From positions 192,001 to 256,000 of the forward strand of contig JBKAGE010000082.1 in assembly GCA_046290225.1 (NCBI GenBank): a DNA stretch of 64,000 bases, given 5' to 3'. Shown one piece after another: positions 1-64,000 of this stretch (its first letter is position 1; each line of letters begins with the position of its first letter). A program made the position numbers and the translations under genes. The stretch is from Bradymonadia bacterium (GTDB lineage: Bacteria > Myxococcota_A > Bradymonadia > UBA7976 > UBA1532). The notes beneath the pieces were generated by a model. The model did no database searches. It was given only the letters and a program-made list of their open reading frames with translations, and was not told the DNA's origin.

Positions 1-528
1 GGGCTGCGGAGGTGGTGGCGGAGGCGGCTCCACCCGGGTCACCACCGTGGGCGGAGGCGGCGGAGGCGGCTCGGGGGGCAAACGGAGCTGAGAGCCCACG
101 GTATAGGCCGAGGTGCCGCCGAGGGCGAAGACCTTGATGTAGTACTTGCTCGGCTTCTTGTTCACCGGGATCTTGAAGTAGTAATCCGGGCGCTTCGCCG
201 TGATCGTCTGGCGGTCGAGGCGGGCACCGAAGTCGTCGTGTAGGGTGATCTCACCCCCCTCTACGCCTTCGGGCGCATCCATCCGCACCGAGATCGTCAG
301 ATCGCCCTTGTCGAAGACATCGAGGTACTTCCAGTCGGTGTTGTCGCCGTTGGCGCCGTCGATGCGATCGGTGACGCTCTGATTGACCTGACCGGCGAGC
401 CTGGCCCGATCTCGGACCTCGTCGCCTTCGCTGCGGCTGTCGATGCCGCCGCCGATGGCCCCGCAGGCCGTGAGACCCAGCGCCATCAGCGCCACCAGCG
501 CCTTGATCCTGCTCATGTGCCCGTTCAT
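1..528 (-). CDS. Lipoprotein with PPC-like beta-sandwich domain and Pro-rich linker; paralog of 525..1436; runs off the window edge
   Basis: Not in the ORF track. Manual translation from the ATG at 528, which overlaps the TGA of the upstream gene: MNGHMSRIKALVALMALGLTAC...GDNTDWKYLDV...DDFGARLD...PPEPPPPPP. Lipobox LTAC; shares GDNTDWKY and DxFGAxLD with its neighbour. Confidence 0.75.
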   Translation of the reverse strand, partial: MNGHMSRIKALVALMALGLTACGAIGGGIDSRSEGDEVRDRARLAGQVNQSVTDRIDGANGDNTDWKYLDVFDKGDLTISVRMDAPEGVEGGEITLHDDFGARLDRQTITAKRPDYYFKIPVNKKPSKYYIKVFALGGTSAYTVGSQLRLPPEPPPPPPPTVVTRVEPPPPPPPQP

Positions 529-1436
529 GGGATCACCCTCACCTTTTTGCTGCCAGCGAGGCGCTCCACCGTCGCCGAGCACTGGGCCACCGAGGCCTTC
601 GCCGTCACCTTCACGATGCGGATGCTCACACCCTGCACCATGCCACCAGAGCGATCGAGAAGCACCGCCCTCTGCCCCTGCTTGACCCCGTCGTTCGCCC
701 CAATGTTCAAGGTGATGAACGACTTCCACTTCTGGCTGGCCTTCGGGCTGTTCACCATCTTCAAGATGGTGCCGTTCACCCCTGAGGGGGGCGGCCCGCC
801 CTGGGGCACGGACCCACCTCGGCGGCGACGGCCACGACCCCGGCGACGGCCACGGGGCTGGGGTGCTGGATCGAGGCCACCGACCTCCACCGGAGGCACG
901 TCGACATAGTCCTCTACAGCGACGGGCACCTGCTCGAGGCTGCGATCGTCGTGCACGAACGAGGTGAACTCGGCGTTGATGGTGTAGACACTCTTGCCGC
1001 CTTCGGTGAAGAGGCGCACGAAGTGCGTGCCGGGCTTCACCCGGAGCTCGATCTTGTCTTTTTCGAGCTCCGAGGAGTGCTTGCGAGAGTCGAGCAGCGC
1101 GCCGAAACGATCGCGCACGTCGATGATGGCGTCGACGTCACGGTTGTCCCAGTACACCGTCAGCTGCAGGATCCCCTGCTGCTCGACCTTCACGTACTTC
1201 CAGTCGGTGTTGTCGCCTTCTTTGGCGCTGAGGTAGTCGTCGGTGAGCGTCTCCATTCGAAGGCGCTTGGCCCCCGGGCGCTCTTTGTCCTCACCAGAGG
1301 CCGAGTCGGGCTTCACCTCGACCTCGCCACACCCCGAAAGAGGCAGACACAGGCAAGCCGTGATCAGGCAGAAATACTTCAGAGTTGGCCACTTGCCGCT
1401 CATGTCGCGCCCACAGTGCGTCGGTTCCGTTGGCAT
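525..1436 (-). CDS. Lipoprotein with PPC-like domain and a C-terminal FlgT-C-like small beta domain
   Basis: 303-aa ORF with lipobox LSGC, GDNTDWKY motif, and C-terminal ITLNIGANDGVKQGQ...IRIVKV resembling FlgT C-terminal domains. The true start may be the Met of MSGKWPTL. Confidence 0.65.
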   Translation of the reverse strand: MPTEPTHCGRDMSGKWPTLKYFCLITACLCLPLSGCGEVEVKPDSASGEDKERPGAKRLRMETLTDDYLSAKEGDNTDWKYVKVEQQGILQLTVYWDNRDVDAIIDVRDRFGALLDSRKHSSELEKDKIELRVKPGTHFVRLFTEGGKSVYTINAEFTSFVHDDRSLEQVPVAVEDYVDVPPVEVGGLDPAPQPRGRRRGRGRRRRGGSVPQGGPPPSGVNGTILKMVNSPKASQKWKSFITLNIGANDGVKQGQRAVLLDRSGGMVQGVSIRIVKVTAKASVAQCSATVERLAGSKKVRVIP

Positions 1437-1661
1437 TTGAAGTACATTTCCGAGACCTCCGGTGTCAATCCGCGTGGAAATGATTGAGAAAAACCTGCGC
1501 CGTCGCCTGAAGATTCCCCGACGACCCCGTCGATGAAGTCACGCATGAGCACAGCCTTCGATCTTTTCGCCGCGGCGCTCTACCCGTGAGCGCTTTTTCC
1601 TTGCCAGCCAGCCTCAGAGGCTGACATAGCTGTGACCCCATGCTGCGTCTGTGGAGACGGA

Positions 1662-2249
1662 GTGGCACAGCACCGCATTGTCAGACAAATCTCTGAAGTC
1701 TTTGCCACCACCCTCGAAGATGGGGTCAAAGACATCCTGGGCCGCACCATTCAGGTGGTCACTGGCCCACCCTTGCGCGAAAAATTCACGCGTCTGCCCG
1801 CGTTGGGTGTCTACCTGTATCGGGTGGTCGTTCTGCCACAGCGCCGCGAGTTCTCGCCCACCCTGGTCACCACCATCGACCAGGAAGGCAACATCGAAGA
1901 GTACTTCCAGGATCCGTCTGTCTACTTGGGCCTCGATTACCTGATCAGCGCCTGGGCCGACGACGATCCCGAGCTACAAGAGCTGCTTGGTGCCGCCACC
2001 AGGGCCATGCTCATGCACCCGGTCTTCGAGGGCAGCACCCTCGAGGGCGACGCCTTCGACCCGGAAGATCGGGTGGTCATGCGCCCTGTGGAAGACCTGT
2101 CTGCAGAGTTTCTCATGTCACTCTGGCGTGGTTTTGGAGAACATCTGCGGCCCTCGGTGGCATATCGGGCCAAAGCATGGTTAGACTCGCCCCGCCGAGT
2201 CGCAGGATTCAAACGCGTGGGCTCCCGACAACTCGTCGTCGATCGGTGA
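1662..2249 (+). CDS. Pvc16/Afp16-like (DUF4255) tail terminator/cap protein
   Basis: LGVYLYRV, YLGLDYLISAW, LLGAATRAMLMHP and SLWRGFGEHLRPSVAY motifs typical of DUF4255. GTG at 1662 follows a GGAGA RBS; the gene precedes the sheath. Confidence 0.8.
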   Translation: MAQHRIVRQISEVFATTLEDGVKDILGRTIQVVTGPPLREKFTRLPALGVYLYRVVVLPQRREFSPTLVTTIDQEGNIEEYFQDPSVYLGLDYLISAWADDDPELQELLGAATRAMLMHPVFEGSTLEGDAFDPEDRVVMRPVEDLSAEFLMSLWRGFGEHLRPSVAYRAKAWLDSPRRVAGFKRVGSRQLVVDR

Positions 2250-2278
2250 GGGGAGCAACCCATGTGTGAGCGCATCGC

Positions 2279-2320
2279 TGATAACGAACAGTTGATAACG
2301 AACTGCTGAGAACAAACCGC
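2279..2320 (+). repeat. Three 14-bp degenerate direct repeats upstream of the sheath gene
   Basis: tgataacgaacagt / tgataacgaactgc / tgagaacaaaccgc. Confidence 0.6.
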
Positions 2321-2337
2321 CGAGAGAGGAAGAGGCA

Positions 2338-3498
2338 ATGAAGGAGTATTTGTCCCCAGGTGTCTACGTCGAAGAGGTGCCCAGTGCCAGCAAGCCCATC
2401 GAGGCGGTGGGCACCAGCACTGTGGGCTTCATCGGTGTAAGTTCCCGGGGCCCGGTCAACGTGCCGGTCCTGTGCCCCAACTGGAGCACCTTCACCAAGA
2501 ACTTCGGTGACTTCAAAGACGGCGGCCACTTCGCTCATGCTGTCTACGGCTTCTTCAACAACGGCGGCTCCCGCTGCTTCGTGCTCAACGTCGGCGACGA
2601 CGAGGCCAACAAAGACAAGAACCACGCCAGCCTCGCCGCTCGCTTCCTCGGCGAAGACAAGGGCCCCGGCGCCCGTAGCGGTCTGTTCTGCTTCGAGGAG
2701 ATCGAGGAGATCTCCATCGTCGTGGCCCCCGGCCAGACCGATCCTGCCATTCAGGATGCCGTGCTGAGCCACTGCGAGAAGATGCGCTACCGCATGGCCA
2801 TCCTCGACTGCCCCGAGGTCATCGAGGAAGGCGGCGTCGACAAGCTGCCCAAGCCCCGTGACTCCAAGTACGGCGCCTACTACTTCCCCTGGATCCAGGT
2901 GTACGATCCCCAGGAGGGCGAGATCTTCGTGCCCCCCTCGGGCCACATGGCCGGCATCTACGCCCGCTCCGACGGTGAGCGCGGCGTGCACAAGGCCCCC
3001 GCCAACGAGGTGGTCCGCGGCGCCCTCGACCTCAAGTACCAGGTCACCAAGGGCGAGCAGGACATCCTCAACCCCAAGGGCATCAACTGCATCCGTTACT
3101 TCGACGGCCGCGGCATCCGCGTCTGGGGCGCCCGCACCATCTCGAGCGATCCCGAGTGGCGCTACGTGAACGTCCGCCGTCTGTTCAACATGGTGGAGAA
3201 GTCCATCGAGGACGGCACCCAGTGGGTGGTCTTCGAGCCCAACGATCAGACCCTCTGGAAGCGCGTGACCCGCAACATCACCGCCTTCCTCTTGCGGGTG
3301 TGGCGTGAGGGCGGCCTCTTCGGTGAGACCCCCGAGCAGGCCTTCTACGTGAAGTGCGACGCCGAGACCAACCCCCCGGAGGTCATCGACGCCGGCCAGC
3401 TCATCGTCGAGATCGGCATGTGCCCCACCAAGCCTGCCGAGTTCGTGATCTTCCGCATTGGCCAGATGCCCACCGGTGGTGACTCCATCGAGGGCTGA
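2338..3498 (+). CDS. Contractile tail sheath protein (short form)
   Basis: YLSPGVYVEEV N-terminus, FFNNGG, PPSGHMAGIYAR, VHKAPANE, VWGART, WRYVNVRR, WVVFEPN, PAEFVIFRI. Confidence 0.95.
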   Translation: MKEYLSPGVYVEEVPSASKPIEAVGTSTVGFIGVSSRGPVNVPVLCPNWSTFTKNFGDFKDGGHFAHAVYGFFNNGGSRCFVLNVGDDEANKDKNHASLAARFLGEDKGPGARSGLFCFEEIEEISIVVAPGQTDPAIQDAVLSHCEKMRYRMAILDCPEVIEEGGVDKLPKPRDSKYGAYYFPWIQVYDPQEGEIFVPPSGHMAGIYARSDGERGVHKAPANEVVRGALDLKYQVTKGEQDILNPKGINCIRYFDGRGIRVWGARTISSDPEWRYVNVRRLFNMVEKSIEDGTQWVVFEPNDQTLWKRVTRNITAFLLRVWREGGLFGETPEQAFYVKCDAETNPPEVIDAGQLIVEIGMCPTKPAEFVIFRIGQMPTGGDSIEG

Positions 3499-3857
3499 GG
3501 CAGCAGCACTGTCCTGGCATTGCTGTCATGGCGTTGTTGTCATGACGTTGCAGTGACAGCCAGTCTGTCATCAATGCCTTGTAAAGGCTGAGCGGCCTGG
3601 GGGGCGTAGACCCCACTTGCCGTAAAAGAAGAAAAAAACCAAGTCATCGAGAACGTTTATCGGCACGGTGACTTGAACAACACAGCCCCTCCCGCTTGAA
3701 TATGCGGCGTATCCTTCACAGCTGAGGGAGCGCCGCACCAGCCAACAACGAGGGGGTCTGGTCGCATTCATCATGTCCGACACACCATGTGTCGGGTGTA
3801 AAGACTTGAACCGCGGACTGGTCTTCCAGGCCGCCTTGTAGAGCGGAGTGGTAATCA

Positions 3858-4313
3858 ATGGGGTTGTTCAGCGACAATCGCCGTAAGCACGATCACATCG
3901 GTAACTTCAACTTCAAGGTCGAGATCGACGGCGTCACCGTCGGCGCTTTCCGTAACGTCGAAGGCCTCGACGCGGAGACCGAGGTGGTGGAGTACCAGGA
4001 CGGCGACGACCTGCGCCTGCGCAAGCGCCCTGGTCGTACCAAGTACTCCGACATCACCCTCAAGCGTGGCTACATCTCCACCATGGAGCTCTGGGACTGG
4101 CGTAAGCGGGTGATGGACGGCGTGGTGCAGCGCAAGTCCGGCTCCATCGTCCTGTGTAACGACAAGGGCGACGAGGTCATGCGCTACAACTTCTATGATG
4201 GATGGCCCTCCAAGTGGAAGGGCTTCACCCTCGACGGTAAGGGTACTGACGCTGTGGTCGAGGAGATCTCCATCAGCCACGAGTACCTCGAGCGCGTCCA
4301 GGGCAGCAACTGA
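3858..4313 (+). CDS. Tail tube protein (T4 gp19-like)
   Basis: FNFKVEIDG, EYQDG, RPGRTKYSDITLKRG, LWDWR, RKSGSIVL, WPSKW. Confidence 0.95.
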   Translation: MGLFSDNRRKHDHIGNFNFKVEIDGVTVGAFRNVEGLDAETEVVEYQDGDDLRLRKRPGRTKYSDITLKRGYISTMELWDWRKRVMDGVVQRKSGSIVLCNDKGDEVMRYNFYDGWPSKWKGFTLDGKGTDAVVEEISISHEYLERVQGSN

Positions 4314-4541
4314 TCACATTGATGATGAGTGTGCTCACGCACACTCACCAGCATTTGATCAGTCACCTCATGCGCGCAGTTGAGCGTGTGTGAGGGCACA
4401 TCTCGCGCCCGCCAGGACTTCACGGCCCTGGCGGGTGTTTTTACATCAGGGCCCGACCAGGGAGACGTGATTGTCCGAGGACACCACACCCCGGTCGCGT
4501 ACACTTTAATCCCCCTACCGGCGACACATCCGAGGGCTTAC

Positions 4542-4913
4542 ATGGCGTTCCAGACGGAGTTCCCGTTCACCCTGCCCAAGGGCTACGTGGATCAGGACGG
4601 CAACCTGCATCGCGAAGGCGTGATGCGACTGGCCACCGCAAAAGACGAAATCGCACCTTTGCAGGACTACCGAGTTCAGCAGAACCGTGCGTACCTGGTC
4701 ATCATCTTGCTGTCTCGAGTCATCATCAAGCTCGGCAGCTTGAAATCAGTGAGTCCCAACACCATCGAGGGCCTGTTCTCTTCAGATCTGGCCTACCTGC
4801 AGGAGTTCTACCGGCGGGTCAACGAAGATGGTGGCGCGAAGCTCGAGACCACCTGTCCCGCCTGTGGGCATAAGTACGAGCTGGATCTGGGCACTGACAT
4901 GGGGGAATCCTGA
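4542..4913 (+). CDS. Tail assembly chaperone
   Basis: MAFQTEFPFTLPKGYVDQDG...GVMRLATAKDEI...DLAYLQEFYRRVN...CPACG, the typical eCIS chaperone. ATG at 4542 chosen over the TTG at 4380. Confidence 0.85.
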   Translation: MAFQTEFPFTLPKGYVDQDGNLHREGVMRLATAKDEIAPLQDYRVQQNRAYLVIILLSRVIIKLGSLKSVSPNTIEGLFSSDLAYLQEFYRRVNEDGGAKLETTCPACGHKYELDLGTDMGES

Positions 4914-5071
4914 GCTACCCCCTGGATCGTATTTTCCAGGAGGTAGCGTACATCGCCTATCACTTCCACTGGACCGCCGATGACATCCTCGCCATGGAGC
5001 ACCGCGAGCGTCAGATGTGGATCCGGGAGATTTCGGCCATCAACCGGGAGATCAATGACTCCCGCTCATAG
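4901..5071 (+). CDS. DUF6760-like chaperone extension, probably reached by -1 frameshift from the chaperone ORF
   Basis: The -1 frame reads GGILSYPLDRIFQEVAYIAYHFHWTADDILAMEHRERQMWIREISAINREINDSRS*. There is no ATG/GTG/TTG before the conserved core; GGGGGAA lies at 4901-4907. Confidence 0.8.
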   Translation, partial: GGILSYPLDRIFQEVAYIAYHFHWTADDILAMEHRERQMWIREISAINREINDSRS

Positions 5072-5087
5072 AGACTGACTGTTATTC

Positions 5088-6851
5088 ATGACCACAGTCC
5101 GCGCCCCCGGTGTTTACTACGAGCCCAGCGAGCAGCGTATTCCCCAGCTGAGCCTCGGGCGTACAGGTATGCCGGTGTTTCTCGGCGTCACCCGGCGGGG
5201 CCCGCTCGATCGGCCGGTCCGCATCACCAGCCTCAACCACTTTGAAGAGATCTTCGGAGAGCCCATCACCGATGGCTATCTGATCCCGTCGCTGACGGGC
5301 TTCTTCGACAATGGTGGTGACGAGTGCTACGTGCTCCGCATCGCCCGGGAGAAGGGCCGCCCGGGGGAAGATGTCGCCCTCACCTCGGAGATGGTGGCCC
5401 TCGATGGTGCGGGTTCAGAGGTCCTGCACATCGAGGCTCAGGATCCAGGCAGCTGGGGCAACCACCTGCGCATCACCCTGGCGCCCACACCTGATCCGCT
5501 GCGCACGTTTCTCACCCGAGACGGGGCGGCGGGTGATGCCACCCTGCAGGTGAAGACAACCCATGCCATGCAGGTGGGCACGCTCGTCGAGATCACTGAT
5601 GGTGAGTCGGCCCATTGGGCCCAGGTGAAAGACATCTCCGGCAAGATGCTCACGCTGAGCGAGGCCTTGCCCAAGGCATACAAGTCAGCGGCGCCGACCT
5701 ATGTGATCCCTCACACCTTCGATCTGCACGTGGCCGGCGCCTACGGTGAAGGGGCCGAGAGCTATACTCAGCTCTCGCTCCATGGCGCTTCGCTCCGCTT
5801 CGCCGAGCGGCTCATCAACAAGCAGAGTCGCCTCATCAAAATCCAGGTGATTCGCAACGGCTCGCCCTTGAGCCACAGCTTGCCCGTACCGGTGGCCCAT
5901 CAGCCCCTCGAAGGCGGCCAGGACGGTGTGGCCGATCTGGGCCCCGACGACTTCATCGGCTACGACCGGGGGCCACAGGCCCGCCGCGGCCTGTGGACTC
6001 TGGTGGAGCACCCGCAGATCGATCTGGTGGCGATCCCCGATCTCATGAGCGCCTACGAGCGCAGCGATCGCTTCAAGACCTTGCGCGACGTCGACGCCGT
6101 GCAAGAGGCGGCGATCACCCTCTGTGAAAATTCGCTCAACCGCTTCGCCATCCTCGATCTGCCCCCTGGGGGTGACTACGAAGAGGCGCTGCGCTGGCGA
6201 CGACAGTTCGACAGCCCGCACGCCGCCTTCTACTACCCCTGGGTGGTGGTCCTCGAAGGCGGTCGGCGACGGGCGGTGCCGCCTTCGGGTCACGTCGCCG
6301 GCATCTTCTCTCGGTGTGATCGCAACATCGGCATCCACAAGGCCCCGGCGAACGAGATCATCGAAGGTGTGGTCGATCTCGATGTTTTGCTGCAAGACGC
6401 CCACCTCGCTCTCTTGAACGAGGCAGGGGTGAACTGCCTCCGGGCCTTCGCCTCACGTGGCCTGCGGGTCTGGGGTGCGCGGACGGCGAGCAGCGAGGCG
6501 GAGTGGCGATACATCAGCGTCAGGCGCACGATGAGCGCCATCCACGCAGCCATCGATCAGGGGTGTCAGTGGGCGGTGTTCGAGCCTAACGGGCCGAGCC
6601 TGTGGAAACGACTTACCCGGCTGATCACGGGATTTCTCATGGACCTTCGAAGCCGGGGAATCCTTGCAGGGGAGCAGCCCGAAGAGGCTTTCTACGTGCG
6701 CTGTGACAACGAGACGAATCCCCCTGACGCCATCGACAACGGTATGTTGATCACCGAAATTGGTCTGGCCATCACTCGACCGGTGGAGTTCATCATTTTC
6801 CGACTCGCTCAGAGATTGGAAGATGAAGCACAGCAGTTGGAGGAGAGCTGA
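5088..6851 (+). CDS. Second contractile tail sheath protein (long form with insertion)
   Basis: APGVYYE, FFDNGG, PGSWGN, PPSGHVAG, HKAPANE, VWGART, WRYISVRR, WAVFEPN, PVEFIIFRL. Confidence 0.93.
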   Translation: MTTVRAPGVYYEPSEQRIPQLSLGRTGMPVFLGVTRRGPLDRPVRITSLNHFEEIFGEPITDGYLIPSLTGFFDNGGDECYVLRIAREKGRPGEDVALTSEMVALDGAGSEVLHIEAQDPGSWGNHLRITLAPTPDPLRTFLTRDGAAGDATLQVKTTHAMQVGTLVEITDGESAHWAQVKDISGKMLTLSEALPKAYKSAAPTYVIPHTFDLHVAGAYGEGAESYTQLSLHGASLRFAERLINKQSRLIKIQVIRNGSPLSHSLPVPVAHQPLEGGQDGVADLGPDDFIGYDRGPQARRGLWTLVEHPQIDLVAIPDLMSAYERSDRFKTLRDVDAVQEAAITLCENSLNRFAILDLPPGGDYEEALRWRRQFDSPHAAFYYPWVVVLEGGRRRAVPPSGHVAGIFSRCDRNIGIHKAPANEIIEGVVDLDVLLQDAHLALLNEAGVNCLRAFASRGLRVWGARTASSEAEWRYISVRRTMSAIHAAIDQGCQWAVFEPNGPSLWKRLTRLITGFLMDLRSRGILAGEQPEEAFYVRCDNETNPPDAIDNGMLITEIGLAITRPVEFIIFRLAQRLEDEAQQLEES

Positions 6852-6853
6852 GT

Positions 6854-7363
6854 ATGCGCAGAAGCAGGAGAAGTCGCGGCGGCAGCGGTGCTTCCGCTGG
6901 GAACAGCAGCGCGCCCACTCGAAACCCCGCCCTGGTCAGCGTTCAAAGCCGGCCCATGGGCAAGTTCCGCTTCAAGTTCGAGGTCGACGGCATCACCATG
7001 GCCCACTTTCAAAGCGTGACGGGGCTCGGCCACGAGATCGAGGTCCTCGAACAGCAAGAGGGCGGGGTCAACGAATACATGCACAAGCTCCCCGGCCAGG
7101 GGCGCTACTCCAACTTGGTGCTCAAGGTGGGCTGGGTCAGCACCCAGCTCGTCGAAGACTGGCACATGGGCTTCGCCCGCAACCCCAAAGGGGTTCAGCG
7201 CAAGACCGGCGCCCTCGTGCTCCTCGATGACGCGGGGCAAGAGGCAAAGCGCTGGGACTTCAAGGGCGCCTGGCCCGTGAAGTGGGAAGGCCCTGCCCCT
7301 GACACCAGCCAGAGCGCCATCGCGGTCGAGTCCATCGAGATCGCCTATGAGCAGCTGACCTGA
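6854..7363 (+). CDS. Second tail tube protein (gp19-like)
   Basis: FRFKFEVDG, QEGGVNEYMHKLPG, WPVKWEGP, AVESIEIAYE. Short basic N-terminal extension; alternative ATG at 6956. Confidence 0.9.
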   Translation: MRRSRRSRGGSGASAGNSSAPTRNPALVSVQSRPMGKFRFKFEVDGITMAHFQSVTGLGHEIEVLEQQEGGVNEYMHKLPGQGRYSNLVLKVGWVSTQLVEDWHMGFARNPKGVQRKTGALVLLDDAGQEAKRWDFKGAWPVKWEGPAPDTSQSAIAVESIEIAYEQLT

Positions 7364-7406
7364 GAGCACCCGAGAGGGTCACGAGACACGCCAACACAGG
7401 TGGGAC

Positions 7407-10400
7407 ATGAGCGATTCTGGCATTGGGACGAGTGAAGGCACGTTGCGGGTCGGCGAGATTCTGCGCAGCCCCACGCCTGATCATGCCGACACCGGCCTGA
7501 TCTCGGCCATGACCGCCTTCTCGGGCGGCATCTCCACCCGACTCGAATCGTTCGGCATGGCCGCCGACACCGAGTCTGCGGGTGGCCTCGTGAATGATCT
7601 CGCCTCGCGCTGGGCTCTGCCCTCGGGCGCAGCCGCCTTCGAGGTCGTCGACGCTGACAGCTTCGACGACCTGCTGGTGGACTGGTCGGTCTCTGTAGAT
7701 GGCTACACCGATCTCATCTACGATCTGCCCCACTCCATCTATGTTGTCCCTGTCGATCCCGTAGAAGAGCCCACTGGCTTCCCGGCCCGCTCGGTGATGC
7801 CCCGCCGCACCGCAGCCCCGCGGCCTCAGCCGCCCCGTGGCGCCCTGGAGGCGGTAAAGGTGGCAGGCCGACGGCCCACCCCCTCGGCCCCTCGAGTGGT
7901 GAAGGAGCGCTGGAGAGCTACGGATGAAGCGGCCCCTGAGGGCCTGCTGAGCCCCTACCCTGCAGCCATGGGTCAGGCAGGTGCCATCGACAGCGCGCTG
8001 CTCCGCTTCCCCGATGCCCGGGCCGAGGTGCGTCAGGGCCAGCGACGGGCGGTGATCGTCGACAATGGGCCCAGCCCCCTCGCAGGTGCCGGGTGGTCTC
8101 CTCGAGCCTCCGGGACAGCACCAGCAGTGCGGGCAGCAGAGATGATCGCCGAGCGCAGCGCTCAGTTCGACCAGCTACAAACCCTCACGCCCCCCGCGGC
8201 GGCGGTGGGCTTCTGGCTGGTGGAGCCTGATGGCCCCACCACCCCAGGCGGCATCGAGCGGATGGCCACTGATCTGGCGGCAGAGCCCACAACCCGCGTG
8301 AGCGAGCTGGCCTATGACGCCCCGGTGATGACGGCTGTGCGCCCTCGAGCACCGATGGCGCAACAACACACCACGCGCCACCCTGGGCAATGGCAACGGA
8401 TCGGTGAGCGCGCAGTGACGCCGCTCCTCACCCGCCGCCCGCCCATCTCTGTACAGCCTGCTTCAGTGCAGCTTGCTTCAGGGCAATCCGCTTCAGGGCT
8501 GCCCGCCTCAGGGCTGCCCGCCTCAGTGCAGCAGGGCCCCTCTGCCACTGCGCCCGCTCAGGCCGGGCTTGCCGCTCAGCGCCCAACACTGAGCCCTGTG
8601 CTGCCACCGAGCCCCACGGCGCGTATGGGGCTGCCCGCCGATACACACAACGTCTCGGCTTCAGTACCCAGCACAGCAGTGAGTGCTGTGCCCCGGCTCA
8701 ACCCTGTGGCGCCGGCAGCGCTCTCTGCACCGCACCGGACATCTCCCATAGGCGCCAGGCGCGGTACCGCGATCAGTGATCGCATCGCCCCGCTCACCCG
8801 TCGGCCGTCCATGCCCGTCCGCCCGACGATGTCTTCCGCTGTGGCTCTGAGCGAGTCCGCCCTCGCAGCCCCTCAGGCATCGACCCCCTGGTGGTCCGAA
8901 GGCTGGCACGAGGCGCTCTCTGAAGAGCTGGTCAGCCCTCGGGCTGTCTCAGCGCCACAGGCTGCAGTCACACCAACTACAGTCACACCGGCCACAGCCT
9001 CTGCCATGGCCCCCCAGGCTCCACCGAGCGCCTCCACGAGCCCCTTGCAGCCGGTTCTTCAGCCAGCCCCCATGGCCGCCTCGGCGCTCAGTTCGATGAC
9101 GCGGAGCGCCTTTGTGCCCCGAGGGCTCAGCGGCGCGACGACCACGCGGCCTTCGATGCTGCCCATGGCCTCGGCAGAGCGCACCGCAGCATTCGCGCAG
9201 CCAGCAGCACGACGAGCAGTTGGCCAACCAGCTCACCTGAGCGCTGCGCCTCTCTCCCGCCTCACTTCACGGGGCGATACAGGCGTCTCTGAACTGTGGA
9301 CCGAGGCCCCGACGCCTGAGTTCTACCGTGCCCCCGCGTCGGCATCCCCGGCCTCTGCGGTGCAACACACCAACTCGACGTCGACCCCTGTGGCCCGACG
9401 TGCCTCAATGGCTCAAGCCACCGCTTCGCAACCTGGCACCTCGCAGCACAGCGCAGTCCGCCAGCAGGCCTTGACCGTAGCGAGCCAGCGCCCCATCTCG
9501 CGTAGCGCCGACAGAGGGCGTAAGGTTGCCGTATCGAGTTCGACGCCGGCAGTGACACCGAGCCTGACCTCGATCCGCGCCGTTGCCTCTGCAGCACATC
9601 GCGGTGAGTTCGTGCCTCAGCAGGCCCTTCAAGCCCAACAGCTTGCCGCCCTCGTAGAAGGGCAGGCCCTCGGCGGTCAGGTGGGCAGGCCCGCTTCGAG
9701 CCCCTGGCAGCGCCCAGGGTACGCACGGGCTGAGGGCACTCTGATCCGGGCAACGTCTGTGACCGGGCCTCAAGAGGCACACGCCATCACCCAGGCGCAT
9801 GCAGGCAACACCGGTCGTACGGTGATGCCCAGCCAGACTGTGGGCACACGCAACCCGACCATCAGCTCAGCGGCCGACGCTGTGGCCGTCCGTACTGCAG
9901 CCCCCTTCATGCCCGCCTCACTGGCAGCGACGACACCGGCAGGGGGCAGCACCTCTGAGGCGACTCTGCCGGGGCGAGCTCGACAATCTATGGGGATGAT
10001 CTCCATCGACCCGTCGACCACCAGCGCTCCGATGGGGACCGCAGTCCAGATGCCCGAGATCTTCCGCGGCCTGGGCAGCGTGCACCAGCAACGCTTGGAG
10101 ACGTTCCTCGCCCAAGTGGGGCTCGCACCCATGCGCGAGGAGGCCAACCTCTCATTGGGTCAGGTGGCTGAGATCACTGAGGGCCTGCATCTGAGCGACG
10201 ACATGCTCGGTGGAGGCACTGGCGAGCTGGTTCAGCCCATCGCCGAAGCCACCACCGACCCCTCGGAGCCAGGGGCGGCCCAACCTCAGCAGCGCAGAGC
10301 GCGTCAACGCACAGAAGCCGCCACCCAAACAGCGGTCACCCGAGCCACTGAGCGCCTCAGCGCCACCATCGCGGCCCACACCGCTCAGCTTGCCGCCAGC

Positions 10401-12056
10401 GCTCAAGGCACCGCATGGGACCGTGCCGCAGTGGCGAGCCAGCCTTCTACGGCCCTCGCGCGGCTCGAGGCCAGCCTGCGTCAGAGCACAGGTGCATCTC
10501 AAGGGGCGTGGTTGTCGCGCATCGTCACCCTCACCCGGCGTCTGTCGGTGATGGGCCTGAGCCCGAAACAAGCGGCCCCGATGGTGAGCAGCCAGCTGGC
10601 CCTGAGCCCGGCCCTGAACGCCGGGCTGCCCACGGCGATCACCGAGCTGGTGCAGCACGTGGCCCAAGCAAACGCAGCTGGCATGTCTGCACCTCGAGAT
10701 CGCGCCCTCGACGCGCTGCCTGCCGCCCTGCAGCGGCTCGTGCGCGAGGTCGAGACCCCCAGCTCTGGTCTGGCCTTCGACGCCCCCTCCACCGAGCTGG
10801 TGCAGGGTGAGCGCGACACATCAACGCCTCTCGGGGTGACCTCTGCGAGCGCCGAAGCCGGGCCAGCGGCGTCCAAGGCCGCCACCCGTACGCTCCAAGC
10901 GCTCAGCGCCATCGAGCGGACCATGGCCCGCCAAGCTCGACGGACAATCAGCCCCCCTGTCGCCCGGGCCATCGCCGGGGGCGAGGGCAGAGGGGCCGAC
11001 AGCACGGTGGGTCGAGTGGCTGCGCTGCTCGGTGAGGCCTTTGGCACCACAGGCGACGTCGCCGGCGAGGTGGTCGCTCAACGTGCGCCTCGCGACCCCC
11101 TGACGACGCGCACAAGCACCACCAGCGCAGGCGCTGCCTCCACTCGAGCGACTGTCCGCGCCAGCAAGGGCAGCAGTGACCCCCTCGTGCTCGACCTGTC
11201 CCAGCTCGGCGGAGCAGGCGCCATCGGCAGCCGCTCGGCGAGCTTCGCCCCGAGCCACAGCGATGCACTCAGTGATGTCGCCCCTGGCAAGCTCGGGGAT
11301 CGCGTCGACAGCTTCAGTGGCTTCTCACCCGCCTTTGCCGCCAGCCCTGGCGCCCTGCTCCGTGGCAGCACCCCCGGTGAGTCCACCTTCCTGCACGCGC
11401 AGAGCCTCGTGGAGCAGAAGAGCAGAAGCATCGCCGGTGAGACCATGGTGGGTGAGGCCAACCTCGAGCGCGCCCTCGTGGTGTACGAGCAGGCCCAAGC
11501 CGCACAAGGCAACGTCACCACCCCCGTGCCCCACGCGCCGAGCCCCACTCGCGGCGCCCCTGGCGCCCTGGCTCAAATCTTCGGCGGTGACGCCGGCAGC
11601 AGCAGCGGCTTCGCCGGCCAGCTGCCCGCAGCCCTCTCGGGCAACAGCGTCAGCTTCAGCGGGAGCGGTTCGAGCAAGGACGCCCCCGCCTTCACCGAGC
11701 TGCCCGGGGGCCTCAACATGCCCCCAGTTTTGCTCGGCGGCCTCTTTGGTGATCGAGGCCCCAGCATCGGCAGCGGTGATCCCGCCATGCCCCCGGCGCC
11801 CCCGTCGCGGATCATGGTGGACACCGGACACGCATCTCAACCTTCACCGGAGTCTGTCCTTCGGTCCACCCCCGGCGAGCGGCCCAACAGCAAGGCCGAG
11901 ACCAGCGAAGAGTCCCGGCACCGGCTCGCCCGGAACCAAGTGGATGATCAGCTCAGCGACGAAGAGGTCGACAAGATCGCCGAGCAGGTCATCTACACGC
12001 TCAAGCGCGAGGTGGAGATGGACAACACGCGTTATGGAGACGACGAATGGGACTGA
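7407..12056 (+). CDS. Very long Ala/Pro/Ser-rich low-complexity protein; candidate tape-measure/ruler
   Basis: 1549-aa ORF between tube and LysM genes. Mostly disorder-like composition, ending in a helical DEEVDKIAEQVIYTLKREVEMD motif; overlaps the next gene. Confidence 0.6.
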   Translation: MSDSGIGTSEGTLRVGEILRSPTPDHADTGLISAMTAFSGGISTRLESFGMAADTESAGGLVNDLASRWALPSGAAAFEVVDADSFDDLLVDWSVSVDGYTDLIYDLPHSIYVVPVDPVEEPTGFPARSVMPRRTAAPRPQPPRGALEAVKVAGRRPTPSAPRVVKERWRATDEAAPEGLLSPYPAAMGQAGAIDSALLRFPDARAEVRQGQRRAVIVDNGPSPLAGAGWSPRASGTAPAVRAAEMIAERSAQFDQLQTLTPPAAAVGFWLVEPDGPTTPGGIERMATDLAAEPTTRVSELAYDAPVMTAVRPRAPMAQQHTTRHPGQWQRIGERAVTPLLTRRPPISVQPASVQLASGQSASGLPASGLPASVQQGPSATAPAQAGLAAQRPTLSPVLPPSPTARMGLPADTHNVSASVPSTAVSAVPRLNPVAPAALSAPHRTSPIGARRGTAISDRIAPLTRRPSMPVRPTMSSAVALSESALAAPQASTPWWSEGWHEALSEELVSPRAVSAPQAAVTPTTVTPATASAMAPQAPPSASTSPLQPVLQPAPMAASALSSMTRSAFVPRGLSGATTTRPSMLPMASAERTAAFAQPAARRAVGQPAHLSAAPLSRLTSRGDTGVSELWTEAPTPEFYRAPASASPASAVQHTNSTSTPVARRASMAQATASQPGTSQHSAVRQQALTVASQRPISRSADRGRKVAVSSSTPAVTPSLTSIRAVASAAHRGEFVPQQALQAQQLAALVEGQALGGQVGRPASSPWQRPGYARAEGTLIRATSVTGPQEAHAITQAHAGNTGRTVMPSQTVGTRNPTISSAADAVAVRTAAPFMPASLAATTPAGGSTSEATLPGRARQSMGMISIDPSTTSAPMGTAVQMPEIFRGLGSVHQQRLETFLAQVGLAPMREEANLSLGQVAEITEGLHLSDDMLGGGTGELVQPIAEATTDPSEPGAAQPQQRRARQRTEAATQTAVTRATERLSATIAAHTAQLAASAQGTAWDRAAVASQPSTALARLEASLRQSTGASQGAWLSRIVTLTRRLSVMGLSPKQAAPMVSSQLALSPALNAGLPTAITELVQHVAQANAAGMSAPRDRALDALPAALQRLVREVETPSSGLAFDAPSTELVQGERDTSTPLGVTSASAEAGPAASKAATRTLQALSAIERTMARQARRTISPPVARAIAGGEGRGADSTVGRVAALLGEAFGTTGDVAGEVVAQRAPRDPLTTRTSTTSAGAASTRATVRASKGSSDPLVLDLSQLGGAGAIGSRSASFAPSHSDALSDVAPGKLGDRVDSFSGFSPAFAASPGALLRGSTPGESTFLHAQSLVEQKSRSIAGETMVGEANLERALVVYEQAQAAQGNVTTPVPHAPSPTRGAPGALAQIFGGDAGSSSGFAGQLPAALSGNSVSFSGSGSSKDAPAFTELPGGLNMPPVLLGGLFGDRGPSIGSGDPAMPPAPPSRIMVDTGHASQPSPESVLRSTPGERPNSKAETSEESRHRLARNQVDDQLSDEEVDKIAEQVIYTLKREVEMDNTRYGDDEWD
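8460..8534 (+). repeat. In-frame 15-bp tandem repeat, 5 copies (ASVQL/ASGQS/ASGLP/ASGLP/ASVQQ)
   Basis: gcttcagtgcagctt gcttcagggcaatcc gcttcagggctgccc gcctcagggctgccc gcctcagtgcagcag. Confidence 0.8.
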
Positions 12057-12715
12057 TCAAGCAGGCGATCCAGAGCATGGTCCCCGGGACCAACAAGCTC
12101 AGCATCACCCCCCTCGACGGGCGGCGGGCGCTCCAGCCTGTGGAGGCCCTGTTCAACCCCAAAGAGTACAGCATCCAGAAGAGCGTGCCCTGGAACCCCC
12201 AGGCCGCCGCGGGTCTCGACGCCCCCGACATGCAGTTCACCACCGGTCAGGGCGAGACTTTGAGCCTCGAGCTGTTCTTCGACACCTATGAGAAGGGGTC
12301 GAACGTCAAGGCCCACACCGACGCGCTGCACAACCTCGCCCTCATCGACCCCACCTTGCACCGGCCGCCGCTGGTCATGGCCTCGTGGGGCAAGCTGAGG
12401 TTCCAGGGTGTCATCGAGTCGATCAGCCACCGGTTCACCATGTTCCTCGAAGACGGCACCCCCGTGCGGGCCACCTGCACCGTGAGCCTGCGGGAAGCCC
12501 GCACCGCCACCCAGCAGAACCAGGAGGCCCCTCGGGAGAGCCCTGATCACGCCAAGCTGCACGCCGTGCGTCGTGGCGAGACGCTGCAGGCCATCGCCGC
12601 CGAGGAATACGAAGATCCGTCCGAGTGGCGGCGCATCGCCGACGCCAACGGCATCGATGATCCGCTGCGCCTCGAGCCCGGCACCAAGCTGATCATCCCG
12701 CCGATCCTGAGCTGA
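12047..12715 (+). CDS. CIS tube-initiator protein with C-terminal LysM domain (Afp7-like)
   Basis: LFNPKEY, LELFFDT, HRPP..WG, MFLEDGTPVRA; LysM HAVRRGETLQAIA...WRRIADANGIDDP...PGTKLIIP. Confidence 0.9.
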   Translation: MGLIKQAIQSMVPGTNKLSITPLDGRRALQPVEALFNPKEYSIQKSVPWNPQAAAGLDAPDMQFTTGQGETLSLELFFDTYEKGSNVKAHTDALHNLALIDPTLHRPPLVMASWGKLRFQGVIESISHRFTMFLEDGTPVRATCTVSLREARTATQQNQEAPRESPDHAKLHAVRRGETLQAIAAEEYEDPSEWRRIADANGIDDPLRLEPGTKLIIPPILS

Positions 12716-12776
12716 GCGATCACTCGCCCCAAGCGCCACCGAACTCAAACCTCACCGAACCAACGCCGAGCAGCCC

Positions 12777-13871
12777 ATGGAAACCTCGAACCGGGTCCCC
12801 GACTATAAAATCAAGGTCAACGGCTCCGAGCTGCCACAGGAAGATCGGGTCAACGTGCAGGAGATCTTCGTCGATCTCAGGCGACAGGCCCCGGCCAGCG
12901 TGGAGATTCAGCTCAACAACCACGAAGGCACCTACGACGAGCGGGAAGATCTCGCCCCCGGTGCCCAGATCAGCGTGGAGCTCGGCTATCAGGACGACAG
13001 CACCACTCAGGTCTTCGAGGGCGAGATCATCGGCACTCAGGTGAAGGCCAAGCAGAACGGCCCGCGGGTCTTCTTGATCCGGGCCTTCGACTACAGCCAC
13101 CGCCTGACCCGAGGGCGCAAGCAGCGCAACTTCAACAGCCAGAAGTTCAGCGATCTCGTCACCACCCTCGCCCAAGAGGTGGGCCTCACCCCCGACGTGG
13201 AAGACACCCAGTTCAACCGCGAGTACGTGGCCCAGCACAACCAGACCAACCTCGACTTTGTGCGGGGCATGGCCGGCTGGCTCGACTTCGACCTGTGCAT
13301 TCGGCACCTCGAAGATCCGAAGAAGCTGCGGTTCAAGCCACCAGAGCTCTCCGCCGCCGAGGCGGTGACGGTGGTCTACGAGAACCCCAACCTGCAGAAC
13401 AACGAGCTGCACCTGAAGAAGTTCGATGGTCGGCAGTCCCTCGCCCGCGTGGTGAGCCACGTCACCGTCCGAGGCTGGAACCCCGGGGGCAAGGCCGCCT
13501 ACATCGGCCGCGCGGGGCCCGACAAGCTCTACGACGAAATGTCGGGCGATTCTTCGGCGGTGCAGATGGTGCTCGACAAGTGGGGCGAGACCGAGCGGCA
13601 GATCGTCGACTGCAAGGTCTTCAGTCAGGAAGAGGCCGACAAGATCGCCGAGTGCAAGCTCAACGAGTACGCCCGCACCTTCATACGCGTCGACATGGAA
13701 GTGCAGGGCAGCACGCTCCCCTACCCCGGCTGCACCGTGAAGGCAGAGCGGGTGGGCCCGCGGTACGACGGCAAGTACTTCGTCGACTCGGTCCACCACA
13801 TCTTCACCTCGAAGGTGGGGGCCAGCCACGGCTACACCACCCGCTTCATCGCCAGCCGCTGCGCCTGGTGA
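12777..13871 (+). CDS. Phage late control D / gp27-like baseplate hub (VgrG N-terminal part only)
   Basis: ELGY...VFEGEI, AFDYSHRLTRGRK, QHNQTNLDF, VTVRGWNP, GKYFVDSVHH. Ends after 364 aa with no gp5 OB-fold or beta-helix. Confidence 0.85.
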   Translation: METSNRVPDYKIKVNGSELPQEDRVNVQEIFVDLRRQAPASVEIQLNNHEGTYDEREDLAPGAQISVELGYQDDSTTQVFEGEIIGTQVKAKQNGPRVFLIRAFDYSHRLTRGRKQRNFNSQKFSDLVTTLAQEVGLTPDVEDTQFNREYVAQHNQTNLDFVRGMAGWLDFDLCIRHLEDPKKLRFKPPELSAAEAVTVVYENPNLQNNELHLKKFDGRQSLARVVSHVTVRGWNPGGKAAYIGRAGPDKLYDEMSGDSSAVQMVLDKWGETERQIVDCKVFSQEEADKIAECKLNEYARTFIRVDMEVQGSTLPYPGCTVKAERVGPRYDGKYFVDSVHHIFTSKVGASHGYTTRFIASRCAW

Positions 13872-13909
13872 TCGGGCAACAGTGAGGCTCGAGCCGGGAG
13901 GGGCCCATC

Positions 13910-14566
13910 ATGGATGAGTCGAAGCTCGTCGACTGGTACGACATCATCGAGGCCATCGCCAATGGCCGCCTCGACGGTCACACCTGCCCGAATTGCGGCC
14001 ACCAGGGCCTTGAGATCAGCCACGAGAACTATCAGATGAGCGCCCGGTGCCCGAACTGCAACGAGGGGTTCTCTGGTCGTGGCGGTGGCCGGGACGACGC
14101 TTATGATCGGGAGGCCGCCGAGTTGATGGCGCGGCAGTCTCGGCGGCGGCAACCTTCGGTCACGGGACGCACCGTCGGCGTCACCGATCCCAACCTGTGC
14201 CCTCCGGTCCCTGGCGATGGCACCGTGAGCCCCGGGCTCGCGGCCATCCCCGCCCGCCCCTCGGCCCCGAGCCGACCCCCGCCGGTGAGGGCCAACGCCA
14301 CCCTCTACGAAGATCCGCCGGGCACCAAAAAACCCGAGCGCCGCGGAGAGCCCTGGGCGTGGCAGCTGCCCCACCAGGGGGGCGAACCCGACCCGGACGC
14401 GCTGGCCCTGTGGATGCCCCTCGTGGAGTCGATTCACAACGGCAGGCGCACGGGATTAACCTGCCCCTTCTGTAGCGAGCCGCTGCATGATATCCATCAT
14501 CAGCCACCCCACCTGCGCATCGTCTGTCGCCAGTGCGGCGAAGCCTTCGAGGGCAGGATCGGGTGA
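13910..14566 (+). CDS. Hypothetical protein with two homologous CxxC-CxxC zinc-ribbon modules
   Basis: WYDIIEAIANGRLDGHTCPNC...CPNCNEGFSGR and WMPLVESIHNGRRTGLTCPFC...CRQCGEAFEGR separated by a Pro-rich linker; GGGAGG RBS upstream. Confidence 0.7.
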   Translation: MDESKLVDWYDIIEAIANGRLDGHTCPNCGHQGLEISHENYQMSARCPNCNEGFSGRGGGRDDAYDREAAELMARQSRRRQPSVTGRTVGVTDPNLCPPVPGDGTVSPGLAAIPARPSAPSRPPPVRANATLYEDPPGTKKPERRGEPWAWQLPHQGGEPDPDALALWMPLVESIHNGRRTGLTCPFCSEPLHDIHHQPPHLRIVCRQCGEAFEGRIG

Positions 14567-14674
14567 GCCCGAGGGCTGCTCGCGCATGCAGCCCGAGAGG
14601 GCGCTGGCGTACTGGGTGCGAGCGCCCTGGGCGCCGTGCGGCAGTGAACATCACATCGTGAGGGTGATCATCCC

Positions 14675-15082
14675 GTGAGCACAGATCGGAGCTTCCTCGG
14701 CCGCGGCATCGCTTTTCCCATGAAGATCGATGGCGCCGGCGGACTCGCCCTCTCTTCCTACGAAGAGAACATCGAAGAGTGCATCCGCATCATCCTCGGC
14801 ACCGCCCCTGGCGAGCGGGTCTACCGCCTCGACTTCGGCTGCCGCATCCATGATCTGCTCTTCGCCCCGAACAACGCCAACACGCGCAACCTCGCCTCGT
14901 TCTATGTGAGAGAGGCCCTCATGAAGTGGGAGCCCCGCATCCGGGACATCGAGGTCGAGGCCGGGGCCGATCCGCTCAAGCCCAACACGCTGCGCATCGA
15001 GATCAGCTACGCCGTTCGGGCCACGAACTCCCACTACAACCTGGTTTACCCCTTCTACCTGCGTCGCGAGGATGACCTATGA
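14675..15082 (+). CDS. Baseplate gp25/gpW-like protein
   Basis: FLGRGIAFP, IRIILGTAPGERV..DFGC, WEPRI, NLVYPFY. Confidence 0.93.
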   Translation: MSTDRSFLGRGIAFPMKIDGAGGLALSSYEENIEECIRIILGTAPGERVYRLDFGCRIHDLLFAPNNANTRNLASFYVREALMKWEPRIRDIEVEAGADPLKPNTLRIEISYAVRATNSHYNLVYPFYLRREDDL

Positions 15083-18000
15083 TCCCGATCCCCAACCTTG
15101 ATGATCGCACCCACCGGGAGATCGTCGAGGAGGCGTTGAAGCTGATCCCGCAGTATTGCCCCGAGTGGACCAACTTCAACCCGTCTGATCCGGGCATCAC
15201 CCTCATCGAGCTGTTCGCCTGGATGACCGAGATGGCCATCTATCGGCTCAACAAGGTCACCGACAAGAACTTCATCGCCTTCCTCAACCTGATGGGGGTG
15301 AGGCTGCAGGCGCCGCAGCCGGCCCACGCGCTACTGCAGTTCCAGCTCGTGAAGGGCGGCCCGCCCACGTGGATCAGGCAGGGCTTCCAGATCAGCACTG
15401 TGCCCGACGGCAAGGACGATCCGGTCATCTTCGAGGTGGAGAGCGATCTGCTCGTCAGCGACAACACCCTCGAGAAGGTCTTCACCCAGGTGAGCGACCT
15501 CTACGAGGACCAGACCCCCTTCATCGACGGCCGCCGTCGCGAGGGCTTCGAGGTCTTCGGGGGTCACAACCACATCGAGCGCAGCCTCTACCTCGGTGAT
15601 CTGCGCTTCGAGCAGCTCAACGAAGACGCCACCCTCATCATCAAGATCGACAGCCCGGCGAACCACGCCCTCGTCGATCAGCTCGAGTGGGAGTATTGGA
15701 ACGGCCGCCGCTGGCGTGAGCTGAGCCGCTCCCTGAGCGAGACTGAGGAGGGCGCCATCGCCTTCGAGGACATCGATCAGATCGAAGCCACCGACGTGAA
15801 CGGCGTCGGCGTGCCCTGGATCCGAGGCCGCCTGATCGACACCCCTCAGAACACTGATCAGACCCTCATCGAGACCGTCGTCGCCCGCATCGAGCTCAGC
15901 GGCGAGGGCCTCAAGCCCGAGAAGGCCTATGTGGCCCACGTACACGACAACAGCACCGTGTACATCACCGTGGACGACAGCCGCACCTGGGCCCCCTTCG
16001 GCAAAGAGCCCAAGACCGAGCACACCCTCTACCTGATGCCTGGGGCCTTCCCCCAGGAGCCGGGCTCGGTGATCCGCCTCGAGGTGCAGCTCGCCGACCG
16101 CAAGACCCACGACGCCCCGGAGCCCAGCGATGATCTCAGCCTGCGCTGGGAGTACTGGAACGGCAAGAAGTGGGCCCCGCTGTGCCTGAAAGCCACCCCC
16201 GAGGGCGCCGAGAGCGCCGTCGACGTCGACTTTGTCGACGGCACCGAGGCCTTCACCCACTCCGGGGAGATCAAGTTCAAGCGCCCCGCCGATCTCGCCA
16301 GCACCGACGTGCAGGGCGAAGAGGGCACCTGGATCCGCGTACGCATCGAGGCCGGCGACTACGGCGAGGCCGGGCAGTACGAGCTCGACGGCGACCGCTG
16401 GCTCTGGCGCAACGAGCGCCCCCTGCGGCCCCCGTGGGTGAAGCAGATGGTGTTCCGGTACACCGAGCGCGATCGGTTCGTCGATCATGTGCTCACCTAC
16501 AACGACTTCGCCTACTTCGACCACTCGATGACCGCCCGGACCCCCCTCAAGGTGTTCCAAGCCTTCGAGCCCTCAGTAGAAGACAGCCCCACGCTCTATC
16601 TGGGCTTCAAGCAGGCCATGCCCAACGAGCCTGGGCAGATCTACTTCCAGATGACCGAGAACACTGCGGTACAGCGCGATCGCCGCCACGCGGAGTATCT
16701 CTCGCAGTACTACGCCGAGCGCGATCAGGTCCTCGACGCCGAGCAGCGGGTCATCTGGGAGTACTGGAACGGCCTGGAGTGGGTGAGCCTGAGCGCTGAA
16801 GACGGCACCCGGGCCTTCACCGAGAGCGGGTTCCTGCAGTTCGTGGGCCCCGAAGACTGGAAGCGCAGCAAGCGCTTCGGCGAAGCTCTGTGCTGGCTGA
16901 GGGCTCGCCTCGAGATGGGGGGTTATCACCAGATGCCCCGCATCAGCCACGTGCTGCTCAACACCGTGAGCGCCAAGAACCACCTGAGCTTGAAGAACGA
17001 GGTCCTCGGCGCCAGCGACGGCACCCCCAACCAGACCTTCAAGTTCGCCCAGGGTCCCGTGCTCGAAGGTCAGGAGATCCGGGTCCGCGAGAAAGAGCTG
17101 CCCGACGGCCCCGAGAAAGACGCCCTGATGAAGCAGGGCGAAGATGTGGTCGAGCCCGCAGGCAAGAGCGGCTTCTGGGTGAAGTGGACCGAGGTGGAGA
17201 GCTTCTACGACAGCACCGGTCGTAGCCGGCACTACATCATCAACCGCACCGACGGCACCGTGCAGTTCGGCGACGGCAACAAGGGCATGATCCCGCCCTC
17301 GGGGAACGCCAACGTCGTGGCCCGACGCTACCGCATCGGCGGCGGCGTGCGGGGCAATGTCACCGCCCAGACCGTCACCGCCATGCGCCAGAGCCTCCCG
17401 TACATCGAGGCGGTGGGTAACCCCTTCCCCGCCGCCGGAGGCAGCGACCAGGAGACCGTCGAAGAGGCCAAGGCCCGCGGGCCTCACCTCATCAAGAGCC
17501 GGAACCGCGCCGTCACCGCCGAAGACTTCGAGTGGCTCACCCTGCAGGCCTCGAACGGCGTCGCCCGGGCCAAGTGCCTCACCACCATCGGCCGTGAGGG
17601 CGAGATCACCATCGTGGTGGTGCCCAAGCAGGACGAGCGGGATCGCGATCTCAAGGTGAAGCTCAGCCCCAGCGCCGAGCTGTTGCGCCGGGTGAAGAAC
17701 TACATCGACGAGCGGCGCCTGCTCACCACCGTGGTCAAAATCTCGCCGCCGAAGTACGTCGAGGTGAGCGTCAAGATCGAGGTGATCCGCAAGGTGGCCA
17801 GCGGCGACAAGCAGCTCAAGAACGCCATCGAGCAGCGGCTGCGTACGTTCCTGCACCCCCTCGTGGGCAGCCGGAGTGGCGGTGGGTGGCCTTTTGGGCG
17901 CAACGTGCTCAAGCTCGACCTGTATCACGTCATCGAAGACATCCCCGGGGTCGATCTCGTCGATCGCATCCGGCTCTTCGACGAAGACCGCCGCGAAGAG

Positions 18001-18087
18001 GTGGAGCAGATCAAGGTGGCCGCCAACCAGCTCGTGCACCTCGTCGACGTCACCGTGGTCGAGAAGCCCCGTGAAGAGTTCCTGTGA
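15079..18087 (+). CDS. Large baseplate wedge protein (gpJ-like, Afp11/12-type)
   Basis: PNLDDRT, CPEWTNFNPSDPGITLIELFAW, FGDGNKGMIPP, YRIGGGVRGN, RAVTAEDFE, GWPFGR. Confidence 0.92.
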   Translation: MIPIPNLDDRTHREIVEEALKLIPQYCPEWTNFNPSDPGITLIELFAWMTEMAIYRLNKVTDKNFIAFLNLMGVRLQAPQPAHALLQFQLVKGGPPTWIRQGFQISTVPDGKDDPVIFEVESDLLVSDNTLEKVFTQVSDLYEDQTPFIDGRRREGFEVFGGHNHIERSLYLGDLRFEQLNEDATLIIKIDSPANHALVDQLEWEYWNGRRWRELSRSLSETEEGAIAFEDIDQIEATDVNGVGVPWIRGRLIDTPQNTDQTLIETVVARIELSGEGLKPEKAYVAHVHDNSTVYITVDDSRTWAPFGKEPKTEHTLYLMPGAFPQEPGSVIRLEVQLADRKTHDAPEPSDDLSLRWEYWNGKKWAPLCLKATPEGAESAVDVDFVDGTEAFTHSGEIKFKRPADLASTDVQGEEGTWIRVRIEAGDYGEAGQYELDGDRWLWRNERPLRPPWVKQMVFRYTERDRFVDHVLTYNDFAYFDHSMTARTPLKVFQAFEPSVEDSPTLYLGFKQAMPNEPGQIYFQMTENTAVQRDRRHAEYLSQYYAERDQVLDAEQRVIWEYWNGLEWVSLSAEDGTRAFTESGFLQFVGPEDWKRSKRFGEALCWLRARLEMGGYHQMPRISHVLLNTVSAKNHLSLKNEVLGASDGTPNQTFKFAQGPVLEGQEIRVREKELPDGPEKDALMKQGEDVVEPAGKSGFWVKWTEVESFYDSTGRSRHYIINRTDGTVQFGDGNKGMIPPSGNANVVARRYRIGGGVRGNVTAQTVTAMRQSLPYIEAVGNPFPAAGGSDQETVEEAKARGPHLIKSRNRAVTAEDFEWLTLQASNGVARAKCLTTIGREGEITIVVVPKQDERDRDLKVKLSPSAELLRRVKNYIDERRLLTTVVKISPPKYVEVSVKIEVIRKVASGDKQLKNAIEQRLRTFLHPLVGSRSGGGWPFGRNVLKLDLYHVIEDIPGVDLVDRIRLFDEDRREEVEQIKVAANQLVHLVDVTVVEKPREEFL

Positions 18088-18155
18088 AGAGTTCTTGTGA
18101 GCCCATGACCCGTCGTATAGACCCTTCTTCACGTACTTTCAGGGAGTAGCCTCGG

Positions 18156-19130
18156 GTGGCTGATCCGCGACCGAGAGAGCGACAGACAGTCCGTATGCCC
18201 GAGGTGGTGGGCATCATGCTGGAGAACGCCCAGCTGATGCTCACCAACGAGCACTTCGATCTGCGCCGGGTGAAGCTGCGGTACGAAGAGGCCTATCGCC
18301 CCGAAGACGAGGTGCTCAAGCAGCACCCGCAGCCCGGGGCCGTGGTGGCCACCGACGAGCCCGTAGAACTGGTCGTCAGCCGCCGCAGCCTGGTGAACCA
18401 CCTGCCTCAGGTCTATCAGAAGTCCGACAGCACCGGTCGGCACATGCTCAGAGATTTTCTGTGGGTCTTCGACCACATCTATGCCGATCTCGAGCGTACC
18501 CTCAACGGCCTGCACCGGTACTTCGACCCCCTCGAAGCCCCTGGAGAGTTTCTCCCCTGGCTGGCGAGCTGGGTGGCCCTCACCATCAACCAGGGCTGGG
18601 ACGACGCCAAGAAGCGCAAGCTGATCCGCGAGGCCATCGGCATCTACGGCTACCGGGGCACCGTGCGGGGCCTCAAGCTCTTCTTGTCGATCTTTACCGA
18701 CGTCGAGCCCGACATCCACGAGAACAAGTGGCCCTACAAGGGCTTCCGCGTCGGCAAGGTGAGGGTGGGCGTCGACTCGGTGGTGATCCCTCAGGTGAAC
18801 CTGTCCCACTGCTTCATGGTGGAGATCCCCGCCGAATATCGGCACGTCGACGACAACGAGATCATCAAGATCCACGACATCATTCGCATGGAGAAGCCCT
18901 CCCACACCGCCTACTGCCTGACCTTCAAGGCCGCCCCCAAGGAAGATCTGCTGCAGCCCTTCCGCATCGGCGTCGGCCGCCTGGGCCTTCGGGAGTCCGG
19001 GGTCATGGGCAGCCGCCCGAGCGAAGCGGTCATGGAGGCCTTCCAGGAGAGAGACACCCTCGGCGAGGGTGCTACCAGCGAGCCAGCGACCGGCGACTCC
19101 TCGGGAGATGCCGAAGACACAACGGAGTGA
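18156..19130 (+). CDS. PASTA domain fused to P2 gpI-like phage tail/baseplate protein
   Basis: N-terminal VRMPEVVG...A..ML...VLKQHPQPGAVV...VELVVS (PASTA), then HLPQVY, YFDP..APGEFLPWLASWV, RGTVRGLK, EKPSHT (gpI). Confidence 0.85.
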   Translation: MADPRPRERQTVRMPEVVGIMLENAQLMLTNEHFDLRRVKLRYEEAYRPEDEVLKQHPQPGAVVATDEPVELVVSRRSLVNHLPQVYQKSDSTGRHMLRDFLWVFDHIYADLERTLNGLHRYFDPLEAPGEFLPWLASWVALTINQGWDDAKKRKLIREAIGIYGYRGTVRGLKLFLSIFTDVEPDIHENKWPYKGFRVGKVRVGVDSVVIPQVNLSHCFMVEIPAEYRHVDDNEIIKIHDIIRMEKPSHTAYCLTFKAAPKEDLLQPFRIGVGRLGLRESGVMGSRPSEAVMEAFQERDTLGEGATSEPATGDSSGDAEDTTE

Positions 19131-19133
19131 TCC

Positions 19134-20696
19134 ATGGGGTCCGGTGAGAGCTTTAAGCGCATCAACTTCTTCAAGGGCTTCCTGGCCACCGAAGAAGACT
19201 TCAACGATGCCGAGAAATACCACCTCGAGAAGCGGCACCTGCACAACCAGGCCTTTCACGCCCCTGGCGTCGTTGCGCACCACGGCGACGGCCTGAGGGT
19301 CACCAGCCGCGGTCGCGGTGATCTCTCCATCGAGATCGGTGCTGGCTATGCCATCGATGGCTTCGGTCGGGACATCTACGTGCCCGACAAGCAGATCAAG
19401 ACCATCAGCGCCGGTGACTTCAAGCTGCCCCAGACCATCTATGTGGTGGTGAAGTACCTCGAGGAGATGACCGACTTCATCCGGTACAAGGAAGTGCCCG
19501 ACTACCAGGGTCACCGCCGGATCCAGGAAGGCTTCAAGGTCGAGTTCACCAACGTCGAGCCCGACGTGAACCACGAGATCGAGCTCGCCCGCATCTACCT
19601 CGAAAAGGGCGCCAAGCGGATCATCGACGCCAAGGATCCGAACAAGCCCGAGGCCAACGAGATCGATCTGCGCTTCGTGCGCTACGCCGGCACCGTGGGC
19701 ATGTTCTTGAACAGCACGATCAGGGTCCGCCTGCGCGAGGCCATCGCGTTCCAGAAGCGGGTGTTCTCACACCTCTCCCGGGTGAAGAAGATCATCAGCG
19801 CCCAAGACGCCTTCCACGCGCTGATCACCCTGGACATGCTCACGCTCACGGCCCACATCGGCCACGACAACATCTGGGAGCTGCTCATCGAGCTCGCCAA
19901 GCTCGAGTGGGACGTGGTGAACGAGGCCGAGAGCCGGGTGCCCGATCTGAGCGCCCGCCGCGAGTTCACCAGTTTCAAGAAGAACATCGAGATCATGTAC
20001 AACTTCGCCGCGGAGAAGCGGCGGACCGACGAAGGCCTCGACAACGTCATCACCTACATGATGAAGACCTGCGAGAGCATCGAGATGCTGCTCGACCAGA
20101 TGCGCTCTTCGGAGATCGAGGTGAAGGCCATGGCCGACGCCCCGCAGGAGAGCAAGATCACCGAGTACATCGAGGGCGGCATCACCTTCGAGGAGCTCAA
20201 GGTCTACTCCAAAGAGTTCACCGAGAGCCTCATCGTCGACGGTCGCGAGTGGGTGCTTGTGGACATGATCGACATCCGCGACGAGCAGAACGAGAACGAT
20301 CACGAGTTCCGCATCAAAGAGGCCAAGGACACGTACCGCAGCCGCCAGAAGCTGCGGTACCCCGACGGCACCGTCGTCGAAGACCAGGGCATCGCCCACG
20401 AGGGCGGCTACTCAGAGTTCAAGGTCAAGAACGTCACTCCCCACCAGGATCTGGTCATGATCCGCCGCATGGATTACGTGCGGGCCGACTACCAGGCCGA
20501 GATTCAGGTGAACGGCGCCCGTATGGACCGGATCATGGACTGCGCCGGGGCCGACAAGAAGTTCCGGTGGCGCAACTGGCCCTACGTGATCCCCGCCCAG
20601 CACATCAGCTCCACGGTGATCAGCATCAAGCAGGTGATGCTCACCGCCGACCGGGACATCAACATGTTCCACTACTGGTTCTACCAGCCCAAGTGA
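19134..20696 (+). CDS. Fibre/baseplate-attachment protein with helical middle and C-terminal beta-sandwich domain
   Basis: N-terminal RINFFKG..TEEDF..AEKYH...PGVV..GLRV...GYAIDGFGRDIYV typical of CIS fibre-attachment domains. C-terminal RRMD..A.IQVNG...RW...IP...YWFY resembles glycan-binding accessory domains. Confidence 0.65.
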   Translation: MGSGESFKRINFFKGFLATEEDFNDAEKYHLEKRHLHNQAFHAPGVVAHHGDGLRVTSRGRGDLSIEIGAGYAIDGFGRDIYVPDKQIKTISAGDFKLPQTIYVVVKYLEEMTDFIRYKEVPDYQGHRRIQEGFKVEFTNVEPDVNHEIELARIYLEKGAKRIIDAKDPNKPEANEIDLRFVRYAGTVGMFLNSTIRVRLREAIAFQKRVFSHLSRVKKIISAQDAFHALITLDMLTLTAHIGHDNIWELLIELAKLEWDVVNEAESRVPDLSARREFTSFKKNIEIMYNFAAEKRRTDEGLDNVITYMMKTCESIEMLLDQMRSSEIEVKAMADAPQESKITEYIEGGITFEELKVYSKEFTESLIVDGREWVLVDMIDIRDEQNENDHEFRIKEAKDTYRSRQKLRYPDGTVVEDQGIAHEGGYSEFKVKNVTPHQDLVMIRRMDYVRADYQAEIQVNGARMDRIMDCAGADKKFRWRNWPYVIPAQHISSTVISIKQVMLTADRDINMFHYWFYQPK

Positions 20697-20764
20697 CGCC
20701 TCGCAGGCGGTGTGGTGCAGCGCTGCTCCACACTGTTACCGCGCGCAGCGCCACAGCATGCGGA

Positions 20765-20793
20765 TTGCTCGAAGGCCTTATAAGTGGCAGAAT
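20765..20793 (+). promoter_or_regulatory. Possible sigma70-type promoter for the FHA genes
   Basis: TTGCTC-N17-CAGAAT in the intergenic region; weak consensus match. Confidence 0.3.
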
Positions 20794-20836
20794 ACCCGGT
20801 GGCACGTTGTTCAACCTCGGCCAGTGAGTATTTGCC

Positions 20837-21619
20837 ATGATGTTCCGTGATCCACGCAAAGTCGTCCAAGATCGGATCAACATGCGGATCCAGAACGCCC
20901 AGATGCGGGCCAAGTCCCAAGTGCGTGGCGCTGGAGTCCGTGTCATCAGCGCAGGTGAGCGCAAGGCAAAGCAGGCCACCGACAACGCCAAAGCGAAAGC
21001 CAAAGGCAAAGGCCAAAAAGCCGCCCCAAACCAGGCGCCTCAGCAGGCGACTGCAGAAAAGAAGAAGTTCAGTTTGTGGCCCTTCGGTAAGAACAAGCAA
21101 GACGCAGCTGGCCAGGCGCCCGCCTGCCACAGCTGTGGCCAGGCCATCGACCCTTCATGGGAGCTGTGCCCTTACTGCGGCACCAGCCTCGCCGAGGCCC
21201 CGGCCCCTCAAGCGCAAATGCAGGCAGCCCCCGTACCGGGTGCGCCGGTCCCTGCCATGCCCCAGATGACCGGGAACAAGACCCAGGCCATCAACCTCGA
21301 CGAGCTCGCCGGTCCCCAGAAGATGGTGGTGGGCTGGCTGGTCATCATGGAGGGCAACGAGAAGGGCCGTGACTTCAGGCTCTACGAGGGCCAGAACAGC
21401 ATCGGCGCCGCCGCTGACTGCAACATCGTGGTCAACGACGAGTACCTCTCGGCTCACCACGCCAGCATCCGATTCGACGATGGGCGCTACGAGTTGATCG
21501 ACAAAGACTCCACCAACGGGTGCTTCCTCAACGAGAAGCGCATCTCCCGCGAGGAGCTCGTCGACAACGACACCATCCGGCTGGGACGCACCCATCTCCG
21601 CTTCAAGGCGATCTATTGA
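20837..21619 (+). CDS. Zinc-ribbon + FHA domain protein
   Basis: CHSC...CPYCG; GWLVIMEG..GRDFRL..G.NSIG...DEYLSAHHASI...DKDSTNGCFLN...DTIRLG. Confidence 0.88.
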   Translation: MMFRDPRKVVQDRINMRIQNAQMRAKSQVRGAGVRVISAGERKAKQATDNAKAKAKGKGQKAAPNQAPQQATAEKKKFSLWPFGKNKQDAAGQAPACHSCGQAIDPSWELCPYCGTSLAEAPAPQAQMQAAPVPGAPVPAMPQMTGNKTQAINLDELAGPQKMVVGWLVIMEGNEKGRDFRLYEGQNSIGAAADCNIVVNDEYLSAHHASIRFDDGRYELIDKDSTNGCFLNEKRISREELVDNDTIRLGRTHLRFKAIY

Positions 21620-21683
21620 GCCTTGCACCTGACGAGGCATCCCGCCTCACGACCCCCTGACACACCGTGACGAGATCCCACTG

Positions 21684-23246
21684 ATGCGATCCATCATGTC
21701 TGGTCTGCGCGCAGGCCTTCTCTGCAGCGCCCCACTGCTCATCACCACGCTGATCGTCTCGGGCCTGATCATCACCGGCCTCGGCACCCCGGCCTACAGC
21801 CAGGGCAAGCAGCTCGCCAGCACCACCCAGCTGCGTCTCGACGCGGTGGACACCAGCAAGGGCAAAAAGGGCGAGCTGGTGCTCTTCGGCTCGTTCCTCA
21901 ACGAGTTTGGTCAGTCGGTGCCGGCGCTGAAGTCGGAGTACTGGACGATCCAGCTCGACGGCGAGCCCCTGGAGCTCGACCCCGAGTCCCTCACGGTGAA
22001 GTCGCTCAAGGACAGCGACGAGGGCGTCTACGTGGTGCTTGTGGCCATGGCCTGCTGCAACATGATGGCCGAGGAAGAGCAGTTCGCCGCCATCAAGAAG
22101 GGCATCGAGGAGATCCTCAACGGCCTGGGCAGCAAGGACCAGTCGGCGGTGGTGCTCTATCAAGAGGGCGTGCTCAAGACCAGCAGCCTCAACCCCTCTC
22201 ACGAAGAGGCGGTGGTCTGGCTCGGTCAGAAGGGCGAGGCCGACGGCACCGGGCCTCAGTTCTTCAGCGCCATCGAGCAGGCCCTGAAGTTCTTCCCGCC
22301 AGAGTTCGGCACCCTCAACTCGAACCGCCACATCATCGTCATCAGCGATGGCGACGATGTCGATCGCATCACCGATCGTTCAAAGACCCGCGAGAAGCTC
22401 AAGGCCCTCAAGACCAACGCCAACGCCAAGAAGGTGAAGGTGCACTCCATCGGCCTGGTCTTCGAGGGGCAGCAATCGGAGACCCTGGCCAATCTGCGCA
22501 CCCTCTCCGGTGGTACTGGCGGTGTCTATCGCGAGTCGAAGGACTTCACCCGCACCCGAGATCACCTCTCGGCCCTCAAGAGCCAGCTGCTCGAGCAGAA
22601 CGTGCTCTACGTGAAGACCAACGACTTCGAAGGCGAGAAGGACATCACCTACACCCTCTCGGTGAAGCACCCCAGCTCCGGCAAGGTGTTCAACGCCCTG
22701 GCCCCAGTCGTCGAGTACACCCCCGAGGTCGAGACGAACCTGTGGCGGAACATCCTGCTCATCAGCGGTGGCGTCGTGGGCCTCGGCCTCTTCGGCTGGC
22801 TGGGCATGATCCTTGTGCGCCGCATGGGCAACCGCGACACCGGCGAGGTCTTCGTCGACGCCGGCGAGGAAACCCGGGAGTGCGAGCAGTGCGGCAACAC
22901 CATCCCCGTAGACTGGATGGTCTGTAAATACTGCGAGGCCCTGCCCCACAAGGGCCGCCTCACGGTCATCAGCACGGGCGATCTCAACGGCCGGGTGTGG
23001 TTCATCAAAGAGTCTCTGGTGAACATCGGCCGCTCCGATGGGAACCACATCATGATCCCCGACACCACGGTGTCGAAGCGCCACGCGGGTATCAAGGTGG
23101 ACAATGGCCGCTTCGAGCTGGCGGACTTCGGCAGCACCTCGGGGGTGCTGGTGAACGGGCAACGCATCACCAAACGCTTCCTCAAAGACGGCGATGCGAT
23201 CCACGTGGGCGGCATCGAGCTCGAATTCAAGCTCAAGAAGAGCTGA
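21684..23246 (+). CDS. Membrane protein: exported VWA domain, TM helix, cytoplasmic zinc ribbon + FHA domain
   Basis: Hydrophobic N-terminus; IIVISDG and VHSIGL...TGG (VWA); TM ILLISGGVVGLGLFGWLGMILV; CEQC..CKYC; IGRS...VSKRHA...DFGSTSGVLVNG (FHA). Confidence 0.85.
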   Translation: MRSIMSGLRAGLLCSAPLLITTLIVSGLIITGLGTPAYSQGKQLASTTQLRLDAVDTSKGKKGELVLFGSFLNEFGQSVPALKSEYWTIQLDGEPLELDPESLTVKSLKDSDEGVYVVLVAMACCNMMAEEEQFAAIKKGIEEILNGLGSKDQSAVVLYQEGVLKTSSLNPSHEEAVVWLGQKGEADGTGPQFFSAIEQALKFFPPEFGTLNSNRHIIVISDGDDVDRITDRSKTREKLKALKTNANAKKVKVHSIGLVFEGQQSETLANLRTLSGGTGGVYRESKDFTRTRDHLSALKSQLLEQNVLYVKTNDFEGEKDITYTLSVKHPSSGKVFNALAPVVEYTPEVETNLWRNILLISGGVVGLGLFGWLGMILVRRMGNRDTGEVFVDAGEETRECEQCGNTIPVDWMVCKYCEALPHKGRLTVISTGDLNGRVWFIKESLVNIGRSDGNHIMIPDTTVSKRHAGIKVDNGRFELADFGSTSGVLVNGQRITKRFLKDGDAIHVGGIELEFKLKKS

Positions 23247-23341
23247 CCCCTCCGCCGCTCAAGATTGCAGTCATATAAGCCCATCTTCTAGGATGAGCCT
23301 CGGATCGGGGGGGACCTCGAAGGGCTCAAGGAGGAGCGTAC

Positions 23342-24529
23342 GTGTCGCGTATCCCGCTCATTGGCTGGCTGCTGCTCGTCTTCATGGTGGGGGCGCCCTC
23401 ATCGGTGCTCGCTCAGGGTGCCCCGCAAGGTGCCGAAGAAGAGGTCGATCCTGCCTTCACACAGACCCTCAGTGAAGGGCAAGCTGCGTTCAAAGCCGGT
23501 CGGTTCAAAGAAGCCGCAGAGCTCTTTCGTCAGGCCTTCGAGATCGACCCTCGAGGCAACCTGCTCTTCAACGTGGCCATTTGCTACGAGAAGGCCGGGG
23601 ACACGATCGCTGCGGTGAAGTTCTACGAGCGCTTCATCGCTGCGGTGCCCAACGCCCGGAATCGGCCTCAGGTGCAACAGCAGATCGTGGCCCTCAAGGC
23701 TTCCCTCGCCGACAAATACGTCGAGGTGCAGGTCACCACTGCGCCCAAGGGGGCCTACGTCTTCATCGACTCGAAGTCTCAGGGCACCATCGGCGCCACC
23801 CCCACCACCCTCAAGCTGCTTCCCGGCAGCTACACCCTCATCGTCGAGAAGCCAGACTACGAGACCGTCAAGGTGCCCCTCGACGTCGCCGAGGGGCAGC
23901 CGCAGCAGCTCGAGTATGTGCTGGTGAACTCTCAGAAGGTGGGCTCGGTACGGCTGCGGATCCCCGAGAAAGGGGCCTCAGTCATGGTGGATGGCAAGAA
24001 CATCGGCGTGAGCCCCATCAAAGATCCGATCCGGCTGCCCCAAGGGCCCCACGAGATCAGCGTGCTCAAGCCCGGTCTCACCCCCTGGAAGAAGAACGTC
24101 AACGTCTTCGCGGGTCAGAACAGCGTCGTCACGGTGACTTTTCGCGAGGAAGACGCCTTCGACCCGCTCGGAGATGCGGGCAGTTCTGGCGGGGGTGACA
24201 AGCTCTGGGCCTACGTCACCATGGGCACCGGCGTGGCCATGATCGCCGGTGGCGTGTTCACGGGCTTGTCCGCCCAGTCTCTTCACGACGATCTCACCGC
24301 GAAGCGCGAGAACCAGGAGCTCATCGCTCAGAGCGACATTGATCTGGGCAACACCCTGGTTACCACCACCAACATCCTGCTCATCGGAGGCACTCTCGCC
24401 GCTGCCGGTGGCGCAGTGTGGTGGTACCTCAGCGATGACGAAGTCGACCCTGACGGCGAGATCCTCACCGGCGGGTTCTTCGCTTCGCCCGACGGCACCG
24501 CCGTCTTCCACCTCAAAGGGACTTTCTGA
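23342..24529 (+). CDS. TPR + two PEGA domain exported/membrane protein
   Basis: Signal peptide; TPR (GQAAFKAGRFKEAAELFRQAF..LLFNVAICYE); two PEGA units (P.GA.V..D...IG.TP); C-terminal hydrophobic segments. Confidence 0.85.
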   Translation: MSRIPLIGWLLLVFMVGAPSSVLAQGAPQGAEEEVDPAFTQTLSEGQAAFKAGRFKEAAELFRQAFEIDPRGNLLFNVAICYEKAGDTIAAVKFYERFIAAVPNARNRPQVQQQIVALKASLADKYVEVQVTTAPKGAYVFIDSKSQGTIGATPTTLKLLPGSYTLIVEKPDYETVKVPLDVAEGQPQQLEYVLVNSQKVGSVRLRIPEKGASVMVDGKNIGVSPIKDPIRLPQGPHEISVLKPGLTPWKKNVNVFAGQNSVVTVTFREEDAFDPLGDAGSSGGGDKLWAYVTMGTGVAMIAGGVFTGLSAQSLHDDLTAKRENQELIAQSDIDLGNTLVTTTNILLIGGTLAAAGGAVWWYLSDDEVDPDGEILTGGFFASPDGTAVFHLKGTF

Positions 24530-27500
24530 TGTCGCGCTCTCTCGCGGGGTGGCTGATCGCAAGCCTGGCCACCACCGCCGGCTGCTCTCTCGATTTCGAC
24601 GAGTTCACCGAAGACACCAACACCCCCGACGTGCAGTTCACCGAGCCCGACCTGGGCCCGACCCCCGATGTCGGGCCCATGCCCGACGAAGGGCCCATGC
24701 CCGACATGGTGGTGGATCAGCCCGATGTCGGGCCCATGCCCGACATGATGGTCCTCGACACGGACGGCGACGGCATCAACGACGTCGACGACAACTGCCC
24801 TGATGTGGAGAACCCGGATCAGCTCGACGGCGACGGCGACATGATCGGCGATCTCTGCGACGCAGATCTGGACGGTGACGGCCTCGAGAACGGCATCGAC
24901 AACTGTCCGAACGTGAGCAACCCCGCTCAGGCCGACCTCGATCGCGACGAGATCGGCGATGTCTGTGACGACGACGCCGACAACGATGGCCTCACAGGCG
25001 AGCAGGAGCTGCTTCAGGGCCTCGATCCGCTGCGTCCTGACACGGATGCCGACGGATACCTCGACGGCGCCGACAATTGCCCTCAGGCCCCGGACCGTGT
25101 GGGCGGCGATGCCGATGGTGACGGCTATGGCGACGCCTGTGACACCGACGCCGACGGCGACGCGGTGCCCAACTGGCGGGACAACTGCCCCTTCACCCCG
25201 AACCCCGATCAAGCGCTCGTCGAGGTCGAAGAAGGAGAGCCGCCCTCAAGGCGGGGTGCTGCCTGTGCGGACGACGCCGACAACGACGGGATCCTCGACG
25301 ACGCCGACAACTGCCCGTATGCGCCCAACCCCATCCAGGGCATCAGCCCTTGTGAGCCCCGGTTCGCGCCCCAGACCTATGGGCGCTCTGTCAACGCGCT
25401 CTATCGCAGCGGCGAGACGGTGTACGCCGGCACCTCTGGCGGTGAGCTGCGGGTGCAGGGCGACGACATCAGCCTCTACACCAACGCCGACGGCCTCGCC
25501 GGCAACAACGTCACTTCTGTGGTCCGCGACGCCGACGGTCGGCGCTGGCTGACCACCGACGACGGCCTCACGGTGATCCGGCCCGATGGGTTCCGCATGT
25601 CGATGCGGGCCTCTGATCCTGCAGGCAGCTTCACGGGCACCCTCAACGACGTAGCCGTCGACATCGAGAACGAGCGTGTGTGGGTGGGCACCGACGAGGG
25701 CCTCTTCCGCTTCGAATCGGGCGCCTGGGTCCCAACGGGGAACTTCATCAACGTGCGAGACCTCTGGCTCGAAACCACCGAAGAGGGCGATCGCGTGCTC
25801 TGGGTGGCCGACGAGGTGGCGGTGAACCGCATCACTGATCCCGCCAGCATCGTGGCGATCTTCGGACTCAACCCACTCATCCCGCCTTTCAAGGGTGTGG
25901 TGGGCGACGCAGACGACTACACCTGGATCCTTTCTGGCAACGGGGCGGGTCGCCTCGCCGAGAACGACACGCTCGTCGAAGATCGAACCTACATCGGCTT
26001 CGACGCCCGGGATCTGACCGACGCCCCTGATGGGGCACGCTACCTGGCCACCGAGGCCGGCGTCCGCCGGATCGACGCCGAGGGTCGCTTGTTCCCCGCT
26101 GGCACCCGAAACCTGCCCGACGCCGACATCCGCGCCCTCGCCACGGACGCTGACGGCAACCGCTGGGCAGCGACCGGTCGAGGCCTCGTGGTGCTCGACG
26201 GCTACTTCTCTCTCTTTGCCTCTGGAAACAACGGCCTCGCCAACCCCTGCGTCAACGCTTCGATCCGCGCCGAGGGCCTCATCTGGATGGGCACCGACGA
26301 CGGGCTCTTCACGCTGCCTGCCGACGGCACCCCTGTGGAGCAGGCCCGGGCTGACTTGCCGAGCACCAACATCTACACCCTTCAGCGGGTGGGCGACGAG
26401 GTCTGGGCCGGCACCACCGAGGGCATCGCTCGATATGATCTGGTGGGTGTCTACCTCGGCAGTGTCCGCGCTGAGGATGGGATCCCGGCAGGCACCATCG
26501 GCGACATCGAGCCCGGCAGCGAAGGTCAGGTCTGGGTGGGCAGCACCGAGTCGGGCCTCGCCCGCGGTGATCTGCAGGAAGACGGCACCTGGGCGTGGAC
26601 CCTCTACACCCGCGAAGCGCAGGATCGCCTGCCCAGCGACGTGATCGAAGGCCTCTCGTGGTATGGCGGTACAGGCCAGCTCTGGATCGCCACCGACAAT
26701 GGCCTCGGGCTCTACACCTCTGGTGAGGGCTTCCAGCCCCCCGTCCCCCAGCTCGTGGGGATCCCCCTCACCGACGTGGTCGTCGACGGTGACGGCAACC
26801 CCTACGCCGGCACGACAGCCTACCCAGCCGCAGCCCAGGGCCTGGGCGTCGCTGCACGCACCCCCATCGACGAAGAAGGTGGCGGCGGAGATTGGGTGTT
26901 CCTGCGCCGTGGTAACGCCGCATGGCCCACCTTCACCACCACCGACGAGGTGGAAGATCTCGCCCATGACGGGCGCTACCTGTGGGTGATGCTCGACGCC
27001 GGCCGCAGCACCCGCGGGGGCTGGCTCGCACGGATCCCCACCCCCATCGACGAGGGCCAGCTCCCAGAGGGTGTGGTCTTCGATACACTCAACGCCGATC
27101 TCCCCGCCACGGTGGGCAATTCCGCCCACTACAGCGAAGGCGAGTTGCACCTGGCTTACTGTGGTGATGACGCTCGCCCAGGTGGCGTCACTGTCATTGA
27201 CGGCGGCGGCCTCATCGAGCGTGATCTCTCCACCTATCAGGGGCTCGCCAACGATGGCGATGGCGTCTCCCTCACCCTCGATCACACTGGCGCGCCACTC
27301 TTCGTCGCTCGGACAGAAGAAGGCCTCGAGGCCTGGACCCTCAGCGCCGAGAGCCCCTACCGCGCCCCCTACGAGCTCGATCGGAACTCCGTGCGCAACG
27401 CCTTGCCTCAGGGTTGTGCCCTGCCTCCGGGCGGCACTCACCTGTGGTGTGTGCTCCAAGGCCGCGGCGTCGGTCGTCGAGATCCGGTCTCCGAGCAGTG

Positions 27501-28131
27501 GACCGTCTATCTGACCAACGAAGACATCAGGGCCGTAGCCCCTGACAGCGACACCACCGCCTGGGTGGCCACCGGCGCAGGGGTGCGACGCATCAGCGGA
27601 GAGGGCACGCCTCAGCTCTTCAACCAGGCGAGCACCAATGGTGGGTTGCCCAGCGACGATGTTCAGGCCATCGCCATCCTCGATGACCAGGTCTACGCCG
27701 GCACCACCAATGGGCTGGGTGTGTACGATCCTGGTGCCGAGACCGAGTGGACTGCAGTGGGCCCTGAGCAGGGCCTCGATCAGCCCAATGTCACCCATTT
27801 GGCAATTCAGCTCGAGGGTCGGGTGTGGATCGGCACCGGTGACGGGCTCTACCTGCTCATCTCCGGCCTGCCCATCGAAGACTTCACCCTCGAAGACGGC
27901 CTGCCCAGCACCGAGATCACCAGCCTCACCACAGGGCCTGACAACAGCATCCTCGTCGGCACGCGCTCAGGGCTCACCCTCGGCGCATCTGTAGGCGGGC
28001 TCTGGGATTTCGAGACCAGCTACGGCTTCGTCGATGGTCAGCCCGGCCACGCGGTGTACGACATCGTGGTTGGCCGCGATGGTGATATCTGGGTCCGCTC
28101 GAACGACGGCGTCGCCCGTCTCGTGCGCTGA
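24529..28131 (+). CDS. Lipoprotein with thrombospondin type-3 Ca-binding repeats and multi-bladed beta-propeller (Reg_prop-like)
   Basis: Lipobox TAGC; repeated DNCP..NP.Q.D.D.D..GD.CD; many W(V/I)GT..GL and GLPS..V/I blades. Confidence 0.85.
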   Translation: MSRSLAGWLIASLATTAGCSLDFDEFTEDTNTPDVQFTEPDLGPTPDVGPMPDEGPMPDMVVDQPDVGPMPDMMVLDTDGDGINDVDDNCPDVENPDQLDGDGDMIGDLCDADLDGDGLENGIDNCPNVSNPAQADLDRDEIGDVCDDDADNDGLTGEQELLQGLDPLRPDTDADGYLDGADNCPQAPDRVGGDADGDGYGDACDTDADGDAVPNWRDNCPFTPNPDQALVEVEEGEPPSRRGAACADDADNDGILDDADNCPYAPNPIQGISPCEPRFAPQTYGRSVNALYRSGETVYAGTSGGELRVQGDDISLYTNADGLAGNNVTSVVRDADGRRWLTTDDGLTVIRPDGFRMSMRASDPAGSFTGTLNDVAVDIENERVWVGTDEGLFRFESGAWVPTGNFINVRDLWLETTEEGDRVLWVADEVAVNRITDPASIVAIFGLNPLIPPFKGVVGDADDYTWILSGNGAGRLAENDTLVEDRTYIGFDARDLTDAPDGARYLATEAGVRRIDAEGRLFPAGTRNLPDADIRALATDADGNRWAATGRGLVVLDGYFSLFASGNNGLANPCVNASIRAEGLIWMGTDDGLFTLPADGTPVEQARADLPSTNIYTLQRVGDEVWAGTTEGIARYDLVGVYLGSVRAEDGIPAGTIGDIEPGSEGQVWVGSTESGLARGDLQEDGTWAWTLYTREAQDRLPSDVIEGLSWYGGTGQLWIATDNGLGLYTSGEGFQPPVPQLVGIPLTDVVVDGDGNPYAGTTAYPAAAQGLGVAARTPIDEEGGGGDWVFLRRGNAAWPTFTTTDEVEDLAHDGRYLWVMLDAGRSTRGGWLARIPTPIDEGQLPEGVVFDTLNADLPATVGNSAHYSEGELHLAYCGDDARPGGVTVIDGGGLIERDLSTYQGLANDGDGVSLTLDHTGAPLFVARTEEGLEAWTLSAESPYRAPYELDRNSVRNALPQGCALPPGGTHLWCVLQGRGVGRRDPVSEQWTVYLTNEDIRAVAPDSDTTAWVATGAGVRRISGEGTPQLFNQASTNGGLPSDDVQAIAILDDQVYAGTTNGLGVYDPGAETEWTAVGPEQGLDQPNVTHLAIQLEGRVWIGTGDGLYLLISGLPIEDFTLEDGLPSTEITSLTTGPDNSILVGTRSGLTLGASVGGLWDFETSYGFVDGQPGHAVYDIVVGRDGDIWVRSNDGVARLVR

Positions 28132-28169
28132 GCGCTCTCAGCACAGTATTTTCTCGGTACAGTGCATTC

Positions 28170-29657
28170 TCAGAGCCAGGTCTCCACAGCCCCAGTCTCT
28201 GCCTCTTGGGGGCGCTGATATTGCCCCATCAGATCTGACAACCACTCTGGTGCCAGTGAATCGAAGACAAAGCCGCTCTCGTCTTCCTTGACCCACACCA
28301 CAGACCCTTCCAGTCCGTGGGGGGTGCCCTCGAGTGAGAGGGTGATGCTCTGGCCCACCTTGAGCAACTCGGGCGCATCTTCGGGCTGATGCACTCGGCA
28401 GCCTGACCGTGACAGCTCTTGCAGCAACACCCGATGCGTCTCGCCCTCGGCCGACAATGTACCCCACAGCCCTTGCACATGTACTCGCGGATACTTGCGC
28501 CGATTGCCCACATGGGACTTGCGCAGGGCAGTGAGGAAGGTCACCACCTCTCCACTGAGCTGGTTCGACGTGGTCTTGAGCACCGATGAAGCGCACAAGC
28601 TCTGACTGGCATGACCTGTCGCGTCGTCGAGCATCTCGTCGACCTTGCTCACAGCGCTGGCGATGCCCTCGGCGTCTTCCACAGTCTTCTGAATATGGCC
28701 GGAGATCTCTCGAGTCGTCGCCTCTTGCTGCACCACCGCACCAGAGATGCTGCCCACGCTCTGATTGATCTCGTCGATGGTGTGGCCGATCACTTTGATC
28801 GTCTCCACCACCTGTAGGGTCACGCGCTGAACCTCTTCAATCTCGGCCCCGATCTGCTCGGTTGCATCTGACGTCTGACGGGCCAGGCTCTTGACCTCGT
28901 CAGCAACGACGGCGAAGCCCTTACCTGCCTCCCCCGCCCGGGCAGCCTCGATGGTGGCGTTCAACGCCAGCAGGTTCGTCTTCTTCGCGATGGCCTCGAT
29001 GAGGCCCGAGACATGACCGATGCTCTGCACTGCATCCGACAAGCCATTGACCACCTCCGCGGTGTGCTGCATTTCCGACACCGCCTCTTGAGCCGTCTCC
29101 GATGACTCTGTGGTCAAGCGGGCGATCTCCGAGATTGTGGCGGTCATTTCTTCTGTCGAGCCTGCGAGGGCCTGCATGTGATCTGAGGCGTTGCGGGCCA
29201 TGTCGGTGATCTCGCTGTTGCGCGCCTGCGAGTTCATGGCCACCTCGCTGGTCTCAATCGACGCGTTCTCCACCATCTCTGCCGAGAAGTCGACCTGTTG
29301 CAACAGGCTGAAGACATTGCTCTCCAGCAATCGACCCATCTCCACCAACTGTTCGCTGAGGGTACTCACTTCGATGTCGTGCTCTGAAGGCTGGCTGCCC
29401 TCCTGAGCCTCTTCCACGGCATCACAGGCGGTCGCCGCCGTGATCTCGGACAGAGCCTCGTACCCAGACACTGGCTCAGATGCTTCACGGCTTCGGTGAG
29501 CCATGACCAGGCACCCGAGGCTGATCGCAACCGCAACGAAGCCGACCACCATGGGCGCCCAGGCGATGGCCACGAGCAACCCGATGTGGCAACCCACTTC
29601 GCCCCACAACCACACTGTTGATGTTCGTTTTGACGTTTGCGTGGAGGGGGTGTGCAC
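28170..29657 (-). CDS. Methyl-accepting chemotaxis protein with C-terminal PilZ domain
   Basis: IAKKTNLLALNATIEAARAGEAGKGFAVVADEVKSLA; C-terminal RRKYPR...ELSRSG...GSVVW...GFVF. Confidence 0.9.
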   Translation of the reverse strand: MHTPSTQTSKRTSTVWLWGEVGCHIGLLVAIAWAPMVVGFVAVAISLGCLVMAHRSREASEPVSGYEALSEITAATACDAVEEAQEGSQPSEHDIEVSTLSEQLVEMGRLLESNVFSLLQQVDFSAEMVENASIETSEVAMNSQARNSEITDMARNASDHMQALAGSTEEMTATISEIARLTTESSETAQEAVSEMQHTAEVVNGLSDAVQSIGHVSGLIEAIAKKTNLLALNATIEAARAGEAGKGFAVVADEVKSLARQTSDATEQIGAEIEEVQRVTLQVVETIKVIGHTIDEINQSVGSISGAVVQQEATTREISGHIQKTVEDAEGIASAVSKVDEMLDDATGHASQSLCASSVLKTTSNQLSGEVVTFLTALRKSHVGNRRKYPRVHVQGLWGTLSAEGETHRVLLQELSRSGCRVHQPEDAPELLKVGQSITLSLEGTPHGLEGSVVWVKEDESGFVFDSLAPEWLSDLMGQYQRPQEAETGAVETWL

Positions 29658-30030
29658 AGTGGATCGCCTTTCATTTCAGACACGCTCTCACCTCTATTCG
29701 GAATCCTCAGTCCCGAATTCAAGGCAGGAGTCATCCTCAGACGACAAAAAACCAACCCATTTTGAGCCAAACATATCCTCAAAACGGAATACAAAAACGA
29801 TTCACAAGGTATGAACACCATTCAAAAAAGGTAAAACAAAGCCTGTCCACACTCATTGGGAGGGTGCACGACCATCTCAACTGGCCACTCATCACACCAT
29901 GCATCACATCAATCAGTTGAACAGTGTTCATTCCTCAGCGACGAAATACATATGTGTTCACCCATCGTCATGGGACTGGCGCCTGCGCTCGAGGATGAGC
30001 GGCATCATGGACCCAGGCTGGGCCTGGGGA

Positions 30031-30912
30031 TCAGCTGTCGTAGGTGTAGAAGCCCTGTCCGGTCTTGCGCCCCAGCTTGCCGGCCCGAACCATGCGCTTG
30101 AGGATTTGCGGTGGGCGGAAAGTGTCGGTGCCGAGCTCTCGGTGCAGGTGCTCGGTGATGGCGAGGCGCACGTCGAGGCCCACGAGATCGGTGAGGGCCA
30201 GTGGGCCGATGGGGTGCCGGTAACCCAAGGTCATGGCCTTGTCGATGTCTTCTGGAGAAGCGACCCCCTCTTCCACCATGCGCATGGCCTCGTTGCCCAG
30301 GGCGATGCCCAGTCGACTGGTGGCGAAGCCCGGGGCGTCTCGTACCACAATGCAGGTCTTGCCGAGGTCTTCGCCAAAGGCCTGGGCCGCCGCCACAGTG
30401 GCCTCGCTGGTGTACTCACCGCGCACGATCTCGAGCAACGGCATGATGACCACAGGGTTGAAGAAGTGCATGCCCAGCACACGGTCCGGGCAGCGGGTGG
30501 CGGAGGCGATCTCGGTGATGCTCAAACTCGAAGTATTGCTCGCGAGCACAGCATGACTCGGCGCCTCGGCCTCGAGCACCTGGAAGATCTCTCGCTTGAG
30601 GGGCATGCGCTCCGGTGCCGCCTCGACGACCAGATCGGCCTCGGTCACCGCCTGAGCCAGATCAGTGCAACCAGAGACGCGCCCCAGGGCAGCTTCCGCC
30701 TCTGCCTCGGTCATCTTCTGCCGGGAGACCGCCTTGTCATAGCTCGCCCGAATCCGATCGAGACCCTGGTCGAGTGCGCTCTCTGCGAGATCATAGAGCA
30801 TGACCTCATAACCGCAGCGGGCCGCTTGAGCGGCGATGCCGTGGCCCATGGTGCCAGCACCGAGCACGGTGACATTGCGGATCTTCAGGTTGGGCGTTTC
30901 GATGGTGTCCAC
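30031..30912 (-). CDS. 3-hydroxyacyl-CoA (3-hydroxybutyryl-CoA-type) dehydrogenase
   Basis: GAGTMGHGIA, VEAAPE, ASNTSSL, GMHFFNP, GPLALTDLVGLD, GKLGRKTGQGFY. Confidence 0.95.
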   Translation of the reverse strand: MDTIETPNLKIRNVTVLGAGTMGHGIAAQAARCGYEVMLYDLAESALDQGLDRIRASYDKAVSRQKMTEAEAEAALGRVSGCTDLAQAVTEADLVVEAAPERMPLKREIFQVLEAEAPSHAVLASNTSSLSITEIASATRCPDRVLGMHFFNPVVIMPLLEIVRGEYTSEATVAAAQAFGEDLGKTCIVVRDAPGFATSRLGIALGNEAMRMVEEGVASPEDIDKAMTLGYRHPIGPLALTDLVGLDVRLAITEHLHRELGTDTFRPPQILKRMVRAGKLGRKTGQGFYTYDS

Positions 30913-31004
30913 GACGGATCTCCAGAAGGTGGGTTGCAGTTCGAAAGCGGGGGGAGCATATCAGCGATTGCAGTTCCCTGATCGCAGTTCTACGAGGAGT
31001 TCTG

Positions 31005-31880
31005 ATGTCGACTCACATTCGCGCCGACCAGTTCGGTGATCCCGACAAGGTCCGAGTTCACCTTGAGCGCCGCGGCCCCGTGGCCTTGATCACCCTCGAG
31101 GACGAGGGGCTCAACGGCTACTCGTTCCGCATGTTCAAGCAGCTCGATGACGTGATCCTCGCCTGTCGCTTTGATCCATCGGTACAGGTGATGGTCATCA
31201 CCGGGGCCGGTGAGCATTTCTGCGCCGGGGCGAACATCAAGATGCTCGAGGCCGCTGACACCGAGAGCAAGTACTACTTCTGTTTGCACGCCAACGAGAC
31301 TCTGCTGCGCCTGGAGCACACCCCGAAGGTGGTGATCGCCGCCATGAACGGACACTGCGTAGGCGGAGGTCTGGAGATCGCCCTGGCCTGTGATCTACGC
31401 GTGGGACGCCGCGGTGGTGGCCGGGTGGGGCTCCCGGAGATCAACCTCGGCGTGCTCCCCGGCACGGGGGGTACTCAGCGCCTGAGCCGCTTGCTCGGCC
31501 CATCGAAGGCCATGGCCCTGATGTTGTCTGGCGAGACGATGGGTATGGAGAAAGCCGAGACGCTGGGGCTGGTCACGGAGTTGTTGGGCGACACTGAAGA
31601 GCGTGAGATCAAAGGCAAGATGCGTACGGTGCCTGCCCTCGGTCGCGACGCCTTCGTCGACGAGGTGGTGGCCTACGCCGAGCGCCTGTGCACACCGGGT
31701 CGGGCAGCGATGGCGGCTGGTCACATCAAGCGGGCGGTGCAGTCTGGCGCCGGCCTGCCTCTGGAGCAGGGCCTGGCCCTGGAGCGAGAGCTGCAAGCGA
31801 AGCTCTTCGCCAGCGATGACGCCCGAGAGGGGCTGGCGGCCTTTGTCGAGAAGCGCCAGGCAAAGTTCGAAAACCGCTGA
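31005..31880 (+). CDS. Enoyl-CoA hydratase/isomerase family protein
   Basis: FCAGANI, IAAMNGHCVGGGLEIALACDLR, GLPEINLGVLPGTGGTQRL, DAREGLAAFVEKR. Confidence 0.95.
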   Translation: MSTHIRADQFGDPDKVRVHLERRGPVALITLEDEGLNGYSFRMFKQLDDVILACRFDPSVQVMVITGAGEHFCAGANIKMLEAADTESKYYFCLHANETLLRLEHTPKVVIAAMNGHCVGGGLEIALACDLRVGRRGGGRVGLPEINLGVLPGTGGTQRLSRLLGPSKAMALMLSGETMGMEKAETLGLVTELLGDTEEREIKGKMRTVPALGRDAFVDEVVAYAERLCTPGRAAMAAGHIKRAVQSGAGLPLEQGLALERELQAKLFASDDAREGLAAFVEKRQAKFENR

Positions 31881-32018
31881 GCAGCACACTCGCTGGCGAA
31901 ATCAGGCCTGTCCTACCCGACTCAAGTGGCTAATTTTCAGCCACTCCTTATGGAGTGTACCCTTCGCTGACGTCATATGATGCAATGGTGCGTAGCACTG
32001 AGTCGGTGAGGAAGCAGC

Positions 32019-33992
32019 ATGGGTCAAACCCCCTCAGATCCGCTGATCGGGCAAACGCTCGACGGCGAGTTCGAGGTGATCAGCCGTATCGGGGAAGGCG
32101 GCTTTGGATCGGTCTACAAGGCGATCCAGCACCCCCTGGGCCGCAAGGTGGCCGTCAAGGTGCTCAAGACCGACGGCCCGATGCAGAACCCCGTGGTGCA
32201 GAGCCGCTTCTTTCGTGAGGCCAAGGCCATCGCCAACCTGCGCAGCCCCCACACGGTGACGCTGCTCAAGTACAACCGCACGACGGCCACCCTCAACGGC
32301 ATCACTCAGCCCATCGTCTACATGGCCCTCGAGTTCATCGATGGCCCCGATCTACGCACCCTCGTAGAAGAGAAAGGGCCTCTGCCACCCAACCGCGTGC
32401 GCGATCTGGCCCTCGACATCCTCGAGTCGCTGCAAGAGGCCCACGATCAGGGCATCATCCACCGCGATCTCAAGCCGGAGAACGTGCTCGTCGACACCAG
32501 CCCCGACGGCCGTGAGTACGCCAAGGTGCTCGACTTCGGCATCGCCAAAGCCATGGAGGAGGGCGAGGCCCTCGACGAGTCGCTGACCCGCGAAGGCACG
32601 ATGCTGGGCACGCCGGTCTACATGGCCCCGGAGCAATTCACCCGGGATCCGATCGGTCCGTACACGGATGTCTACTCGCTGGGCATGATGCTCTACGCGC
32701 TGCTCACCGGCTCGCCGCCCTACCATGGCAGCACCTACAGCGTGATGTACGCCCACACTCAGGCACCACCGCCGCCCTTGCCCGAGCAGCTTGAGGGGCT
32801 GCCCCTCGGCGCAGTGCTGCAAAAGGCCATGGCCAAGACGCCCTCGAGCCGCTACGCGAACGCGGGCCAGATGCGCGCGGCGCTGCTGAACTTCGACGAA
32901 AACAGCGAGGGGCTCTCCCCGACGATCGAGGCACCACGCCCGCTGACGCCGCCACCGATCCTGTCCAGGCAGCTTACGCCTCCGACCCTCTCCGAGGTCG
33001 ACTCGACCCCCCTGCCGATGGTGGGTGCCCTCGGGCCGATCATCTCCCAGACGCCGGGGCCCGATGTCGAGCCGACCCGCTCACCTGAGGCTGCTTCACT
33101 GCCGGTTCTCGATACGGTGCACGAGCCTGTGCTGGAGATTACCGAAGACGACGAGGATCTGATCATGGAGGGCGCCACGGATTTGGGCCTGCCTCCGTTC
33201 TCGCCACCGACGGCGCAGATCCCGGTGAGCCCCGCACCTGAGGCCCCCTCCGTCGAGGGGCCACACATCCCCCTCAAGATCCAGCCACCTCAGCAGCCCA
33301 TGGTGGCCTCGAGGCCTGGTCCACCTTCTTCACACCGACCCCCGAGTGCCCGACGGACCAAGAAGGCACCGTCGGTGATGTTGATGACACTTGTGGCCCT
33401 CCTGATCTCCACAGGGGTGGTTTTTGCCGTGATGTACGCCACGGGTCAGTTCGAGGAAGAGGTGATCGTCGAGCAACCAGAGCTGCCCGGGGGCTCGGTG
33501 AACCTCGGCGGGGTGACGATGGGCTGTCCCAAGGGCATGGTGGCCATCACCCCCGACGACGTGGGCAAGCTGTTCTGCATCGACACCCACGAGCGCCCAG
33601 GAGCCGACAACACGCCAGAGCAAGGTGTGAGTCTCAAGTCGGCGCGGGCTCAGTGTGCTGCTGCTGGCCGCCGCCTGTGCACGGGCAAAGAGTGGGTGCG
33701 TGCCTGTGGCGCCGGACGCCACTTCCCCTACGGCAACACCTTCGAAGCGGAGCGTTGTGCCACTGATGGTGAGCTCGCCGCCTCGGGCAGCTTCGAGCGC
33801 TGTGCAGGCCGCTTCGGCACGTACGACATGAGCGGAAACGTGGCGGAGTGGACCGCCGACGGCAAAATCAGAGGGGGTGATGTGTCCTCAGGCGCTGATC
33901 AGGCGCGCTGCGATGCCCAGGTGAGCGCCAAAGAGGCCAAGGGCATGCAGGTGGGTTTTCGCTGCTGCGCCCGCCACCGCCAGCCCCGCTGA
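32019..33992 (+). CDS. Hanks-type Ser/Thr protein kinase with TM helix and extracytoplasmic FGE-sulfatase-like Cys-rich domain
   Basis: [74 protein letters not shown]. Confidence 0.93.
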
Positions 33993-35741
33993 TCAGGCAG
34001 CCTCTTCGTCCTTCTCTGCACCAGCCCCCGGGTCGGTCTCCATCTGAAACTCAGCCCCCTTGCGATGCACGTCGGCCATGGCCCGGCCAGAGATGTCGCC
34101 GGAGAAGGTCTCCCACGCTGGATCCCAGCTGAGGGCCTCGGGGGTGGAGCAGGCGATAGACCGCCCGGTGCCCACGGTGGCGATGGCGCTGCGCCCCGAG
34201 ACCTTGTCGGTGACGAAGGCCTCTTCGAAGAGCTCACGCATCCAATACATCTCCCCGGTGGTGGGGGTGTCTTCGGGGAACCGCTCACCACGGGCCGCCC
34301 ACTGCTCGGGGGTGAGGCGCTCGTCGGCAAAGGCCCGCAGTGTGTCGACCCAGTCGTAGCCGACGCCATCGGAGAACTGCTCTTTCTGACGCCACAACAC
34401 CTCGGCGGGCAGCCACGGATCATCGGCGTCGTCGAAGGCCTGGCGGATGATGGCTTTCTCGATGGGCCACCCATCGGGGCCGGGCAAGGGCTGCCGATGT
34501 GCAGGATCCATGGACATGGCGAGCTCGATGAAGGCCCGATCGAGGTAGGGAAACCTCAGCTCCAAACCATGGGCCATGGGCGCTTTGTTGGCTCGCATGA
34601 CGTCGTACTGATGCAGCCGGAAGGTCTTACGCACGGTCTCGTGGTGCAGCTCTTCGGGGCTCGGAGCCTTGTGGAAGTAGAGGTAGCCGGCCATCAGCTC
34701 GTCAGATCCCTCACCTGAGAGCACCATCTTGAAGCCCAGGGCCCGGACCTTCTGGGCGAGCAGGTAGGTGGGCACCGCGGTCCTGATCTGCTGGTAGCTC
34801 TCGAGATGCCGCGAGACGGCGGGTACGGCGGCGAGGGCCTCTTCTACGGTGAAGGTGAACTCGTGGTGCACGGTGCCGAGGAACTCGGCCACCTTGCGAG
34901 CGGGCTCGAGATCGGGACCCCCTTCGAGGCCAATGGAGAAGGTGTGCAGCGGGCCGCTGTACTCCACCTCTCCGGCGTCGACGAGCCGCTTGGCGGCGGC
35001 GGCGACCAGTGAAGAGTCGAGGCCTCCGGAGAGCAACACGCCAAAGGGTACGTCGGCCATGAACCGCTTGCGCACGGCCTCGACGACGGTCTCCCGAATC
35101 ACCGTAAGATCGGCAGGGGTGTCAGGCACGGTCTGCATCCACGGCCGCTGGTACCACTTGACGCGCTTCACCTCGCGGCCATCGCAGATCCAAGCGTGCC
35201 CGGGCTCGACGAGCTCGACGTGCATGCAGTCGTCGACGAGGGCTTTCATCTCTGAGGCGAACCACACAGTGCCGTCGTCGTGCAGGCCAATGTAGAGGGG
35301 GCAAATGCCAATGGGATCCCGAGCCACGAGCCAACGGCCAGTGCTGTCGTCGAGCACGGCGAGGGCGAACTGGCCATCGAGCTGGTGCATGAGCTGATCG
35401 CCGAAATGCTGCCACGCGGGGCCGATGACGGCGCAGTCGGATCCGGACTCCAGCTGCACCCCGAGCTGATCGCGCAGCTGGTGGTGGTTGTAGATCTCGC
35501 CGTTGGCGGCCCAAGCGATGGTACCCTGCTCACGGGTCTGGCTGAAGGGCTGCGCGCCGCCTTCAGGATCGACGATGGCGAGCCGCCGATGGCCGAGCAC
35601 GCCCCGCAGCCCTTGCCACACGCCGACGCCATCGGGGCCCCGGTGGGCGAGCCGCTCGATGAGCACGCTGGCCCGCAGATGATGCAGGTGAGCTTTCTGA
35701 TGGTCGACGGAAGGGTCAAGGATGGCCAGGATGCCGCACAT
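33993..35741 (-). CDS. asnB: Glutamine-hydrolysing asparagine synthase B
   Basis: MCGI, HRGPD, HRRLAIVD, NGEIYN, ARDPIGICPLY, LLSGGLDSS, SGEGSDE..AGYLYFHKAP, WRQKEQFSDGVG. Confidence 0.95.
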   Translation of the reverse strand: MCGILAILDPSVDHQKAHLHHLRASVLIERLAHRGPDGVGVWQGLRGVLGHRRLAIVDPEGGAQPFSQTREQGTIAWAANGEIYNHHQLRDQLGVQLESGSDCAVIGPAWQHFGDQLMHQLDGQFALAVLDDSTGRWLVARDPIGICPLYIGLHDDGTVWFASEMKALVDDCMHVELVEPGHAWICDGREVKRVKWYQRPWMQTVPDTPADLTVIRETVVEAVRKRFMADVPFGVLLSGGLDSSLVAAAAKRLVDAGEVEYSGPLHTFSIGLEGGPDLEPARKVAEFLGTVHHEFTFTVEEALAAVPAVSRHLESYQQIRTAVPTYLLAQKVRALGFKMVLSGEGSDELMAGYLYFHKAPSPEELHHETVRKTFRLHQYDVMRANKAPMAHGLELRFPYLDRAFIELAMSMDPAHRQPLPGPDGWPIEKAIIRQAFDDADDPWLPAEVLWRQKEQFSDGVGYDWVDTLRAFADERLTPEQWAARGERFPEDTPTTGEMYWMRELFEEAFVTDKVSGRSAIATVGTGRSIACSTPEALSWDPAWETFSGDISGRAMADVHRKGAEFQMETDPGAGAEKDEEAA

Positions 35742-35819
35742 GTCACTCTCCTCGAGGTCTACACCAACTCATCGGAGGGACGGGGCATGGGCGATAGCGC
35801 GAGGCTGTGGTGCGCCCAT

Positions 35820-35846
35820 AAAAAAACCCCGTCCATCGGACGGGGT
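35820..35846 (-). terminator. Intrinsic terminator in the asnB 5' leader (attenuator terminator)
   Basis: Minus strand CCCCGTCC-GAT-GGACGGGG followed by TTTTTTT, about 80 nt upstream of the asnB ATG. Confidence 0.85.
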
Positions 35847-35877
35847 CGGCGCTGTGTCGCGTTTTTGTGCGCTCAGC

Positions 35878-35967
35878 TCACCGGTGTCCCGCCCAAAGGG
35901 GGCGGGCATTATTGAGACCGCAGCGTTTGCTGTGGGTCGTACCGGTGATGGTGAGTCGCGAAGTCAT
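35878..35967 (-). CDS. Putative asnB leader peptide (29 aa, tandem Asn codons)
   Basis: Manual translation MTSRLTITGTTHSKRCGLNNARPLWAGHR*; AAT AAT at 35913-35908; lies between a promoter and the terminator. Confidence 0.7.
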   Translation of the reverse strand: MTSRLTITGTTHSKRCGLNNARPLWAGHR

Positions 35968-35973
35968 GTTCAA

Positions 35974-36003
35974 AGTGTGAGCGGATGCTGGAGGTGTTGT
36001 CAA
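35974..36003 (-). promoter_or_regulatory. sigma70-type promoter for the asnB leader
   Basis: Minus strand TTGACA (36003-35998), 18-nt spacer, CACACT (35979-35974), 6 nt, then the ATG of the leader peptide. Confidence 0.65.
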
Positions 36004-36081
36004 ACGGTGGAGTGAAAAAATCACCTTCAACGCCGCCAGCACAGGCTCTTGAGCCCCTATTTCAGGGCAAAAACCTGCCGC

Positions 36082-39000
36082 TCACTTCCCGTCGGACTTG
36101 CCCTCGGGGCTCTTCTCCGCAGGCTTGGCCTCAGAAGCCTTCTCTGGGGCCTTCTCAGAGGTTTTTTCTGAGGCTTTCTTTGGGGCCTTCTCAGCGGGCT
36201 TGTCACCCTTCTTCCCAGCCTCTTCCTGCGCCTTGCACTCCGGCGTGATGATCCGCGACAGGATCTTGAACTCCACCCGGCGGTTGCGGCGGCGACCGTC
36301 GGCGGTGTTGTTCGGCTCCAGAGGCTCGTCTTCGCCGAAGCCCTTCGCCACCAGACGGTTCGCCGCGAGCTTGCCCTTGTCGATCAGGTAGCGGCGCACC
36401 TGCTCCGCGCGGCGCTTCGAGAGATCGAGGTTGTAGCTCGCCGGACCGCGGCTGTCGGTGTGACCGCCCACCTGCACCTTGCGGATACTCGGGCTGTTGC
36501 GCATCAGCTGCACCACATCGTCGAGCAGCTTCTGCGACTCGTCACGGAGCGTGGCCGAGTCAGTCTTGAACAGCACGCGCTGACCCTTGAGATCGATGCG
36601 ATCACACTGCACCTTCGGGCCCTCGGGGCGGGTGTCCGGGCAGCCATCGTCGTCCTCGAAGTCGTTCACGTTCTCCGCGTCGTTCGGGCACTTGTCTTCC
36701 TTGTCGAGGAAGCCGTCCTTGTCGTTGTCCGGATCCGGGCAACCGTCAGCATCCTCGAACTCGTCGACATCCTCAGGGTCGAGGGGGCACTTGTCCGAAG
36801 CGTCGGGCACGCCGTCCTTGTCGTTGTCGAGATCCGGGCAGCCGTCCTCGTCCTCGAACTCGTCCTTGTCCTCAGCGTCGTTCGGACACTGATCAGGCTC
36901 GTCGAGGATGCCGTCACCGTCGTTGTCCGGATCCGGGCAGCCATCCTTGTCCTCGTAGTCGTCTTTGTCCTCAGGCTCGTTGACGCACTTGTCTTCGTCG
37001 TCGTAGATGCCGTCGCCATCGGTATCCACTCGGGGAGCAGGCTCCTTGTAGGGCTCCGCACGGAAGGCCAGGCCGCTGAAGAGGCGCCAGTCGGGCGTGC
37101 CCACGCCCTGCACCAGGCCCGTGGCGGCGCCCAGCTCGAGGCGCAGGCGCTCCAGCACATCCCAGCGGACCCCCATGAGCAGCTCCATGGGGATCTCCTC
37201 CTCGTCGATGCTGTCCGCGGCCACCGTCGCCGAGCCCATGATCTCGGGCACCAGGCTGAAGCCACCCCCCACGGGGATGGCCGCACCGGCGCTCCAGATC
37301 AGGGCGTCGTCGATCTCGGCGTTGGCCAGACGGGCCTTCTCTCGGAAGCGCCAGCCCACGTTCGCCGCGAGGCGGGTGCCCCCGGAGAAGCCGTAGTCCA
37401 CCGCCACCCGAGGCGTCGCCCCAAAGCCTTCGCCCTGGTACGAAGCGTTGTCCCCCGTGGGGATCGAGAAGTCGCCGACGAGGGCCAGGCCGAAACCACC
37501 TGCCTCTTCGCCAGGCTTGCCCACGAGGCCCACCCGGGCGCTCACCCGGATGTCACCGATGCCGAAGCCCGCGTCGTTCGCCGCGCCGCCGGGCACCGAG
37601 GGCACCTCTTCGCCGTCTTGCGACAGCACCACAGGGGCCACCACGCCGAGGTCGAGCCAGTCGAAGATGCCCAGCGTCAGGGCGAGGTTCGCCGTCAGCT
37701 GGTGCTCGATGAGGTGGCCGAGGCGATCACCGTTGGCGCCCTCCACCACCAGGGGGTTGTCATCGAAGGTCAACAACACGCCGAGATCGTAGCGGCCCTG
37801 ACCGCGAGTGCGGCCCGTCCAGGTGGAGTTGAGATCACCCCAGCGGCTCGGCGCCGGGCGGAACTGCTGCACGTCGAAGCGATCGTTCGCCTGAGCCTGA
37901 GCCTGCTCGGGCATCGACGCCAGCACCACCGGCGCCAGCAGCGCCAGCCACAGCACCTGCCGAGACTGGGCAGTGCGACGGGCGCGAGGCGCGCGGGCGA
38001 CTTCTAGAAGCCGCCTCCGACGCATCATGCCCAGAGCCAGCAACATGAAGGCCAGCAGCGCAGCGGTGCCACCAGCGCTCGAGGTCGCCGAAGCGTCGCA
38101 ACCGAAGAACTGGCCACCGAGCACCTTGGGATCGTCATCGTTCGGGTCGAGCGGATCAGCCCCTCGGCCCACCTCGATGCCGTCGTTCACGCCGCCGTCG
38201 TCGGTGTCGGGATCGTTGGGATCCGTCTCACCGTCGTCTACAGCACCGTTGGCGTTCATGTCCTCGCCCTCGTCACAGACATCCTCCACGGCGACAGCGC
38301 CGTCACAGAGGCCGTCACCATCAGAGTCGGCGTTCGTCGGGTCAGTGGCGTTCTCGGCGTTGACCTCGTCGCCGTCGTCGATGCCGTCACCGTCCGTGTC
38401 GCTGTTGTTGGGATCAGTGCCCAGCATCTCTTCCGTGTCGTTGTCGATGCCGTCGCCGTCGTCGTCCTGCACGTCGTCCTCGGGATCGAGGGGATCCGTG
38501 CCGCGCTCCACCTCTTCACCGTCGGAGATCGTGCCCCCGTCGGTGTCGGCGTTGTTCGGATCGGTCTCTCCGTCGTCGATGGCACCGTTCTGGTTCTCGT
38601 CTTCCTCACCGTCTTCGAGGCCGTCGTCGTCGGTGTCGGCGTCCAGCGGATCGGTGGGGTTCTCGCCGAGCACCTCGATGCCGTCGGAGAGGCCGTCACC
38701 ATCGGTGTCGGGGTTGTTCGGGTCGGTGCCCCGCATCATCTCGTCTTCGTCGCCGAGGCCGTCACCATCGCTGTCAGGGCCACGGGCGTCGTCCGAAGGG
38801 TCGAGCGGATCAGTCTCGTTCATCACCTCTTGACCATCACCCACGCCACCGTCATCGGTGTCGAAGTCGTTGGGATCAGTCTCACCCTCGTCCAGGGCGC
38901 CGTTGCCGTTGGCGTCTTCCTCACCATCAGTGAGGCCGTCGTCATCGGAGTCGTCGTCCAGCGGATCAGTGGGGTTGTCACCGGTGACCTCGGTGCCGTC

Positions 39001-42000
39001 GGAGAGACCATCCCCGTCACCATCCGGGTTGTTCGGGTCAGTCTCGCCTTCGTCGATGGCGCCGTTGTTGTTCACATCTTCACCGGCAGCACACTCGTCT
39101 TCCACGGCGTTGGCACCATCACACAGGCCATCGTCGTCGGAGTCAGCGTCCAGCGGATCAGTGGGGTTCTCGCCGTTGACCTCGGTGCCGTCGTTGATGC
39201 CGTCACCATCAGTGTCGGGGTTCGTCGGATCAGTGCCGATCATCACCTCTTCACCGTTGGGCAGGCCGTCACCGTCGAAGTCGCCGGAGAGGTCGTCCAC
39301 CGGATCGAGCGGGTCAGTGCCGTCCATGGTCACCTCGACGCCGTCAGGCACGCCGCCGTTGTCGGTGTCCGCGTTGTTCGGATCGGTCTCACCCTCATCG
39401 ATGGCACCGTTGTTGTTCACGTCCTCGCCAGCGGCGCAGACATCTTCCACAGCGTTGGCACCATCACAGAGGCCATCGTCGTCGGAGTCGGGGTCGAGCG
39501 GATCAGTGGGGTTGTCACCGTTGAGTTCAGTGCCGTCGTTGATGCCGTCACCATCAGTGTCGGGGTTGTTCGGGTCAGTCTCGCCCTCGTCCACGGCGCC
39601 GTTGTTGTTGGCGTCCTCACCGCCAGAGCACTCACCGTCGAGCTCGTTGGCACCGTCACACAGGCCATCGTCGTCAGTGTCGCGATCCAGAGGATCGGTG
39701 GGGTTGGCGCCGAGGACCTCGGTGCCGTCGAGGATGCCGTCACCGTCCGTATCAGCGTCGTTGGGATCAGTCTCGCCTTCGTCGATGGCGCCGTTGTTGT
39801 TGGCGTCCTCACCGGGCACACAGACGTCCTCCACCTCGGCGCTGCCGTCACAGAGACCATCGTCATCGGAGTCGGGGTCGAGCGGATCCGTGGGGTTGTC
39901 CCCGAGGACCTCGGGACCATCGAGGATCCCGTCGTCGTCGGAGTCCGGGTCGAGCGGATCAGTGCCCGCGTCGATCTCACCCTGGTTATCCAGGCCGTCG
40001 TTGTCAGCGTCGCCGCCGAGATCGTCGAGGGGGTTGAGCGGGTCAGTGCCGTCGATGAGCACCTCGACGCCGTCGGGCACGCCGCCGTTGTCGGTGTCCG
40101 CGTTGTTCGGATCAGTCTCGCCCTCGTCCACAGCGCCGTTGTTGTTCATGTCTTCGCCACCGGCGCAGATGCCCGCCACGCTGCGGCTGCCGTCACAGAG
40201 GCCATCGCCATCGGTGTCGGCCTGAACCGGATCGGTGGGGTTGGCGCCGAAGACCTCAGTGCCATCGAGGATGCCGTCACCGTCGGTGTCGGGGTTGTCC
40301 GGGTCAGTGCCCAAACGGCCCTCGTCGCCATCGTTGAGGCCGTCACCGTCGCGATCACCAGGTACATCGTCAGCGGGATCGAGCGGATCAGTGTTGTCGG
40401 TGATGACCTCCTGGCCATCGCCCACGCCACCATCGTCGGTGTCGAAGTCGTTGGGGTTGGTCTCACCCTCGTCCAACGTGCCGTTGTTGTTCACGTCCTC
40501 GCCAGCGACGCAGATGCCGTCCACGGGCAGCTGGCCGTCACACAGGCCGTCGTCGTCGGAGTCGGGGTCCAGCGGATCGGTGCTGTTCTCACCATTGACC
40601 TCGATGCCGTCGCTGATGCCATCGCCGTCGGTGTCGGGGTTGTCCGGATCAGTGCCCAGACGATCCTCGTCACCATCGTCCAGGCCGTCGCCGTCACGGT
40701 CGTCGAGCTGGTCATCTGCAGGATCAAGCGGATCAGTGTCATCAACGATGACCTCTTCGCCATCGCCCACGCCACCATCATCGGTGTCGAAGTCGTTGGG
40801 GTTGGTCTCACCCTCGTCGACAGCACCATTGTTGTTGGCGTCCTCGCCAGCGGCGCAGCCCCCTTCGATGGCGTTGCCACCATCACACAGACCGTCGTCG
40901 TCAGAGTCAGCGTCGAGCGGGTTCGTGGGGTTCTGACCGTTGACCTCGCGACCATCGAGGATGCCATCGCCATCCGTATCAGGGTTGTCGGGGTCAGTGC
41001 CCAGGATGATCTCTTCACCATCCGTGAGGCCATCACCGTCGCGATCCCGAGGGGCGTCGGCGAGATCATCTGCAGGATCCAGAGGATCGGTGCCGTTGAA
41101 GAGCACCTCGAGGCCATCGCTCACGCCGCCGTCGTCAGTGTCGGCGTTGTTCGGATCAGTCTCGTCAGCGTCGGTGGCGCCGTTGTCGTTGGCGTCTTCC
41201 ACACCATCGAGCAGGCCATCGTCGTCAGAGTCGCGGTCCAGCGGATCAGTGGGGTTGTCCCCGGCGACCTCGGAGCCATCAGAGCGGCCGTCGTTGTCGG
41301 TGTCGGGGTTGTTCGGGTCGGTCTCGCCTTCGTCGATGGCGCCGTTGTTGTTGGCATCCTCACCGGCGGCGCAGACACCGTCGATGGCGTTGGCGCCATC
41401 ACACAGGCCGTCATCATCAGAGTCAGGGTCCAGCGGATCAGTGGGGTTGTCCCCCTCGATCTCCACGAGATCCTCGATGCCGTCACCGTCGGTATCGGCG
41501 AGGTTCGGATCGGTCTCGCCCTCGTCGATGGCGCCGTTGTTGTTCACGTCTTCGCCGGAGACACAGACGCCGTCGATGGCGTTGGCGCCATCACACAAGC
41601 CGTCATCGTCGGTGTCGGGGTTCAACGGGTTCGTGGGGTTGTCGCCGTTGACCTCAGTGCCGTCGCTGATGCCATCACCATCGGTGTCGGGGTTGTTCGG
41701 ATCCGTGCCGAGATCATCCTCGTCGCGATCGAGCAGGCCGTCACCGTCGGTGTCGAGCAGATCATCGTCGGGGTTGAGCGGGTCAGTGCCGTCCACGAGC
41801 ACCTCGCGGCCATCGTCGATGCCACCGTTGTCAGTATCCGCGGTGTTCGGATCGGTCTCGCCCTCGTCGATGTCACCATCAACGTCGACGTCCTCACCCG
41901 AGACACAGACATCGGCCACGTCAGCGTTGCCATCGCAGAGGCCGTCATCGTCAGAGTCGGGGTCCAGCGGATCAGTGGGGTTGTTCCCGTTGACCTCAGT

Positions 42001-45000
42001 GCCGTCGATGATGCCGTCACCATCGGTGTCGGCGACGTTGGGATCAGTTTCGCCCTCGTCGAGGATGCCGTTGTTGTTGGCGTCCTCACCCTCGGCGCAC
42101 ACGTCGATCACCGTCTCGGCGCCGTCACAGAGACCGTCGTCGTCGGTGTCGGGATCCAGCGGATCAGTGGGGTTGTCACCGTTGGTCTCAGTGCCGTCGT
42201 CGATGCCGTCACCGTCGGTGTCAGCGGTGTTCGGGTCAGTCTCGCCCTCGTCGATGGCGCCGTTGTTGTTGATGTCTTCGCCGGCGATGCAGACGCCGTC
42301 CACGATGGCGCTGCCGTCACAGAGACCGTCGCCATCCGTGTCGGGGTTCAGCGGGTTCGTGGGGTTGGCGCCGAGGACCTCAGGGCCGTCGAGGATGCCA
42401 TCGTCATCGGTGTCGGGATCATTGGGATCCGTACCCGCGGTCTCCTCGTCACGGTCGAGCAGACCGTCGCCGTCGCTGTCGACACGGTCATCGTTGGGAT
42501 CGAGCGGATCAGTGCCATCGACGAGCACCTCGGTGCCGTCGTCGACGCCGCCGTTGTCGGTGTCCGCGGTGTTCGGGTCAGTCTCGCCTGCGTCGATGGC
42601 GCCGTTGTTGTTGGCGTCCTCGCCGTCCACACACACATCGGCCACGTCAGCGCTGCCGTCACAGAGACCATCATCGTCGGAGTCAGGATCCCGGGGGTCC
42701 GTGGGGTTGTCGCCGAGGCGCTCGGTGCCATCGGAGATGCCATCAGCGTCGGTGTCGGGGTTGTTCGGATCGGTCTCGCCCTCGTCGAGCACGCCGTCGG
42801 CGTCGAGATCCTCACCGGCGACACAGATGCCGTCGAAGGCCACGGGGCCGTCGCAGAGGCCGTCGTCGTCAGCGTCGACGTCGTCGTCGTCGGGATCCAC
42901 GTCCGTGGGCACACCGTCGCCGTCCTGATCGTTCGTCGAGGCGATGGTCACCGTCGTGGCGTCGCCGATGATCAGCTCAGTGCTGGGATCGTCCGAGACG
43001 ATGCCCCCGTAGCCGTCGTCGGCGGCGAGGGTGGCCTGGTTGCTGAACTGGGTGCCTGCAGGACGGGGACTGGCCACAGTGACCTGGAAGCCCAGGGTGA
43101 CCGCCTCGCCCGGAGGCAGGCTGGCGATGGTGGCCGTGATCCGGGTGGGATCAGCGAGGACCGCGGCGTTGCCGAAGTCCGCCGGGAACACATTGGCCGA
43201 GCCCGGCACCAGGGTGACATGGGTCTCGTCCACGACATCGTCGATGACCACGTTGGTGGCCGTGGCGGTGCCGGTGTTGCTCGCCGTCACCTGCCACGTG
43301 ATCACATCGCCGGGCTCCACATCGCCACCATTGATGTCCACGAAGGTCTTGTTGAAGACCAGTCGGGGCGCGTCGGGGGCCACCCGAATCTCCACGGTGT
43401 CGTCGCCCTCGTTGTTCCGACCGAAGACACCGTCGGTGTCGGCGTAGTCGGAGTTTGGCGACAGGCGGATGATGTCTGCACCGGGCACCGTCTGGTACTC
43501 ACCGAGGGTGGCCGCGAGCAAACCCTCGTCGGGGCCGATGGCCTGCTCCGCCACAGCGCGGAAGTTCCATGCAAAGGCGTCGCCGGGGTTGGTGCAGCCG
43601 GCGAGATCGATGCGCAGGATGCCGTTGTCGAGGAGATCGGCCTCGTCGGCCTCGTCGGTGTCACCATCATTGTCATTGTCGATGCCGTCGTTCGCCGGAT
43701 CAGCGAGCACTAGGCCATCGGGGATGGTGAAGGTGATGTCGGTGTCGCACACCAGGCCGTCGAGCAGGTTCTCGTACTCGAGGCGGAAGTTCACCTCTTC
43801 ACCGGCCTCGGGGGTGGTGTTGTCGGCGCTGATGCGCATGCGGGGGCCCGACAACCGGATGTGCACGGGGATGTCCACCCGGTCGGTCAGGCGGCCGTCC
43901 AGGGAGACCTCGGCGCTCTGGAACTCGTCCACAGCGGAGGCGAGGAACCGGGTGGGCTGATGCTCGGCGGTCACCCGAAGCACGAAGCTGTTGTTCGTGG
44001 GATCGTTGTCGCCGTAGGCGATCACAGTGCCCACGTACATCAGCAGCCCGGCGCTGGGCACCCCGCTCACCGCAGGATCGAAGTTGGGCACCTCGGGGAA
44101 CTCGCCGTTGAAGTTGTCGGCGATGCGCTCGATGCGGGTCAGGGTGAGACCCTCGTAGGGCAGCTCCCGCACCCGCATGATGGGGCTGGTGCCCTCGGCC
44201 ACGGTGACGGTGATGTCGTAGACGACCGTCTGGCCCACCGAGATGTCGGGCTCAAAGCCCGAGAGGGGCTCCGCGCTCACGAAGACCTTCTCGATGGTGG
44301 GATCAGGCACGTCGATGTCGGCGTTGCCCACGACGATGTAGTCGTCAGGGCCAACGTCAGCGCCGGTCCGCTCCCCGGCGACGTTGCCGAGCAGGCTGGT
44401 CCAGGTGACCTCGAGGGGGTAGCCGGTGTCCACGGCGCCAGCGCGATCGTTGAGCAGCACCGACTGGATGAAGGTACAGCTCTCGCCGGGCTCGAGGGTG
44501 TTGCCCAGGTTGCCGGCGCCGTCGGGCAGACAGGTACCGGCGGGGTTGCCCACGAAGTTCTCCACGTACAGAGGCTGCACGCCGAAGTCGTAAGCCAGAT
44601 CCTGAGCAGGCGAGTCGCCGACGTTGGTGATCACCCACGCCATGATCGCCACGTCGCCGGCGTCTTCAGTGGGGGCCGGGCCGCTCGTCACGGTGAGCTG
44701 CGGCTCCACCACGGTGACCTCGGCTTCGGAGGTGGCGCCATTGGCGCTCATGCGGTTCACCAGCACGTCGCCGGCGTTCACCGACTCGAGGTTCTCCACC
44801 CGCGTCACCAGGGTGATGACCACCGCCTCGTCGACGCCGTCAGCGTCTCGATCGGTGTTGTTCACGGCGTCGAGGACCCAGGTCAGGTTGCGGCCGTTCA
44901 CCACCGGGGCGGGCAGGTTGGCGATGTTGATCGCCGGCTCCGCCACGATGTTCGAGCTCACATAGGCCAGGCCTTCGGGCAGAGCGTCGAAGATCTCCAG

Positions 45001-48000
45001 GCCCGCGGGGCTGTTCCCCTCGGGGATCTCCACCCGCAAGGTGAAGGTCACCTCTTCACCGATGGTGACCTCGGCGTCGCCCACCAGGGTCTTGCCCGTG
45101 CCGTAGTTGCGGATGCTCACGCCACCGTCGGGGCCCACGCGGTAGTCGTTCTGGGCCACGTCAGCGGCCCCCGTGCGCTCCGTGGAGTCGGCGTCAAAGG
45201 CCGAGAGCACGCCGGGGTCGCCGGCCTGGCTCGTCCAGGTGAGGGTGCCGTTGGCGGCGATGTCAGTCCCGGGCACGATGTCGTCGGGCACCGTGGCGCT
45301 CAGGGTGATGGTCACCGTCTCCCCCTCGGGGAAGCTGGCCCAGTTCGCCGTGAGGGTGCTGCCCACGAGGCTCGGGGCGGCGTCAGCGGCGAGGCCGGCG
45401 ACATTGTCGATGCTCAATCCCAGCAGATCTGCGGGCAGATCGACGCTCAGTGCCACGTCGAAGGCATCGTTCGAATTGTCACGGTGGTCGATGACCAAGT
45501 CGATGAGGACAGCATCACCGGCATCGGCGGCGCCTCCCTGAGTGGTCAGCGCCATCTGCATGCGGGGCTCGTCGATGATCACCGGGGGCGTGCCGTCGGT
45601 GATCTGCTGACCGGCGCCCTCAAGGGTCCAGTCGAGGCTCACGGTGTTGCGCAGCTCGTCGCCGTTGTTGGCCTCGGCGTTGTTGAGCACCACCGCCACC
45701 AGATCGATGGCGATCTCCTCGTCGCCGTCGTCATCGGCGTTGTTGGTCACGTCGCCGAGGTCGAGGGTGAAGCCACGGCCCGCAGCGTCGACAGCGGCGG
45801 CAGGTACGCCCACCGAGAAGACCAGATCAGGATCCGCGTTGACCGCCGTCACCGAGACCACGGCGAGCTCCGCCGGGAGCGTCTCGATGATCGTCGCAGC
45901 GGGGGTCTCACCCTCGGGCACGATGGTGCGGATGCGGTAGCTGATCAGATCGCCGATTTGCACAGCGGCGAAGTTTCCGGGGGCCACTAGGCTCTTGATG
46001 AGCTGAGGCTGGGGCACCGAGAGTTCGGTGTCGGCGGAGAGTACGCCGAAGCCTGCAGCGGCGAAGTTCGCCGCGCCGTCGTCGTCCACAGAGCGGTAGC
46101 GGGTGATGGCGGCCTCACCGAGCAGGGACTCACCGGCCTGCACATCTCGATCGAGACGCACGCTGTAGCGAATCACCGCGATGTTCTGGCCGTTGTCGTC
46201 ATCGCGCTCGGCGAGGGGGGCCTCGAGGGAGAGACCGGCGCCGAAGAGATCACCGGCCACGGCGAGGGCAGAGCCGTCACCGAGGGTGGCGGTGACCCCA
46301 CCTTCCAGGGTCGCGCCGTCGGGCAGCGTCGCCGTGACCAGGGCGTCGAAGGCCGGGTGACCGCCCTGGTTCTCCACCAGCAGCGTCAGCTCCACGAGAT
46401 CGCCTGCGTCGACGCCCACAGCGTCGGCGTTCTCGCCCGAAGCGTCCAGCGCAGCAGAGGAGTACGCGTTCAGGCCCGTGGGCGCAGGCAGCAGGCGGGC
46501 ATCGGCGCGATCGCCGTCGACGGCCGTAGCGCCCTGCGTAATCACCAGATCAGGGGCCAGGACCACCACCGCCTCAGCGGCTACGGAGGAAGTGCTCACC
46601 GCCTCGGTGTTCACACCGGTGGCCGTGGCCAGGTTCGCGAACTCCAGGCCGTCGTCGAAGGGCTCCGCCTGCGCCGTGAAGTCCATCTCGATGGTGACCA
46701 CCACCTGCACCGACGGCTCGTTGTTGAAGTCGGGGAAGGTGAAGATGATGGCGTTGTCAGCGGCGTTGGTGGTCACCGACTGCGGCAGCACCCCTGCGGG
46801 GTTCGAGGTCACCCGGATGGGCCCGTTGGCGTCCACGACGGGGTTGGCCCCGTGCTCCGTGGCCTGGAACAGGGCCAGGGGCAGGTAGTCGGTCACCACC
46901 ACCGACTCTTGATCCCCACTGTAGAGGGTCAGATCGAGGGCGAAGGTCACCACATCACCGGGGCGAAGTGGGGCGCCGATCTCGGGGGCGGCACCGTTCA
47001 CCGCCACAACGCGCTTCTGCAGCGCAGGCTCACCGACGAAGATCGTCTTGTCGGCCTGGCCGCGGATCTCGTCAGTGCTCTGGGGCGCTGCGTCGCCCTG
47101 CACCACCCCGGAGAGGGTGTGCAGAGTGGGCAGCACGTCACCGCCGAGCACCAGCGAGTCGTCGCCGTACCGCTCATCTACCTGAGCACGGTACGTGATC
47201 ACTCGGGTGGTACCATTGGCTTCACCACCGGCCACAGTGCCAGCGCCTGCGGTGTTCAGAGTCAGCTGACCCGGATCGCCTTCGACGAAGCCACCGAGTT
47301 CGAAGGGCGCCGGCAGCTGTGCCGAGCCGTCGACGTAGCTCAAACCGTCGGCGAGATCAGAGACCAGCGTGTCGAAATCGAAGGTGAAGTAATCCGAGAC
47401 GCTCAGATCGAGCTGGATGCGCGCCTCGTGGCCCGGCCGGAAGGGCTGATCGGGGGCAGTCTCGTTGAAGATCTGCTCCACGATGCGGAAGGCGTACACG
47501 TCCACCGCCGCCGGCGTGGTCACGGGATCGAGCACCACAGGTGGATCCGCCACATCTGCGGGGGCCAGCGTCACACCTTCCAGCGTGGGGCTGTGGGTCA
47601 CGGTGACCGGCTGCCCCGTGCCCGTGTTCGGATCGAGATCGATGGTGGGGTTTCCGGCGCCGTCGAGCTCGGTGTAGTAGCCCTCCACCGTGAACTCCAC
47701 CTCGGCGCCGTCGGCCCCCACGAAGGGATCGAGCTGCACCGTGAAGCTGCCGCCAGCGTCGGGGAGCGGGAAGGCCGCGGGATCAAAGGTGACCCCGCCA
47801 GCCACCGCAGTGACCCCCGTGACCTGGAAGCGCGAGTCCACGGGGTACACCACGTCACCACCGAGGACCTCGGCACCCGCGGCGGCGTCGACCCGTACGC
47901 GGTACTGCGTGCGGGTGAAGCCCGGCCCGGAGGTGGTCGGGAAGCCGCCCGAGTGACGCAAGCCCACCACAGTGGGCGTGATGGCGATGTTCTGAGTCAC

Positions 48001-48537
48001 CCCATTGATCGGCGCATCAGCCCCGGGGTTGTTCTGCGCATCCTGACCGAGATCGAAGGCACACGTAACACCTATGTCTACCGTGCTCGTCGGCGTATCA
48101 GGGGCAATGTCGAAGCGGGCCTCGATCAGCGCCTCGGGGGCATCTGCGGCGAGGCCGCTCACTGGCACCTGCAAGTGATAAAGGGTGAACCCCTCAGGGC
48201 CAGTGACCGGCTGACCCGTGATCGGGTGTGGCAGCTGGTTGCCCGGCGCAGCGGGGAACACCCCGCCATTGACGACACGGGCGGGCAAACCCAGGGCCTC
48301 GGCGCTCGACAGGCTGAATCCCGGCGGCGCGAAGAGCGCCACGCCAGGGCCAAAGCCTGCTGCATTGCCAGTGTTGTCGAGTGTGATCGCGAGCTCGACC
48401 CCATCCCCAACGAGGGGGGTGGTGGTCGACTCGAAGTCGAGCTCGAGATTGCAAGTGGGCGTTTGAGCGCTCGCGGCGCTCGAGAGCCCCGCCCAGACCA
48501 GTGCTGCTGCGCACGCGTTCCAATAATGCCGAGGCAT
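36082..48537 (-). CDS. Giant surface adhesin (4151 aa): pilin-D2/DUF11-like Ig repeats, Asp-rich Ca-binding repeats, internal MYXO-CTERM-like motif, beta-barrel, TSP3 repeats, OmpA-like domain (AgmC/TraAB-like)
   Basis: Signal peptide; (I/P)GD.VT(F/Y) beta domains; [12 protein letters not shown] repeats; GGQFFGC-linker-TM-RRRR; barrel ending [19 protein letters not shown] repeats; VGGHTD...NLDLSKRRA...GFGE..P...RRNRRVEF. Confidence 0.9.
38130..42930 (-). repeat. Coding tandem array of Asp/Gly/Asn-rich repeats within the giant adhesin
   Basis: 15 copies of the GLCDG motif, each C-x9-C, counted by eye, interspersed with GETDPN.DTD.DG and NPTDPLD units. Boundaries approximate. Confidence 0.85.
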
Positions 48538-48773
48538 GAGAGAAGACCTCCCGCCAGGTTTTAAGCCACTGCCCCAATTTGGGACAGGTGTGCAAAAAAA
48601 AAGAACAAATCGAAACCAGGTAGGATGGGTGTATACACCAACCGACCTGATTCAAGACAAGGACTAGAGACAGCGTTTCGAGAGAAAAGTCACTTTTTGC
48701 TGAAAAAGCATGGCTACACGGCACTGGTCGATCGTGTTACAGCAAGCACTCTTGCAGACTGTTCCAAGGATCC

Positions 48774-49487
48774 ATGATGGGCATCTTCACCGGCAGACTC
48801 TCTTCAGCCCGACCCTTTACAGGCACCGGGCCGCTGCTCTTCTCGCTCGCCGGCCTGCTCGCCCTGCCCCTCGGCGGGTGCGACGGCAAAAAAGAGGGCG
48901 CTGATCCGGGCATTCAGCTGAGCAAGCCGAAGTGCGACGACGATGAGGGCTGCGCCAAGGGCTTCATCTGCAAGCCCGAGGGCGACAAGAAGTACTGTTT
49001 CAAGGGTGAGCGCACCGCAGAAGAGAAGGCCAAGATGAAGGCCGACAAAGAGGCGGAGCGCAAGCGCAAGCTCGAGGCCAGGAAGCCCAGCAAGCCCAAA
49101 GATGGCGAGAGCACTCTCACTGTGCGTCTGTGCCCGGCCTTCGTGAACACCATCAACGCCACGGGCACGATCCACGCCAAGCACAAAGAGACGAACCGCT
49201 ACCACGCCCTGCACATGTCACAAGAGCTCAGAGAGGAGGAGTGGGCCACCGAGTTCACGTTCCCCTCGCTGCCTCTGGGCAAGTACAACGTCTGGGTGGA
49301 CTACGGCATCGTGGTGAAGAACCGCCCCGACGTGGTGAAGCTCAAGTGCCACGAGAAAGCCAAGCCCTGCGAGAAGGAGATCGTCCGCGAGATGGAAGTG
49401 ATCGCCTACGACAAGAGCTACAAGCCCGGGGCCAAAGACAAAGACGGCAAGCCTGTCTACAAAGACTGTGACTTCGTCGCCGAGTAA
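48774..49487 (+). CDS. Cys-rich hypothetical lipoprotein
   Basis: Lipobox LGGC; C.DDEGC..GFIC......C module; strong GC3 codon bias. Confidence 0.75.
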   Translation: MMGIFTGRLSSARPFTGTGPLLFSLAGLLALPLGGCDGKKEGADPGIQLSKPKCDDDEGCAKGFICKPEGDKKYCFKGERTAEEKAKMKADKEAERKRKLEARKPSKPKDGESTLTVRLCPAFVNTINATGTIHAKHKETNRYHALHMSQELREEEWATEFTFPSLPLGKYNVWVDYGIVVKNRPDVVKLKCHEKAKPCEKEIVREMEVIAYDKSYKPGAKDKDGKPVYKDCDFVAE

Positions 49488-50514
49488 TCCCGAGGCCCTC
49501 GCCGCCCTCTGCCGGCAGGTCAAAGCCCTCGAAGATGCCCTGAGATCGGGGCAGCTCACCGAAACGATGGTGCTCGAGGCGCTCCAGCCCGGTGAAGATC
49601 CACACGAGCCGGTGTCGCGGATGGTCGCCGCCTACTCGGTGCGGCTCGCCTCCCCCATGCCCCATACCGGAGCCTTTCGCGCATCTCTGGTTCATCACAC
49701 CCTAGCCGAGATCTTCAGTTGGTTACGGCCACCACGTAAGACGTTTTCCGCGGTCGTCGTGGATGATCCTCAGCGCTGGCGCGTACAACCCGAGCATTCA
49801 CAGCCACTCACGATGCGGTTGGATCAGGTCGTCTCAGCAAGGCGGTGGGGTGTCGGCCTCGAGCTGCCTGCAGACGCGCACGCCGAGGTCATGACGACGC
49901 TCTGCCGCCACAGCCTCAGCCACCTCGCCGGCGTGATCAGAGACGTGGGCCACATCGAAGACCGGCTGGGCGCCGAAGGCCGCTCTCTCGATCCGGTGAA
50001 GGCCCCTGGTCGAGGCCACGATGTGGAGCGCTTGATCTGCGATGTGCTCAACGAGACGCACCCAATCGCCCGGCACGCCAGCTTGCTCGAGGATTTCTTG
50101 GAGCGCACCGACATCAGGTTGAAGCTGCCACAGCTCAAACGCCGCAAGGGCGCTCGCCTGCAGGTCTCGCTCATGGCTGACCCTGGGCAGCGTCAGAAAG
50201 CGCGCAAACTCCCAGGGGCTCGACAGGGCATCGCGGTGATCTCCCCCCTCGCCATGGCCCAACGCATCTTCGATGGCGACACGTCAGCTTCGGATGTGTT
50301 CTGGAATGCTCTGCCCCAACGACCGGTGCGTCCCGAGGGGCTGGCCCGTGTGCTCCAACATCTGTGGATGGGTGCCCTCGACAAAGCCACGGCAGATCCC
50401 CGTGGCCCCATCGCGGCCCTGGCCCCTGCGCTCCGAGCGACACTGCGTGAAGATGCTGCACAGGCAGCCATGGCGAGTACCCGGACCATGGGTCGCTCGA
50501 AGCGACGCCGGTGA
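49468..50514 (+). CDS. Hypothetical protein; start uncertain
   Basis: 348-aa ORF filling the gap between co-oriented genes; possible nuclease-like motif spacing (see findings). Confidence 0.5.
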   Translation: MTSSPSNPEALAALCRQVKALEDALRSGQLTETMVLEALQPGEDPHEPVSRMVAAYSVRLASPMPHTGAFRASLVHHTLAEIFSWLRPPRKTFSAVVVDDPQRWRVQPEHSQPLTMRLDQVVSARRWGVGLELPADAHAEVMTTLCRHSLSHLAGVIRDVGHIEDRLGAEGRSLDPVKAPGRGHDVERLICDVLNETHPIARHASLLEDFLERTDIRLKLPQLKRRKGARLQVSLMADPGQRQKARKLPGARQGIAVISPLAMAQRIFDGDTSASDVFWNALPQRPVRPEGLARVLQHLWMGALDKATADPRGPIAALAPALRATLREDAAQAAMASTRTMGRSKRRR

Positions 50515-50625
50515 GGCTGGAAGACATGCGGATCTCAAAGACGAAAAACGCAGTGGTGGAACACATCGCCGCTCAGATGCATCTCACACTGCGACAACAC
50601 ATTTTACGACTCATCCGAGGCCACC

Positions 50626-50943
50626 ATGACTGACCAGACCCCCAAGACCGACCACCTGGCACTGTACGCCTACCCCACCTGCCCGTTCTGTCGTCGGGTC
50701 TCGAAGGCCATCGACGATCTGGGGCTCGAGGTGGAGTACCGCAACATCCATCAGGATCGAGCGGCCTATCAGGCCCTACTTCAGGCCCGAGGACGCGGCA
50801 CAGTGCCCGTGCTCCGCATCGACGGCGAAGGCGGTGACACCTGGATGCCAGAGTCTGCCGACATCGTTGATTATTTATATAAAGAATTCGGCAACGGCCG
50901 CACCCCACCGCGCTCTGGTGGCCTCTTCGGGCTCTTCGGCTGA
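50626..50943 (+). CDS. Glutaredoxin-like protein
   Basis: CPFC active site, TVPVLRI, MPESADI; GAGG RBS. Confidence 0.9.
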   Translation: MTDQTPKTDHLALYAYPTCPFCRRVSKAIDDLGLEVEYRNIHQDRAAYQALLQARGRGTVPVLRIDGEGGDTWMPESADIVDYLYKEFGNGRTPPRSGGLFGLFG

Positions 50944-51269
50944 CCTGCTCGACGCCTCCAGATCCCCCTCACCTTCACCCCCCCGCCTGGGGCCTCTGCA
51001 CCACAGATCTGGGAACAATCTCAACGATGACGGGGTTGTATCTCGGGCCATTGCGTGGTTCTATATCGCAATTTTGTGCTCACAGAGGTCTTACGTGATT
51101 CGCAATCGAACCGGGGCACCCACCCACAGTCTGAAGCCGACGGCGCAGGCAGATTGGGCCGGGCGCCGGGGTGATGCCCCCTCACGTCCGTGGTCAGACG
51201 ATTCTGACCGTGCGGCGGTGCCAGTTCTGAACCTCGTCACGTCGAGGCCCATGCCCCGGAGGTCAGTAG

Positions 51270-51764
51270 ATGGCTGAGTTTACAGTTGGTGACATGGCAG
51301 TTTACCAGGACAATGGTGTTGGCCAGATCACCGACATCAGCACCATGGAAATCAGCGGTTCCCAGATCAAGGTCTACGTGTTGAGGATTCTGGAGAACGG
51401 CGCCACCATTCGGATTCCCACCAGCAGGGCCACCTCGATCGGCCTGCGGGAGGTGATCCCCCCAGAGACCGTCCCGGAGGTGTACGCCATCCTGCGCGAG
51501 CAGGGCAAGAAGCCCGAGGACAAGACCTGGAACCGCCGCTACCGCGCCTACAAGGACAAGCTCAAGACCGGCTCGGTCTACGAGATCGCCCGCGTGCTCC
51601 GGGATCTCTACCGACTGCAGGGCGAGAAAGAGCTCAGCTACGGTGAGCGCCAGATGCTCAACCAGGCCCGCAACCTGCTCGTGAAGGAGCTCTCCATCGC
51701 CACCAACAAGGGCGAGTCGGAGATCAGCCAGGAGCTCGAGGAGCTGTTCTCCATCGAGCCCTGA
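51270..51764 (+). CDS. carD: CarD/CdnL family RNA-polymerase-binding transcription factor
   Basis: FTVGDMAVY..NGVG.I, TWNRRYR..DKLKTGS.YEIA.VLRDL, LSYGERQML. Confidence 0.92.
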   Translation: MAEFTVGDMAVYQDNGVGQITDISTMEISGSQIKVYVLRILENGATIRIPTSRATSIGLREVIPPETVPEVYAILREQGKKPEDKTWNRRYRAYKDKLKTGSVYEIARVLRDLYRLQGEKELSYGERQMLNQARNLLVKELSIATNKGESEISQELEELFSIEP

Positions 51765-51980
51765 TCACCCGCTCTACATCGTCTTCTGGCGACCCACCAG
51801 CATCAAATCTCCAAACTTCCCGCCGTTATCGTTGTCAGATCTGTCGATCATCCGCTATCAGCGGTCCTAGAGCAGTCTAGAGCAGTATGAGACATGATCT
51901 GCTCCAAGGCGCTGATGCTCCAGGCTGACCGCCGATCGCTCACATTACGAGACCCTGCGTCTCGCACGGAGTCGTGCCCG

Positions 51981-52820
51981 ATGGCCAGACGACGGACGCG
52001 CAAATACAACACCGCCAACAAAGGCAAGGGCTCGGCCACTGAGCTCTTCGGGGTGGAAGGACCAGAAGCCAGCCCCGAAGGGGTCGACCTCACGGCCCCC
52101 ACCGCCACAGGGGCCTCGCCTGATCTCGACGGGGCCGCTGCGGACGACTGGTACGACGACGAGGACGATGCACCACAACCACGTGGGGTGAGCTACTCGG
52201 GTTTGATGATGCGGCATCCGTTGTTGCTGCTCTTCGTCATCGGTCTCGGGGTCTTCACCATCATCCGGGAGCTGCCCTCGGCGCAGCTGTTCTTCGCCGA
52301 CCCAACGGTGATCAATTACGGCGATCTGATCGAGCGCCCCCAAATGCGAGCCGACGGCAAAGAACCACCAGCCTTCGACCACGGCGTGTTCTGCACCCTC
52401 GCCGGCACGGTGAACAGCCTCACGATGCAATATCAGGGGGCCCGCAACAGCAATGGCGAGAGCACCAACACTGCGGCGAAGTACTTCGTGAAGATCGCCG
52501 GCGACTCGGTGTTCTTGATCATCGCCGCAGATCGGGAAGATGTGCAGACGCACATTCGGAGCATGACCACGCTGGTGGGCTTCGGCTTCGAAGAGCAGGG
52601 GCGCATGATCAACGCGGATCACGATCCGATCTACGCCTCTACGGCCCGCACGCTGCGGCTGCACTACAACATCAAGGATGACGAGCCTCTCTGGCTCTTC
52701 GACACCACCGACACCCCGAGCGCGTATCGCGGCCACTTCCTCATCGTGTGCTTCTCGGGTCTGGTGATTCTGGTGGCCCTCTTCGGCCTGTTCAGATACT
52801 GGCGTCGCCGCGAAGCCTGA
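51981..52820 (+). CDS. Hypothetical membrane protein (2 TM)
   Basis: ATG at 51981 after GGAG; TM HPLLLLFVIGLGVFTII and C-terminal TM followed by RRR. Confidence 0.65.
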   Translation: MARRRTRKYNTANKGKGSATELFGVEGPEASPEGVDLTAPTATGASPDLDGAAADDWYDDEDDAPQPRGVSYSGLMMRHPLLLLFVIGLGVFTIIRELPSAQLFFADPTVINYGDLIERPQMRADGKEPPAFDHGVFCTLAGTVNSLTMQYQGARNSNGESTNTAAKYFVKIAGDSVFLIIAADREDVQTHIRSMTTLVGFGFEEQGRMINADHDPIYASTARTLRLHYNIKDDEPLWLFDTTDTPSAYRGHFLIVCFSGLVILVALFGLFRYWRRREA

Positions 52821-52875
52821 TGTCACCACGCTGTCACCGCGTGTTTTGCATCGAGGTTCACGCTACACTCCCCCC

Positions 52876-54711
52876 ATGTCGAGTCGGTGCACCTCCTACC
52901 TGTGGGTTGTTTTCACGCTGTTGTGCGTGACGTTGTGGGGTTGTGAGCCCCCACCCTCTACTCCACCAGAGCGCACCATCTTCGTTCAGGTCGACCCTGA
53001 GGCCGACGGCGGCCTGCCCCCGGTCGATGGCGCCGACGCAGGCTTCGTGCCTGATCCGGACTACCCTCACATTCTGGTCATCGCCGGTGAGCCCGAGCGC
53101 TCGGTGAACATCGAGTCCCGCATCGAGCTGGGGGTGCTGCTGCTCGATAATCAGGGTGAGCCGGTGCCCGAGGCCTTCATCTACTTCGACATCGATGATC
53201 CCGATCAGGCCACCCAGACCCGCATCACCGCCCGCCGCGTGACCACGGATGAGACGGGCTACGGTAAGATCGAGCTGCTGGCAGGACCGCTGATCGAAGA
53301 TGTGGAGATCGTGGCCCGTGGCGAGGCGAGCCGTGAGGTCCGCTTCACAGTGCACGTGCTTGAATTGCCCACTGGGGGGCTTGAGGTGGTGCCTGACTAC
53401 GCCGGGCCCATCAACCTCGGCTCGATGGAGGTCTACCTCGTCGAGAGCCCGGCGTGGTGTGACTCGCCGGTGTATCTGTTTCCGCCGGAAGACATCCTGC
53501 TGAGCGCCACGACGCAGGGCCCCATGCAGCCTGCCATCTTCGACAGCGTGCTCTCGGGCACCCGCCTCGCCGTGGTGGTCAGGGCACGCACCGAGGAAGG
53601 CCGGATTCTCGCCGGTGGTGGCTGCGTCAACGATGTGGAGGTGCCCCCCCTCGACATGCGCACGGTGCGGGTGCCCATCTTCCTGCTGCCCCTCGAGTCA
53701 GCAGGCACCTACACCGTTCAGAATCGATTCGATTTCACCAATGCGGTGCCGGGCACATTGGGCCGGGTCATCGACGGGCTGGTGCAGTTCTTCGGCGCCG
53801 GTGAGCAAGAGCGCGAGATCGCCTCGGTGATCTTCGACGTGGTGGAGCAGCTGGCCCGAGAGGCCGCCGGCACCCTCGGCGGCATCGCCGTAGAGCTGGT
53901 CCGGGCCTGGGTGGAAGACGATCTCAACCGCATCATCAACACCTACATCGATTACGACGCCCCCCAATGGATCAGGGACTTCTTCCAGATCGGGCGAGAC
54001 TTGCTGCAGGTGGTGGCTGATCTCGAGGTGATCAGCCGCGTGCGATTGAGCAAAGTGCGCACCGACGGCACCTTCGAAGGCAGCGAGAGCTGGATCGGCC
54101 TCGCCTTCCGCTGGACGCTGCCCTGTGGCGAGAACAACCCGGACCCTGACTGCGGGCGCCACGAGTTCACCATGGAGCAAGTGGCCTCAGGTCTCGAAGG
54201 GGTGGACCTCGTCTTCGGTCAGTTCAACGGTCGAGTGCACAGCTACGATCGCATGATCATCAACAGCCACACCCTCGACTTGCAGTACGGCCGCCTGATC
54301 TTGTTCGTGCTCAACAATTTGATTTTGCCCGAGGTGGCCGACGGCGCGGACAACATCACCGACGCCCTGCTCAACCTCGCCGACTGCCCCGCCTTCGCCA
54401 ACCGTATGACGAACGGCCGTGACACCCTCGAGCTCGGCGGCATCGAGATCGCCAGCCGAGATTCGATCGAGGGCTGGTGCACGACGGTGATGAGCGTGGC
54501 CGGTGACGGCGCCCGGGCGATCCTGGGCCGTCTGAGGACCGACACTCGCATCACCCTGAGCGGCGATGTGCTGCTCATCGAGCAGAACAACGATCTTCGA
54601 GTCGATGCGCTGGTGGACGGGGTCTGGCGGGGGAACATCCGCACGGGTGCGGATGACGGGCCGCCCTTCGAAGGGCGCTTCGAGGGGCTGAGGGATACGC
54701 GCTTGCCTTGA
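52876..54711 (+). CDS. Hypothetical lipoprotein with Ig-like N-terminal region
   Basis: Lipobox LWGC; VLLLDNQGEPVP...TDETGYG (Big-1-like); paired cysteines. Confidence 0.7.
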   Translation: MSSRCTSYLWVVFTLLCVTLWGCEPPPSTPPERTIFVQVDPEADGGLPPVDGADAGFVPDPDYPHILVIAGEPERSVNIESRIELGVLLLDNQGEPVPEAFIYFDIDDPDQATQTRITARRVTTDETGYGKIELLAGPLIEDVEIVARGEASREVRFTVHVLELPTGGLEVVPDYAGPINLGSMEVYLVESPAWCDSPVYLFPPEDILLSATTQGPMQPAIFDSVLSGTRLAVVVRARTEEGRILAGGGCVNDVEVPPLDMRTVRVPIFLLPLESAGTYTVQNRFDFTNAVPGTLGRVIDGLVQFFGAGEQEREIASVIFDVVEQLAREAAGTLGGIAVELVRAWVEDDLNRIINTYIDYDAPQWIRDFFQIGRDLLQVVADLEVISRVRLSKVRTDGTFEGSESWIGLAFRWTLPCGENNPDPDCGRHEFTMEQVASGLEGVDLVFGQFNGRVHSYDRMIINSHTLDLQYGRLILFVLNNLILPEVADGADNITDALLNLADCPAFANRMTNGRDTLELGGIEIASRDSIEGWCTTVMSVAGDGARAILGRLRTDTRITLSGDVLLIEQNNDLRVDALVDGVWRGNIRTGADDGPPFEGRFEGLRDTRLP

Positions 54712-54721
54712 GCGGCGAAGC

Positions 54722-55162
54722 TCACTCGCTCTCGGTACGCAGCTCCGCCTCTTGAGTGGGGAAGCCCGCGAGATCACGCACCTCGAAGCTCACCAGCAGC
54801 TCGTCGCCGCCTTCTCCGCAGTAGATCCGCTCGCTGTTGGCGCCCCCCTGAGTCCAGGTGTAGCGCACGCGGATCGGCTTGTCGGGATCGTCGGCGTTCT
54901 CGAGGCTCTCGGCTTCGGGTCGCAGGGTGTTCGCGGCCACCACCATCACCGGCTCACCGAGATCGTCCACACCATCGACATCTTCCACCGTGAACGAGAC
55001 CGAGGTGAGGATCACCTCGCCTTGTACGCTGCCACACAGCGCCTCGCCACCCACGACCACAGGCGCGGTGTTCGTTTCGGTCTCTTCTTCACCACAGGCG
55101 AAGAGCGCAGGCACGAGGCAAAGACACAGACTGGTGGTGGAGATCAGGGATCGCAGCGACAT
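54722..55162 (-). CDS. Small hypothetical lipoprotein
   Basis: Lipobox LFAC; GAGG RBS. Confidence 0.7.
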   Translation of the reverse strand: MSLRSLISTTSLCLCLVPALFACGEEETETNTAPVVVGGEALCGSVQGEVILTSVSFTVEDVDGVDDLGEPVMVVAANTLRPEAESLENADDPDKPIRVRYTWTQGGANSERIYCGEGGDELLVSFEVRDLAGFPTQEAELRTESE

Positions 55163-55204
55163 GGGGTCCTCGAGGGCAATTGAACCCGAGGACGATAGCA
55201 GAAT

Positions 55205-56134
55205 TCAGGGTACGATGTTCAGAGACCAGTCGTAGTCCAGGAATCGATCGACGCGCACGCCCTCAGCGCCCCCTTCGCGCCACCGCTCGATGAAGTCTTC
55301 GGGGCCCTCGTAATCGCCCTCGGAGAAATCTTTGGCGAACCAGTTGAAGAGCGACGACACCCCATCGGGGCCAGCGCCTTTCTCGGGGCTGGCGAGGAAG
55401 CTGCGGGTGCGCTCGGCAAGTTGTGCTTCGAGATCTGCAGCCCGGAACGCCGTGGGGGCGAGGTTGGGGCAGCCGAGGCTGGCGCAGTTCACCGCCACGT
55501 GCAGGCGCGGATCGAGGGCCCGGCCGTCCCAGAGCTGATCGTGCAGCGCCAGCATGGTGCTCAGCTCGTCTGCGGTGAGGGCCTCGGCGCTCGAATGCTC
55601 GCGATCACCCCGGACGATGACATGCTCCAGCTCGTCGAGGCTGAGCACGAGGCCTGCGGCCCGGAAGCTGCGCTTGGAGAAGAAGGCAAACAGCTCGTCG
55701 CTCACGCTGTAGCTGGCGTCACCCTCGTAGATGTCGAGCACGCCTTTGAGCACCAGGGCGTTGTAGGCGTTGATCCAGAATGCGAAGCGCTCCTCAAAGC
55801 TCTCCAGCTTCGCCGGATCGACGATGTCGAGGGTGGCGACGTACTGGTCGAGCAAAAAGGTGGCCTCCTCGCTGGCCCGGATGCCGTCGTAATCGACGAA
55901 GGTGTACTGGCCATCTTCCGAGGCGGTGACATGACGCGTGAGCACACTTTCGAAGAGCAGATGATCGAGGCGGGTGGCCTCGCTGTAGGCATCTTCGAAA
56001 CTCTCGTCCACAACCTGCTCTGGCGGAGGCGCTTCAGCAGCGGGGCGCGTGCCTTCGTATTCCACCCAGTCACCGCAACCGGCGAGCGCAGAGGCGCCGA
56101 GGGCGCCGATGATGAAGAGTCTGGACAACATCAT
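55205..56134 (-). CDS. DUF547 family lipoprotein
   Basis: Lipobox LAGC; VDY, AFWINAYNA, LSLDELEH, DPRLHVAVNCASLGCP, FNWF..DF, YDWSLN. Confidence 0.9.
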   Translation of the reverse strand: MMLSRLFIIGALGASALAGCGDWVEYEGTRPAAEAPPPEQVVDESFEDAYSEATRLDHLLFESVLTRHVTASEDGQYTFVDYDGIRASEEATFLLDQYVATLDIVDPAKLESFEERFAFWINAYNALVLKGVLDIYEGDASYSVSDELFAFFSKRSFRAAGLVLSLDELEHVIVRGDREHSSAEALTADELSTMLALHDQLWDGRALDPRLHVAVNCASLGCPNLAPTAFRAADLEAQLAERTRSFLASPEKGAGPDGVSSLFNWFAKDFSEGDYEGPEDFIERWREGGAEGVRVDRFLDYDWSLNIVP

Positions 56135-56139
56135 GAACC

Positions 56140-56973
56140 TCACTGGCTGTAAGAGACGCCGACGGTGACCGCCTGGCCGTTTGCGCTGTTACGGGCCCAC
56201 AGAGTGCCGTCGTAGCCCGCTTCGAGGGCGAAACCACCACCGACAGGGGCATAGAGGCCGGGGCCAAGGGTGACGTACCCCTTGGTGAACGGATCTTCTT
56301 CGTACGGCGCCACCACCTGCAGGTTGGCCATGAGCAAGATGCCCTTCCACGTGGTCACGCCCACCTGACCGAAGGCGACGAAGCTGTCACCGAAGGATCG
56401 ATCGAGGCCCTCGCCGATGAAGGTCTCGGTTCGGAACCGATGACCCACCTCGAGCAGGGCGTAGATGGGGGTGTTGGGGATGCTGTCGCCGATGGCGAGC
56501 CACACGGTGTAGTCGATCTGCCCATCACCAACGAGGGGGAAGTTGGCCCCCTCGAGGCCGCCGGGCTCGCTGGCATCGTAGAACGGCACCTTGGCCTCTG
56601 CCCGCACGGCGTGGGGCAGGTTGAGCCACGGGCTGCTGTACTGCAGACCGGCGACGACGTCGCCCACCCGGGCGCTCCGAAACCGGCCCACGCCCTCGAA
56701 GTCGTTGGTGCCGATGGTGTGGGGTACGAAGAACTGCAGATGCAGCCCGTCGGCGATGCCCACCTCACCATAGACCGAGGTGGTCTGGCCCAGGTACGCA
56801 GCGCCGCTCTGAACCTGACCACTGGCGTCGACGAACTCGTCGGCGAAGAACCACCCCTCGCCGAGCTTCACATAGGCCTCACCGGCGTTCTTGGTCCAGG
56901 GACCCGCGCTGGAGACGATGGGGCAGCAGAGCAGCGCGCAGGTCAGCGAGGCGGTGATCCAGGGCCTGAGCAT
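56140..56973 (-). CDS. Putative outer-membrane beta-barrel protein
   Basis: Signal peptide ending SSA-GPWT; alternating beta-strand pattern; C-terminal VGVSY; ATG at 56973 after GGAGA. Confidence 0.65.
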   Translation of the reverse strand: MLRPWITASLTCALLCCPIVSSAGPWTKNAGEAYVKLGEGWFFADEFVDASGQVQSGAAYLGQTTSVYGEVGIADGLHLQFFVPHTIGTNDFEGVGRFRSARVGDVVAGLQYSSPWLNLPHAVRAEAKVPFYDASEPGGLEGANFPLVGDGQIDYTVWLAIGDSIPNTPIYALLEVGHRFRTETFIGEGLDRSFGDSFVAFGQVGVTTWKGILLMANLQVVAPYEEDPFTKGYVTLGPGLYAPVGGGFALEAGYDGTLWARNSANGQAVTVGVSYSQ

Positions 56974-57226
56974 GGTGTCTCCGGAGCGGTGGACGGTCGC
57001 AGTGAGGTACGGGCGTAGGCAGGGAAGATTACCACCGACCTCGAAGATCAGGCGGCCTGAAGGCTTAGAGGCCCTCACATAACCGCTCCCGTCGCCAGGA
57101 ACGCGATGCACTTCGTGAGGCAGTCGAAAACGTCCTCGACGATGCTTCGGCATCGCCTGCGGTTTTTTCGACTGCCTCACTCGCGCCTCACGTCCCTGAC
57201 TCGGTCCGCTGTTTTGTTCAAGCCTC

Positions 57227-58291
57227 TTACTTGGCGTTGAAGCTGGGGCTGAACTCGATGGTGGTGCGCATCAGGCTCTGGAAGGGCAGGTTCCGGTGCG
57301 GGCGATCTTCGGCGCAGGCCACCTCGACGATGGGGAAGCTGTCGAGGCGAGCGTTGAGATCATCCATCGACCCGGCGATGTACGAGATGTCGATGTCGTA
57401 GAAATGCATCTGGTACAGGTACTTGCGACAGCTCGAAGACACAGCCTGCTCTTCGCCAGCGTGGTCCATGATCCAGACCTCGTCACAACTCTCGTCGGCG
57501 ACGTCTTGCCGTGTGAAGGCATACATGCGGCGATCGAAGGCAGCCCAACCGTTGAGGCTGGGGCAGGTGCACCCGTTGATCTCCTCACAGCTCGGATCAT
57601 TGTTGGTCCGGTTGAAGTTCACGCGCTCGACATAGAACTCGCCGGGCAGACCCTCGAAGAAGACGAAACAGGCGTTGGCCTGGAAATACTCGTTGCCCTC
57701 GGGGAAGTGCGCCCAGGCATAAACATTGGCCGGGGGCTCGCCATTGACGCAGTCCCAGCTGGGCATGTCGAGGCCTGCGGGGTTGGTGGTGGGGCACTCG
57801 GCGTCGTTGCCATCACAGTCGTCGTCGACGCGATCGCCACAGATCTCGATGGCGCCAGGGTAGCGCCAGGCATCGTCCACGGCGCAGTCGCTGGCCTCTC
57901 GGGCGTAACCTTCGAGCTCTTCGTCAGGCAGCAAGCACGCATCGGTGGTGTCGTCTTCGACGCCGAAGCCGTCACCGTCACTGTCGGCATAGACGGTGAT
58001 GTCCATGCACATGGCGGGCTCGCCACCAGCGCCCCCAGTATCACCGCCGGCGCCACCAGGGGCCTCGCCACCAGCGCCACCGGCCACCTGACCGCCGGCC
58101 CCTGCCGCGCCACCACCGGCCTCGCCGCCCGAGCCACCAGGGGCCTCGCCCCCAGCGCCGCCAGCGGCCTCTCCACCGGCGCCAGCGACCGCGGCGCCAG
58201 CGCCACCGGTGTTTTCGGAATCCTCGCCATCATCGCAGGCGATGAGGGCCAGAGGGGCGAGCAGAGCGAAACTGAGTGAGGTGATGCGCAT
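57227..58291 (-). CDS. Lipoprotein with Gly/Ala linker repeats and MopE-like metal-binding motif
   Basis: MRITSLSF...LIAC lipobox; GGAGGEA repeats; YADSDGDGFG...DC....YPGAIEICGD.VDDDCDG. Confidence 0.75.
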   Translation of the reverse strand: MRITSLSFALLAPLALIACDDGEDSENTGGAGAAVAGAGGEAAGGAGGEAPGGSGGEAGGGAAGAGGQVAGGAGGEAPGGAGGDTGGAGGEPAMCMDITVYADSDGDGFGVEDDTTDACLLPDEELEGYAREASDCAVDDAWRYPGAIEICGDRVDDDCDGNDAECPTTNPAGLDMPSWDCVNGEPPANVYAWAHFPEGNEYFQANACFVFFEGLPGEFYVERVNFNRTNNDPSCEEINGCTCPSLNGWAAFDRRMYAFTRQDVADESCDEVWIMDHAGEEQAVSSSCRKYLYQMHFYDIDISYIAGSMDDLNARLDSFPIVEVACAEDRPHRNLPFQSLMRTTIEFSPSFNAK

Positions 58292-58449
58292 GGTCTTCTT
58301 TGGTATGTGCACGTCAACGAGTGGATGACGATGTGTCAGAATCAGCGTCTTCGAGCGCAGCGTGCCTGGGCTCAGGTGATTGGGCCCAAGCGATCGGGCT
58401 GTAGTGTGCCCAAGAGCGTTGAGTCGATGAAAGGGTGCACGGTGTTTTG

Positions 58450-59571
58450 ATGATGAGTTTAAGGCCATGGGCCCTCTCGATACTGTTCATCTTCACCGCA
58501 TGCTCCACAGAGTCGCCAAAGCCCTCTTTGGATGTACGCTCACCCGACTCCGCGACCTCACCGGTCACGACACCACTGCCGCCTTCGACGACGTCGAAGA
58601 CTACGTCGGCGAGCCCTGTACGTTACAAGGGCGTCTCCCTCGGGCTCTTCGTGAGCCACTCCGACGCTGAGTATCAGCTGATGCTCTACAGCCAGATGCT
58701 CGACGAGATCGCCGAGCTCGGCGCCACCGACGTACAGCTCCCGATCCGCTGGGCTCAACCGGACCACCGCAGCGCCGATCTGTCCCCCCGCCGTGGCCTC
58801 ACGCCCTCCGACGCAGTGCTCGGGCAGGTCATCGACGAGGCACATCGGCGAAAGCTGCGGGTGTTCCTGATGCCCATGATCCACCTTGAGCGCCGTGACA
58901 AGGGCATCTGGCGTGGGCGCATCGATCCTGCGGAGCCTGACGCGTGGTGGGCGGCGTACAGACGCTTCATCCAGCACTACGCCGAGCTGGGCGCGCGTCA
59001 CGGGGTGCACCTCTTCGCTGTGGGCAGCGAGCTGGTGAGCCTCGAGCGCTTCAATGATCGCTGGCAGACCCTCATCGCCGACACCCGCACCCGCTTCAAA
59101 GGTCTGCTCACCTATTCGGCGAACTGGGATCACTTCGAGCCGGTGCCCTTCTGGGATCAGCTCGACGTGGTGGGGGTCACGGCCTATCAACCGCTCATGC
59201 AGGGCCCAGCAGATGTGTCCGACCTGCCCACGGTCGACACACTGGCCTCGGGCTGGCGCCCGCTCGTCCAGCGCTTGCGGGGCTGGGCCATGCGGCAGAA
59301 CCGCCGCTACCTGTTCACCGAGGTGGGCTTCCCGGCCCACACCTACGGCGCCGCCCGCCCCTGGGATCACAGCCGCAGCAAGGGCGAGCCCGCACCAGAG
59401 CTTCAAGCCCGCTGCCTCGAGTCCCTGGTACAGGTCTGGCGCACGGATGATCGCCTGCAGGGTGTCTTTGTGTGGAACTGGTTCGGCGTGGGTGGCACCC
59501 AAGATCGAGGCTACAGCCCCCGCGACCGTCGAGGGGCCTCGGTCATCAAAGCGTGGTTCGACGCGTGGTAA
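58450..59571 (+). CDS. Glycoside hydrolase family 113-like (TIM-barrel) lipoprotein
   Basis: Lipobox FTAC; WRGRI.P...WW..Y, VGSEL, LTYSANWD, FWDQLD.VGV.AY, FTEVGF, G.FVWNW. Confidence 0.8.
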   Translation: MMSLRPWALSILFIFTACSTESPKPSLDVRSPDSATSPVTTPLPPSTTSKTTSASPVRYKGVSLGLFVSHSDAEYQLMLYSQMLDEIAELGATDVQLPIRWAQPDHRSADLSPRRGLTPSDAVLGQVIDEAHRRKLRVFLMPMIHLERRDKGIWRGRIDPAEPDAWWAAYRRFIQHYAELGARHGVHLFAVGSELVSLERFNDRWQTLIADTRTRFKGLLTYSANWDHFEPVPFWDQLDVVGVTAYQPLMQGPADVSDLPTVDTLASGWRPLVQRLRGWAMRQNRRYLFTEVGFPAHTYGAARPWDHSRSKGEPAPELQARCLESLVQVWRTDDRLQGVFVWNWFGVGGTQDRGYSPRDRRGASVIKAWFDAW

Positions 59572-59618
59572 CTCGTTACGCTCTCGCCAGCTCTCTGCCC
59601 CTGACTCAGGAGACTCAC

Positions 59619-59963
59619 GTGCGCCTCTCTCTCACCGCCCTGGCCCTCGTACTGCCCATGGTCACCCTCACAGGCTGTGAGGAGGAGGCCGCCGGCTTCG
59701 GCAGAGGCACGGTCAACCTGCCCTCGACCTGCGGCGCCGAGCTTCCATGTGCTGAGGGCTTCGAGTGTCTGATGCTGCCTGATTCGGATCTGGGCTTCTG
59801 CAGCTGCGACGGGGCACCCAACTGCGCGGAGACGCCCTGCGTATGCGAGGCGCCGCAGAGCCGAGGTGAAGGCGAGGGCTGCTCGATCGACGCGAACTGT
59901 GCCGAAGGGCTGGTGTGCGCGGCACGTGATGCTGTGGGCACCCTGGGATGTGTAGCGCGCTGA
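59619..59963 (+). CDS. Small Cys-rich lipoprotein
   Basis: GTG at 59619 after AGGAG; lipobox LTGC; multiple Cys (C..GFEC, GEGC..DANC..GLVC). Confidence 0.65.
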   Translation: MRLSLTALALVLPMVTLTGCEEEAAGFGRGTVNLPSTCGAELPCAEGFECLMLPDSDLGFCSCDGAPNCAETPCVCEAPQSRGEGEGCSIDANCAEGLVCAARDAVGTLGCVAR

Positions 59964-60004
59964 CGTTTGAGCGGACGGCGGCGCCGAAGGCGCGGCCGTC
60001 CGCT

Positions 60005-60691
60005 CTACATCCCCAAAAAGCCTGGCCAGAACCCCACTGTGAACCGCAGCGATGCCGTCAGATACGTCCAGTCCGCCTCAGCGCCAGCGTCGACCTCCCC
60101 TGAGAGCGTGCCTGCCGTGAGCGCACCCGTCACGCCCAGAGTGTAGATGCCGTCGAAGGCCCACTGAGCGCCGATGGCACCGTGCAGGCTCAGGCCAATG
60201 TCAGTGTTGATCTCGCCCTGGGTGCCGTCGACGGACTCTTGCACCGTGAGCACCGTGCCATGGAGACCACCGCTCAGGTAGGCGTTGCGGTGGAAGTTCC
60301 AGGTAAGCCCCGGGCCAGCGCCGATCACCGTGAGGCGGCGGCCGTTGGCCAGCCGGCGGGTGGTGTTGAGCACCTCGTCTTCGACGTCGGGCTCGTCCAC
60401 AGAAAGCCATGTGATCTCGCCCTGTACCAGCAAGCTGTCGGTCACGCTGCGGCCGATGGCCAGCTCGGCCTCTTGACCGCTCGACGCCACCGAGAGGCTG
60501 TTGAGGCCGTCGCCCTCGGCGCTGCCCCGAAACCACGCCGGACCGATGCCCAGGCGCAGCACCCAGCCTTCGCCGATGTTGCCGCCCTCGCCGTTCTGCC
60601 AGGCCTTCGGCGTGGGCTCTTCAGCAAAGGCCGAGGTGGTGGTGAGGGTGGCGGCCAGGGCCAAACATACAGTGCTGAACCGTGCGGACAT
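60005..60691 (-). CDS. Putative outer-membrane beta-barrel protein
   Basis: MSARFSTV...SAFA signal peptide; amphipathic strands (WVLRLGIG, IGAGPGLTWNF, AIGAQW). Confidence 0.65.
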   Translation of the reverse strand: MSARFSTVCLALAATLTTTSAFAEEPTPKAWQNGEGGNIGEGWVLRLGIGPAWFRGSAEGDGLNSLSVASSGQEAELAIGRSVTDSLLVQGEITWLSVDEPDVEDEVLNTTRRLANGRRLTVIGAGPGLTWNFHRNAYLSGGLHGTVLTVQESVDGTQGEINTDIGLSLHGAIGAQWAFDGIYTLGVTGALTAGTLSGEVDAGAEADWTYLTASLRFTVGFWPGFLGM

Positions 60692-60849
60692 CTCGACGCA
60701 TCCCAGAGCAATCAGGTCGACACAAAGACTCACACACACCCCATGGGGATTTGTGAAGGGTCTTTTGATTTCGGCGGCCCTGATCTGCACACAAAGCGAT
60801 ATAACAAGGCAGCGAGACAAGGTGTGGCTGGCCCACACGCAGGAGCAGC

Positions 60850-61920
60850 ATGATGAAGCCTTCCGATGATGTCCACGCCTGGGTTCAGGATTATTACGGC
60901 CGTGTTCTCCAGGCCAGCGACGACCTCAAGACCAACGCATGCTGTGCCACCGGCGCGCCGCCCAACTGGATCGCCCGGACGTTGAGCAACATCCATGACG
61001 ACGTGCTCAGCCGCTTCTATGGCTGCGGGTTCCCGATCCCCCAGGGCATCGAGGGGGCCACCGTGGTCGATCTCGGCTGTGGTACCGGCCGCGATGTGTA
61101 CATCCTGAGCCAGCTCGTGGGGCCCACGGGGCACGTCTATGGCGTCGACATGACCGACGAGCAGCTCGACGTGGCCCGGAGCACCCTCGACTGGCACATG
61201 GAGCGTTTCGGCTACGAAACCCCGAACGTGAGCTTTCACAAGGGCTTCATCGAAGACTTGTCCAGCCTGCCCATCGAGAGCGGCAGCGTCGACGTGGTGG
61301 TCTCGAATTGTGTGGTGAACCTCAGCCCCCGCAAAGATCTGGTCATGGCCGAGGTGGCCCGACTGCTCAAGGTGGGCGGCGAGTTCTACTTCAGCGACGT
61401 CTTCGCCGATCGCCGCCTGCCCGATGCCATCGCCTTTGACCCGATCTTGCACTCGGAGTGTCTCGGTGGCGCGATGTACGAGTTCGACTTCATGTCGCTC
61501 GCCAAGAAGACCGGCTTCCCCGACCCCCGGGTGATGATCACCGCCCCCATCACGATCCAGAACGCCGAGATCGAGCAGAAGGTGGGGGCAGCGCGCTTCA
61601 ACTCCACCACGGTGCGCCTCTTCAAGCTCGAGAACCTCGACGAGCAGTGCGAAGACTATGGCCAGCTGGCCATCTACAAGGGCGGCATCCCTGGCGCCGA
61701 GGCCCTGGTGTGGCTCGACGATCACCACGCCTTCGAGGCTGGCCGCCCGGAGCGCGTGTGCGGGAACACCGCCGCCATGTTGCAAGAGACCCGCTTCGGC
61801 CGCTTCTTCGACATCGTCGGCAACACCGAGACCCACTACGGGGTGTACCCGTGTGATCCCACCATGGCAGCTGCGGAGTACGGTGAGACCAATGAAGGCG
61901 GCGGAGCGGGGTGCTGCTGA
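60850..61920 (+). CDS. arsM: Arsenite methyltransferase-like SAM-dependent methyltransferase (AS3MT/ArsM type)
   Basis: DLKTNACC, FYGCG, VDLGCGTGRD, GVDMT, VVSNCVVNL, GGEFYFSDV, ECLGGA, VCGNT, C-terminal GCC. Confidence 0.8.
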   Translation: MMKPSDDVHAWVQDYYGRVLQASDDLKTNACCATGAPPNWIARTLSNIHDDVLSRFYGCGFPIPQGIEGATVVDLGCGTGRDVYILSQLVGPTGHVYGVDMTDEQLDVARSTLDWHMERFGYETPNVSFHKGFIEDLSSLPIESGSVDVVVSNCVVNLSPRKDLVMAEVARLLKVGGEFYFSDVFADRRLPDAIAFDPILHSECLGGAMYEFDFMSLAKKTGFPDPRVMITAPITIQNAEIEQKVGAARFNSTTVRLFKLENLDEQCEDYGQLAIYKGGIPGAEALVWLDDHHAFEAGRPERVCGNTAAMLQETRFGRFFDIVGNTETHYGVYPCDPTMAAAEYGETNEGGGAGCC

Positions 61921-63779
61921 TGTCCGAGGGGGGCACTGCCGAGATCCTGACCACACAGGTCGACCTGCCCGGGCTCATGAAGGTCCTGGGCCACAACCTC
62001 TACTCCACGCCCAGCGTGGCGCTCCGGGAGCTGGTGCAGAACGCCCACGACGCCTGTGAGCGTCGCGCCATGGAAGATCCCGAAGGCGCCTCGGAGCCGC
62101 AGATTACGCTGCGGCCTGATCCAAAGCGTCGTTGCCTGATCATCGAAGACACTGGGGCGGGGCTCACCCGCGACGAGATCGTACGCTATCTGGCCACGGT
62201 GGGCTCGGGCTACACCGGCCGCATGCGGGCCGAGGCGAAGACTGAAGACGAGAGCCCCGACGCCGATCAGACGGCGCTCATCGGCCGCTTTGGCCTCGGG
62301 TTCCTGTCGGCCTTCTTCGTGAGCACGAAGGTGGAGCTGGTCACCACCTCGTACCAGTCTCCCGACGAGGCCTGGCGCTTCACCAGCACTGGCGGAGAGC
62401 GCTACCACCTCGCGCCAGCACAACAGCGCCCCGTGGGCACCGAGATCACGCTGCACCTGTCCGAGGCCTTCGAGAAGCTCGCCGAGCCCGAGGTCTGCGA
62501 GGCCTTGCTGGTCCGCTACTGCGGCCTGCTTCGACACCCCATCTCAATGGGGGGCGCGGCGCCGGTGAATCGCCCGGAGCCCCCCTGGCGTCGCGCTGAC
62601 TGGGCTGATCTGCCGCCCGTGCGTCGCGCTCACCTTCAGCAGGAGTTCGCTGGGCGCTTCGAGCCACGCTTCGAGCCCATCTGCGTGATCCCGATGCCTG
62701 AAGACGGCCCGATTCAGGGCCTGCTCTGGGTGCAGGACGGCGCCACCTACGGCACCTCCGACAACCGCAACCTCTCGGTCTTCGTCCGGGGCATGCTGGT
62801 GAGCGCCGAGGTGCAACAGCTGCTCCCCATGTGGGCGGGCTTTTGTGGCGGCGTGGTGGAGTCGGCGGTGCTCACCCCCACGGCGAGCCGGGAAGATCTA
62901 CAACGCGACGCCGCGTGGCACGAGGCCGAGGCGGCGATCCGAGAGGCCCTCATTGACGGCTTGTCGATGCTGCCCGAGGCGCAACCTGCCGCCTGGCGTC
63001 GAGTACTCAAGCGCCACAACGAGGCCCTGCTCGGCGCCGCATTGTGCGACACCCGCCTCTTCTCGTTGCTCGCCGACGCGCTGAAGGTACCCACCACCGA
63101 GGGCGATCTGCCCATGACCGCCGTGAAACGTCGGGGGCCGGTCCACGTGACCCTCGGGGAGCAGGGCGGCTACGAGGAGGTGCTGTTCCGAGCCCTGCAG
63201 GTGCCGGTCGTCCTCGGCACGCGGTATGGCGCCCTGCCCTTCGCCGAACGCTACATGGAGCGCCTCGGCGGCAAGGTCATCCGTCTGGGTACCGAGTCGG
63301 GGAACGCCTCTCTCTTCAGCCCGGCCACCCTCGACGATGCCGATCTCGCGCGGCTGCGTGGGCTCCTCGGCGCCGATGGGCAGATGGTGGTGCCCACCCG
63401 CTTTGCCCCTGCCTCTCTCCCAGCGGTGCTCGTGCCAGACCAGGACGTCGCCCTGCGTCGACGGCTCGAGAAGGACGAGGCCGACAAGCGCATCACCACG
63501 ACTTTGTTGAGTCTGGCGCGCTCGTTCACCGCGAAGATCGACGACACAGTGGCAGCTCGCCTCTACGTGAACCTCGACGCTCCGGTGATTCAGGGGCTGC
63601 TTGAAGCGCCACGAGACGCCGCTCACGAAGCCCGGCAACGGCAGGTGGCTCAGGTGGTCAGGGCCCTCGCGGATCTCACCACTGATCGCAACGCCGCCAA
63701 AGAAGCCGTGGGCACCGACACAGGGGTGATCCTCGACACGTTGACTGAGGCCCTCACGGGCATGCTGGGGGACACATGA
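61920..63779 (+). CDS. HSP90-like (divergent HtpG-type GHKL) ATPase
   Basis: LYSTP.VALRELVQNAHDA, IEDTGAGLT, TVGSGYT, IGRFGLGFLSAF, PTASRE; ATG shares its A with the previous TGA. Confidence 0.9.
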   Translation: MSEGGTAEILTTQVDLPGLMKVLGHNLYSTPSVALRELVQNAHDACERRAMEDPEGASEPQITLRPDPKRRCLIIEDTGAGLTRDEIVRYLATVGSGYTGRMRAEAKTEDESPDADQTALIGRFGLGFLSAFFVSTKVELVTTSYQSPDEAWRFTSTGGERYHLAPAQQRPVGTEITLHLSEAFEKLAEPEVCEALLVRYCGLLRHPISMGGAAPVNRPEPPWRRADWADLPPVRRAHLQQEFAGRFEPRFEPICVIPMPEDGPIQGLLWVQDGATYGTSDNRNLSVFVRGMLVSAEVQQLLPMWAGFCGGVVESAVLTPTASREDLQRDAAWHEAEAAIREALIDGLSMLPEAQPAAWRRVLKRHNEALLGAALCDTRLFSLLADALKVPTTEGDLPMTAVKRRGPVHVTLGEQGGYEEVLFRALQVPVVLGTRYGALPFAERYMERLGGKVIRLGTESGNASLFSPATLDDADLARLRGLLGADGQMVVPTRFAPASLPAVLVPDQDVALRRRLEKDEADKRITTTLLSLARSFTAKIDDTVAARLYVNLDAPVIQGLLEAPRDAAHEARQRQVAQVVRALADLTTDRNAAKEAVGTDTGVILDTLTEALTGMLGDT

Positions 63780-64000
63780 ACATCTGGGACTGGGTGCACG
63801 ATCTGCAGACAGAGCTGAGCGAGGCCGGCGAGCACCGCCTCGTGCAGCTGATCGAGGGCATCCCCTCGGCGTCGACGCGCAACCAGCACGCCGCCGTCGA
63901 CGCCATGTACCTCGAGGGCATCGCTCTGGCTCGGGCGCGCAAGCACCCGTGGCTGCAGATCTTCTTCCGCCACTGGCACCTTCAGAGTCGGATCCTCGAC
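63776..64000 (+). CDS. N-terminus of a helical (probably TPR-like) protein coupled to the HSP90-like gene; truncated by window end
   Basis: ATGA overlap; MNIWDWVHDLQTELSEAGEHRLVQLIEGIP...ALARARKHPWLQIFFRHWHLQSRILD, open to the end of the window. Confidence 0.7.
   Translation, partial: MNIWDWVHDLQTELSEAGEHRLVQLIEGIPSASTRNQHAAVDAMYLEGIALARARKHPWLQIFFRHWHLQSRILD

Follow-up and report, generated by a model that had tools for sequence, protein, structure and literature searches.

Does the contractile tail operon of an uncultured Bradymonadia bacterium encode an incomplete injection machine, or a complete one, and if so, do the FHA genes behind it belong to it and where does it act? Within the window (the whole analysed stretch of 64,000 nucleotides from GCA_046290225.1), ORF and family scans placed all the genes named in Table 1 on the plus strand, confirming the original prediction of a sheath, tube and baseplate set without head genes, followed by FHA, VWA-FHA, TPR-PEGA and TSP3 genes. 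The operon encodes the tail and baseplate of an injection machine that resembles a phage tail and belongs to uncultured myxobacteria, and counterparts of Afp1/5, 2/3/4, 7, 9, 11 and 16, which characterize the eCIS-type contractile injection system (CIS) superfamily (Chen 2019), are all found in the locus.

Table 1. Genes of the tail-and-baseplate operon and the genes behind it (window coordinates)
Feature	Position	Strand	Evidence or remark
Pvc16/Cis16 cap (tail terminator)	1662..2249	+	Pfam Pvc16_N E 6e-24
Major sheath	2338..3498	+	Phage_sheath_1/1C
Inner tube 1	3858..4313	+	Phage_T4_gp19 E 3e-40
Tail assembly chaperone, C-terminal Zn ribbon	4542..4913	+	phrog_508 E 2e-6; Phage_TAC_7 weak
Slippery G-run and DUF6760 frame	4901..5071	+	DUF6760 E 2e-14
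Second sheath	5088..6851	+	family match; 45% identity to sheath 1 over 288 aa
Tube 2	6854..7363	+	Phage_T4_gp19 E 3e-35
1549-aa low-complexity protein, tape-measure slot	7407..12056	+	role inferred from position
Tube initiator with LysM (Cis7)	12047..12715	+	CIS_tube E 1e-33, LysM
gp27-like hub (GPD) without spike domains	12777..13871	+	covers VgrG_rel positions 5-349 of 547 only
Tandem Zn-ribbon protein	13910..14566	+	sits in slot normally holding spike
gp25 (Cis9)	14675..15082	+	GPW_gp25 E 1e-27
Baseplate J (Cis11)	15079..18087	+	TIGR02243 above cut-off; closest solved 9GTP, E 2e-74
PASTA-Tail_P2_I wedge protein (Cis12/TssG-like)	18156..19130	+	family matches
Fibre-slot protein, TssK/IglD-like shoulder and neck, CBM35/CBM6-like head	19134..20696	+	model pLDDT 88.5
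FHA1, soluble	20837..21619	+	basic N-terminus, optional Zn ribbon, T-x-x-I/V, FHA without usual Arg
FHA2, predicted single-pass membrane protein	21684..23246	+	signal/TM, VWA, TM, optional Zn ribbon, FHA
TPR-PEGA exported protein	23342..24529	+	family matches; accompanies FHA pair in own family only
TSP3-repeat/beta-propeller predicted lipoprotein, lipobox-like Cys	24529..28131	+	family matches

Orthologues of the major sheath, 75-86% identical, occur in 28 of 60 relatives, and the Pvc16 reading frame is open from a GTG at 1632. The slippery site at the chaperone end reads GGGGGAA in 14 of 21 loci and is a run of seven G in the remaining seven, while 20 of the 21 lack an in-frame ATG for DUF6760 within 20 codons; DUF6760 is likely a -1 frameshift product of the tail assembly chaperone. 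The 1549-aa protein (Ala 17%, Ser 11%, Pro 9%) matched nothing in Pfam, NCBIfam or PHROG, and its conservation is confined to both ends. In 34 of 34 related loci where a hub was matched, it carries no fused OB-fold. The tandem Zn-ribbon protein consists of a ~60-aa CxxC/CxxC unit, present in two copies in its own family and in a single copy in other lineages, and its look-alikes are unnamed Myxococcota clusters. The PASTA part of the wedge protein is also present in both distant homologues scanned. Neither the chaperone/DUF6760 pair nor the double Zn-ribbon gene appeared in the gene list of the original prediction.

It had been noted that lysis genes, an AAA+ ATPase, a spike and PAAR are not recognisable. 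This is true of the window but not of the genome, since spike, PAAR-like domain and AAA+ genes are located elsewhere. Families for spike OB-folds, PAAR, AAA+, holins, endolysins and heads gave no match in the scan of 27 window ORFs; the genome-wide search for lysis genes covered one holin family, and a genome search with the terminase ATPase family found no terminase. Within those searches (window; terminase ATPase family), the absence of capsid and terminase agrees with the definition of an eCIS. A spike cassette lies at a second locus of the same genome (G000:C64:33977-44379), so that the Afp8 counterpart, hub plus spike, is split between the window and that contig, and two WHD-AAA+ ATPase genes, counterparts of Afp15, lie on other contigs (C78 and C4). 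All 29 sheath-orthologue genomes also carry the ATPase, and its paralogues adjoin eCIS_core genes in two relatives. The whole genome holds a single CIS; neither a TssB/C sheath nor TssM, which together mark a canonical T6SS (i-iii), was found in this 99.4% complete assembly. The system is not incomplete: its spike, toxin and ATPase are dispersed to other loci. Missing genes at other loci were half of what the original prediction had named as its own refutation.

The cassette comprises three gp5-type spike genes (A, B and C), DUF2169 and a likely immunity gene, and the third spike, C, continues within the same polypeptide into a PAAR-like domain, an Rhs core and a variable tip. Within the family, at least three CIS-type OB-folds occur in 18 of 20 sheath-positive genomes, six of these without a TssC match, and just two spike genes in 2 of the 20. 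We rejected the cassette as part of a T6SS: no TssC or TssM was found, and both T6SS-positive, CIS-negative genomes lack it. In one relative (G049) the single spike gene lies ~1.3 kb from the fibre-slot gene, in keeping with a CIS spike. Direct Pfam searches found no PAAR match in the genome; a profile of the spike-C domain retrieves stand-alone PAAR proteins, 7 of 16 above the Pfam cut-off, which provides the Afp10 counterpart. For residues 201-430 of spike C, the AF2 model (pLDDT 42.6) is too poor to confirm a PAAR fold, an Atlas search with the PAAR-like part reached a best score of 0.82, a lead only, and a word-index search with the PAAR alignment returned one fragment. Of 12 tips, five have a match below E 0.001 to a nuclease, deaminase or Ntox family, and one of two downstream genes scanned is SUKH-3; the tip in the genome studied here has a sub-threshold match only (E 0.01), and the searches assigned no family to the gene downstream of it. 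As judged from such matches, spike C likely carries a predicted antibacterial Rhs toxin. The cassette resembles T6SS VgrG-PAAR-Rhs spikes with DUF2169/Tvp chaperones (PMC11883445, PMC13373197) in that DUF2169 adjoins a PAAR-type effector and an immunity-like gene follows the Rhs with its variable tip, but no TssC or TssM was found, the spikes have no gp27 part, and the PAAR, outside the DUF4150/PIPY Pfam family, is fused to the spike chain.

Spikes A, B and C each form a supported, old clade, all with the same inner split in the tree, which suggests a heterotrimeric spike with one swappable toxin, and their beta-helix regions stop within ~15 alignment columns of each other. Another relative (G013) has a single A gene, a single B gene and four of C, the C copies being identical over their first 640-951 aa and differing in their tips. 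Alternatively, the three could be alternative homotrimers, or A and B could be scaffolds exchanged during assembly, similarly to TvpC, the OB-fold/beta-prism protein of Tvp loci that templates the spike and is then replaced (PMC13373197). The order spike, spike-like, DUF2169, PAAR-effector does resemble Tvp loci, A, B and C all show weak DUF6484 matches (below cut-off, inside the OB-fold), and a single gene suffices in 11 of 11 single-spike lineages. However, TvpC is described as short whereas both A and B match the needle part of C in length, a C homotrimer would bring three PAAR-Rhs units to one tip, and in G013 A and B remain single-copy as C multiplies; we regard this alternative as somewhat improbable. 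Tvp accessory systems of class II/III combine a short TvpC with TvpD or with the pentapeptide protein TvpB, and the six cassette proteins gave no pentapeptide match. We consider an A:B:C heterotrimer the probable arrangement, and it would place exactly one PAAR-TM-Rhs-toxin at each needle tip. If true, three different chains with PAAR-Rhs covalently attached would resolve the 3:1 symmetry mismatch of the spike tip in a new way.

The FHA genes might form a separate unit, as a hairpin and weak promoter at 20.70-20.79 kb had been taken to indicate. We rejected this sign on shuffle folding and a consensus scan: the segment folds no better than its shuffles (z = -0.98; 37 of 200 equally stable), and the scan found no plus-strand promoter or terminator. 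Of 48 phylum genomes carrying the fibre-slot gene, 43 have FHA1; it occurs in none of 153 without that gene, and FHA1 and FHA2 each occur in 27 of 29 sheath-orthologue genomes and in none of 29 genomes without the ATPase, counts in which the relatives are not independent and the profiles derive from loci where the genes co-occur. FHA1 and the fibre-slot gene lie apart in 7 of 21 family and 12 of 43 phylum genomes, the gut lineage has the FHA pair split, and FHA genes are abundant in Myxococcota (32 FHA-like domains in this genome). The predicted linkage across genomes thus holds for the FHA pair, in both adjacency and co-occurrence, but not for TPR-PEGA and TSP3, which are family-limited. On this comparative evidence the FHA pair belongs to the CIS across Myxococcota, and a dispersed system with the pair as true parts appears highly likely.

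In canonical phosphothreonine-binding FHA domains, the phosphate-binding Arg follows the first conserved Gly. This residue is missing from the window FHA1 and from 35 of 35 FHA1 and 30 of 30 FHA2 homologues, but is present in the window's own FHA2 and in 23 of the 32 FHA-like domains of the genome; the S-x-x-H and N-G motifs are nearly invariant in both alignments, the window FHA2 having S for N. The absence of the conserved Arg from the two families casts doubt on canonical phosphothreonine gating and weakens the proposed phosphorylation control, although the T-x-x-I/V motif, invariant in 35 of 35 FHA1, leaves a phospho-switch possible.

Between the wedge and the FHA genes lies the fibre-slot protein (520 aa), whose predicted model shows a TssK/IglD-like fold bearing a head that resembles a CBM. 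Foldseek matched it to TssK (E 1e-5), the model aligned to IglD with Z 10.2 (rmsd 11.8, 239 aligned) and the head to CBM35 with Z 10.8 (rmsd 2.8, 125 aligned); identity to the TssK/IglD fold is low (8-12%) and rmsd high (12-24). The N-terminus gave a below-cut-off CIS13 match (E 3e-13), the protein has no sequence match in the PDB, and PDB sequence searches with two alignments (A2 and A6) returned nothing significant. The protein has 836 homologues, with conservation spanning the whole length. A complex prediction of FHA1, FHA2 and the fibre-slot head (score 0.00) counts neither for nor against their contact.

Among solved structures, the sheath scores 427-453 bits against Streptomyces and Halogeometricum and at most 191 against all others, a ranking by score that makes lineage II/subtype IId a candidate placement. 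Both CISs are membrane-dependent (PMC12237407, PMC11566945). The cytoplasmic CIS of Streptomyces coelicolor (subtype IId; 9GTP, 9GTR, 9GTS; PMC12237407) has the closest solved sheath and baseplate J, a Tail_P2_I-type Cis12 wedge and a bitopic membrane protein gene directly after the baseplate genes. It differs in having one VgrG-like Cis8 spike, no fibre gene, the adaptor CisA and the producer as target, as opposed to a hub-only gene, a distant triple spike with fused PAAR-Rhs, a TssK-like protein, an FHA pair and a diderm host. The archaeal T6SS-like CIS of Halogeometricum borinquense (9EZM) has the next closest sheath and an eCIS-type gene set; it is membrane-docked and contact-dependent, with toxin-immunity pairs partly at other loci and Cis12/Cis13 as proposed feet (PMC11566945), but it has no outer membrane to cross, its putative anchor is a six-TM protein, and no triple spike is described in the passages considered. 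CISs that are closely related can still act in different ways (PMC12998442).

Given the closest sheath and baseplate J, a Streptomyces-like, phosphorylation-gated CIS acting in the cytoplasm of its producer could be proposed, and the invariant FHA1 motif, S-[KR]-R-H in 27 of 30 FHA2 and a distant locus (L149), where the fibre-slot gene is followed by a fusion of kinase, TM and FHA, would suit it. The missing Arg argues against it, and a purely intracellular, self-directed role fits poorly because polymorphic toxins are borne on the spikes with likely immunity genes next to them; we judge it very improbable. The envelope-docked half of the original prediction fares better, with FHA2 as a predicted membrane protein, a TssK-like protein and membrane-docked nearest relatives.

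A further explanation is a released extracellular CIS with scattered genes, in which the fibre-slot protein would serve as a short fibre of eBAP3 type, binding a target glycan through its head, and the role of the FHA pair would be limited to regulating assembly or release. The CBM35/CBM6-like head, the cap, tape-measure-like, AAA+ and eCIS_core genes, and the lack of any conserved trans-envelope or outer-membrane channel travelling with the system (TPR-PEGA and TSP3 being limited to one family) are consistent with it. Receptor-binding tips are expected to be variable, and the head is better conserved than the neck (57% versus 37% in 118 homologues), unlike such a tip. Moreover, the window has no lysis gene match, the system is firmly tied to a membrane protein, FHA2, and its closest relatives of solved structure work at the producer's membrane. 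Release seems unlikely to us. The gene position behind Tail_P2_I and the TssK-like shoulder do recall eBAP3/Tail_P2_I fibres, and PMC12923769 groups such proteins with extracellular tail fibres, which, like the CBM-like head, counts against docking; those fibres have varied C-terminal modules, whereas the protein here is conserved throughout, and the main text of that paper leaves FHA unmentioned.

Docked firing stands at even odds in our estimation, and we hold evenly in the balance the fuller model of a dispersed CIS, docked on the inner membrane via TssK-like and FHA proteins, that fires a three-chain spike with a predicted antibacterial Rhs toxin into cells in contact with it. The cytoplasm would be the site of assembly for hub, wedges, tubes and sheaths; the 1549-aa protein would set the length and Pvc16 would form the cap. 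A, B and C would join in one heterotrimer, tipped by a single PAAR-TM-Rhs-toxin with DUF2169 as PAAR chaperone; spike C would be the swappable warhead and the next gene would shield the producer, while the WHD-AAA+ ATPases may load further cargo, e.g., DUF4157 proteins. The TssK-like protein would connect the wedge to the VWA-TM-FHA2 membrane protein and FHA1, mainly as scaffolds, and phosphorylation of the invariant FHA1 Thr may tune this link. More tentatively, we suggest a phylum-wide, FHA/VWA-docked T6SS-like weapon built from eCIS parts, one family of which has an obligate A:B:C spike with OB-fold, PAAR and Rhs in the single chain C, and one interchangeable warhead per shot.

The fibre-slot CIS is found in 48 of 201 sampled phylum genomes, and its scattered layout would escape locus-based CIS surveys. 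It bears on killing by predatory Myxococcota other than Myxococcus, in which the FHA-rich Kil contact-killing machine is a Tad pilus and thus offers an analogy only (PMC8460266). If docked, the system would add, in diderm cells, one more case in which an eCIS gene set independently gave rise to T6SS-like firing.

By their distribution, TPR-PEGA and TSP3 are family-level passengers; we rejected them as core parts, both being confined to one family. TPR-PEGA has 16 tblastn matches in its own genome, and a TPR-PEGA gene preceding the single spike in families f4 and f7 was rejected as its orthologue, since its best matches here are other paralogues. The TSP3 protein is restricted to family f1 (26/61) and occurs in 0 of 11 ATPase-positive f4/f5/f7 genomes, with weaker homologues in five f1 genomes without the ATPase. 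A kinase gene lies further along the window, at 32019-33992.

What stands out most in this contractile injection system (CIS) is a conserved spike of three genes, found beyond the window and bearing a PAAR-Rhs warhead that is fused and swappable. The spike is encoded on contig C64 of the same genome by one operon with three gp5 OB-fold genes (spikes A, B and C). In a tree of 40 sequences, drawn from the fetched loci as a subset of all OB-fold matches (11 A, 11 B, 12 C and 6 single spikes), A (98/95), B (100/97) and C (100/98) each formed one clade and shared the same inner split. The A-B-DUF2169 order was kept in 10/10 relative loci with A, a complete C following directly in six, and the needle regions of A, B and C stop at about the same alignment column, only C continuing into PAAR. 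No direct match to PAAR families was found anywhere in the genome; a PAAR-like profile of spike C residues 353-420 (9 sequences), searched against 1.84 billion proteins, retrieved 28 proteins, and among the 16 weaker hits scanned, PAAR_motif was matched in 11 at E<0.01 and in 7 over the cut-off. One VgrG-related model was matched in its two halves by the hub and the spikes, respectively. Separate hub and spike genes are known from phages, and mixed VgrG trimers from the T6SS. A spike is established to be a trimer bearing one PAAR, so the most straightforward interpretation is a trimer of A, B and C; we lean towards such a heterotrimer over its main rival, the Tvp model of PMC13373197, in which an OB-fold scaffold is swapped out during spike assembly. 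The relative G013 carries A and B once each and C in four copies, which are identical over 640-951 aa but differ in their tips. Nuclease, deaminase or Ntox matches (E<0.001) were obtained for 5/12 spike C tips and none for 6/12; the tip in our genome gave a weak 'Cytotoxic' match (E 0.01), and SUKH-3 was encoded downstream of spike C in one of two scanned cases.

The tail and baseplate genes at 1662-20696 and the four genes after them were recovered by Pfam as earlier described, in a source assembly of 8.58 Mb (99.4% complete) which, by tblastn, holds a single CIS. The window spans 192001-256000 of contig C82. As no spike, PAAR or AAA+ ATPase was recognised in the original prediction, the system had seemed incomplete; these parts are indeed absent from the window, but they are dispersed, with two full WHD-AAA+ ATPase genes on contigs C78 and C4 and a stand-alone eCIS_core gene remote from the CIS. 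The CIS is a dispersed system to which the genes of these other loci belong. Among 61 genomes, 29 had a sheath orthologue at 75% identity or more and are termed sheath-positive; the ATPase was present in 29/29 of these, in three genomes without that sheath hit and in 0/29 of the remainder. At least three CIS-type OB-folds were found in 18/20 sheath-positive genomes of our genome's own family (G014 and G026 have two), and one in each of the 11 positive genomes of families f4, f5 and f7. DUF2169 occurred in 19/61 genomes, every one a CIS-positive member of the own family, while TssC (15/61) did not track with the spike cassette; neither TssC nor TssM was found in our genome. In f4, f5 and f7 the ATPase reaches 4-18 copies, and two of its scanned neighbours carry eCIS_core. 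Copies in G032, G037 and G046 (L161-L172) are scattered (11-18), some upstream of eCIS_core proteins and one downstream of a calpain-like gene. In G049 the single spike adjoins the fibre-slot gene, and an exported TPR(-PEGA) gene lies upstream of the single spike gene in 5/6 loci (L082-L085, L089). G015, G023, G013 and G021 contain additional sheath loci that are more distant, and a second CIS type therefore exists alongside the first in these relatives.

Features of the CIS and its surroundings (window coordinates unless a contig or locus is named)
Feature	Location	Size	Remarks
Predicted lipoprotein gene	525-1436 (-)		divergent, no known family; upstream of Pvc16 in own family and f7; paralogue just before it
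Pvc16 cap	1662-2249		
Slippery G-run	4901-5071		kept in relatives; directly 5' of tail assembly chaperone stop; DUF6760 in -1 frame
Zn-ribbon gene in spike slot	13910-14566		tandem in three-spike family; single in one-spike lineages (L048, L053, L055, L057, L085)
Fibre-slot gene	19134-20696 (+)		
FHA1	20837-21619		Zn-ribbon-FHA
FHA2	21684-23246		VWA-TM-FHA
TPR-PEGA gene	23342-24529		
TSP3/beta-propeller gene	24529-28131		predicted lipoprotein
Ser/Thr kinase fused to FGE-sulfatase domain	32019-33992		4 kb past CIS/FHA block
Surface protein	36082-48537 (-)	4151 aa	DUF11/TSP3/OmpA; opposite-strand long ORFs are shadows
C64 operon	C64		211-aa gene, spike A, spike B, DUF2169, spike C, 292-aa gene
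Spike A	C64 operon	343 aa	
Spike B	C64 operon	362 aa	
Spike C	C64 operon	1837 aa	OB-fold, beta-rich needle, predicted TM stretch, DUF6531, Rhs
eCIS_core (DUF4157)	C34:226751-227482		after 574-aa unknown gene
Coiled-coil/beta protein	L031:9312-9947	211 aa	first in spike operon of most own-family loci; no family match
G021 hub gene	L046:6604-7700		frameshift near codon 255; assembly error or pseudogene
Distant FHA genes	L149:6141-10046; L151:14956-15342		after fibre-slot gene in non-myxobacterial-type loci; one is a kinase-TM-Zn-ribbon-FHA fusion

It had been proposed that the whole FHA/VWA/PEGA/TSP3 block is tied to the CIS; this tie holds for FHA1 and FHA2, two of the four. The genome collection yielded 69 loci, of which 15 were left out (partial gene or short flank); in 34/54 of the rest no more than 1.8 kb separated FHA1 from the fibre-slot gene, and FHA2 lay within 3.5 kb of it in 27/49 loci with longer flanks. 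In the own family, FHA1 directly follows the fibre-slot gene in 14/21 genomes (11 from loci, 3 from coordinates) and is apart from it in seven, where FHA1 and FHA2 still stay together. Each gene was found in 27/29 sheath-positive and 0/29 ATPase-negative genomes, and across 201 genomes of the phylum FHA1 accompanied the fibre-slot head in 43/48 (31 within 2.3 kb) and occurred in 0/153 others, in overlapping sets of non-independent kin and with profiles derived from loci holding both genes. The FHA2 order of signal/TM, VWA, TM and FHA is preserved in distant lineages. TPR-PEGA lies downstream of FHA2 in the close group only, and TSP3 is confined to the own family, with weaker homologues in genomes without the system. 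In the small-genome lineage of f4 (e.g., L059-L065, L085, L190-L197) the operon is in at least three pieces, yet conserved; in G040 (f4) VWA-TM-FHA adjoins the chaperone gene.

A hairpin and a weak promoter had been suggested at 20.70-20.79 kb, ahead of FHA1. Neither was supported: hairpin stability did not exceed that of shuffles (z -0.98), and a consensus scan returned no plus-strand promoter or terminator there. The 140-base gap is comparable to other intergenic gaps of the operon.

Canonical FHA domains bind phosphate by an Arg, which is kept in 23/32 FHA-like domains of our genome. At this position Thr or Ala occupies 35/35 FHA1 homologues and Ser or Ala 30/30 FHA2 homologues, the window's own FHA2 being the exception with Arg. 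All 35 FHA1 sequences carry T-x-x-I/V about 15 residues ahead of the FHA fold, resembling an FHA ligand of the kind in GarA/OdhI. Of the predicted phosphothreonine gating only possible tuning is retained, and the FHA pair is better explained by a scaffold role than by gating of the canonical kind.

The fibre-slot protein has 836 homologues, the best 120 nearly all full length with at least 45% identity, and its closest relatives are labelled Myxococcota, Myxococcales or Bradymonadia bacterium. In its model (pLDDT 88.5), residues 3-315 match TssK and IglD and residues 373-520 match CBM35/CBM6; mean identity is 57% in the head and 37% in the neck. TssK links the T6SS baseplate with the membrane complex. 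However, PMC12923769 describes the TssK-like eBAP3 proteins as fibres, so that the fold supports a docked or a fibre mode alike. Among solved structures the sheath is nearest to Streptomyces entries (453 and 442 bits), followed by 9EZM (427), all others reaching at most 191, and baseplate J is closest to 9GTP. The Streptomyces system (9GTP/9GTS; PMC12237407) requires the bitopic protein CisA, and the 9EZM system (PMC11566945) is membrane-bound and contact-dependent, with toxin-immunity pairs. Overall, we give docked firing about an even chance. Titles and abstract openings on CISs with Myxococcota, Bradymon, FHA, DUF2169-PAAR or heterotrimeric spike included none on this system (locus tables of eCIS surveys may list these operons), and 'FHA' is absent from the main texts of PMC12923769, PMC6899500, PMC8213781, PMC12210884, PMC12237407 and PMC12998442.

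Within the tail operon, the DUF6760 frame mostly has no start codon, and the G-run preceding the chaperone stop is likely a site of programmed frameshifting, like that of phage tail chaperones.

Follow-up and report, generated by a model that had tools for sequence, protein, structure and literature searches.

A Predicted Zinc-Ribbon Gene in the Spike Slot Marks a Clade of Myxococcota Contractile Injection Systems Whose Spikes Are Probably Encoded Elsewhere

The contractile injection system (CIS) encoded in a Bradymonadia genome is probably an eCIS-type tail with its spike genes elsewhere in the genome, and the gene that occupies its spike slot, which encodes two predicted zinc ribbons (the Zn gene), likely contributes a helper of baseplate-wedge assembly and not a tip. 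The window, which is the whole stretch of 64,000 nucleotides analyzed here (G000:C82:192001-256000), comes from a source assembly (G000) of 8.58 Mb that is 99.4% complete.

The CIS locus in the window

The contractile-tail locus spans window positions 1632-24529, and its genes and the parts of the Zn gene are in the following order.

1632..2249, + strand: Pvc16/Afp16-like terminator (family match)
2338..3498, + strand: sheath protein 1 (family match)
3858..4313, + strand: tube protein 1 (gp19; family match)
4545..4913, + strand: tail assembly chaperone-like protein (phrog_508)
5088..6851, + strand: sheath protein 2 (family match)
6854..7363, + strand: tube protein 2 (gp19; family match)
7407..12056, + strand: 1549-aa low-complexity ORF with a conserved C terminus (no family match)
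12047..12715, + strand: CIS tube initiator with LysM (Afp7-like; family match)
12777..13871, + strand: gp27/gpD-like hub without the gp5 half (Phage_GPD, VgrG_rel), the sole Phage_GPD gene of the genome
13910..14566, + strand: tandem helix plus four-Cys (predicted zinc-ribbon) protein, 218 aa, CIS clade marker
13910..14089, + strand: module 1 of this protein, residues 1-60, nearer to the single-module family and followed by a conserved GRDD helix
14147..14377, + strand: Pro-rich linker, length-variable and predicted to be disordered, ending in a conserved W-x-W-x-L
14387..14563, + strand: module 2, residues 160-218, belonging to the single clade of C-modules (support 97)
14675..15082, + strand: gp25 baseplate wedge/sheath initiator (PF04965)
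15079..18087, + strand: baseplate J (gp6-like), with a clade-specific middle region (family match and comparison)
18156..19130, + strand: PASTA and Tail_P2_I (gp7-like) protein (family match)
19134..20696, + strand: Cis13-like baseplate-binding N terminus in the fiber position (NF053767 positions 3-144, below the cut-off)
20837..21619, + strand: zinc-ribbon and FHA protein, downstream in many clade loci (family match, conservation)
21684..23246, + strand: vWA, zinc-ribbon, and FHA protein with a hydrophobic segment (family match)
23342..24529, + strand: TPR and PEGA protein, kept downstream within the family (family match, conservation)

The dbeCIS core, consisting of the tube (Afp1/5), the sheath (Afp2/3/4), Afp7, Afp9, Afp11, and Afp16, is present in one locus. 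Of the Afp8 spike (gp27 plus gp5), the locus encodes the gp27 half only, and the gp5 genes are located on contig C64. The hub ORF (12777-13871) ends in a TGA stop after 364 aa; it matches Phage_GPD, and its match to VgrG_rel is confined to positions 5-349 of that 547-position model, which indicates that it has no gp5 half and agrees with the preliminary description of this DNA, in which the hub was said to stop at 364 aa without a spike. No match to gp5, PAAR, or Rhs was found in the window locus or in 22 related loci. No Afp15 AAA+ ATPase was present among the 22 ORFs scanned in the first half of the window, and no RNA holder is listed for the locus. The locus differs from an eCIS in lacking an in-locus spike and from a T6SS in its sheath and in VgrG.

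The 1549-aa ORF (7407-12056) is rich in Ala, Ser, and Pro, with conservation limited to its C terminus, and the gap that it fills measures ~0.6-6 kb in related loci and has a tape-measure-like position. The PASTA domain on the gp7-like protein and the two zinc-ribbon/FHA genes (18156-23246) suggest cell-wall contact and phosphorylation control, and the PASTA, FHA, and vWA genes are possibly compatible with a cell-anchored mode of the CIS. Beyond the locus, the minus strand of the window (36082-48537) encodes a 4151-aa surface protein with DUF11, TSP3 repeats, and a C-terminal OmpA domain.

Sequence and predicted structure of the Zn protein

The interval of 13872-14674, which was originally described as one feature, is the whole space between the hub and gp25; the gene itself (13910-14566) lies inside it and is the only ORF there with homologs. 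It has a GGAGG-type site upstream and a GC3 of 0.82. The earlier account of one gene with two homologous modules of a common motif and a Pro-rich linker was borne out in full, since the two modules self-align at a score of 109, with 2000 shuffles reaching at most 46, and 22% of linker residues 80-156 are Pro. All eight Cys of the tandem protein are invariant across 14 homologs. In a wider alignment of 52 rows, Cys 1, 3, and 4 of the putative zinc ribbon are invariant and Cys 2 is >90% conserved. In the AlphaFold2 model, each module consists of a helix and a three-strand ribbon (pLDDT ~85-94), and the linker is of low confidence. The net charge is zero or negative in 15/15 modules counted. Phylogenetic analysis of only 59 columns placed the C-modules in one clade (support 97) and grouped the N-modules weakly (support 59), which indicates one duplication within the window's family.

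A profile search retrieved 95 representatives of the module, mostly single-module proteins of 60-90 aa, and the common form of the family is a 63-aa single module. The nearest ESM Atlas clusters are unnamed Myxococcota clusters. The profile and structure searches proposed earlier thus yielded a family of relatives and no specific family or fold match: the Pfam, NCBIfam, and PHROG matches of the Zn protein, among which PAAR, DUF4150, and DUF4280 are absent, are all under the curated cut-offs, Foldseek returned nothing at an E value of 0.001 or better (best, 0.07), and VIA returned nothing at Z ≥5 (best, 3.6). The model shows a helix and a three-strand ribbon where a PAAR protein would have a conical three-hairpin fold, and its fold-search rows are only weak; no CIS tip fold is listed in the weak Foldseek and VIA rows, which leaves one possible. 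A complex prediction with the hub, gp25, and Zn module 1 from 26-row alignments scored 0.00, and its controls likewise did not fold. A search for longer fused forms of the module found none and also missed the known tandem proteins.

The CxxC...CxxC three-strand ribbon is shared with Elf1/ELOF1, Rpb9/TFIIS, L37ae, and NrdR. However, none of the matches to Elf1-type ribbons (Foldseek E of 0.07, VIA Z of ≤3.6, and HMM E of ≥0.008) covers the acidic helix or the NGR motif, which indicates a generic fold likeness. A match in genome G246 (E of 8e-4, inside a 617-aa frame) was likewise treated as a generic ribbon. A phage origin of the Zn gene was rejected, with no relative found in viral contigs or phage records.

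Distribution and genomic position of the Zn gene

The Zn gene keeps its position in other loci, a point on which the preliminary description had asked for a comparison. Among 22 related loci, 19 have it immediately preceding gp25 and the remaining three stop at contig ends; the same adjacency holds in 20/20 of the class-level loci fetched. The hub is 46-97 nt upstream in 17 of the 22 loci, and in most family loci the Zn gene overlaps or abuts gp25. Five Ruminococcus/Clostridia loci (L021-L024, L032), which matched only ~30 residues of the CxxC motif, were left out.

In a phylum sample of 401 genomes, the Zn gene was found in 96, with one gene per genome, and the tandem form was confined to the window's own family. 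When the genomes are ranked by their match to the window's gp25, all 96 Zn-positive ones fall within the top 101, a cut-off that was set after the data were seen, and the Zn gene was found in 0/65 genomes with weaker gp25 matches and in 0/235 genomes without a gp25 match. The Zn gene thus marks a single CIS clade of the Myxococcota, with one copy in each genome that carries it. Of the five top-gp25 genomes without it, three differ from the clade in their baseplate; the other two (G356 and G448, of which only the latter was in the slot table below) appear to belong to the same baseplate clade, in which the gene is thus dispensable in two genomes.

In 86/96 genomes, the Zn gene precedes gp25 on the same strand at a distance of 2-208 nt; the other 10 have the two genes on different contigs. 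Eight of these ten relocated loci were fetched, and none has a CIS gene nearby; in two CIS loci from such genomes, the hub is followed directly by gp25. Homologs away from CIS loci, named earlier as a refuting observation, thus do occur; however, their genomes keep the CIS, which points to a trans-acting CIS factor and not to a local insertion. A local insertion or deletion at the slot was also rejected because the same arrangement occurs across many families.

The Zn gene heads the gp25-gp6-gp7 operon and remains with gp25 in loci that split. In small-genome lineages (L059, L061-L062, L064-L067, L069-L071, and L090), a Zn-gp25-gp6-gp7-Cis13-like operon is split from the sheath, tube, and hub. 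Several clade loci without FHA genes beside the baseplate still keep the Zn gene.

A census of the slot was based on 71 hand-picked loci with gp25, 49 of which have the hub upstream. Of these 49 slots, 28 contain the Zn gene only, 18 contain neither the Zn gene nor gp5, 2 contain gp5 only, and 1 (L089) contains both. The two gp5-only slots belong to other CIS types, and 16 of the 18 slots with neither gene have gaps of ≤371 nt. The slot is empty in CIS loci lacking the Zn gene as well, which indicates that an empty spike slot is common among Myxococcota CIS with or without it. The Zn gene does not replace the spike: the proposal that a zinc-ribbon protein stands there instead of spike and PAAR is correct for position only, given the 18/49 slots with neither gene and the one with both. 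In L089 (10394-13418), a gp5 pair sits in the slot beside the Zn gene, and one of the pair has a Gly/Ala-rich extension (761 aa) that apparently continues in another frame. A locus of a different CIS type (L086:7902-9276) has gp5 and a partial DUF2169 gene within the spike slot.

An orphan spike cassette in the source genome and its relatives

The genome-wide search for gp5 that had been suggested detected three Phage_base_V genes in G000, all within one orphan cassette on another contig.

G000:C64:33977-44379 (L004, L005): orphan spike cassette

Its genes encode, in order, a 211-aa protein, gp5-A (343 aa), gp5-B (362 aa), DUF2169 (408 aa), gp5-C (1837 aa), and a 292-aa protein. One half of VgrG_rel is matched by the hub and the other by gp5-A/B/C, and G000 has one hub gene and one sheath/tube set. 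In this 99.4% complete genome, no VipB match (T6SS sheath), no gp27-gp5 fused VgrG, and no stand-alone PAAR (PAAR, DUF4150, and DUF4280, in searches one of which had no positive control) was found. Both gp5-A and gp5-B have weak DUF6484 matches. The 211-aa first gene has no family match and is kept beside the gp5-A/B pair in most relatives, and contigs C14, C2, and C19 have further distant Rhs/YD-repeat matches without a gp5 N terminus.

The gp5-C protein comprises an OB fold, a beta-helix, a PAAR-like region, DUF6531, Rhs repeats and core, and a variable tip. With its YD repeats, Rhs-associated core, and variable C terminus, it has the makeup of an Rhs polymorphic toxin. Its tip in G000 has a weak Cytotoxic match (E of 0.0024, under the cut-off), and the 292-aa gene downstream, which has no family match, is likely an immunity gene. 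The PAAR-like region (residues ~347-560) has an H, an H, and a C that are invariant in 14 rows, and PF05488 matches it at an E value of 0.0017 in 2/14 gp5-C proteins. The probability from hhalign was 16%, the Atlas score was 0.82 (a lead only), the AlphaFold2 model of the tip region had a pLDDT of 35, and a PDB sequence search with the tip-region alignment gave 0 hits. The PAAR assignment of this domain is therefore weak; presumably, the domain resembles the Rhs-linked PAAR subtypes.

All 15 family genomes examined have PF04717 genes, each at least three, and the A-B-DUF2169 arrangement is present in 11/11 relatives fetched (20 regions from 11 genomes), with gp5-C being either next in line or orphaned. 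In G002, one A/B pair accompanies four C genes that have near-identical N termini and different tips. In a quick tree, the A, B, and C proteins fell into one clade each (with support of 93, 99, and 99, respectively), and each clade divides into the same two sub-lineages. From a common anchor, the beta-helix ends at ~327-329 residues in A, 330-334 in B, and 340-350 in C; seven cassette proteins that the anchor motif missed were left out of the tree and this comparison. The A gene in L051 and the C gene in L052 are split across frames. Three of 13 C tips are over the cut-off and match EndoU, YwqJ deaminase, and Endonuclea_NS_2. A full VipB is present in 10 of 15 cassette genomes; VipB is matched weakly in 1 and not at all in the other 4. 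The lone-PAAR profile matched 0/5 cassette-family genomes in a search for which no positive genome served as a control with the same tool. G123, a 100%-complete family genome without a CIS, has no PF04717 gene.

Spike and tip genes in other families

PF04717 genes were also found in 17/17 Zn-positive genomes of other families, 15 of which have exactly one gp5 gene, located away from the CIS. Of six control genomes without the Zn gene, five have no gp5 gene at all. A lone PAAR gene is present at a third site in 5/5 single-gp5 genomes tested. The lone gp5 genes (L113-L128; 262-285 aa, one per genome) lie mostly amid unrelated housekeeping genes, and that of L114 is followed by DUF2169. The lone PAAR genes (L133-L137), at a third chromosomal site, are Cys/His-rich and encode 106-108 aa. 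In Zn-negative CIS genomes (L129-L131), short gp5 genes are paired in tandem off-locus, possibly as a two-chain version.

Interpretation

The C64 cassette very probably supplies the spike of the CIS, because a gp5-only protein requires a hub that is encoded separately, and one such hub is present in G000. We infer this tie from gene co-occurrence in kin, and hence in nonindependent genomes. Among the possibilities raised in the preliminary description, spikes supplied in trans from orphan spike-effector loci gained support from the C64 cassette, from PF04717 in all of the family genomes, and from A-B-DUF2169 in all of the relatives fetched, whereas a nonpuncturing device is unlikely, given the spike genes found in 15/15 genomes of the family and 17/17 Zn-positive genomes of other families.

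A trimeric spike bears one PAAR. For Cis8/Cis10, a single PAAR per trimeric spike is stated in an excerpt of PMC8894136. In the cassette, C alone would run on into a PAAR-like tip, and for this reason a heterotrimer is favored, with gp5-A, gp5-B, and gp5-C intertwined 1:1:1 as one beta-helix spike on the hub trimer, an arrangement that we regard as moderately likely and that would give one tip and one Rhs cage per spike. DUF2169 may chaperone the tip of C, as TvpA does (PMC13373197, in part). The Rhs cage would bring a nucleic-acid toxin into microbial targets, and the extra orphan C genes may be interchangeable nuclease or deaminase warheads against other microbes.

The main rival for the roles of gp5-A and gp5-B is suggested by the Tvp systems, which are the closest analogue of the cassette. 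In this rival, the final spike is a gp5-C homotrimer, and A and B act either as pre-complex chaperones like TvpC or as alternative spikes that are themselves homotrimeric. According to excerpts of PMC13373197, TvpC is an OB-fold and beta-prism protein without gp27 that is encoded beside DUF2169 and exchanged for VgrG, a layout that gp5-A and gp5-B share in addition to their DUF6484 matches. However, C itself includes the tip-like domain, and no free PAAR was found that a TvpC could hold. Where a Tvp system has one TvpC, the cassette has two distinct paralogues, both conserved and of matched length, and a spike built as a C homotrimer would bear three tips and as many Rhs cages. The rival is on these grounds unlikely, although it deserves weight.

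Concerning the Zn protein, we tentatively propose, at slightly below even confidence, that its acidic helix and zinc-ribbon module attaches, in the cytoplasm and while the particle is being assembled, to a protein of the wedge or of sheath initiation, with the tandem form bridging two such sites. Such an assembly factor is favored because the gene is coupled to gp25, remains in the wedge operon where loci are split, and encodes neutral to acidic modules. Alternatively, the protein may be a trans-acting regulator of CIS expression or firing, possibly in the downstream FHA/Ser-Thr phosphorylation module, with the spike again supplied in trans. The gene is kept in single copy even off the operon (10/96 genomes, with no CIS genes near the eight loci fetched), two zinc-ribbon/FHA genes come after the baseplate genes, and the nearest folds are the Elf1, Rpb9, and NrdR ribbons, only at Z <4. 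Dispensability in G356 and G448 and relocation in 10/96 genomes fit a regulator as well as an assembly factor. However, the overlap or close junction with gp25 in most family loci, the retention beside gp25 upon locus splitting, and the retention in several clade loci without FHA genes next to the baseplate count against a regulator, and the neutral or negative charge of 15/15 modules disfavors nucleic-acid binding. A regulatory role is thus doubtful.

A new tip, spike plug, or injected cargo is improbable; the earlier proposal had been a novel Zn-binding tip, adaptor, or cargo, of which an adaptor may still apply. The Zn gene does occupy the spike slot in 28/49 loci with the hub and gp25, and its tandem modules could, speculatively, bridge C3 and C6 symmetry. 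However, the slots with neither gene (18/49), its coexistence with in-slot gp5 genes in L089, and its location on another contig in 10/96 genomes speak against a tip; Zn-positive genomes also have gp5 and PAAR elsewhere, the predicted fold is a small helix and ribbon and neither a cone nor a beta-helix, and the protein has neither a variable toxin part nor an immunity partner. The weakest reading, a cassette that serves a T6SS or other machine and a CIS that is spike-less or nonpuncturing, is very improbable: although a full VipB is found in 10/15 cassette genomes, DUF2169 and PAAR-Rhs typify T6SSs (PMC8651086 and PMC13373197, in part), and Myxococcota OB-fold/DUF2169/PAAR clusters were interpreted as T6SS-related in an excerpt of PMC13392464, G000 has neither a VipB match nor a gp27-gp5 fusion, four more cassette genomes have no VipB match, the separate hub required by gp5-only proteins is supplied by the CIS only, and the CIS-free G123 has no PF04717 gene.

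Taken further, the eCIS-type tail with off-locus spike genes may represent a "dispersed" Myxococcota CIS, with body, spike, and tip at separate sites, an obligate A:B:C heterotrimer, and the Zn protein as a core factor, an extension to which we give an even chance. One chain of ~1800 aa would then be spike, tip, Rhs cage, and toxin, swapped from a library of orphan C genes, and the zinc-ribbon protein would be a core factor that was doubled in the heterotrimer lineage.

Comparison with known systems

The comparisons with published systems draw on excerpts of the cited papers. The locus resembles an eCIS-type tail whose Rhs warheads are in the style of a T6SS. It shares the tube, sheath, Afp7-LysM, gp25, baseplate J, and Afp16 with dbeCIS lineage II, which has a split Afp8 (Chen et al. 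2019, PMC6899500) and likewise has separate gp27 hub and gp5 genes, and "split loci" over two genomic places are described in the same paper. However, gp27 and gp5 are two ORFs of one locus in that lineage, whereas gp5 is off-locus and triplicated here. In addition, eCIS VgrG homologs are stated there to have no C-terminal extension, whereas one gp5 copy here has an Rhs-toxin extension of ~1500 aa.

With T6SS Tvp classes II/III (Monlezun et al. 2026, PMC13373197), the cassette shares DUF2169 (TvpA), gp27-less OB-fold and beta-prism proteins, and a PAAR-type effector. Unlike the Tvp systems, G000 has no VgrG, T6SS, or separate PAAR gene that was found, the cassette has two short gp5 paralogues instead of one TvpC and a tip-like domain fused to gp5, and the launcher is in our inference an eCIS-type tail. 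The heterotrimeric VgrG of Vibrio cholerae and the Aeromonas T6SS (PMC8668125) is also a mixed trimer with an extension on some chains only. However, its chains are gp27-gp5 fusions with a separate PAAR, whereas three dedicated gp5-only clades are found here, which would make the stoichiometry structural; the heterotrimer requirement in PMC8668125 is attributed to effector loading. The Rhs cage and polymorphic toxin of PAAR-Rhs effectors, and likely their downstream immunity gene, are shared with the cassette.

The PLTS-like/eCIS clusters in marine Myxococcota MAGs (PMC11937823), with highly expressed tube genes, may be the same or a sister clade; the terms VgrG, PAAR, baseplate, and zinc do not occur in the main text of that paper. 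Further context is given in excerpts of PMC8651086, PMC12210884, PMC8894136, and PMC12923769. In a literature search whose scope ended short of supplements and subscription papers, neither the Zn module nor the three-gp5 cassette was found described, and no paper on Myxococcota contractile injection with FHA was found. The Zn protein is an undescribed clade marker, and its role in the CIS is putative.

Significance

The clade marked by the Zn gene makes up approximately a quarter of the Myxococcota genomes sampled (96/401), and its 63-aa module offers a clean marker gene and a compact knock-out target. The main interest lies in the off-locus spike system to which the Zn gene leads. Surveys that search for eCIS by locus demand or presuppose a spike within the locus and look for effectors close by, and they would therefore miss the spike and toxins of this clade. 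The Rhs-toxin extension of gp5-C would run counter to the published statement that eCIS spikes have no extension and, if true, the fusion of gp5, tip, and Rhs toxin with two tip-less partners would be a new way to seat one tip on a three-fold spike. The cassette would be a testable weapon for uncultured predatory Myxococcota.

Follow-up and report, generated by a model that had tools for sequence, protein, structure and literature searches.

What controls asnB, the gene for asparagine synthetase B, in this genome? The gene lies on the minus strand of the window (the whole stretch of 64,000 nucleotides that was analysed, from contig JBKAGE010000082.1 of a Bradymonadia bacterium), and it is the only copy in the genome above the cut-off of the PRK09431 family. 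It is preceded by an element of about 150 nt, in which a short open reading frame (ORF) with two adjacent Asn codons stands before a terminator-like hairpin, and which the first-pass annotation had read as an asparagine-sensing attenuator. The analysis reported here makes it very likely that the element controls asnB by ribosome-mediated transcription attenuation, the supply of charged Asn-tRNA being sensed and asnB being transcribed only when this supply is low. The parts of the locus, in the direction of transcription, are the following.

35998..36003, minus strand: predicted -35 box TTGACA, read from the sequence; the box and the 18-nt spacer are also found at the trp leader of the genome.
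35974..35979, minus strand: predicted -10 box CACACT, 18 nt after the -35 box and 6 nt from the leader ATG; a leaderless start is predicted at 35967.
35878..35967, minus strand: leader ORF of 29 codons plus TGA (35880-35878), with no Shine-Dalgarno sequence; Asn-rich ORFs stand at the matching position in 8/8 closest relatives.
35908..35913, minus strand: sensing codons AAT AAT, codons 19 and 20 of the leader ORF and its sole Asn codons, 9 codons before the stop.
35900..35906, minus strand: segment 1, the anti-antiterminator, which pairs with segment 2 in the computed fold.
35888..35896, minus strand: segment 2, which pairs through 35894-35888 with segment 1 or through 35896-35888 with segment 3 (35844-35836), the latter being the predicted antiterminator.
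35847..35883, minus strand: inner helices that lengthen the predicted antiterminator in the computed fold.
35820..35847, minus strand: intrinsic terminator (segments 3 and 4) from the terminator scan, with the core at 35845-35827, seven U at 35826-35820 and a hairpin of about -18 kcal/mol.
35778..35786, minus strand: second copy of the terminator 5' arm, which could bind segment 4 after read-through; this role is tentative and its conservation is not clear.
35748..35753, minus strand: Shine-Dalgarno sequence GAGGAG of asnB, read from the sequence.
33993..35741, minus strand: asnB, asparagine synthetase B, 582 aa (PRK09431 match of 588.7 bits with respect to a cut-off of 499).

On direct reading, every coordinate given in the first-pass annotation for the promoter, the ATG without a Shine-Dalgarno sequence, the 29-codon ORF, the AAT AAT pair, segments 1 to 3, the terminator and its U7 tract was found to hold. 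The pairing of segment 2 with segment 3 was also confirmed, the helix being longer than had been claimed because of the inner helices. Both AAT codons sit immediately 5' of segment 1. AAT is indeed the rarer codon, in line with the preference for AAC noted in nearby genes: it accounts for 15% of the Asn codons in the long ORFs of the genome, and the chance that two of two Asn codons are AAT is about 0.02. The promoter was absent from the list produced by a generic promoter scan, because CACACT matches only 3/6 consensus bases.

The upstream neighbour on the minus strand is a gene encoding a surface protein of 4151 aa, whose stop is at 36082, and the terminator is located 235 nt beyond that stop. 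Since no other minus-strand U-tract terminator was found between this stop and the leader, the hairpin may also end the surface-protein transcript. It could be supposed that it serves that gene only, that the short ORF is there by chance and that asnB owes its transcription either to a promoter within the 78 nt that follow the terminator or to constant read-through. We consider this explanation hardly credible, as the hairpin stands well separated by those 235 nt and behind its own promoter-like site, and relatives keep both the ORF and the terminator behind unrelated upstream sequence. Moreover, an asnB promoter downstream of the terminator, which the first-pass annotation had named among the observations that would speak against an attenuator, was not found by the scan, and none of 31 relatives with a leader showed a promoter-like site immediately ahead of asnB.

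The attenuator reading can be compared with what the rest of the genome offers by chance. Genome-wide, 292 terminator-like sites were counted. A gene start follows 113 of them, and some short upstream ORF is present at 66 of the 113; Asn-Asn occurs in the short ORF at 2 of those 66 terminator loci. The promoter pattern located 5-9 nt before the ORF start was found at two terminator loci in the whole genome, namely the asnB leader, whose own match is by construction because the pattern was written after CACACT had been seen, and a leader containing four Trp codons. When TTGACA is strictly required, only 16 of 624,533 ATG/GTG sites in the genome show the pattern. The four-Trp leader precedes the best trpE match of the genome and is the sole other locus at which promoter, short ORF, terminator and gene follow one another. 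Its layout is TTGACA, 18 nt, CACCCT, 7 nt, ATG (type TTGACA-18-CAnnnT); the last Trp codon is ten codons from the stop and the stop is 56 nt from the end of the U-tract, as compared to nine codons and 58 nt in the asnB leader. The trp leader is a putative independent example, also unproven, of the same promoter type and of a leaderless start. A derivation of the asnB leader from this trp leader was considered and rejected: the two align colinearly, but the score is borderline (z 1.9, p 0.049) and no better than that obtained against the Asn leaders of relatives. No further copies of the asnB leader were found in the genome, except for terminator-like fragments. The single DNA run considered, X1, matched as short dispersed fragments, with the leader covered by none of them, and was given no weight in either direction.

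Attenuators are usually viewed as working kinetically, during transcription. The predicted fold of the asnB leader is markedly stable (z = -5.6), with 0 of 200 shuffles being as stable. The effect of a ribosome was mimicked, both on this leader and on the trp leader of the genome, by folding the transcript, taken from the ATG onwards, while its 5' portion was kept unpaired, the masks ending 9, 12 or 15 nt past the chosen codon. With these three masks, segment 1 alone is hidden when the ribosome sits on the sensing codons, and segment 2 is hidden when it sits at the stop. When the mask was placed past either Asn codon and the RNA ended before the 3' arm of the terminator, the 2:3 antiterminator formed in 6/6 settings, with energies from -28.0 to -29.1 kcal/mol. 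When the mask was placed past the stop codon, the antiterminator was absent in 3/3 settings and the fold was worth only -4.1 kcal/mol, while in the ribosome-free fold segment 1 pairs with segment 2. The alternation between antiterminator and terminator predicted in the first-pass annotation was thus reproduced by ribosome-masked folding. For the full-length leader at equilibrium, all settings favoured the terminator (P 0.91-1.00), including those in which the mask imitated a ribosome stalled at AAT AAT. The switch must therefore be kinetic, the antiterminator being assumed to act as a trap during transcription; the trp leader behaved in the same way in the masked test.

The 2:3 duplex of the asnB leader is stronger than expected from 300 shuffles (p = 0.037). 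The duplex formed by the second copy of the terminator 5' arm (35786-35778) gave p = 0.003 at this locus, and of seven subclade relatives two reached p <= 0.05; a conserved fifth segment is nevertheless not established, p <= 0.05 being reached in only 4/22 loci.

These folds are consistent with the following sequence of events. Transcription would begin at or beside the leader ATG (35967), and the ribosome would load without a Shine-Dalgarno sequence. When Asn-tRNA is scarce, the ribosome would wait at AAT AAT and cover segment 1; segment 2 would then pair with the 5' arm of the terminator while the 3' arm has yet to emerge from the polymerase, so that asnB would be transcribed. When Asn-tRNA is ample, the ribosome would reach the TGA and cover segment 2, or would leave so that the 1:2 helix forms; in both cases the terminator would fold and transcription would stop near 35820.

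The ribosome-free fold also invites a different explanation, in which the first 100 nt are a ligand-binding riboswitch built as a three-way junction, a metabolite controls the terminator and the Asn-Asn pair is a chance product of an A/U-rich linker. In fact, the predicted junction is stable, with a stem CACCGGU/ACCGGUG that closes two hairpins and leaves the A/U-rich linker unpaired, and a weak likeness to the Rfam family Scr1601 was detected (24.9 bits with respect to a cut-off of 100). However, the Scr1601 match and that to anti-hemB were discarded, since both score far under the cut-off and are owed mainly to generic hairpins. Among the 10 Rfam matches at E <= 10 there was no riboswitch family, T-box or aptamer model; the best match to an amino-acid leader family was Leu_leader with 14.1 bits with respect to 50, and no gathering-level match was found in the window region or in the loci of 12 relatives. 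Relatives keep the open frame, Asn codons of both kinds and the start and stop at fixed distances, while their upstream nucleotides align weakly (z 0.3-3.0 for seven subclade leaders). A riboswitch is therefore very improbable.

The AsnB lineage of the window comprises sequences of about 55-79% identity, whose named members belong to Planctomycetota and Vicinamibacterales and include one Myxococcota bacterium. Eight loci of this lineage came with upstream DNA (L039, L119, L141, L142, L165, L232, L235 and L236), whereas L156, L172, L193 and L197 (54-64% identity) were left out as they had none; L165 is a partial match at 49% that was assigned by its N-terminus after its leader had been seen. 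Leaders were recognised by the number of Asn codons within 12 codons, since a filter demanding adjacent Asn-Asn misses L039. All of these closest relatives (8/8) have an upstream ORF in which 3 or more Asn fall within 12 codons, and in 7/8 the number is 4 or more, while none of ten other amino acids used as controls reached 4 in 12 codons (0/8 each). The relatives' leaders contain 3-5 Asn codons, so that the window leader, with two, has the fewest of the lineage. The spacing is narrowly kept: the last Asn codon is 9-12 codons from the stop in the eight relatives (9 in the window) and the stop is 53-60 nt from the end of the U-tract (58 nt in the window). In 7/8 a GC hairpin of about -18 to -27 kcal/mol is followed by a T-rich tail, which is weak in L039 and L141, and the core of the hairpin is mostly CCCCGTC/GACGGGG. 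The exception is L235, which has the Asn-rich ORF and lacks a U-tract terminator; L236 shows no clear start near a promoter. By eye, a G-rich segment 2 complementary to the terminator 5' arm was recognised in 7/7 hairpin-bearing relatives. In alignment-free comparisons with shuffles, 2:3 duplexes with p <= 0.05 were obtained in only 4 of 9 rows (the window leader, these seven relatives and L163).

A second group was reached through locus L113 (a Luteimonas record). This is the Xanthomonadaceae-like family of G416, in which 50 of 61 genomes gave a match; the best 30 of these 50 were examined. Leader ORFs with 4 or more Asn within 12 codons were found at 23/30 of these loci, as compared to 0-1 for control amino acids. 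The conserved Asn ORF upstream of asnB that had been anticipated for relatives is hence found both in the closest lineage and in this family. Covarying stems, which had also been anticipated, were found only in the latter. On the alignment of the 23 leaders the terminator is 99% paired and the 2:3 antiterminator 87% paired. Double-sided changes affect three pairs of this helix and amount to 8 cells; in three sequences a G-C pair of the 2:3 helix is replaced by A-U, while their terminator keeps U-G at that position. None of 500 shuffles reached the same 2:3 score, a test that kinship can inflate, and slid controls were 27-45% paired. Without alignment, 13/23 leaders of the family gave 2:3 duplexes with p <= 0.05, including one (L251) whose hairpin had been wrongly picked. 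In the closest lineage, instead, no 2:3 covariation was observed on the MAFFT alignment, which is itself out of register (66% paired, with 390/500 shuffles as high).

The claimed leaderless start was compared in the same two groups, and a promoter pattern with this spacing was found to recur. A TTG-type -35/-10 pattern lies 5-9 nt before the leader start in 5/8 closest relatives and in 17/23 leaders of the G416 family (22/31 overall), and directly before asnB in 0/8 and 0/23, respectively; the background is 7/1413 and 28/6058 start codons, about 0.5% each. Conversely, a Shine-Dalgarno sequence precedes the leader in 0/8 and 4/23 loci and asnB in 7/8 and 23/23. Codon choice differs as well, the share of AAT among Asn codons being 26/37 in the leaders as compared to 2/23 in the asnB stretches of the closest relatives, and 56/136 as compared to 30/202 in the G416 family. 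The sole type of Asn tRNA found in the genome is tRNA-Asn(GUU), encoded by two genes; AAT should therefore be read by wobble, sharing this tRNA with AAC. Slower decoding of AAT may be the cause of the AAT bias of the leaders.

With respect to these relatives, it could be asked whether the window leader is a decayed Asn attenuator, which reacts weakly or to any overall slowdown of translation and whose main effect is a constant, low level of read-through into asnB. Its two Asn codons, as compared to 3-5 in the closest relatives, the preference for the terminator at equilibrium and the absence of a close relative that could show selection on the two AAT codons would agree with this. On the other hand, the leader matches those of relatives in its four segments, in the spacing of its promoter and in the distances between last Asn and stop and between stop and U-tract end, and both codons are the rarer AAT, placed directly before segment 1. 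In addition, a pair of adjacent sensing codons is enough for the leaderless Cys ORFs of mycobacteria, according to the available part of the report on that system (10.1101/834739). Decay is, for these reasons, an unlikely explanation, and we retain that of a working attenuator. Because an Asn-Asn ORF with a predicted RNA switch recurs before asnB in distant bacteria, asnB is likely switched on at asparagine shortage.

A leader before asnB is not universal. Canonical asnB genes of the window's own phylum are mostly without one: the filter matched 6/38, and three of the six matches (L210, L212 and L217) were rejected because they look like ends of upstream genes. Convincing leaders were found at L002, L005, L208 and L003, the last lying outside the filter count because it was dropped by the start-finding pattern. 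In all four, 3-4 AAC codons lie near the stop, and the ribosome-binding site of asnB is covered by a hairpin that has no U-tract, which suggests translational attenuation. Across a mixed set of 75 asnB loci, runs of Asn occurred no more often than those of control amino acids, and only L047, L111 and L113 were leader-like. Asn-run matches from metagenomes were set aside, as they were mostly eukaryote-like asnB loci in which low-GC upstream DNA gives spurious Asn. It is probable, although with less confidence than for the window locus itself, that a widespread and undescribed class of Asn-sensing leader-peptide attenuators controls asnB in several phyla. Such leaders would be leaderless, with slow AAT codons, in the window lineage and in Xanthomonadaceae-like bacteria; the output would be a terminator switch, as at the window locus, or a switch at the ribosome-binding site, as in same-family relatives, and two sensing codons would be the minimum, found here.

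The content of the genome, which is 99.4% complete, bears on what such a sensor would read. The asnS gene is present above its cut-off, whereas gatB and asnA gave no match. Free asparagine should therefore be the sole precursor of Asn-tRNA, whose level would follow it. AsnB would then be the only asparagine route of the cell, and Asn-tRNA would track the product of AsnB, closing a feedback loop; it is under such conditions that sensing through codons pays off. Among five leader-bearing genomes tested, asnS was present in 5/5 and gatB was above cut-off in 2/5. AsnB itself is poor in asparagine (3/582 residues, Poisson p 0.0014); since 136/1142 ORFs of similar size are equally low, we did not use this as support for an attenuator.

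The textbook amino acids for attenuation by a ribosome are Trp, His, Leu, Thr, Ile/Val and Phe, and the classical leader-peptide attenuators are trpL, hisL, thrL, pheL and ilvL of amino-acid operons. Feedback on the supply of asparagine is known in other forms: in Firmicutes, Asn-specific T-box riboswitches bind uncharged tRNA directly, and in E. coli AsnC is a DNA-binding regulator of asnA. Both control asparagine supply genes, as the asnB leader would; neither of them uses a translated leader. The logic proposed for the asnB leader is that of the textbook, which limits the surprise; its specificity is apparently undescribed, and its build appears to be leaderless. Among the listings and abstract openings returned by full-text searches of the literature there was no bacterial asparagine leader-peptide attenuator, a result that subscription papers on predicted attenuators may modify. 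Asparagine and asnB are absent from the available parts of PMC11109978, PMC6429828, PMC5314783 and PMC8632094 and from the supplements of two of these, the supplement of PMC11109978 being outside this scope.

If the attenuator is real, asparagine joins the amino acids known for attenuation, of which Cys is the recent addition. It would also explain how the sole asparagine synthetase is tuned without a regulator protein in many bacteria that charge tRNA-Asn directly, and leaderless translation would be seen to drive attenuation of the terminator type in bacteria other than Actinobacteria, with two cases, asn and trp, in this one genome. Given a length of 150 nt and exact predictions for the start site, the 3' end and the mutants, the element is cheap to test and might serve as an asparagine biosensor.

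Structurally, the asnB leader agrees with an attenuator at every point that could be tested, that is the ORF, the terminator, the alternative helices as computed folds, and the geometry. Compared with the classical systems, as far as the available parts of the sources describe leuL (PMC5314783) and the general scheme (10.1101/834739), it shares an ORF with cognate codons, the 1:2/2:3/3:4 arrangement, a U-tract terminator and a biosynthetic gene downstream. It differs in sensing asparagine, in being predicted as leaderless and in having two sensing codons only. In the accessible portion of PMC8632094, uORFC-8-2, located before cysS in Rhodobacterales, is an attenuator predicted from comparative genomics, in which stalling is predicted to allow read-through. 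It resembles the asnB leader in its non-textbook specificity and differs in its Cys codons and in controlling the gene of an aminoacyl-tRNA synthetase; such a prediction indicates that the list of attenuator specificities is still growing. For a leaderless sensor with two codons, the nearest precedent is the mycobacterial Cys system, where, in the part of the report at hand, polycysteine leaderless short ORFs act as amino-acid sensors (10.1101/834739). In the case dissected there, the Cys ORF controls a Shine-Dalgarno sequence, whereas the asnB leader has an intrinsic terminator and Asn codons. That sequestering form (10.1101/834739, same part) resembles, instead, the Asn leaders with a hairpin over the ribosome-binding site, L002, L003, L005 and L208.

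An unannotated predicted trp leader lies elsewhere in the genome that contains the window, at the following position:

Contig C79 near 226960-227155 (L270:2948-3141), minus strand: predicted trp leader, before the best trpE match

This leader contains four Trp codons, its start is predicted to be leaderless, and its predicted promoter has the same TTGACA-18-CAnnnT pattern found at the asn leader; a predicted antiterminator and a predicted terminator are both present upstream of the best trpE match. When the whole genome was scanned for terminators that follow a short ORF bearing Asn-Asn, a single site was found besides that of the asn leader, on contig C37 near 322984 (plus strand), where the promoter pattern was not found. 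Among 75 mixed asnB loci, L047 (1170-1500) shows a 17-codon leader, nine codons of which are Asn codons, together with a U-tract terminator. The title of this record is Alteromonas, a label that may be wrong, considering that both the low-GC DNA and the start of AsnB give a Bacteroidota-like impression.

The genes flanking the asn leader and asnB in the window are:

36082-48537, minus strand: 4151-aa ORF with many repeats
32019-33992, plus strand: Ser/Thr kinase gene, convergent with asnB

We take the repeats of the large ORF to be Asp/Gly-rich and its C-terminus to resemble the OmpA type; between this ORF and the asn leader, no separate U-tract terminator was detected. The kinase gene and asnB abut end to end at 33992/33993, leaving no nucleotide between them, and the 33500-34300 region yielded no terminator-like site.

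The genome (99.4% complete) contains asnS and gave no match for gatB. The window asnB resembles proteins labelled Planctomycetota (about 60% identity) more than it does the proteins of its own family (48-51%), a hint that gene and leader might have been transferred together. AsnB (33993-35741, minus strand) contains only 3 Asn among 582 residues, as compared to a mean of 0.95% in close homologs and of 2.2% in the genome. This low content may aid AsnB synthesis during starvation, but Asn is equally scarce in 12% of similar-sized ORFs.

Four asnB loci from the window's own phylum carry leaders of another form:

L002, L003, L005 and L208, in the 60-150 nt preceding asnB: leader ORFs with runs of Asn codons

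Their Asn codons are all AAC and close to the stop, and the ORF is followed by a hairpin, devoid of a U-tract, that covers the asnB ribosome-binding site. These leaders are likely a translational version of the same Asn sensor as that proposed for the window's asn leader.
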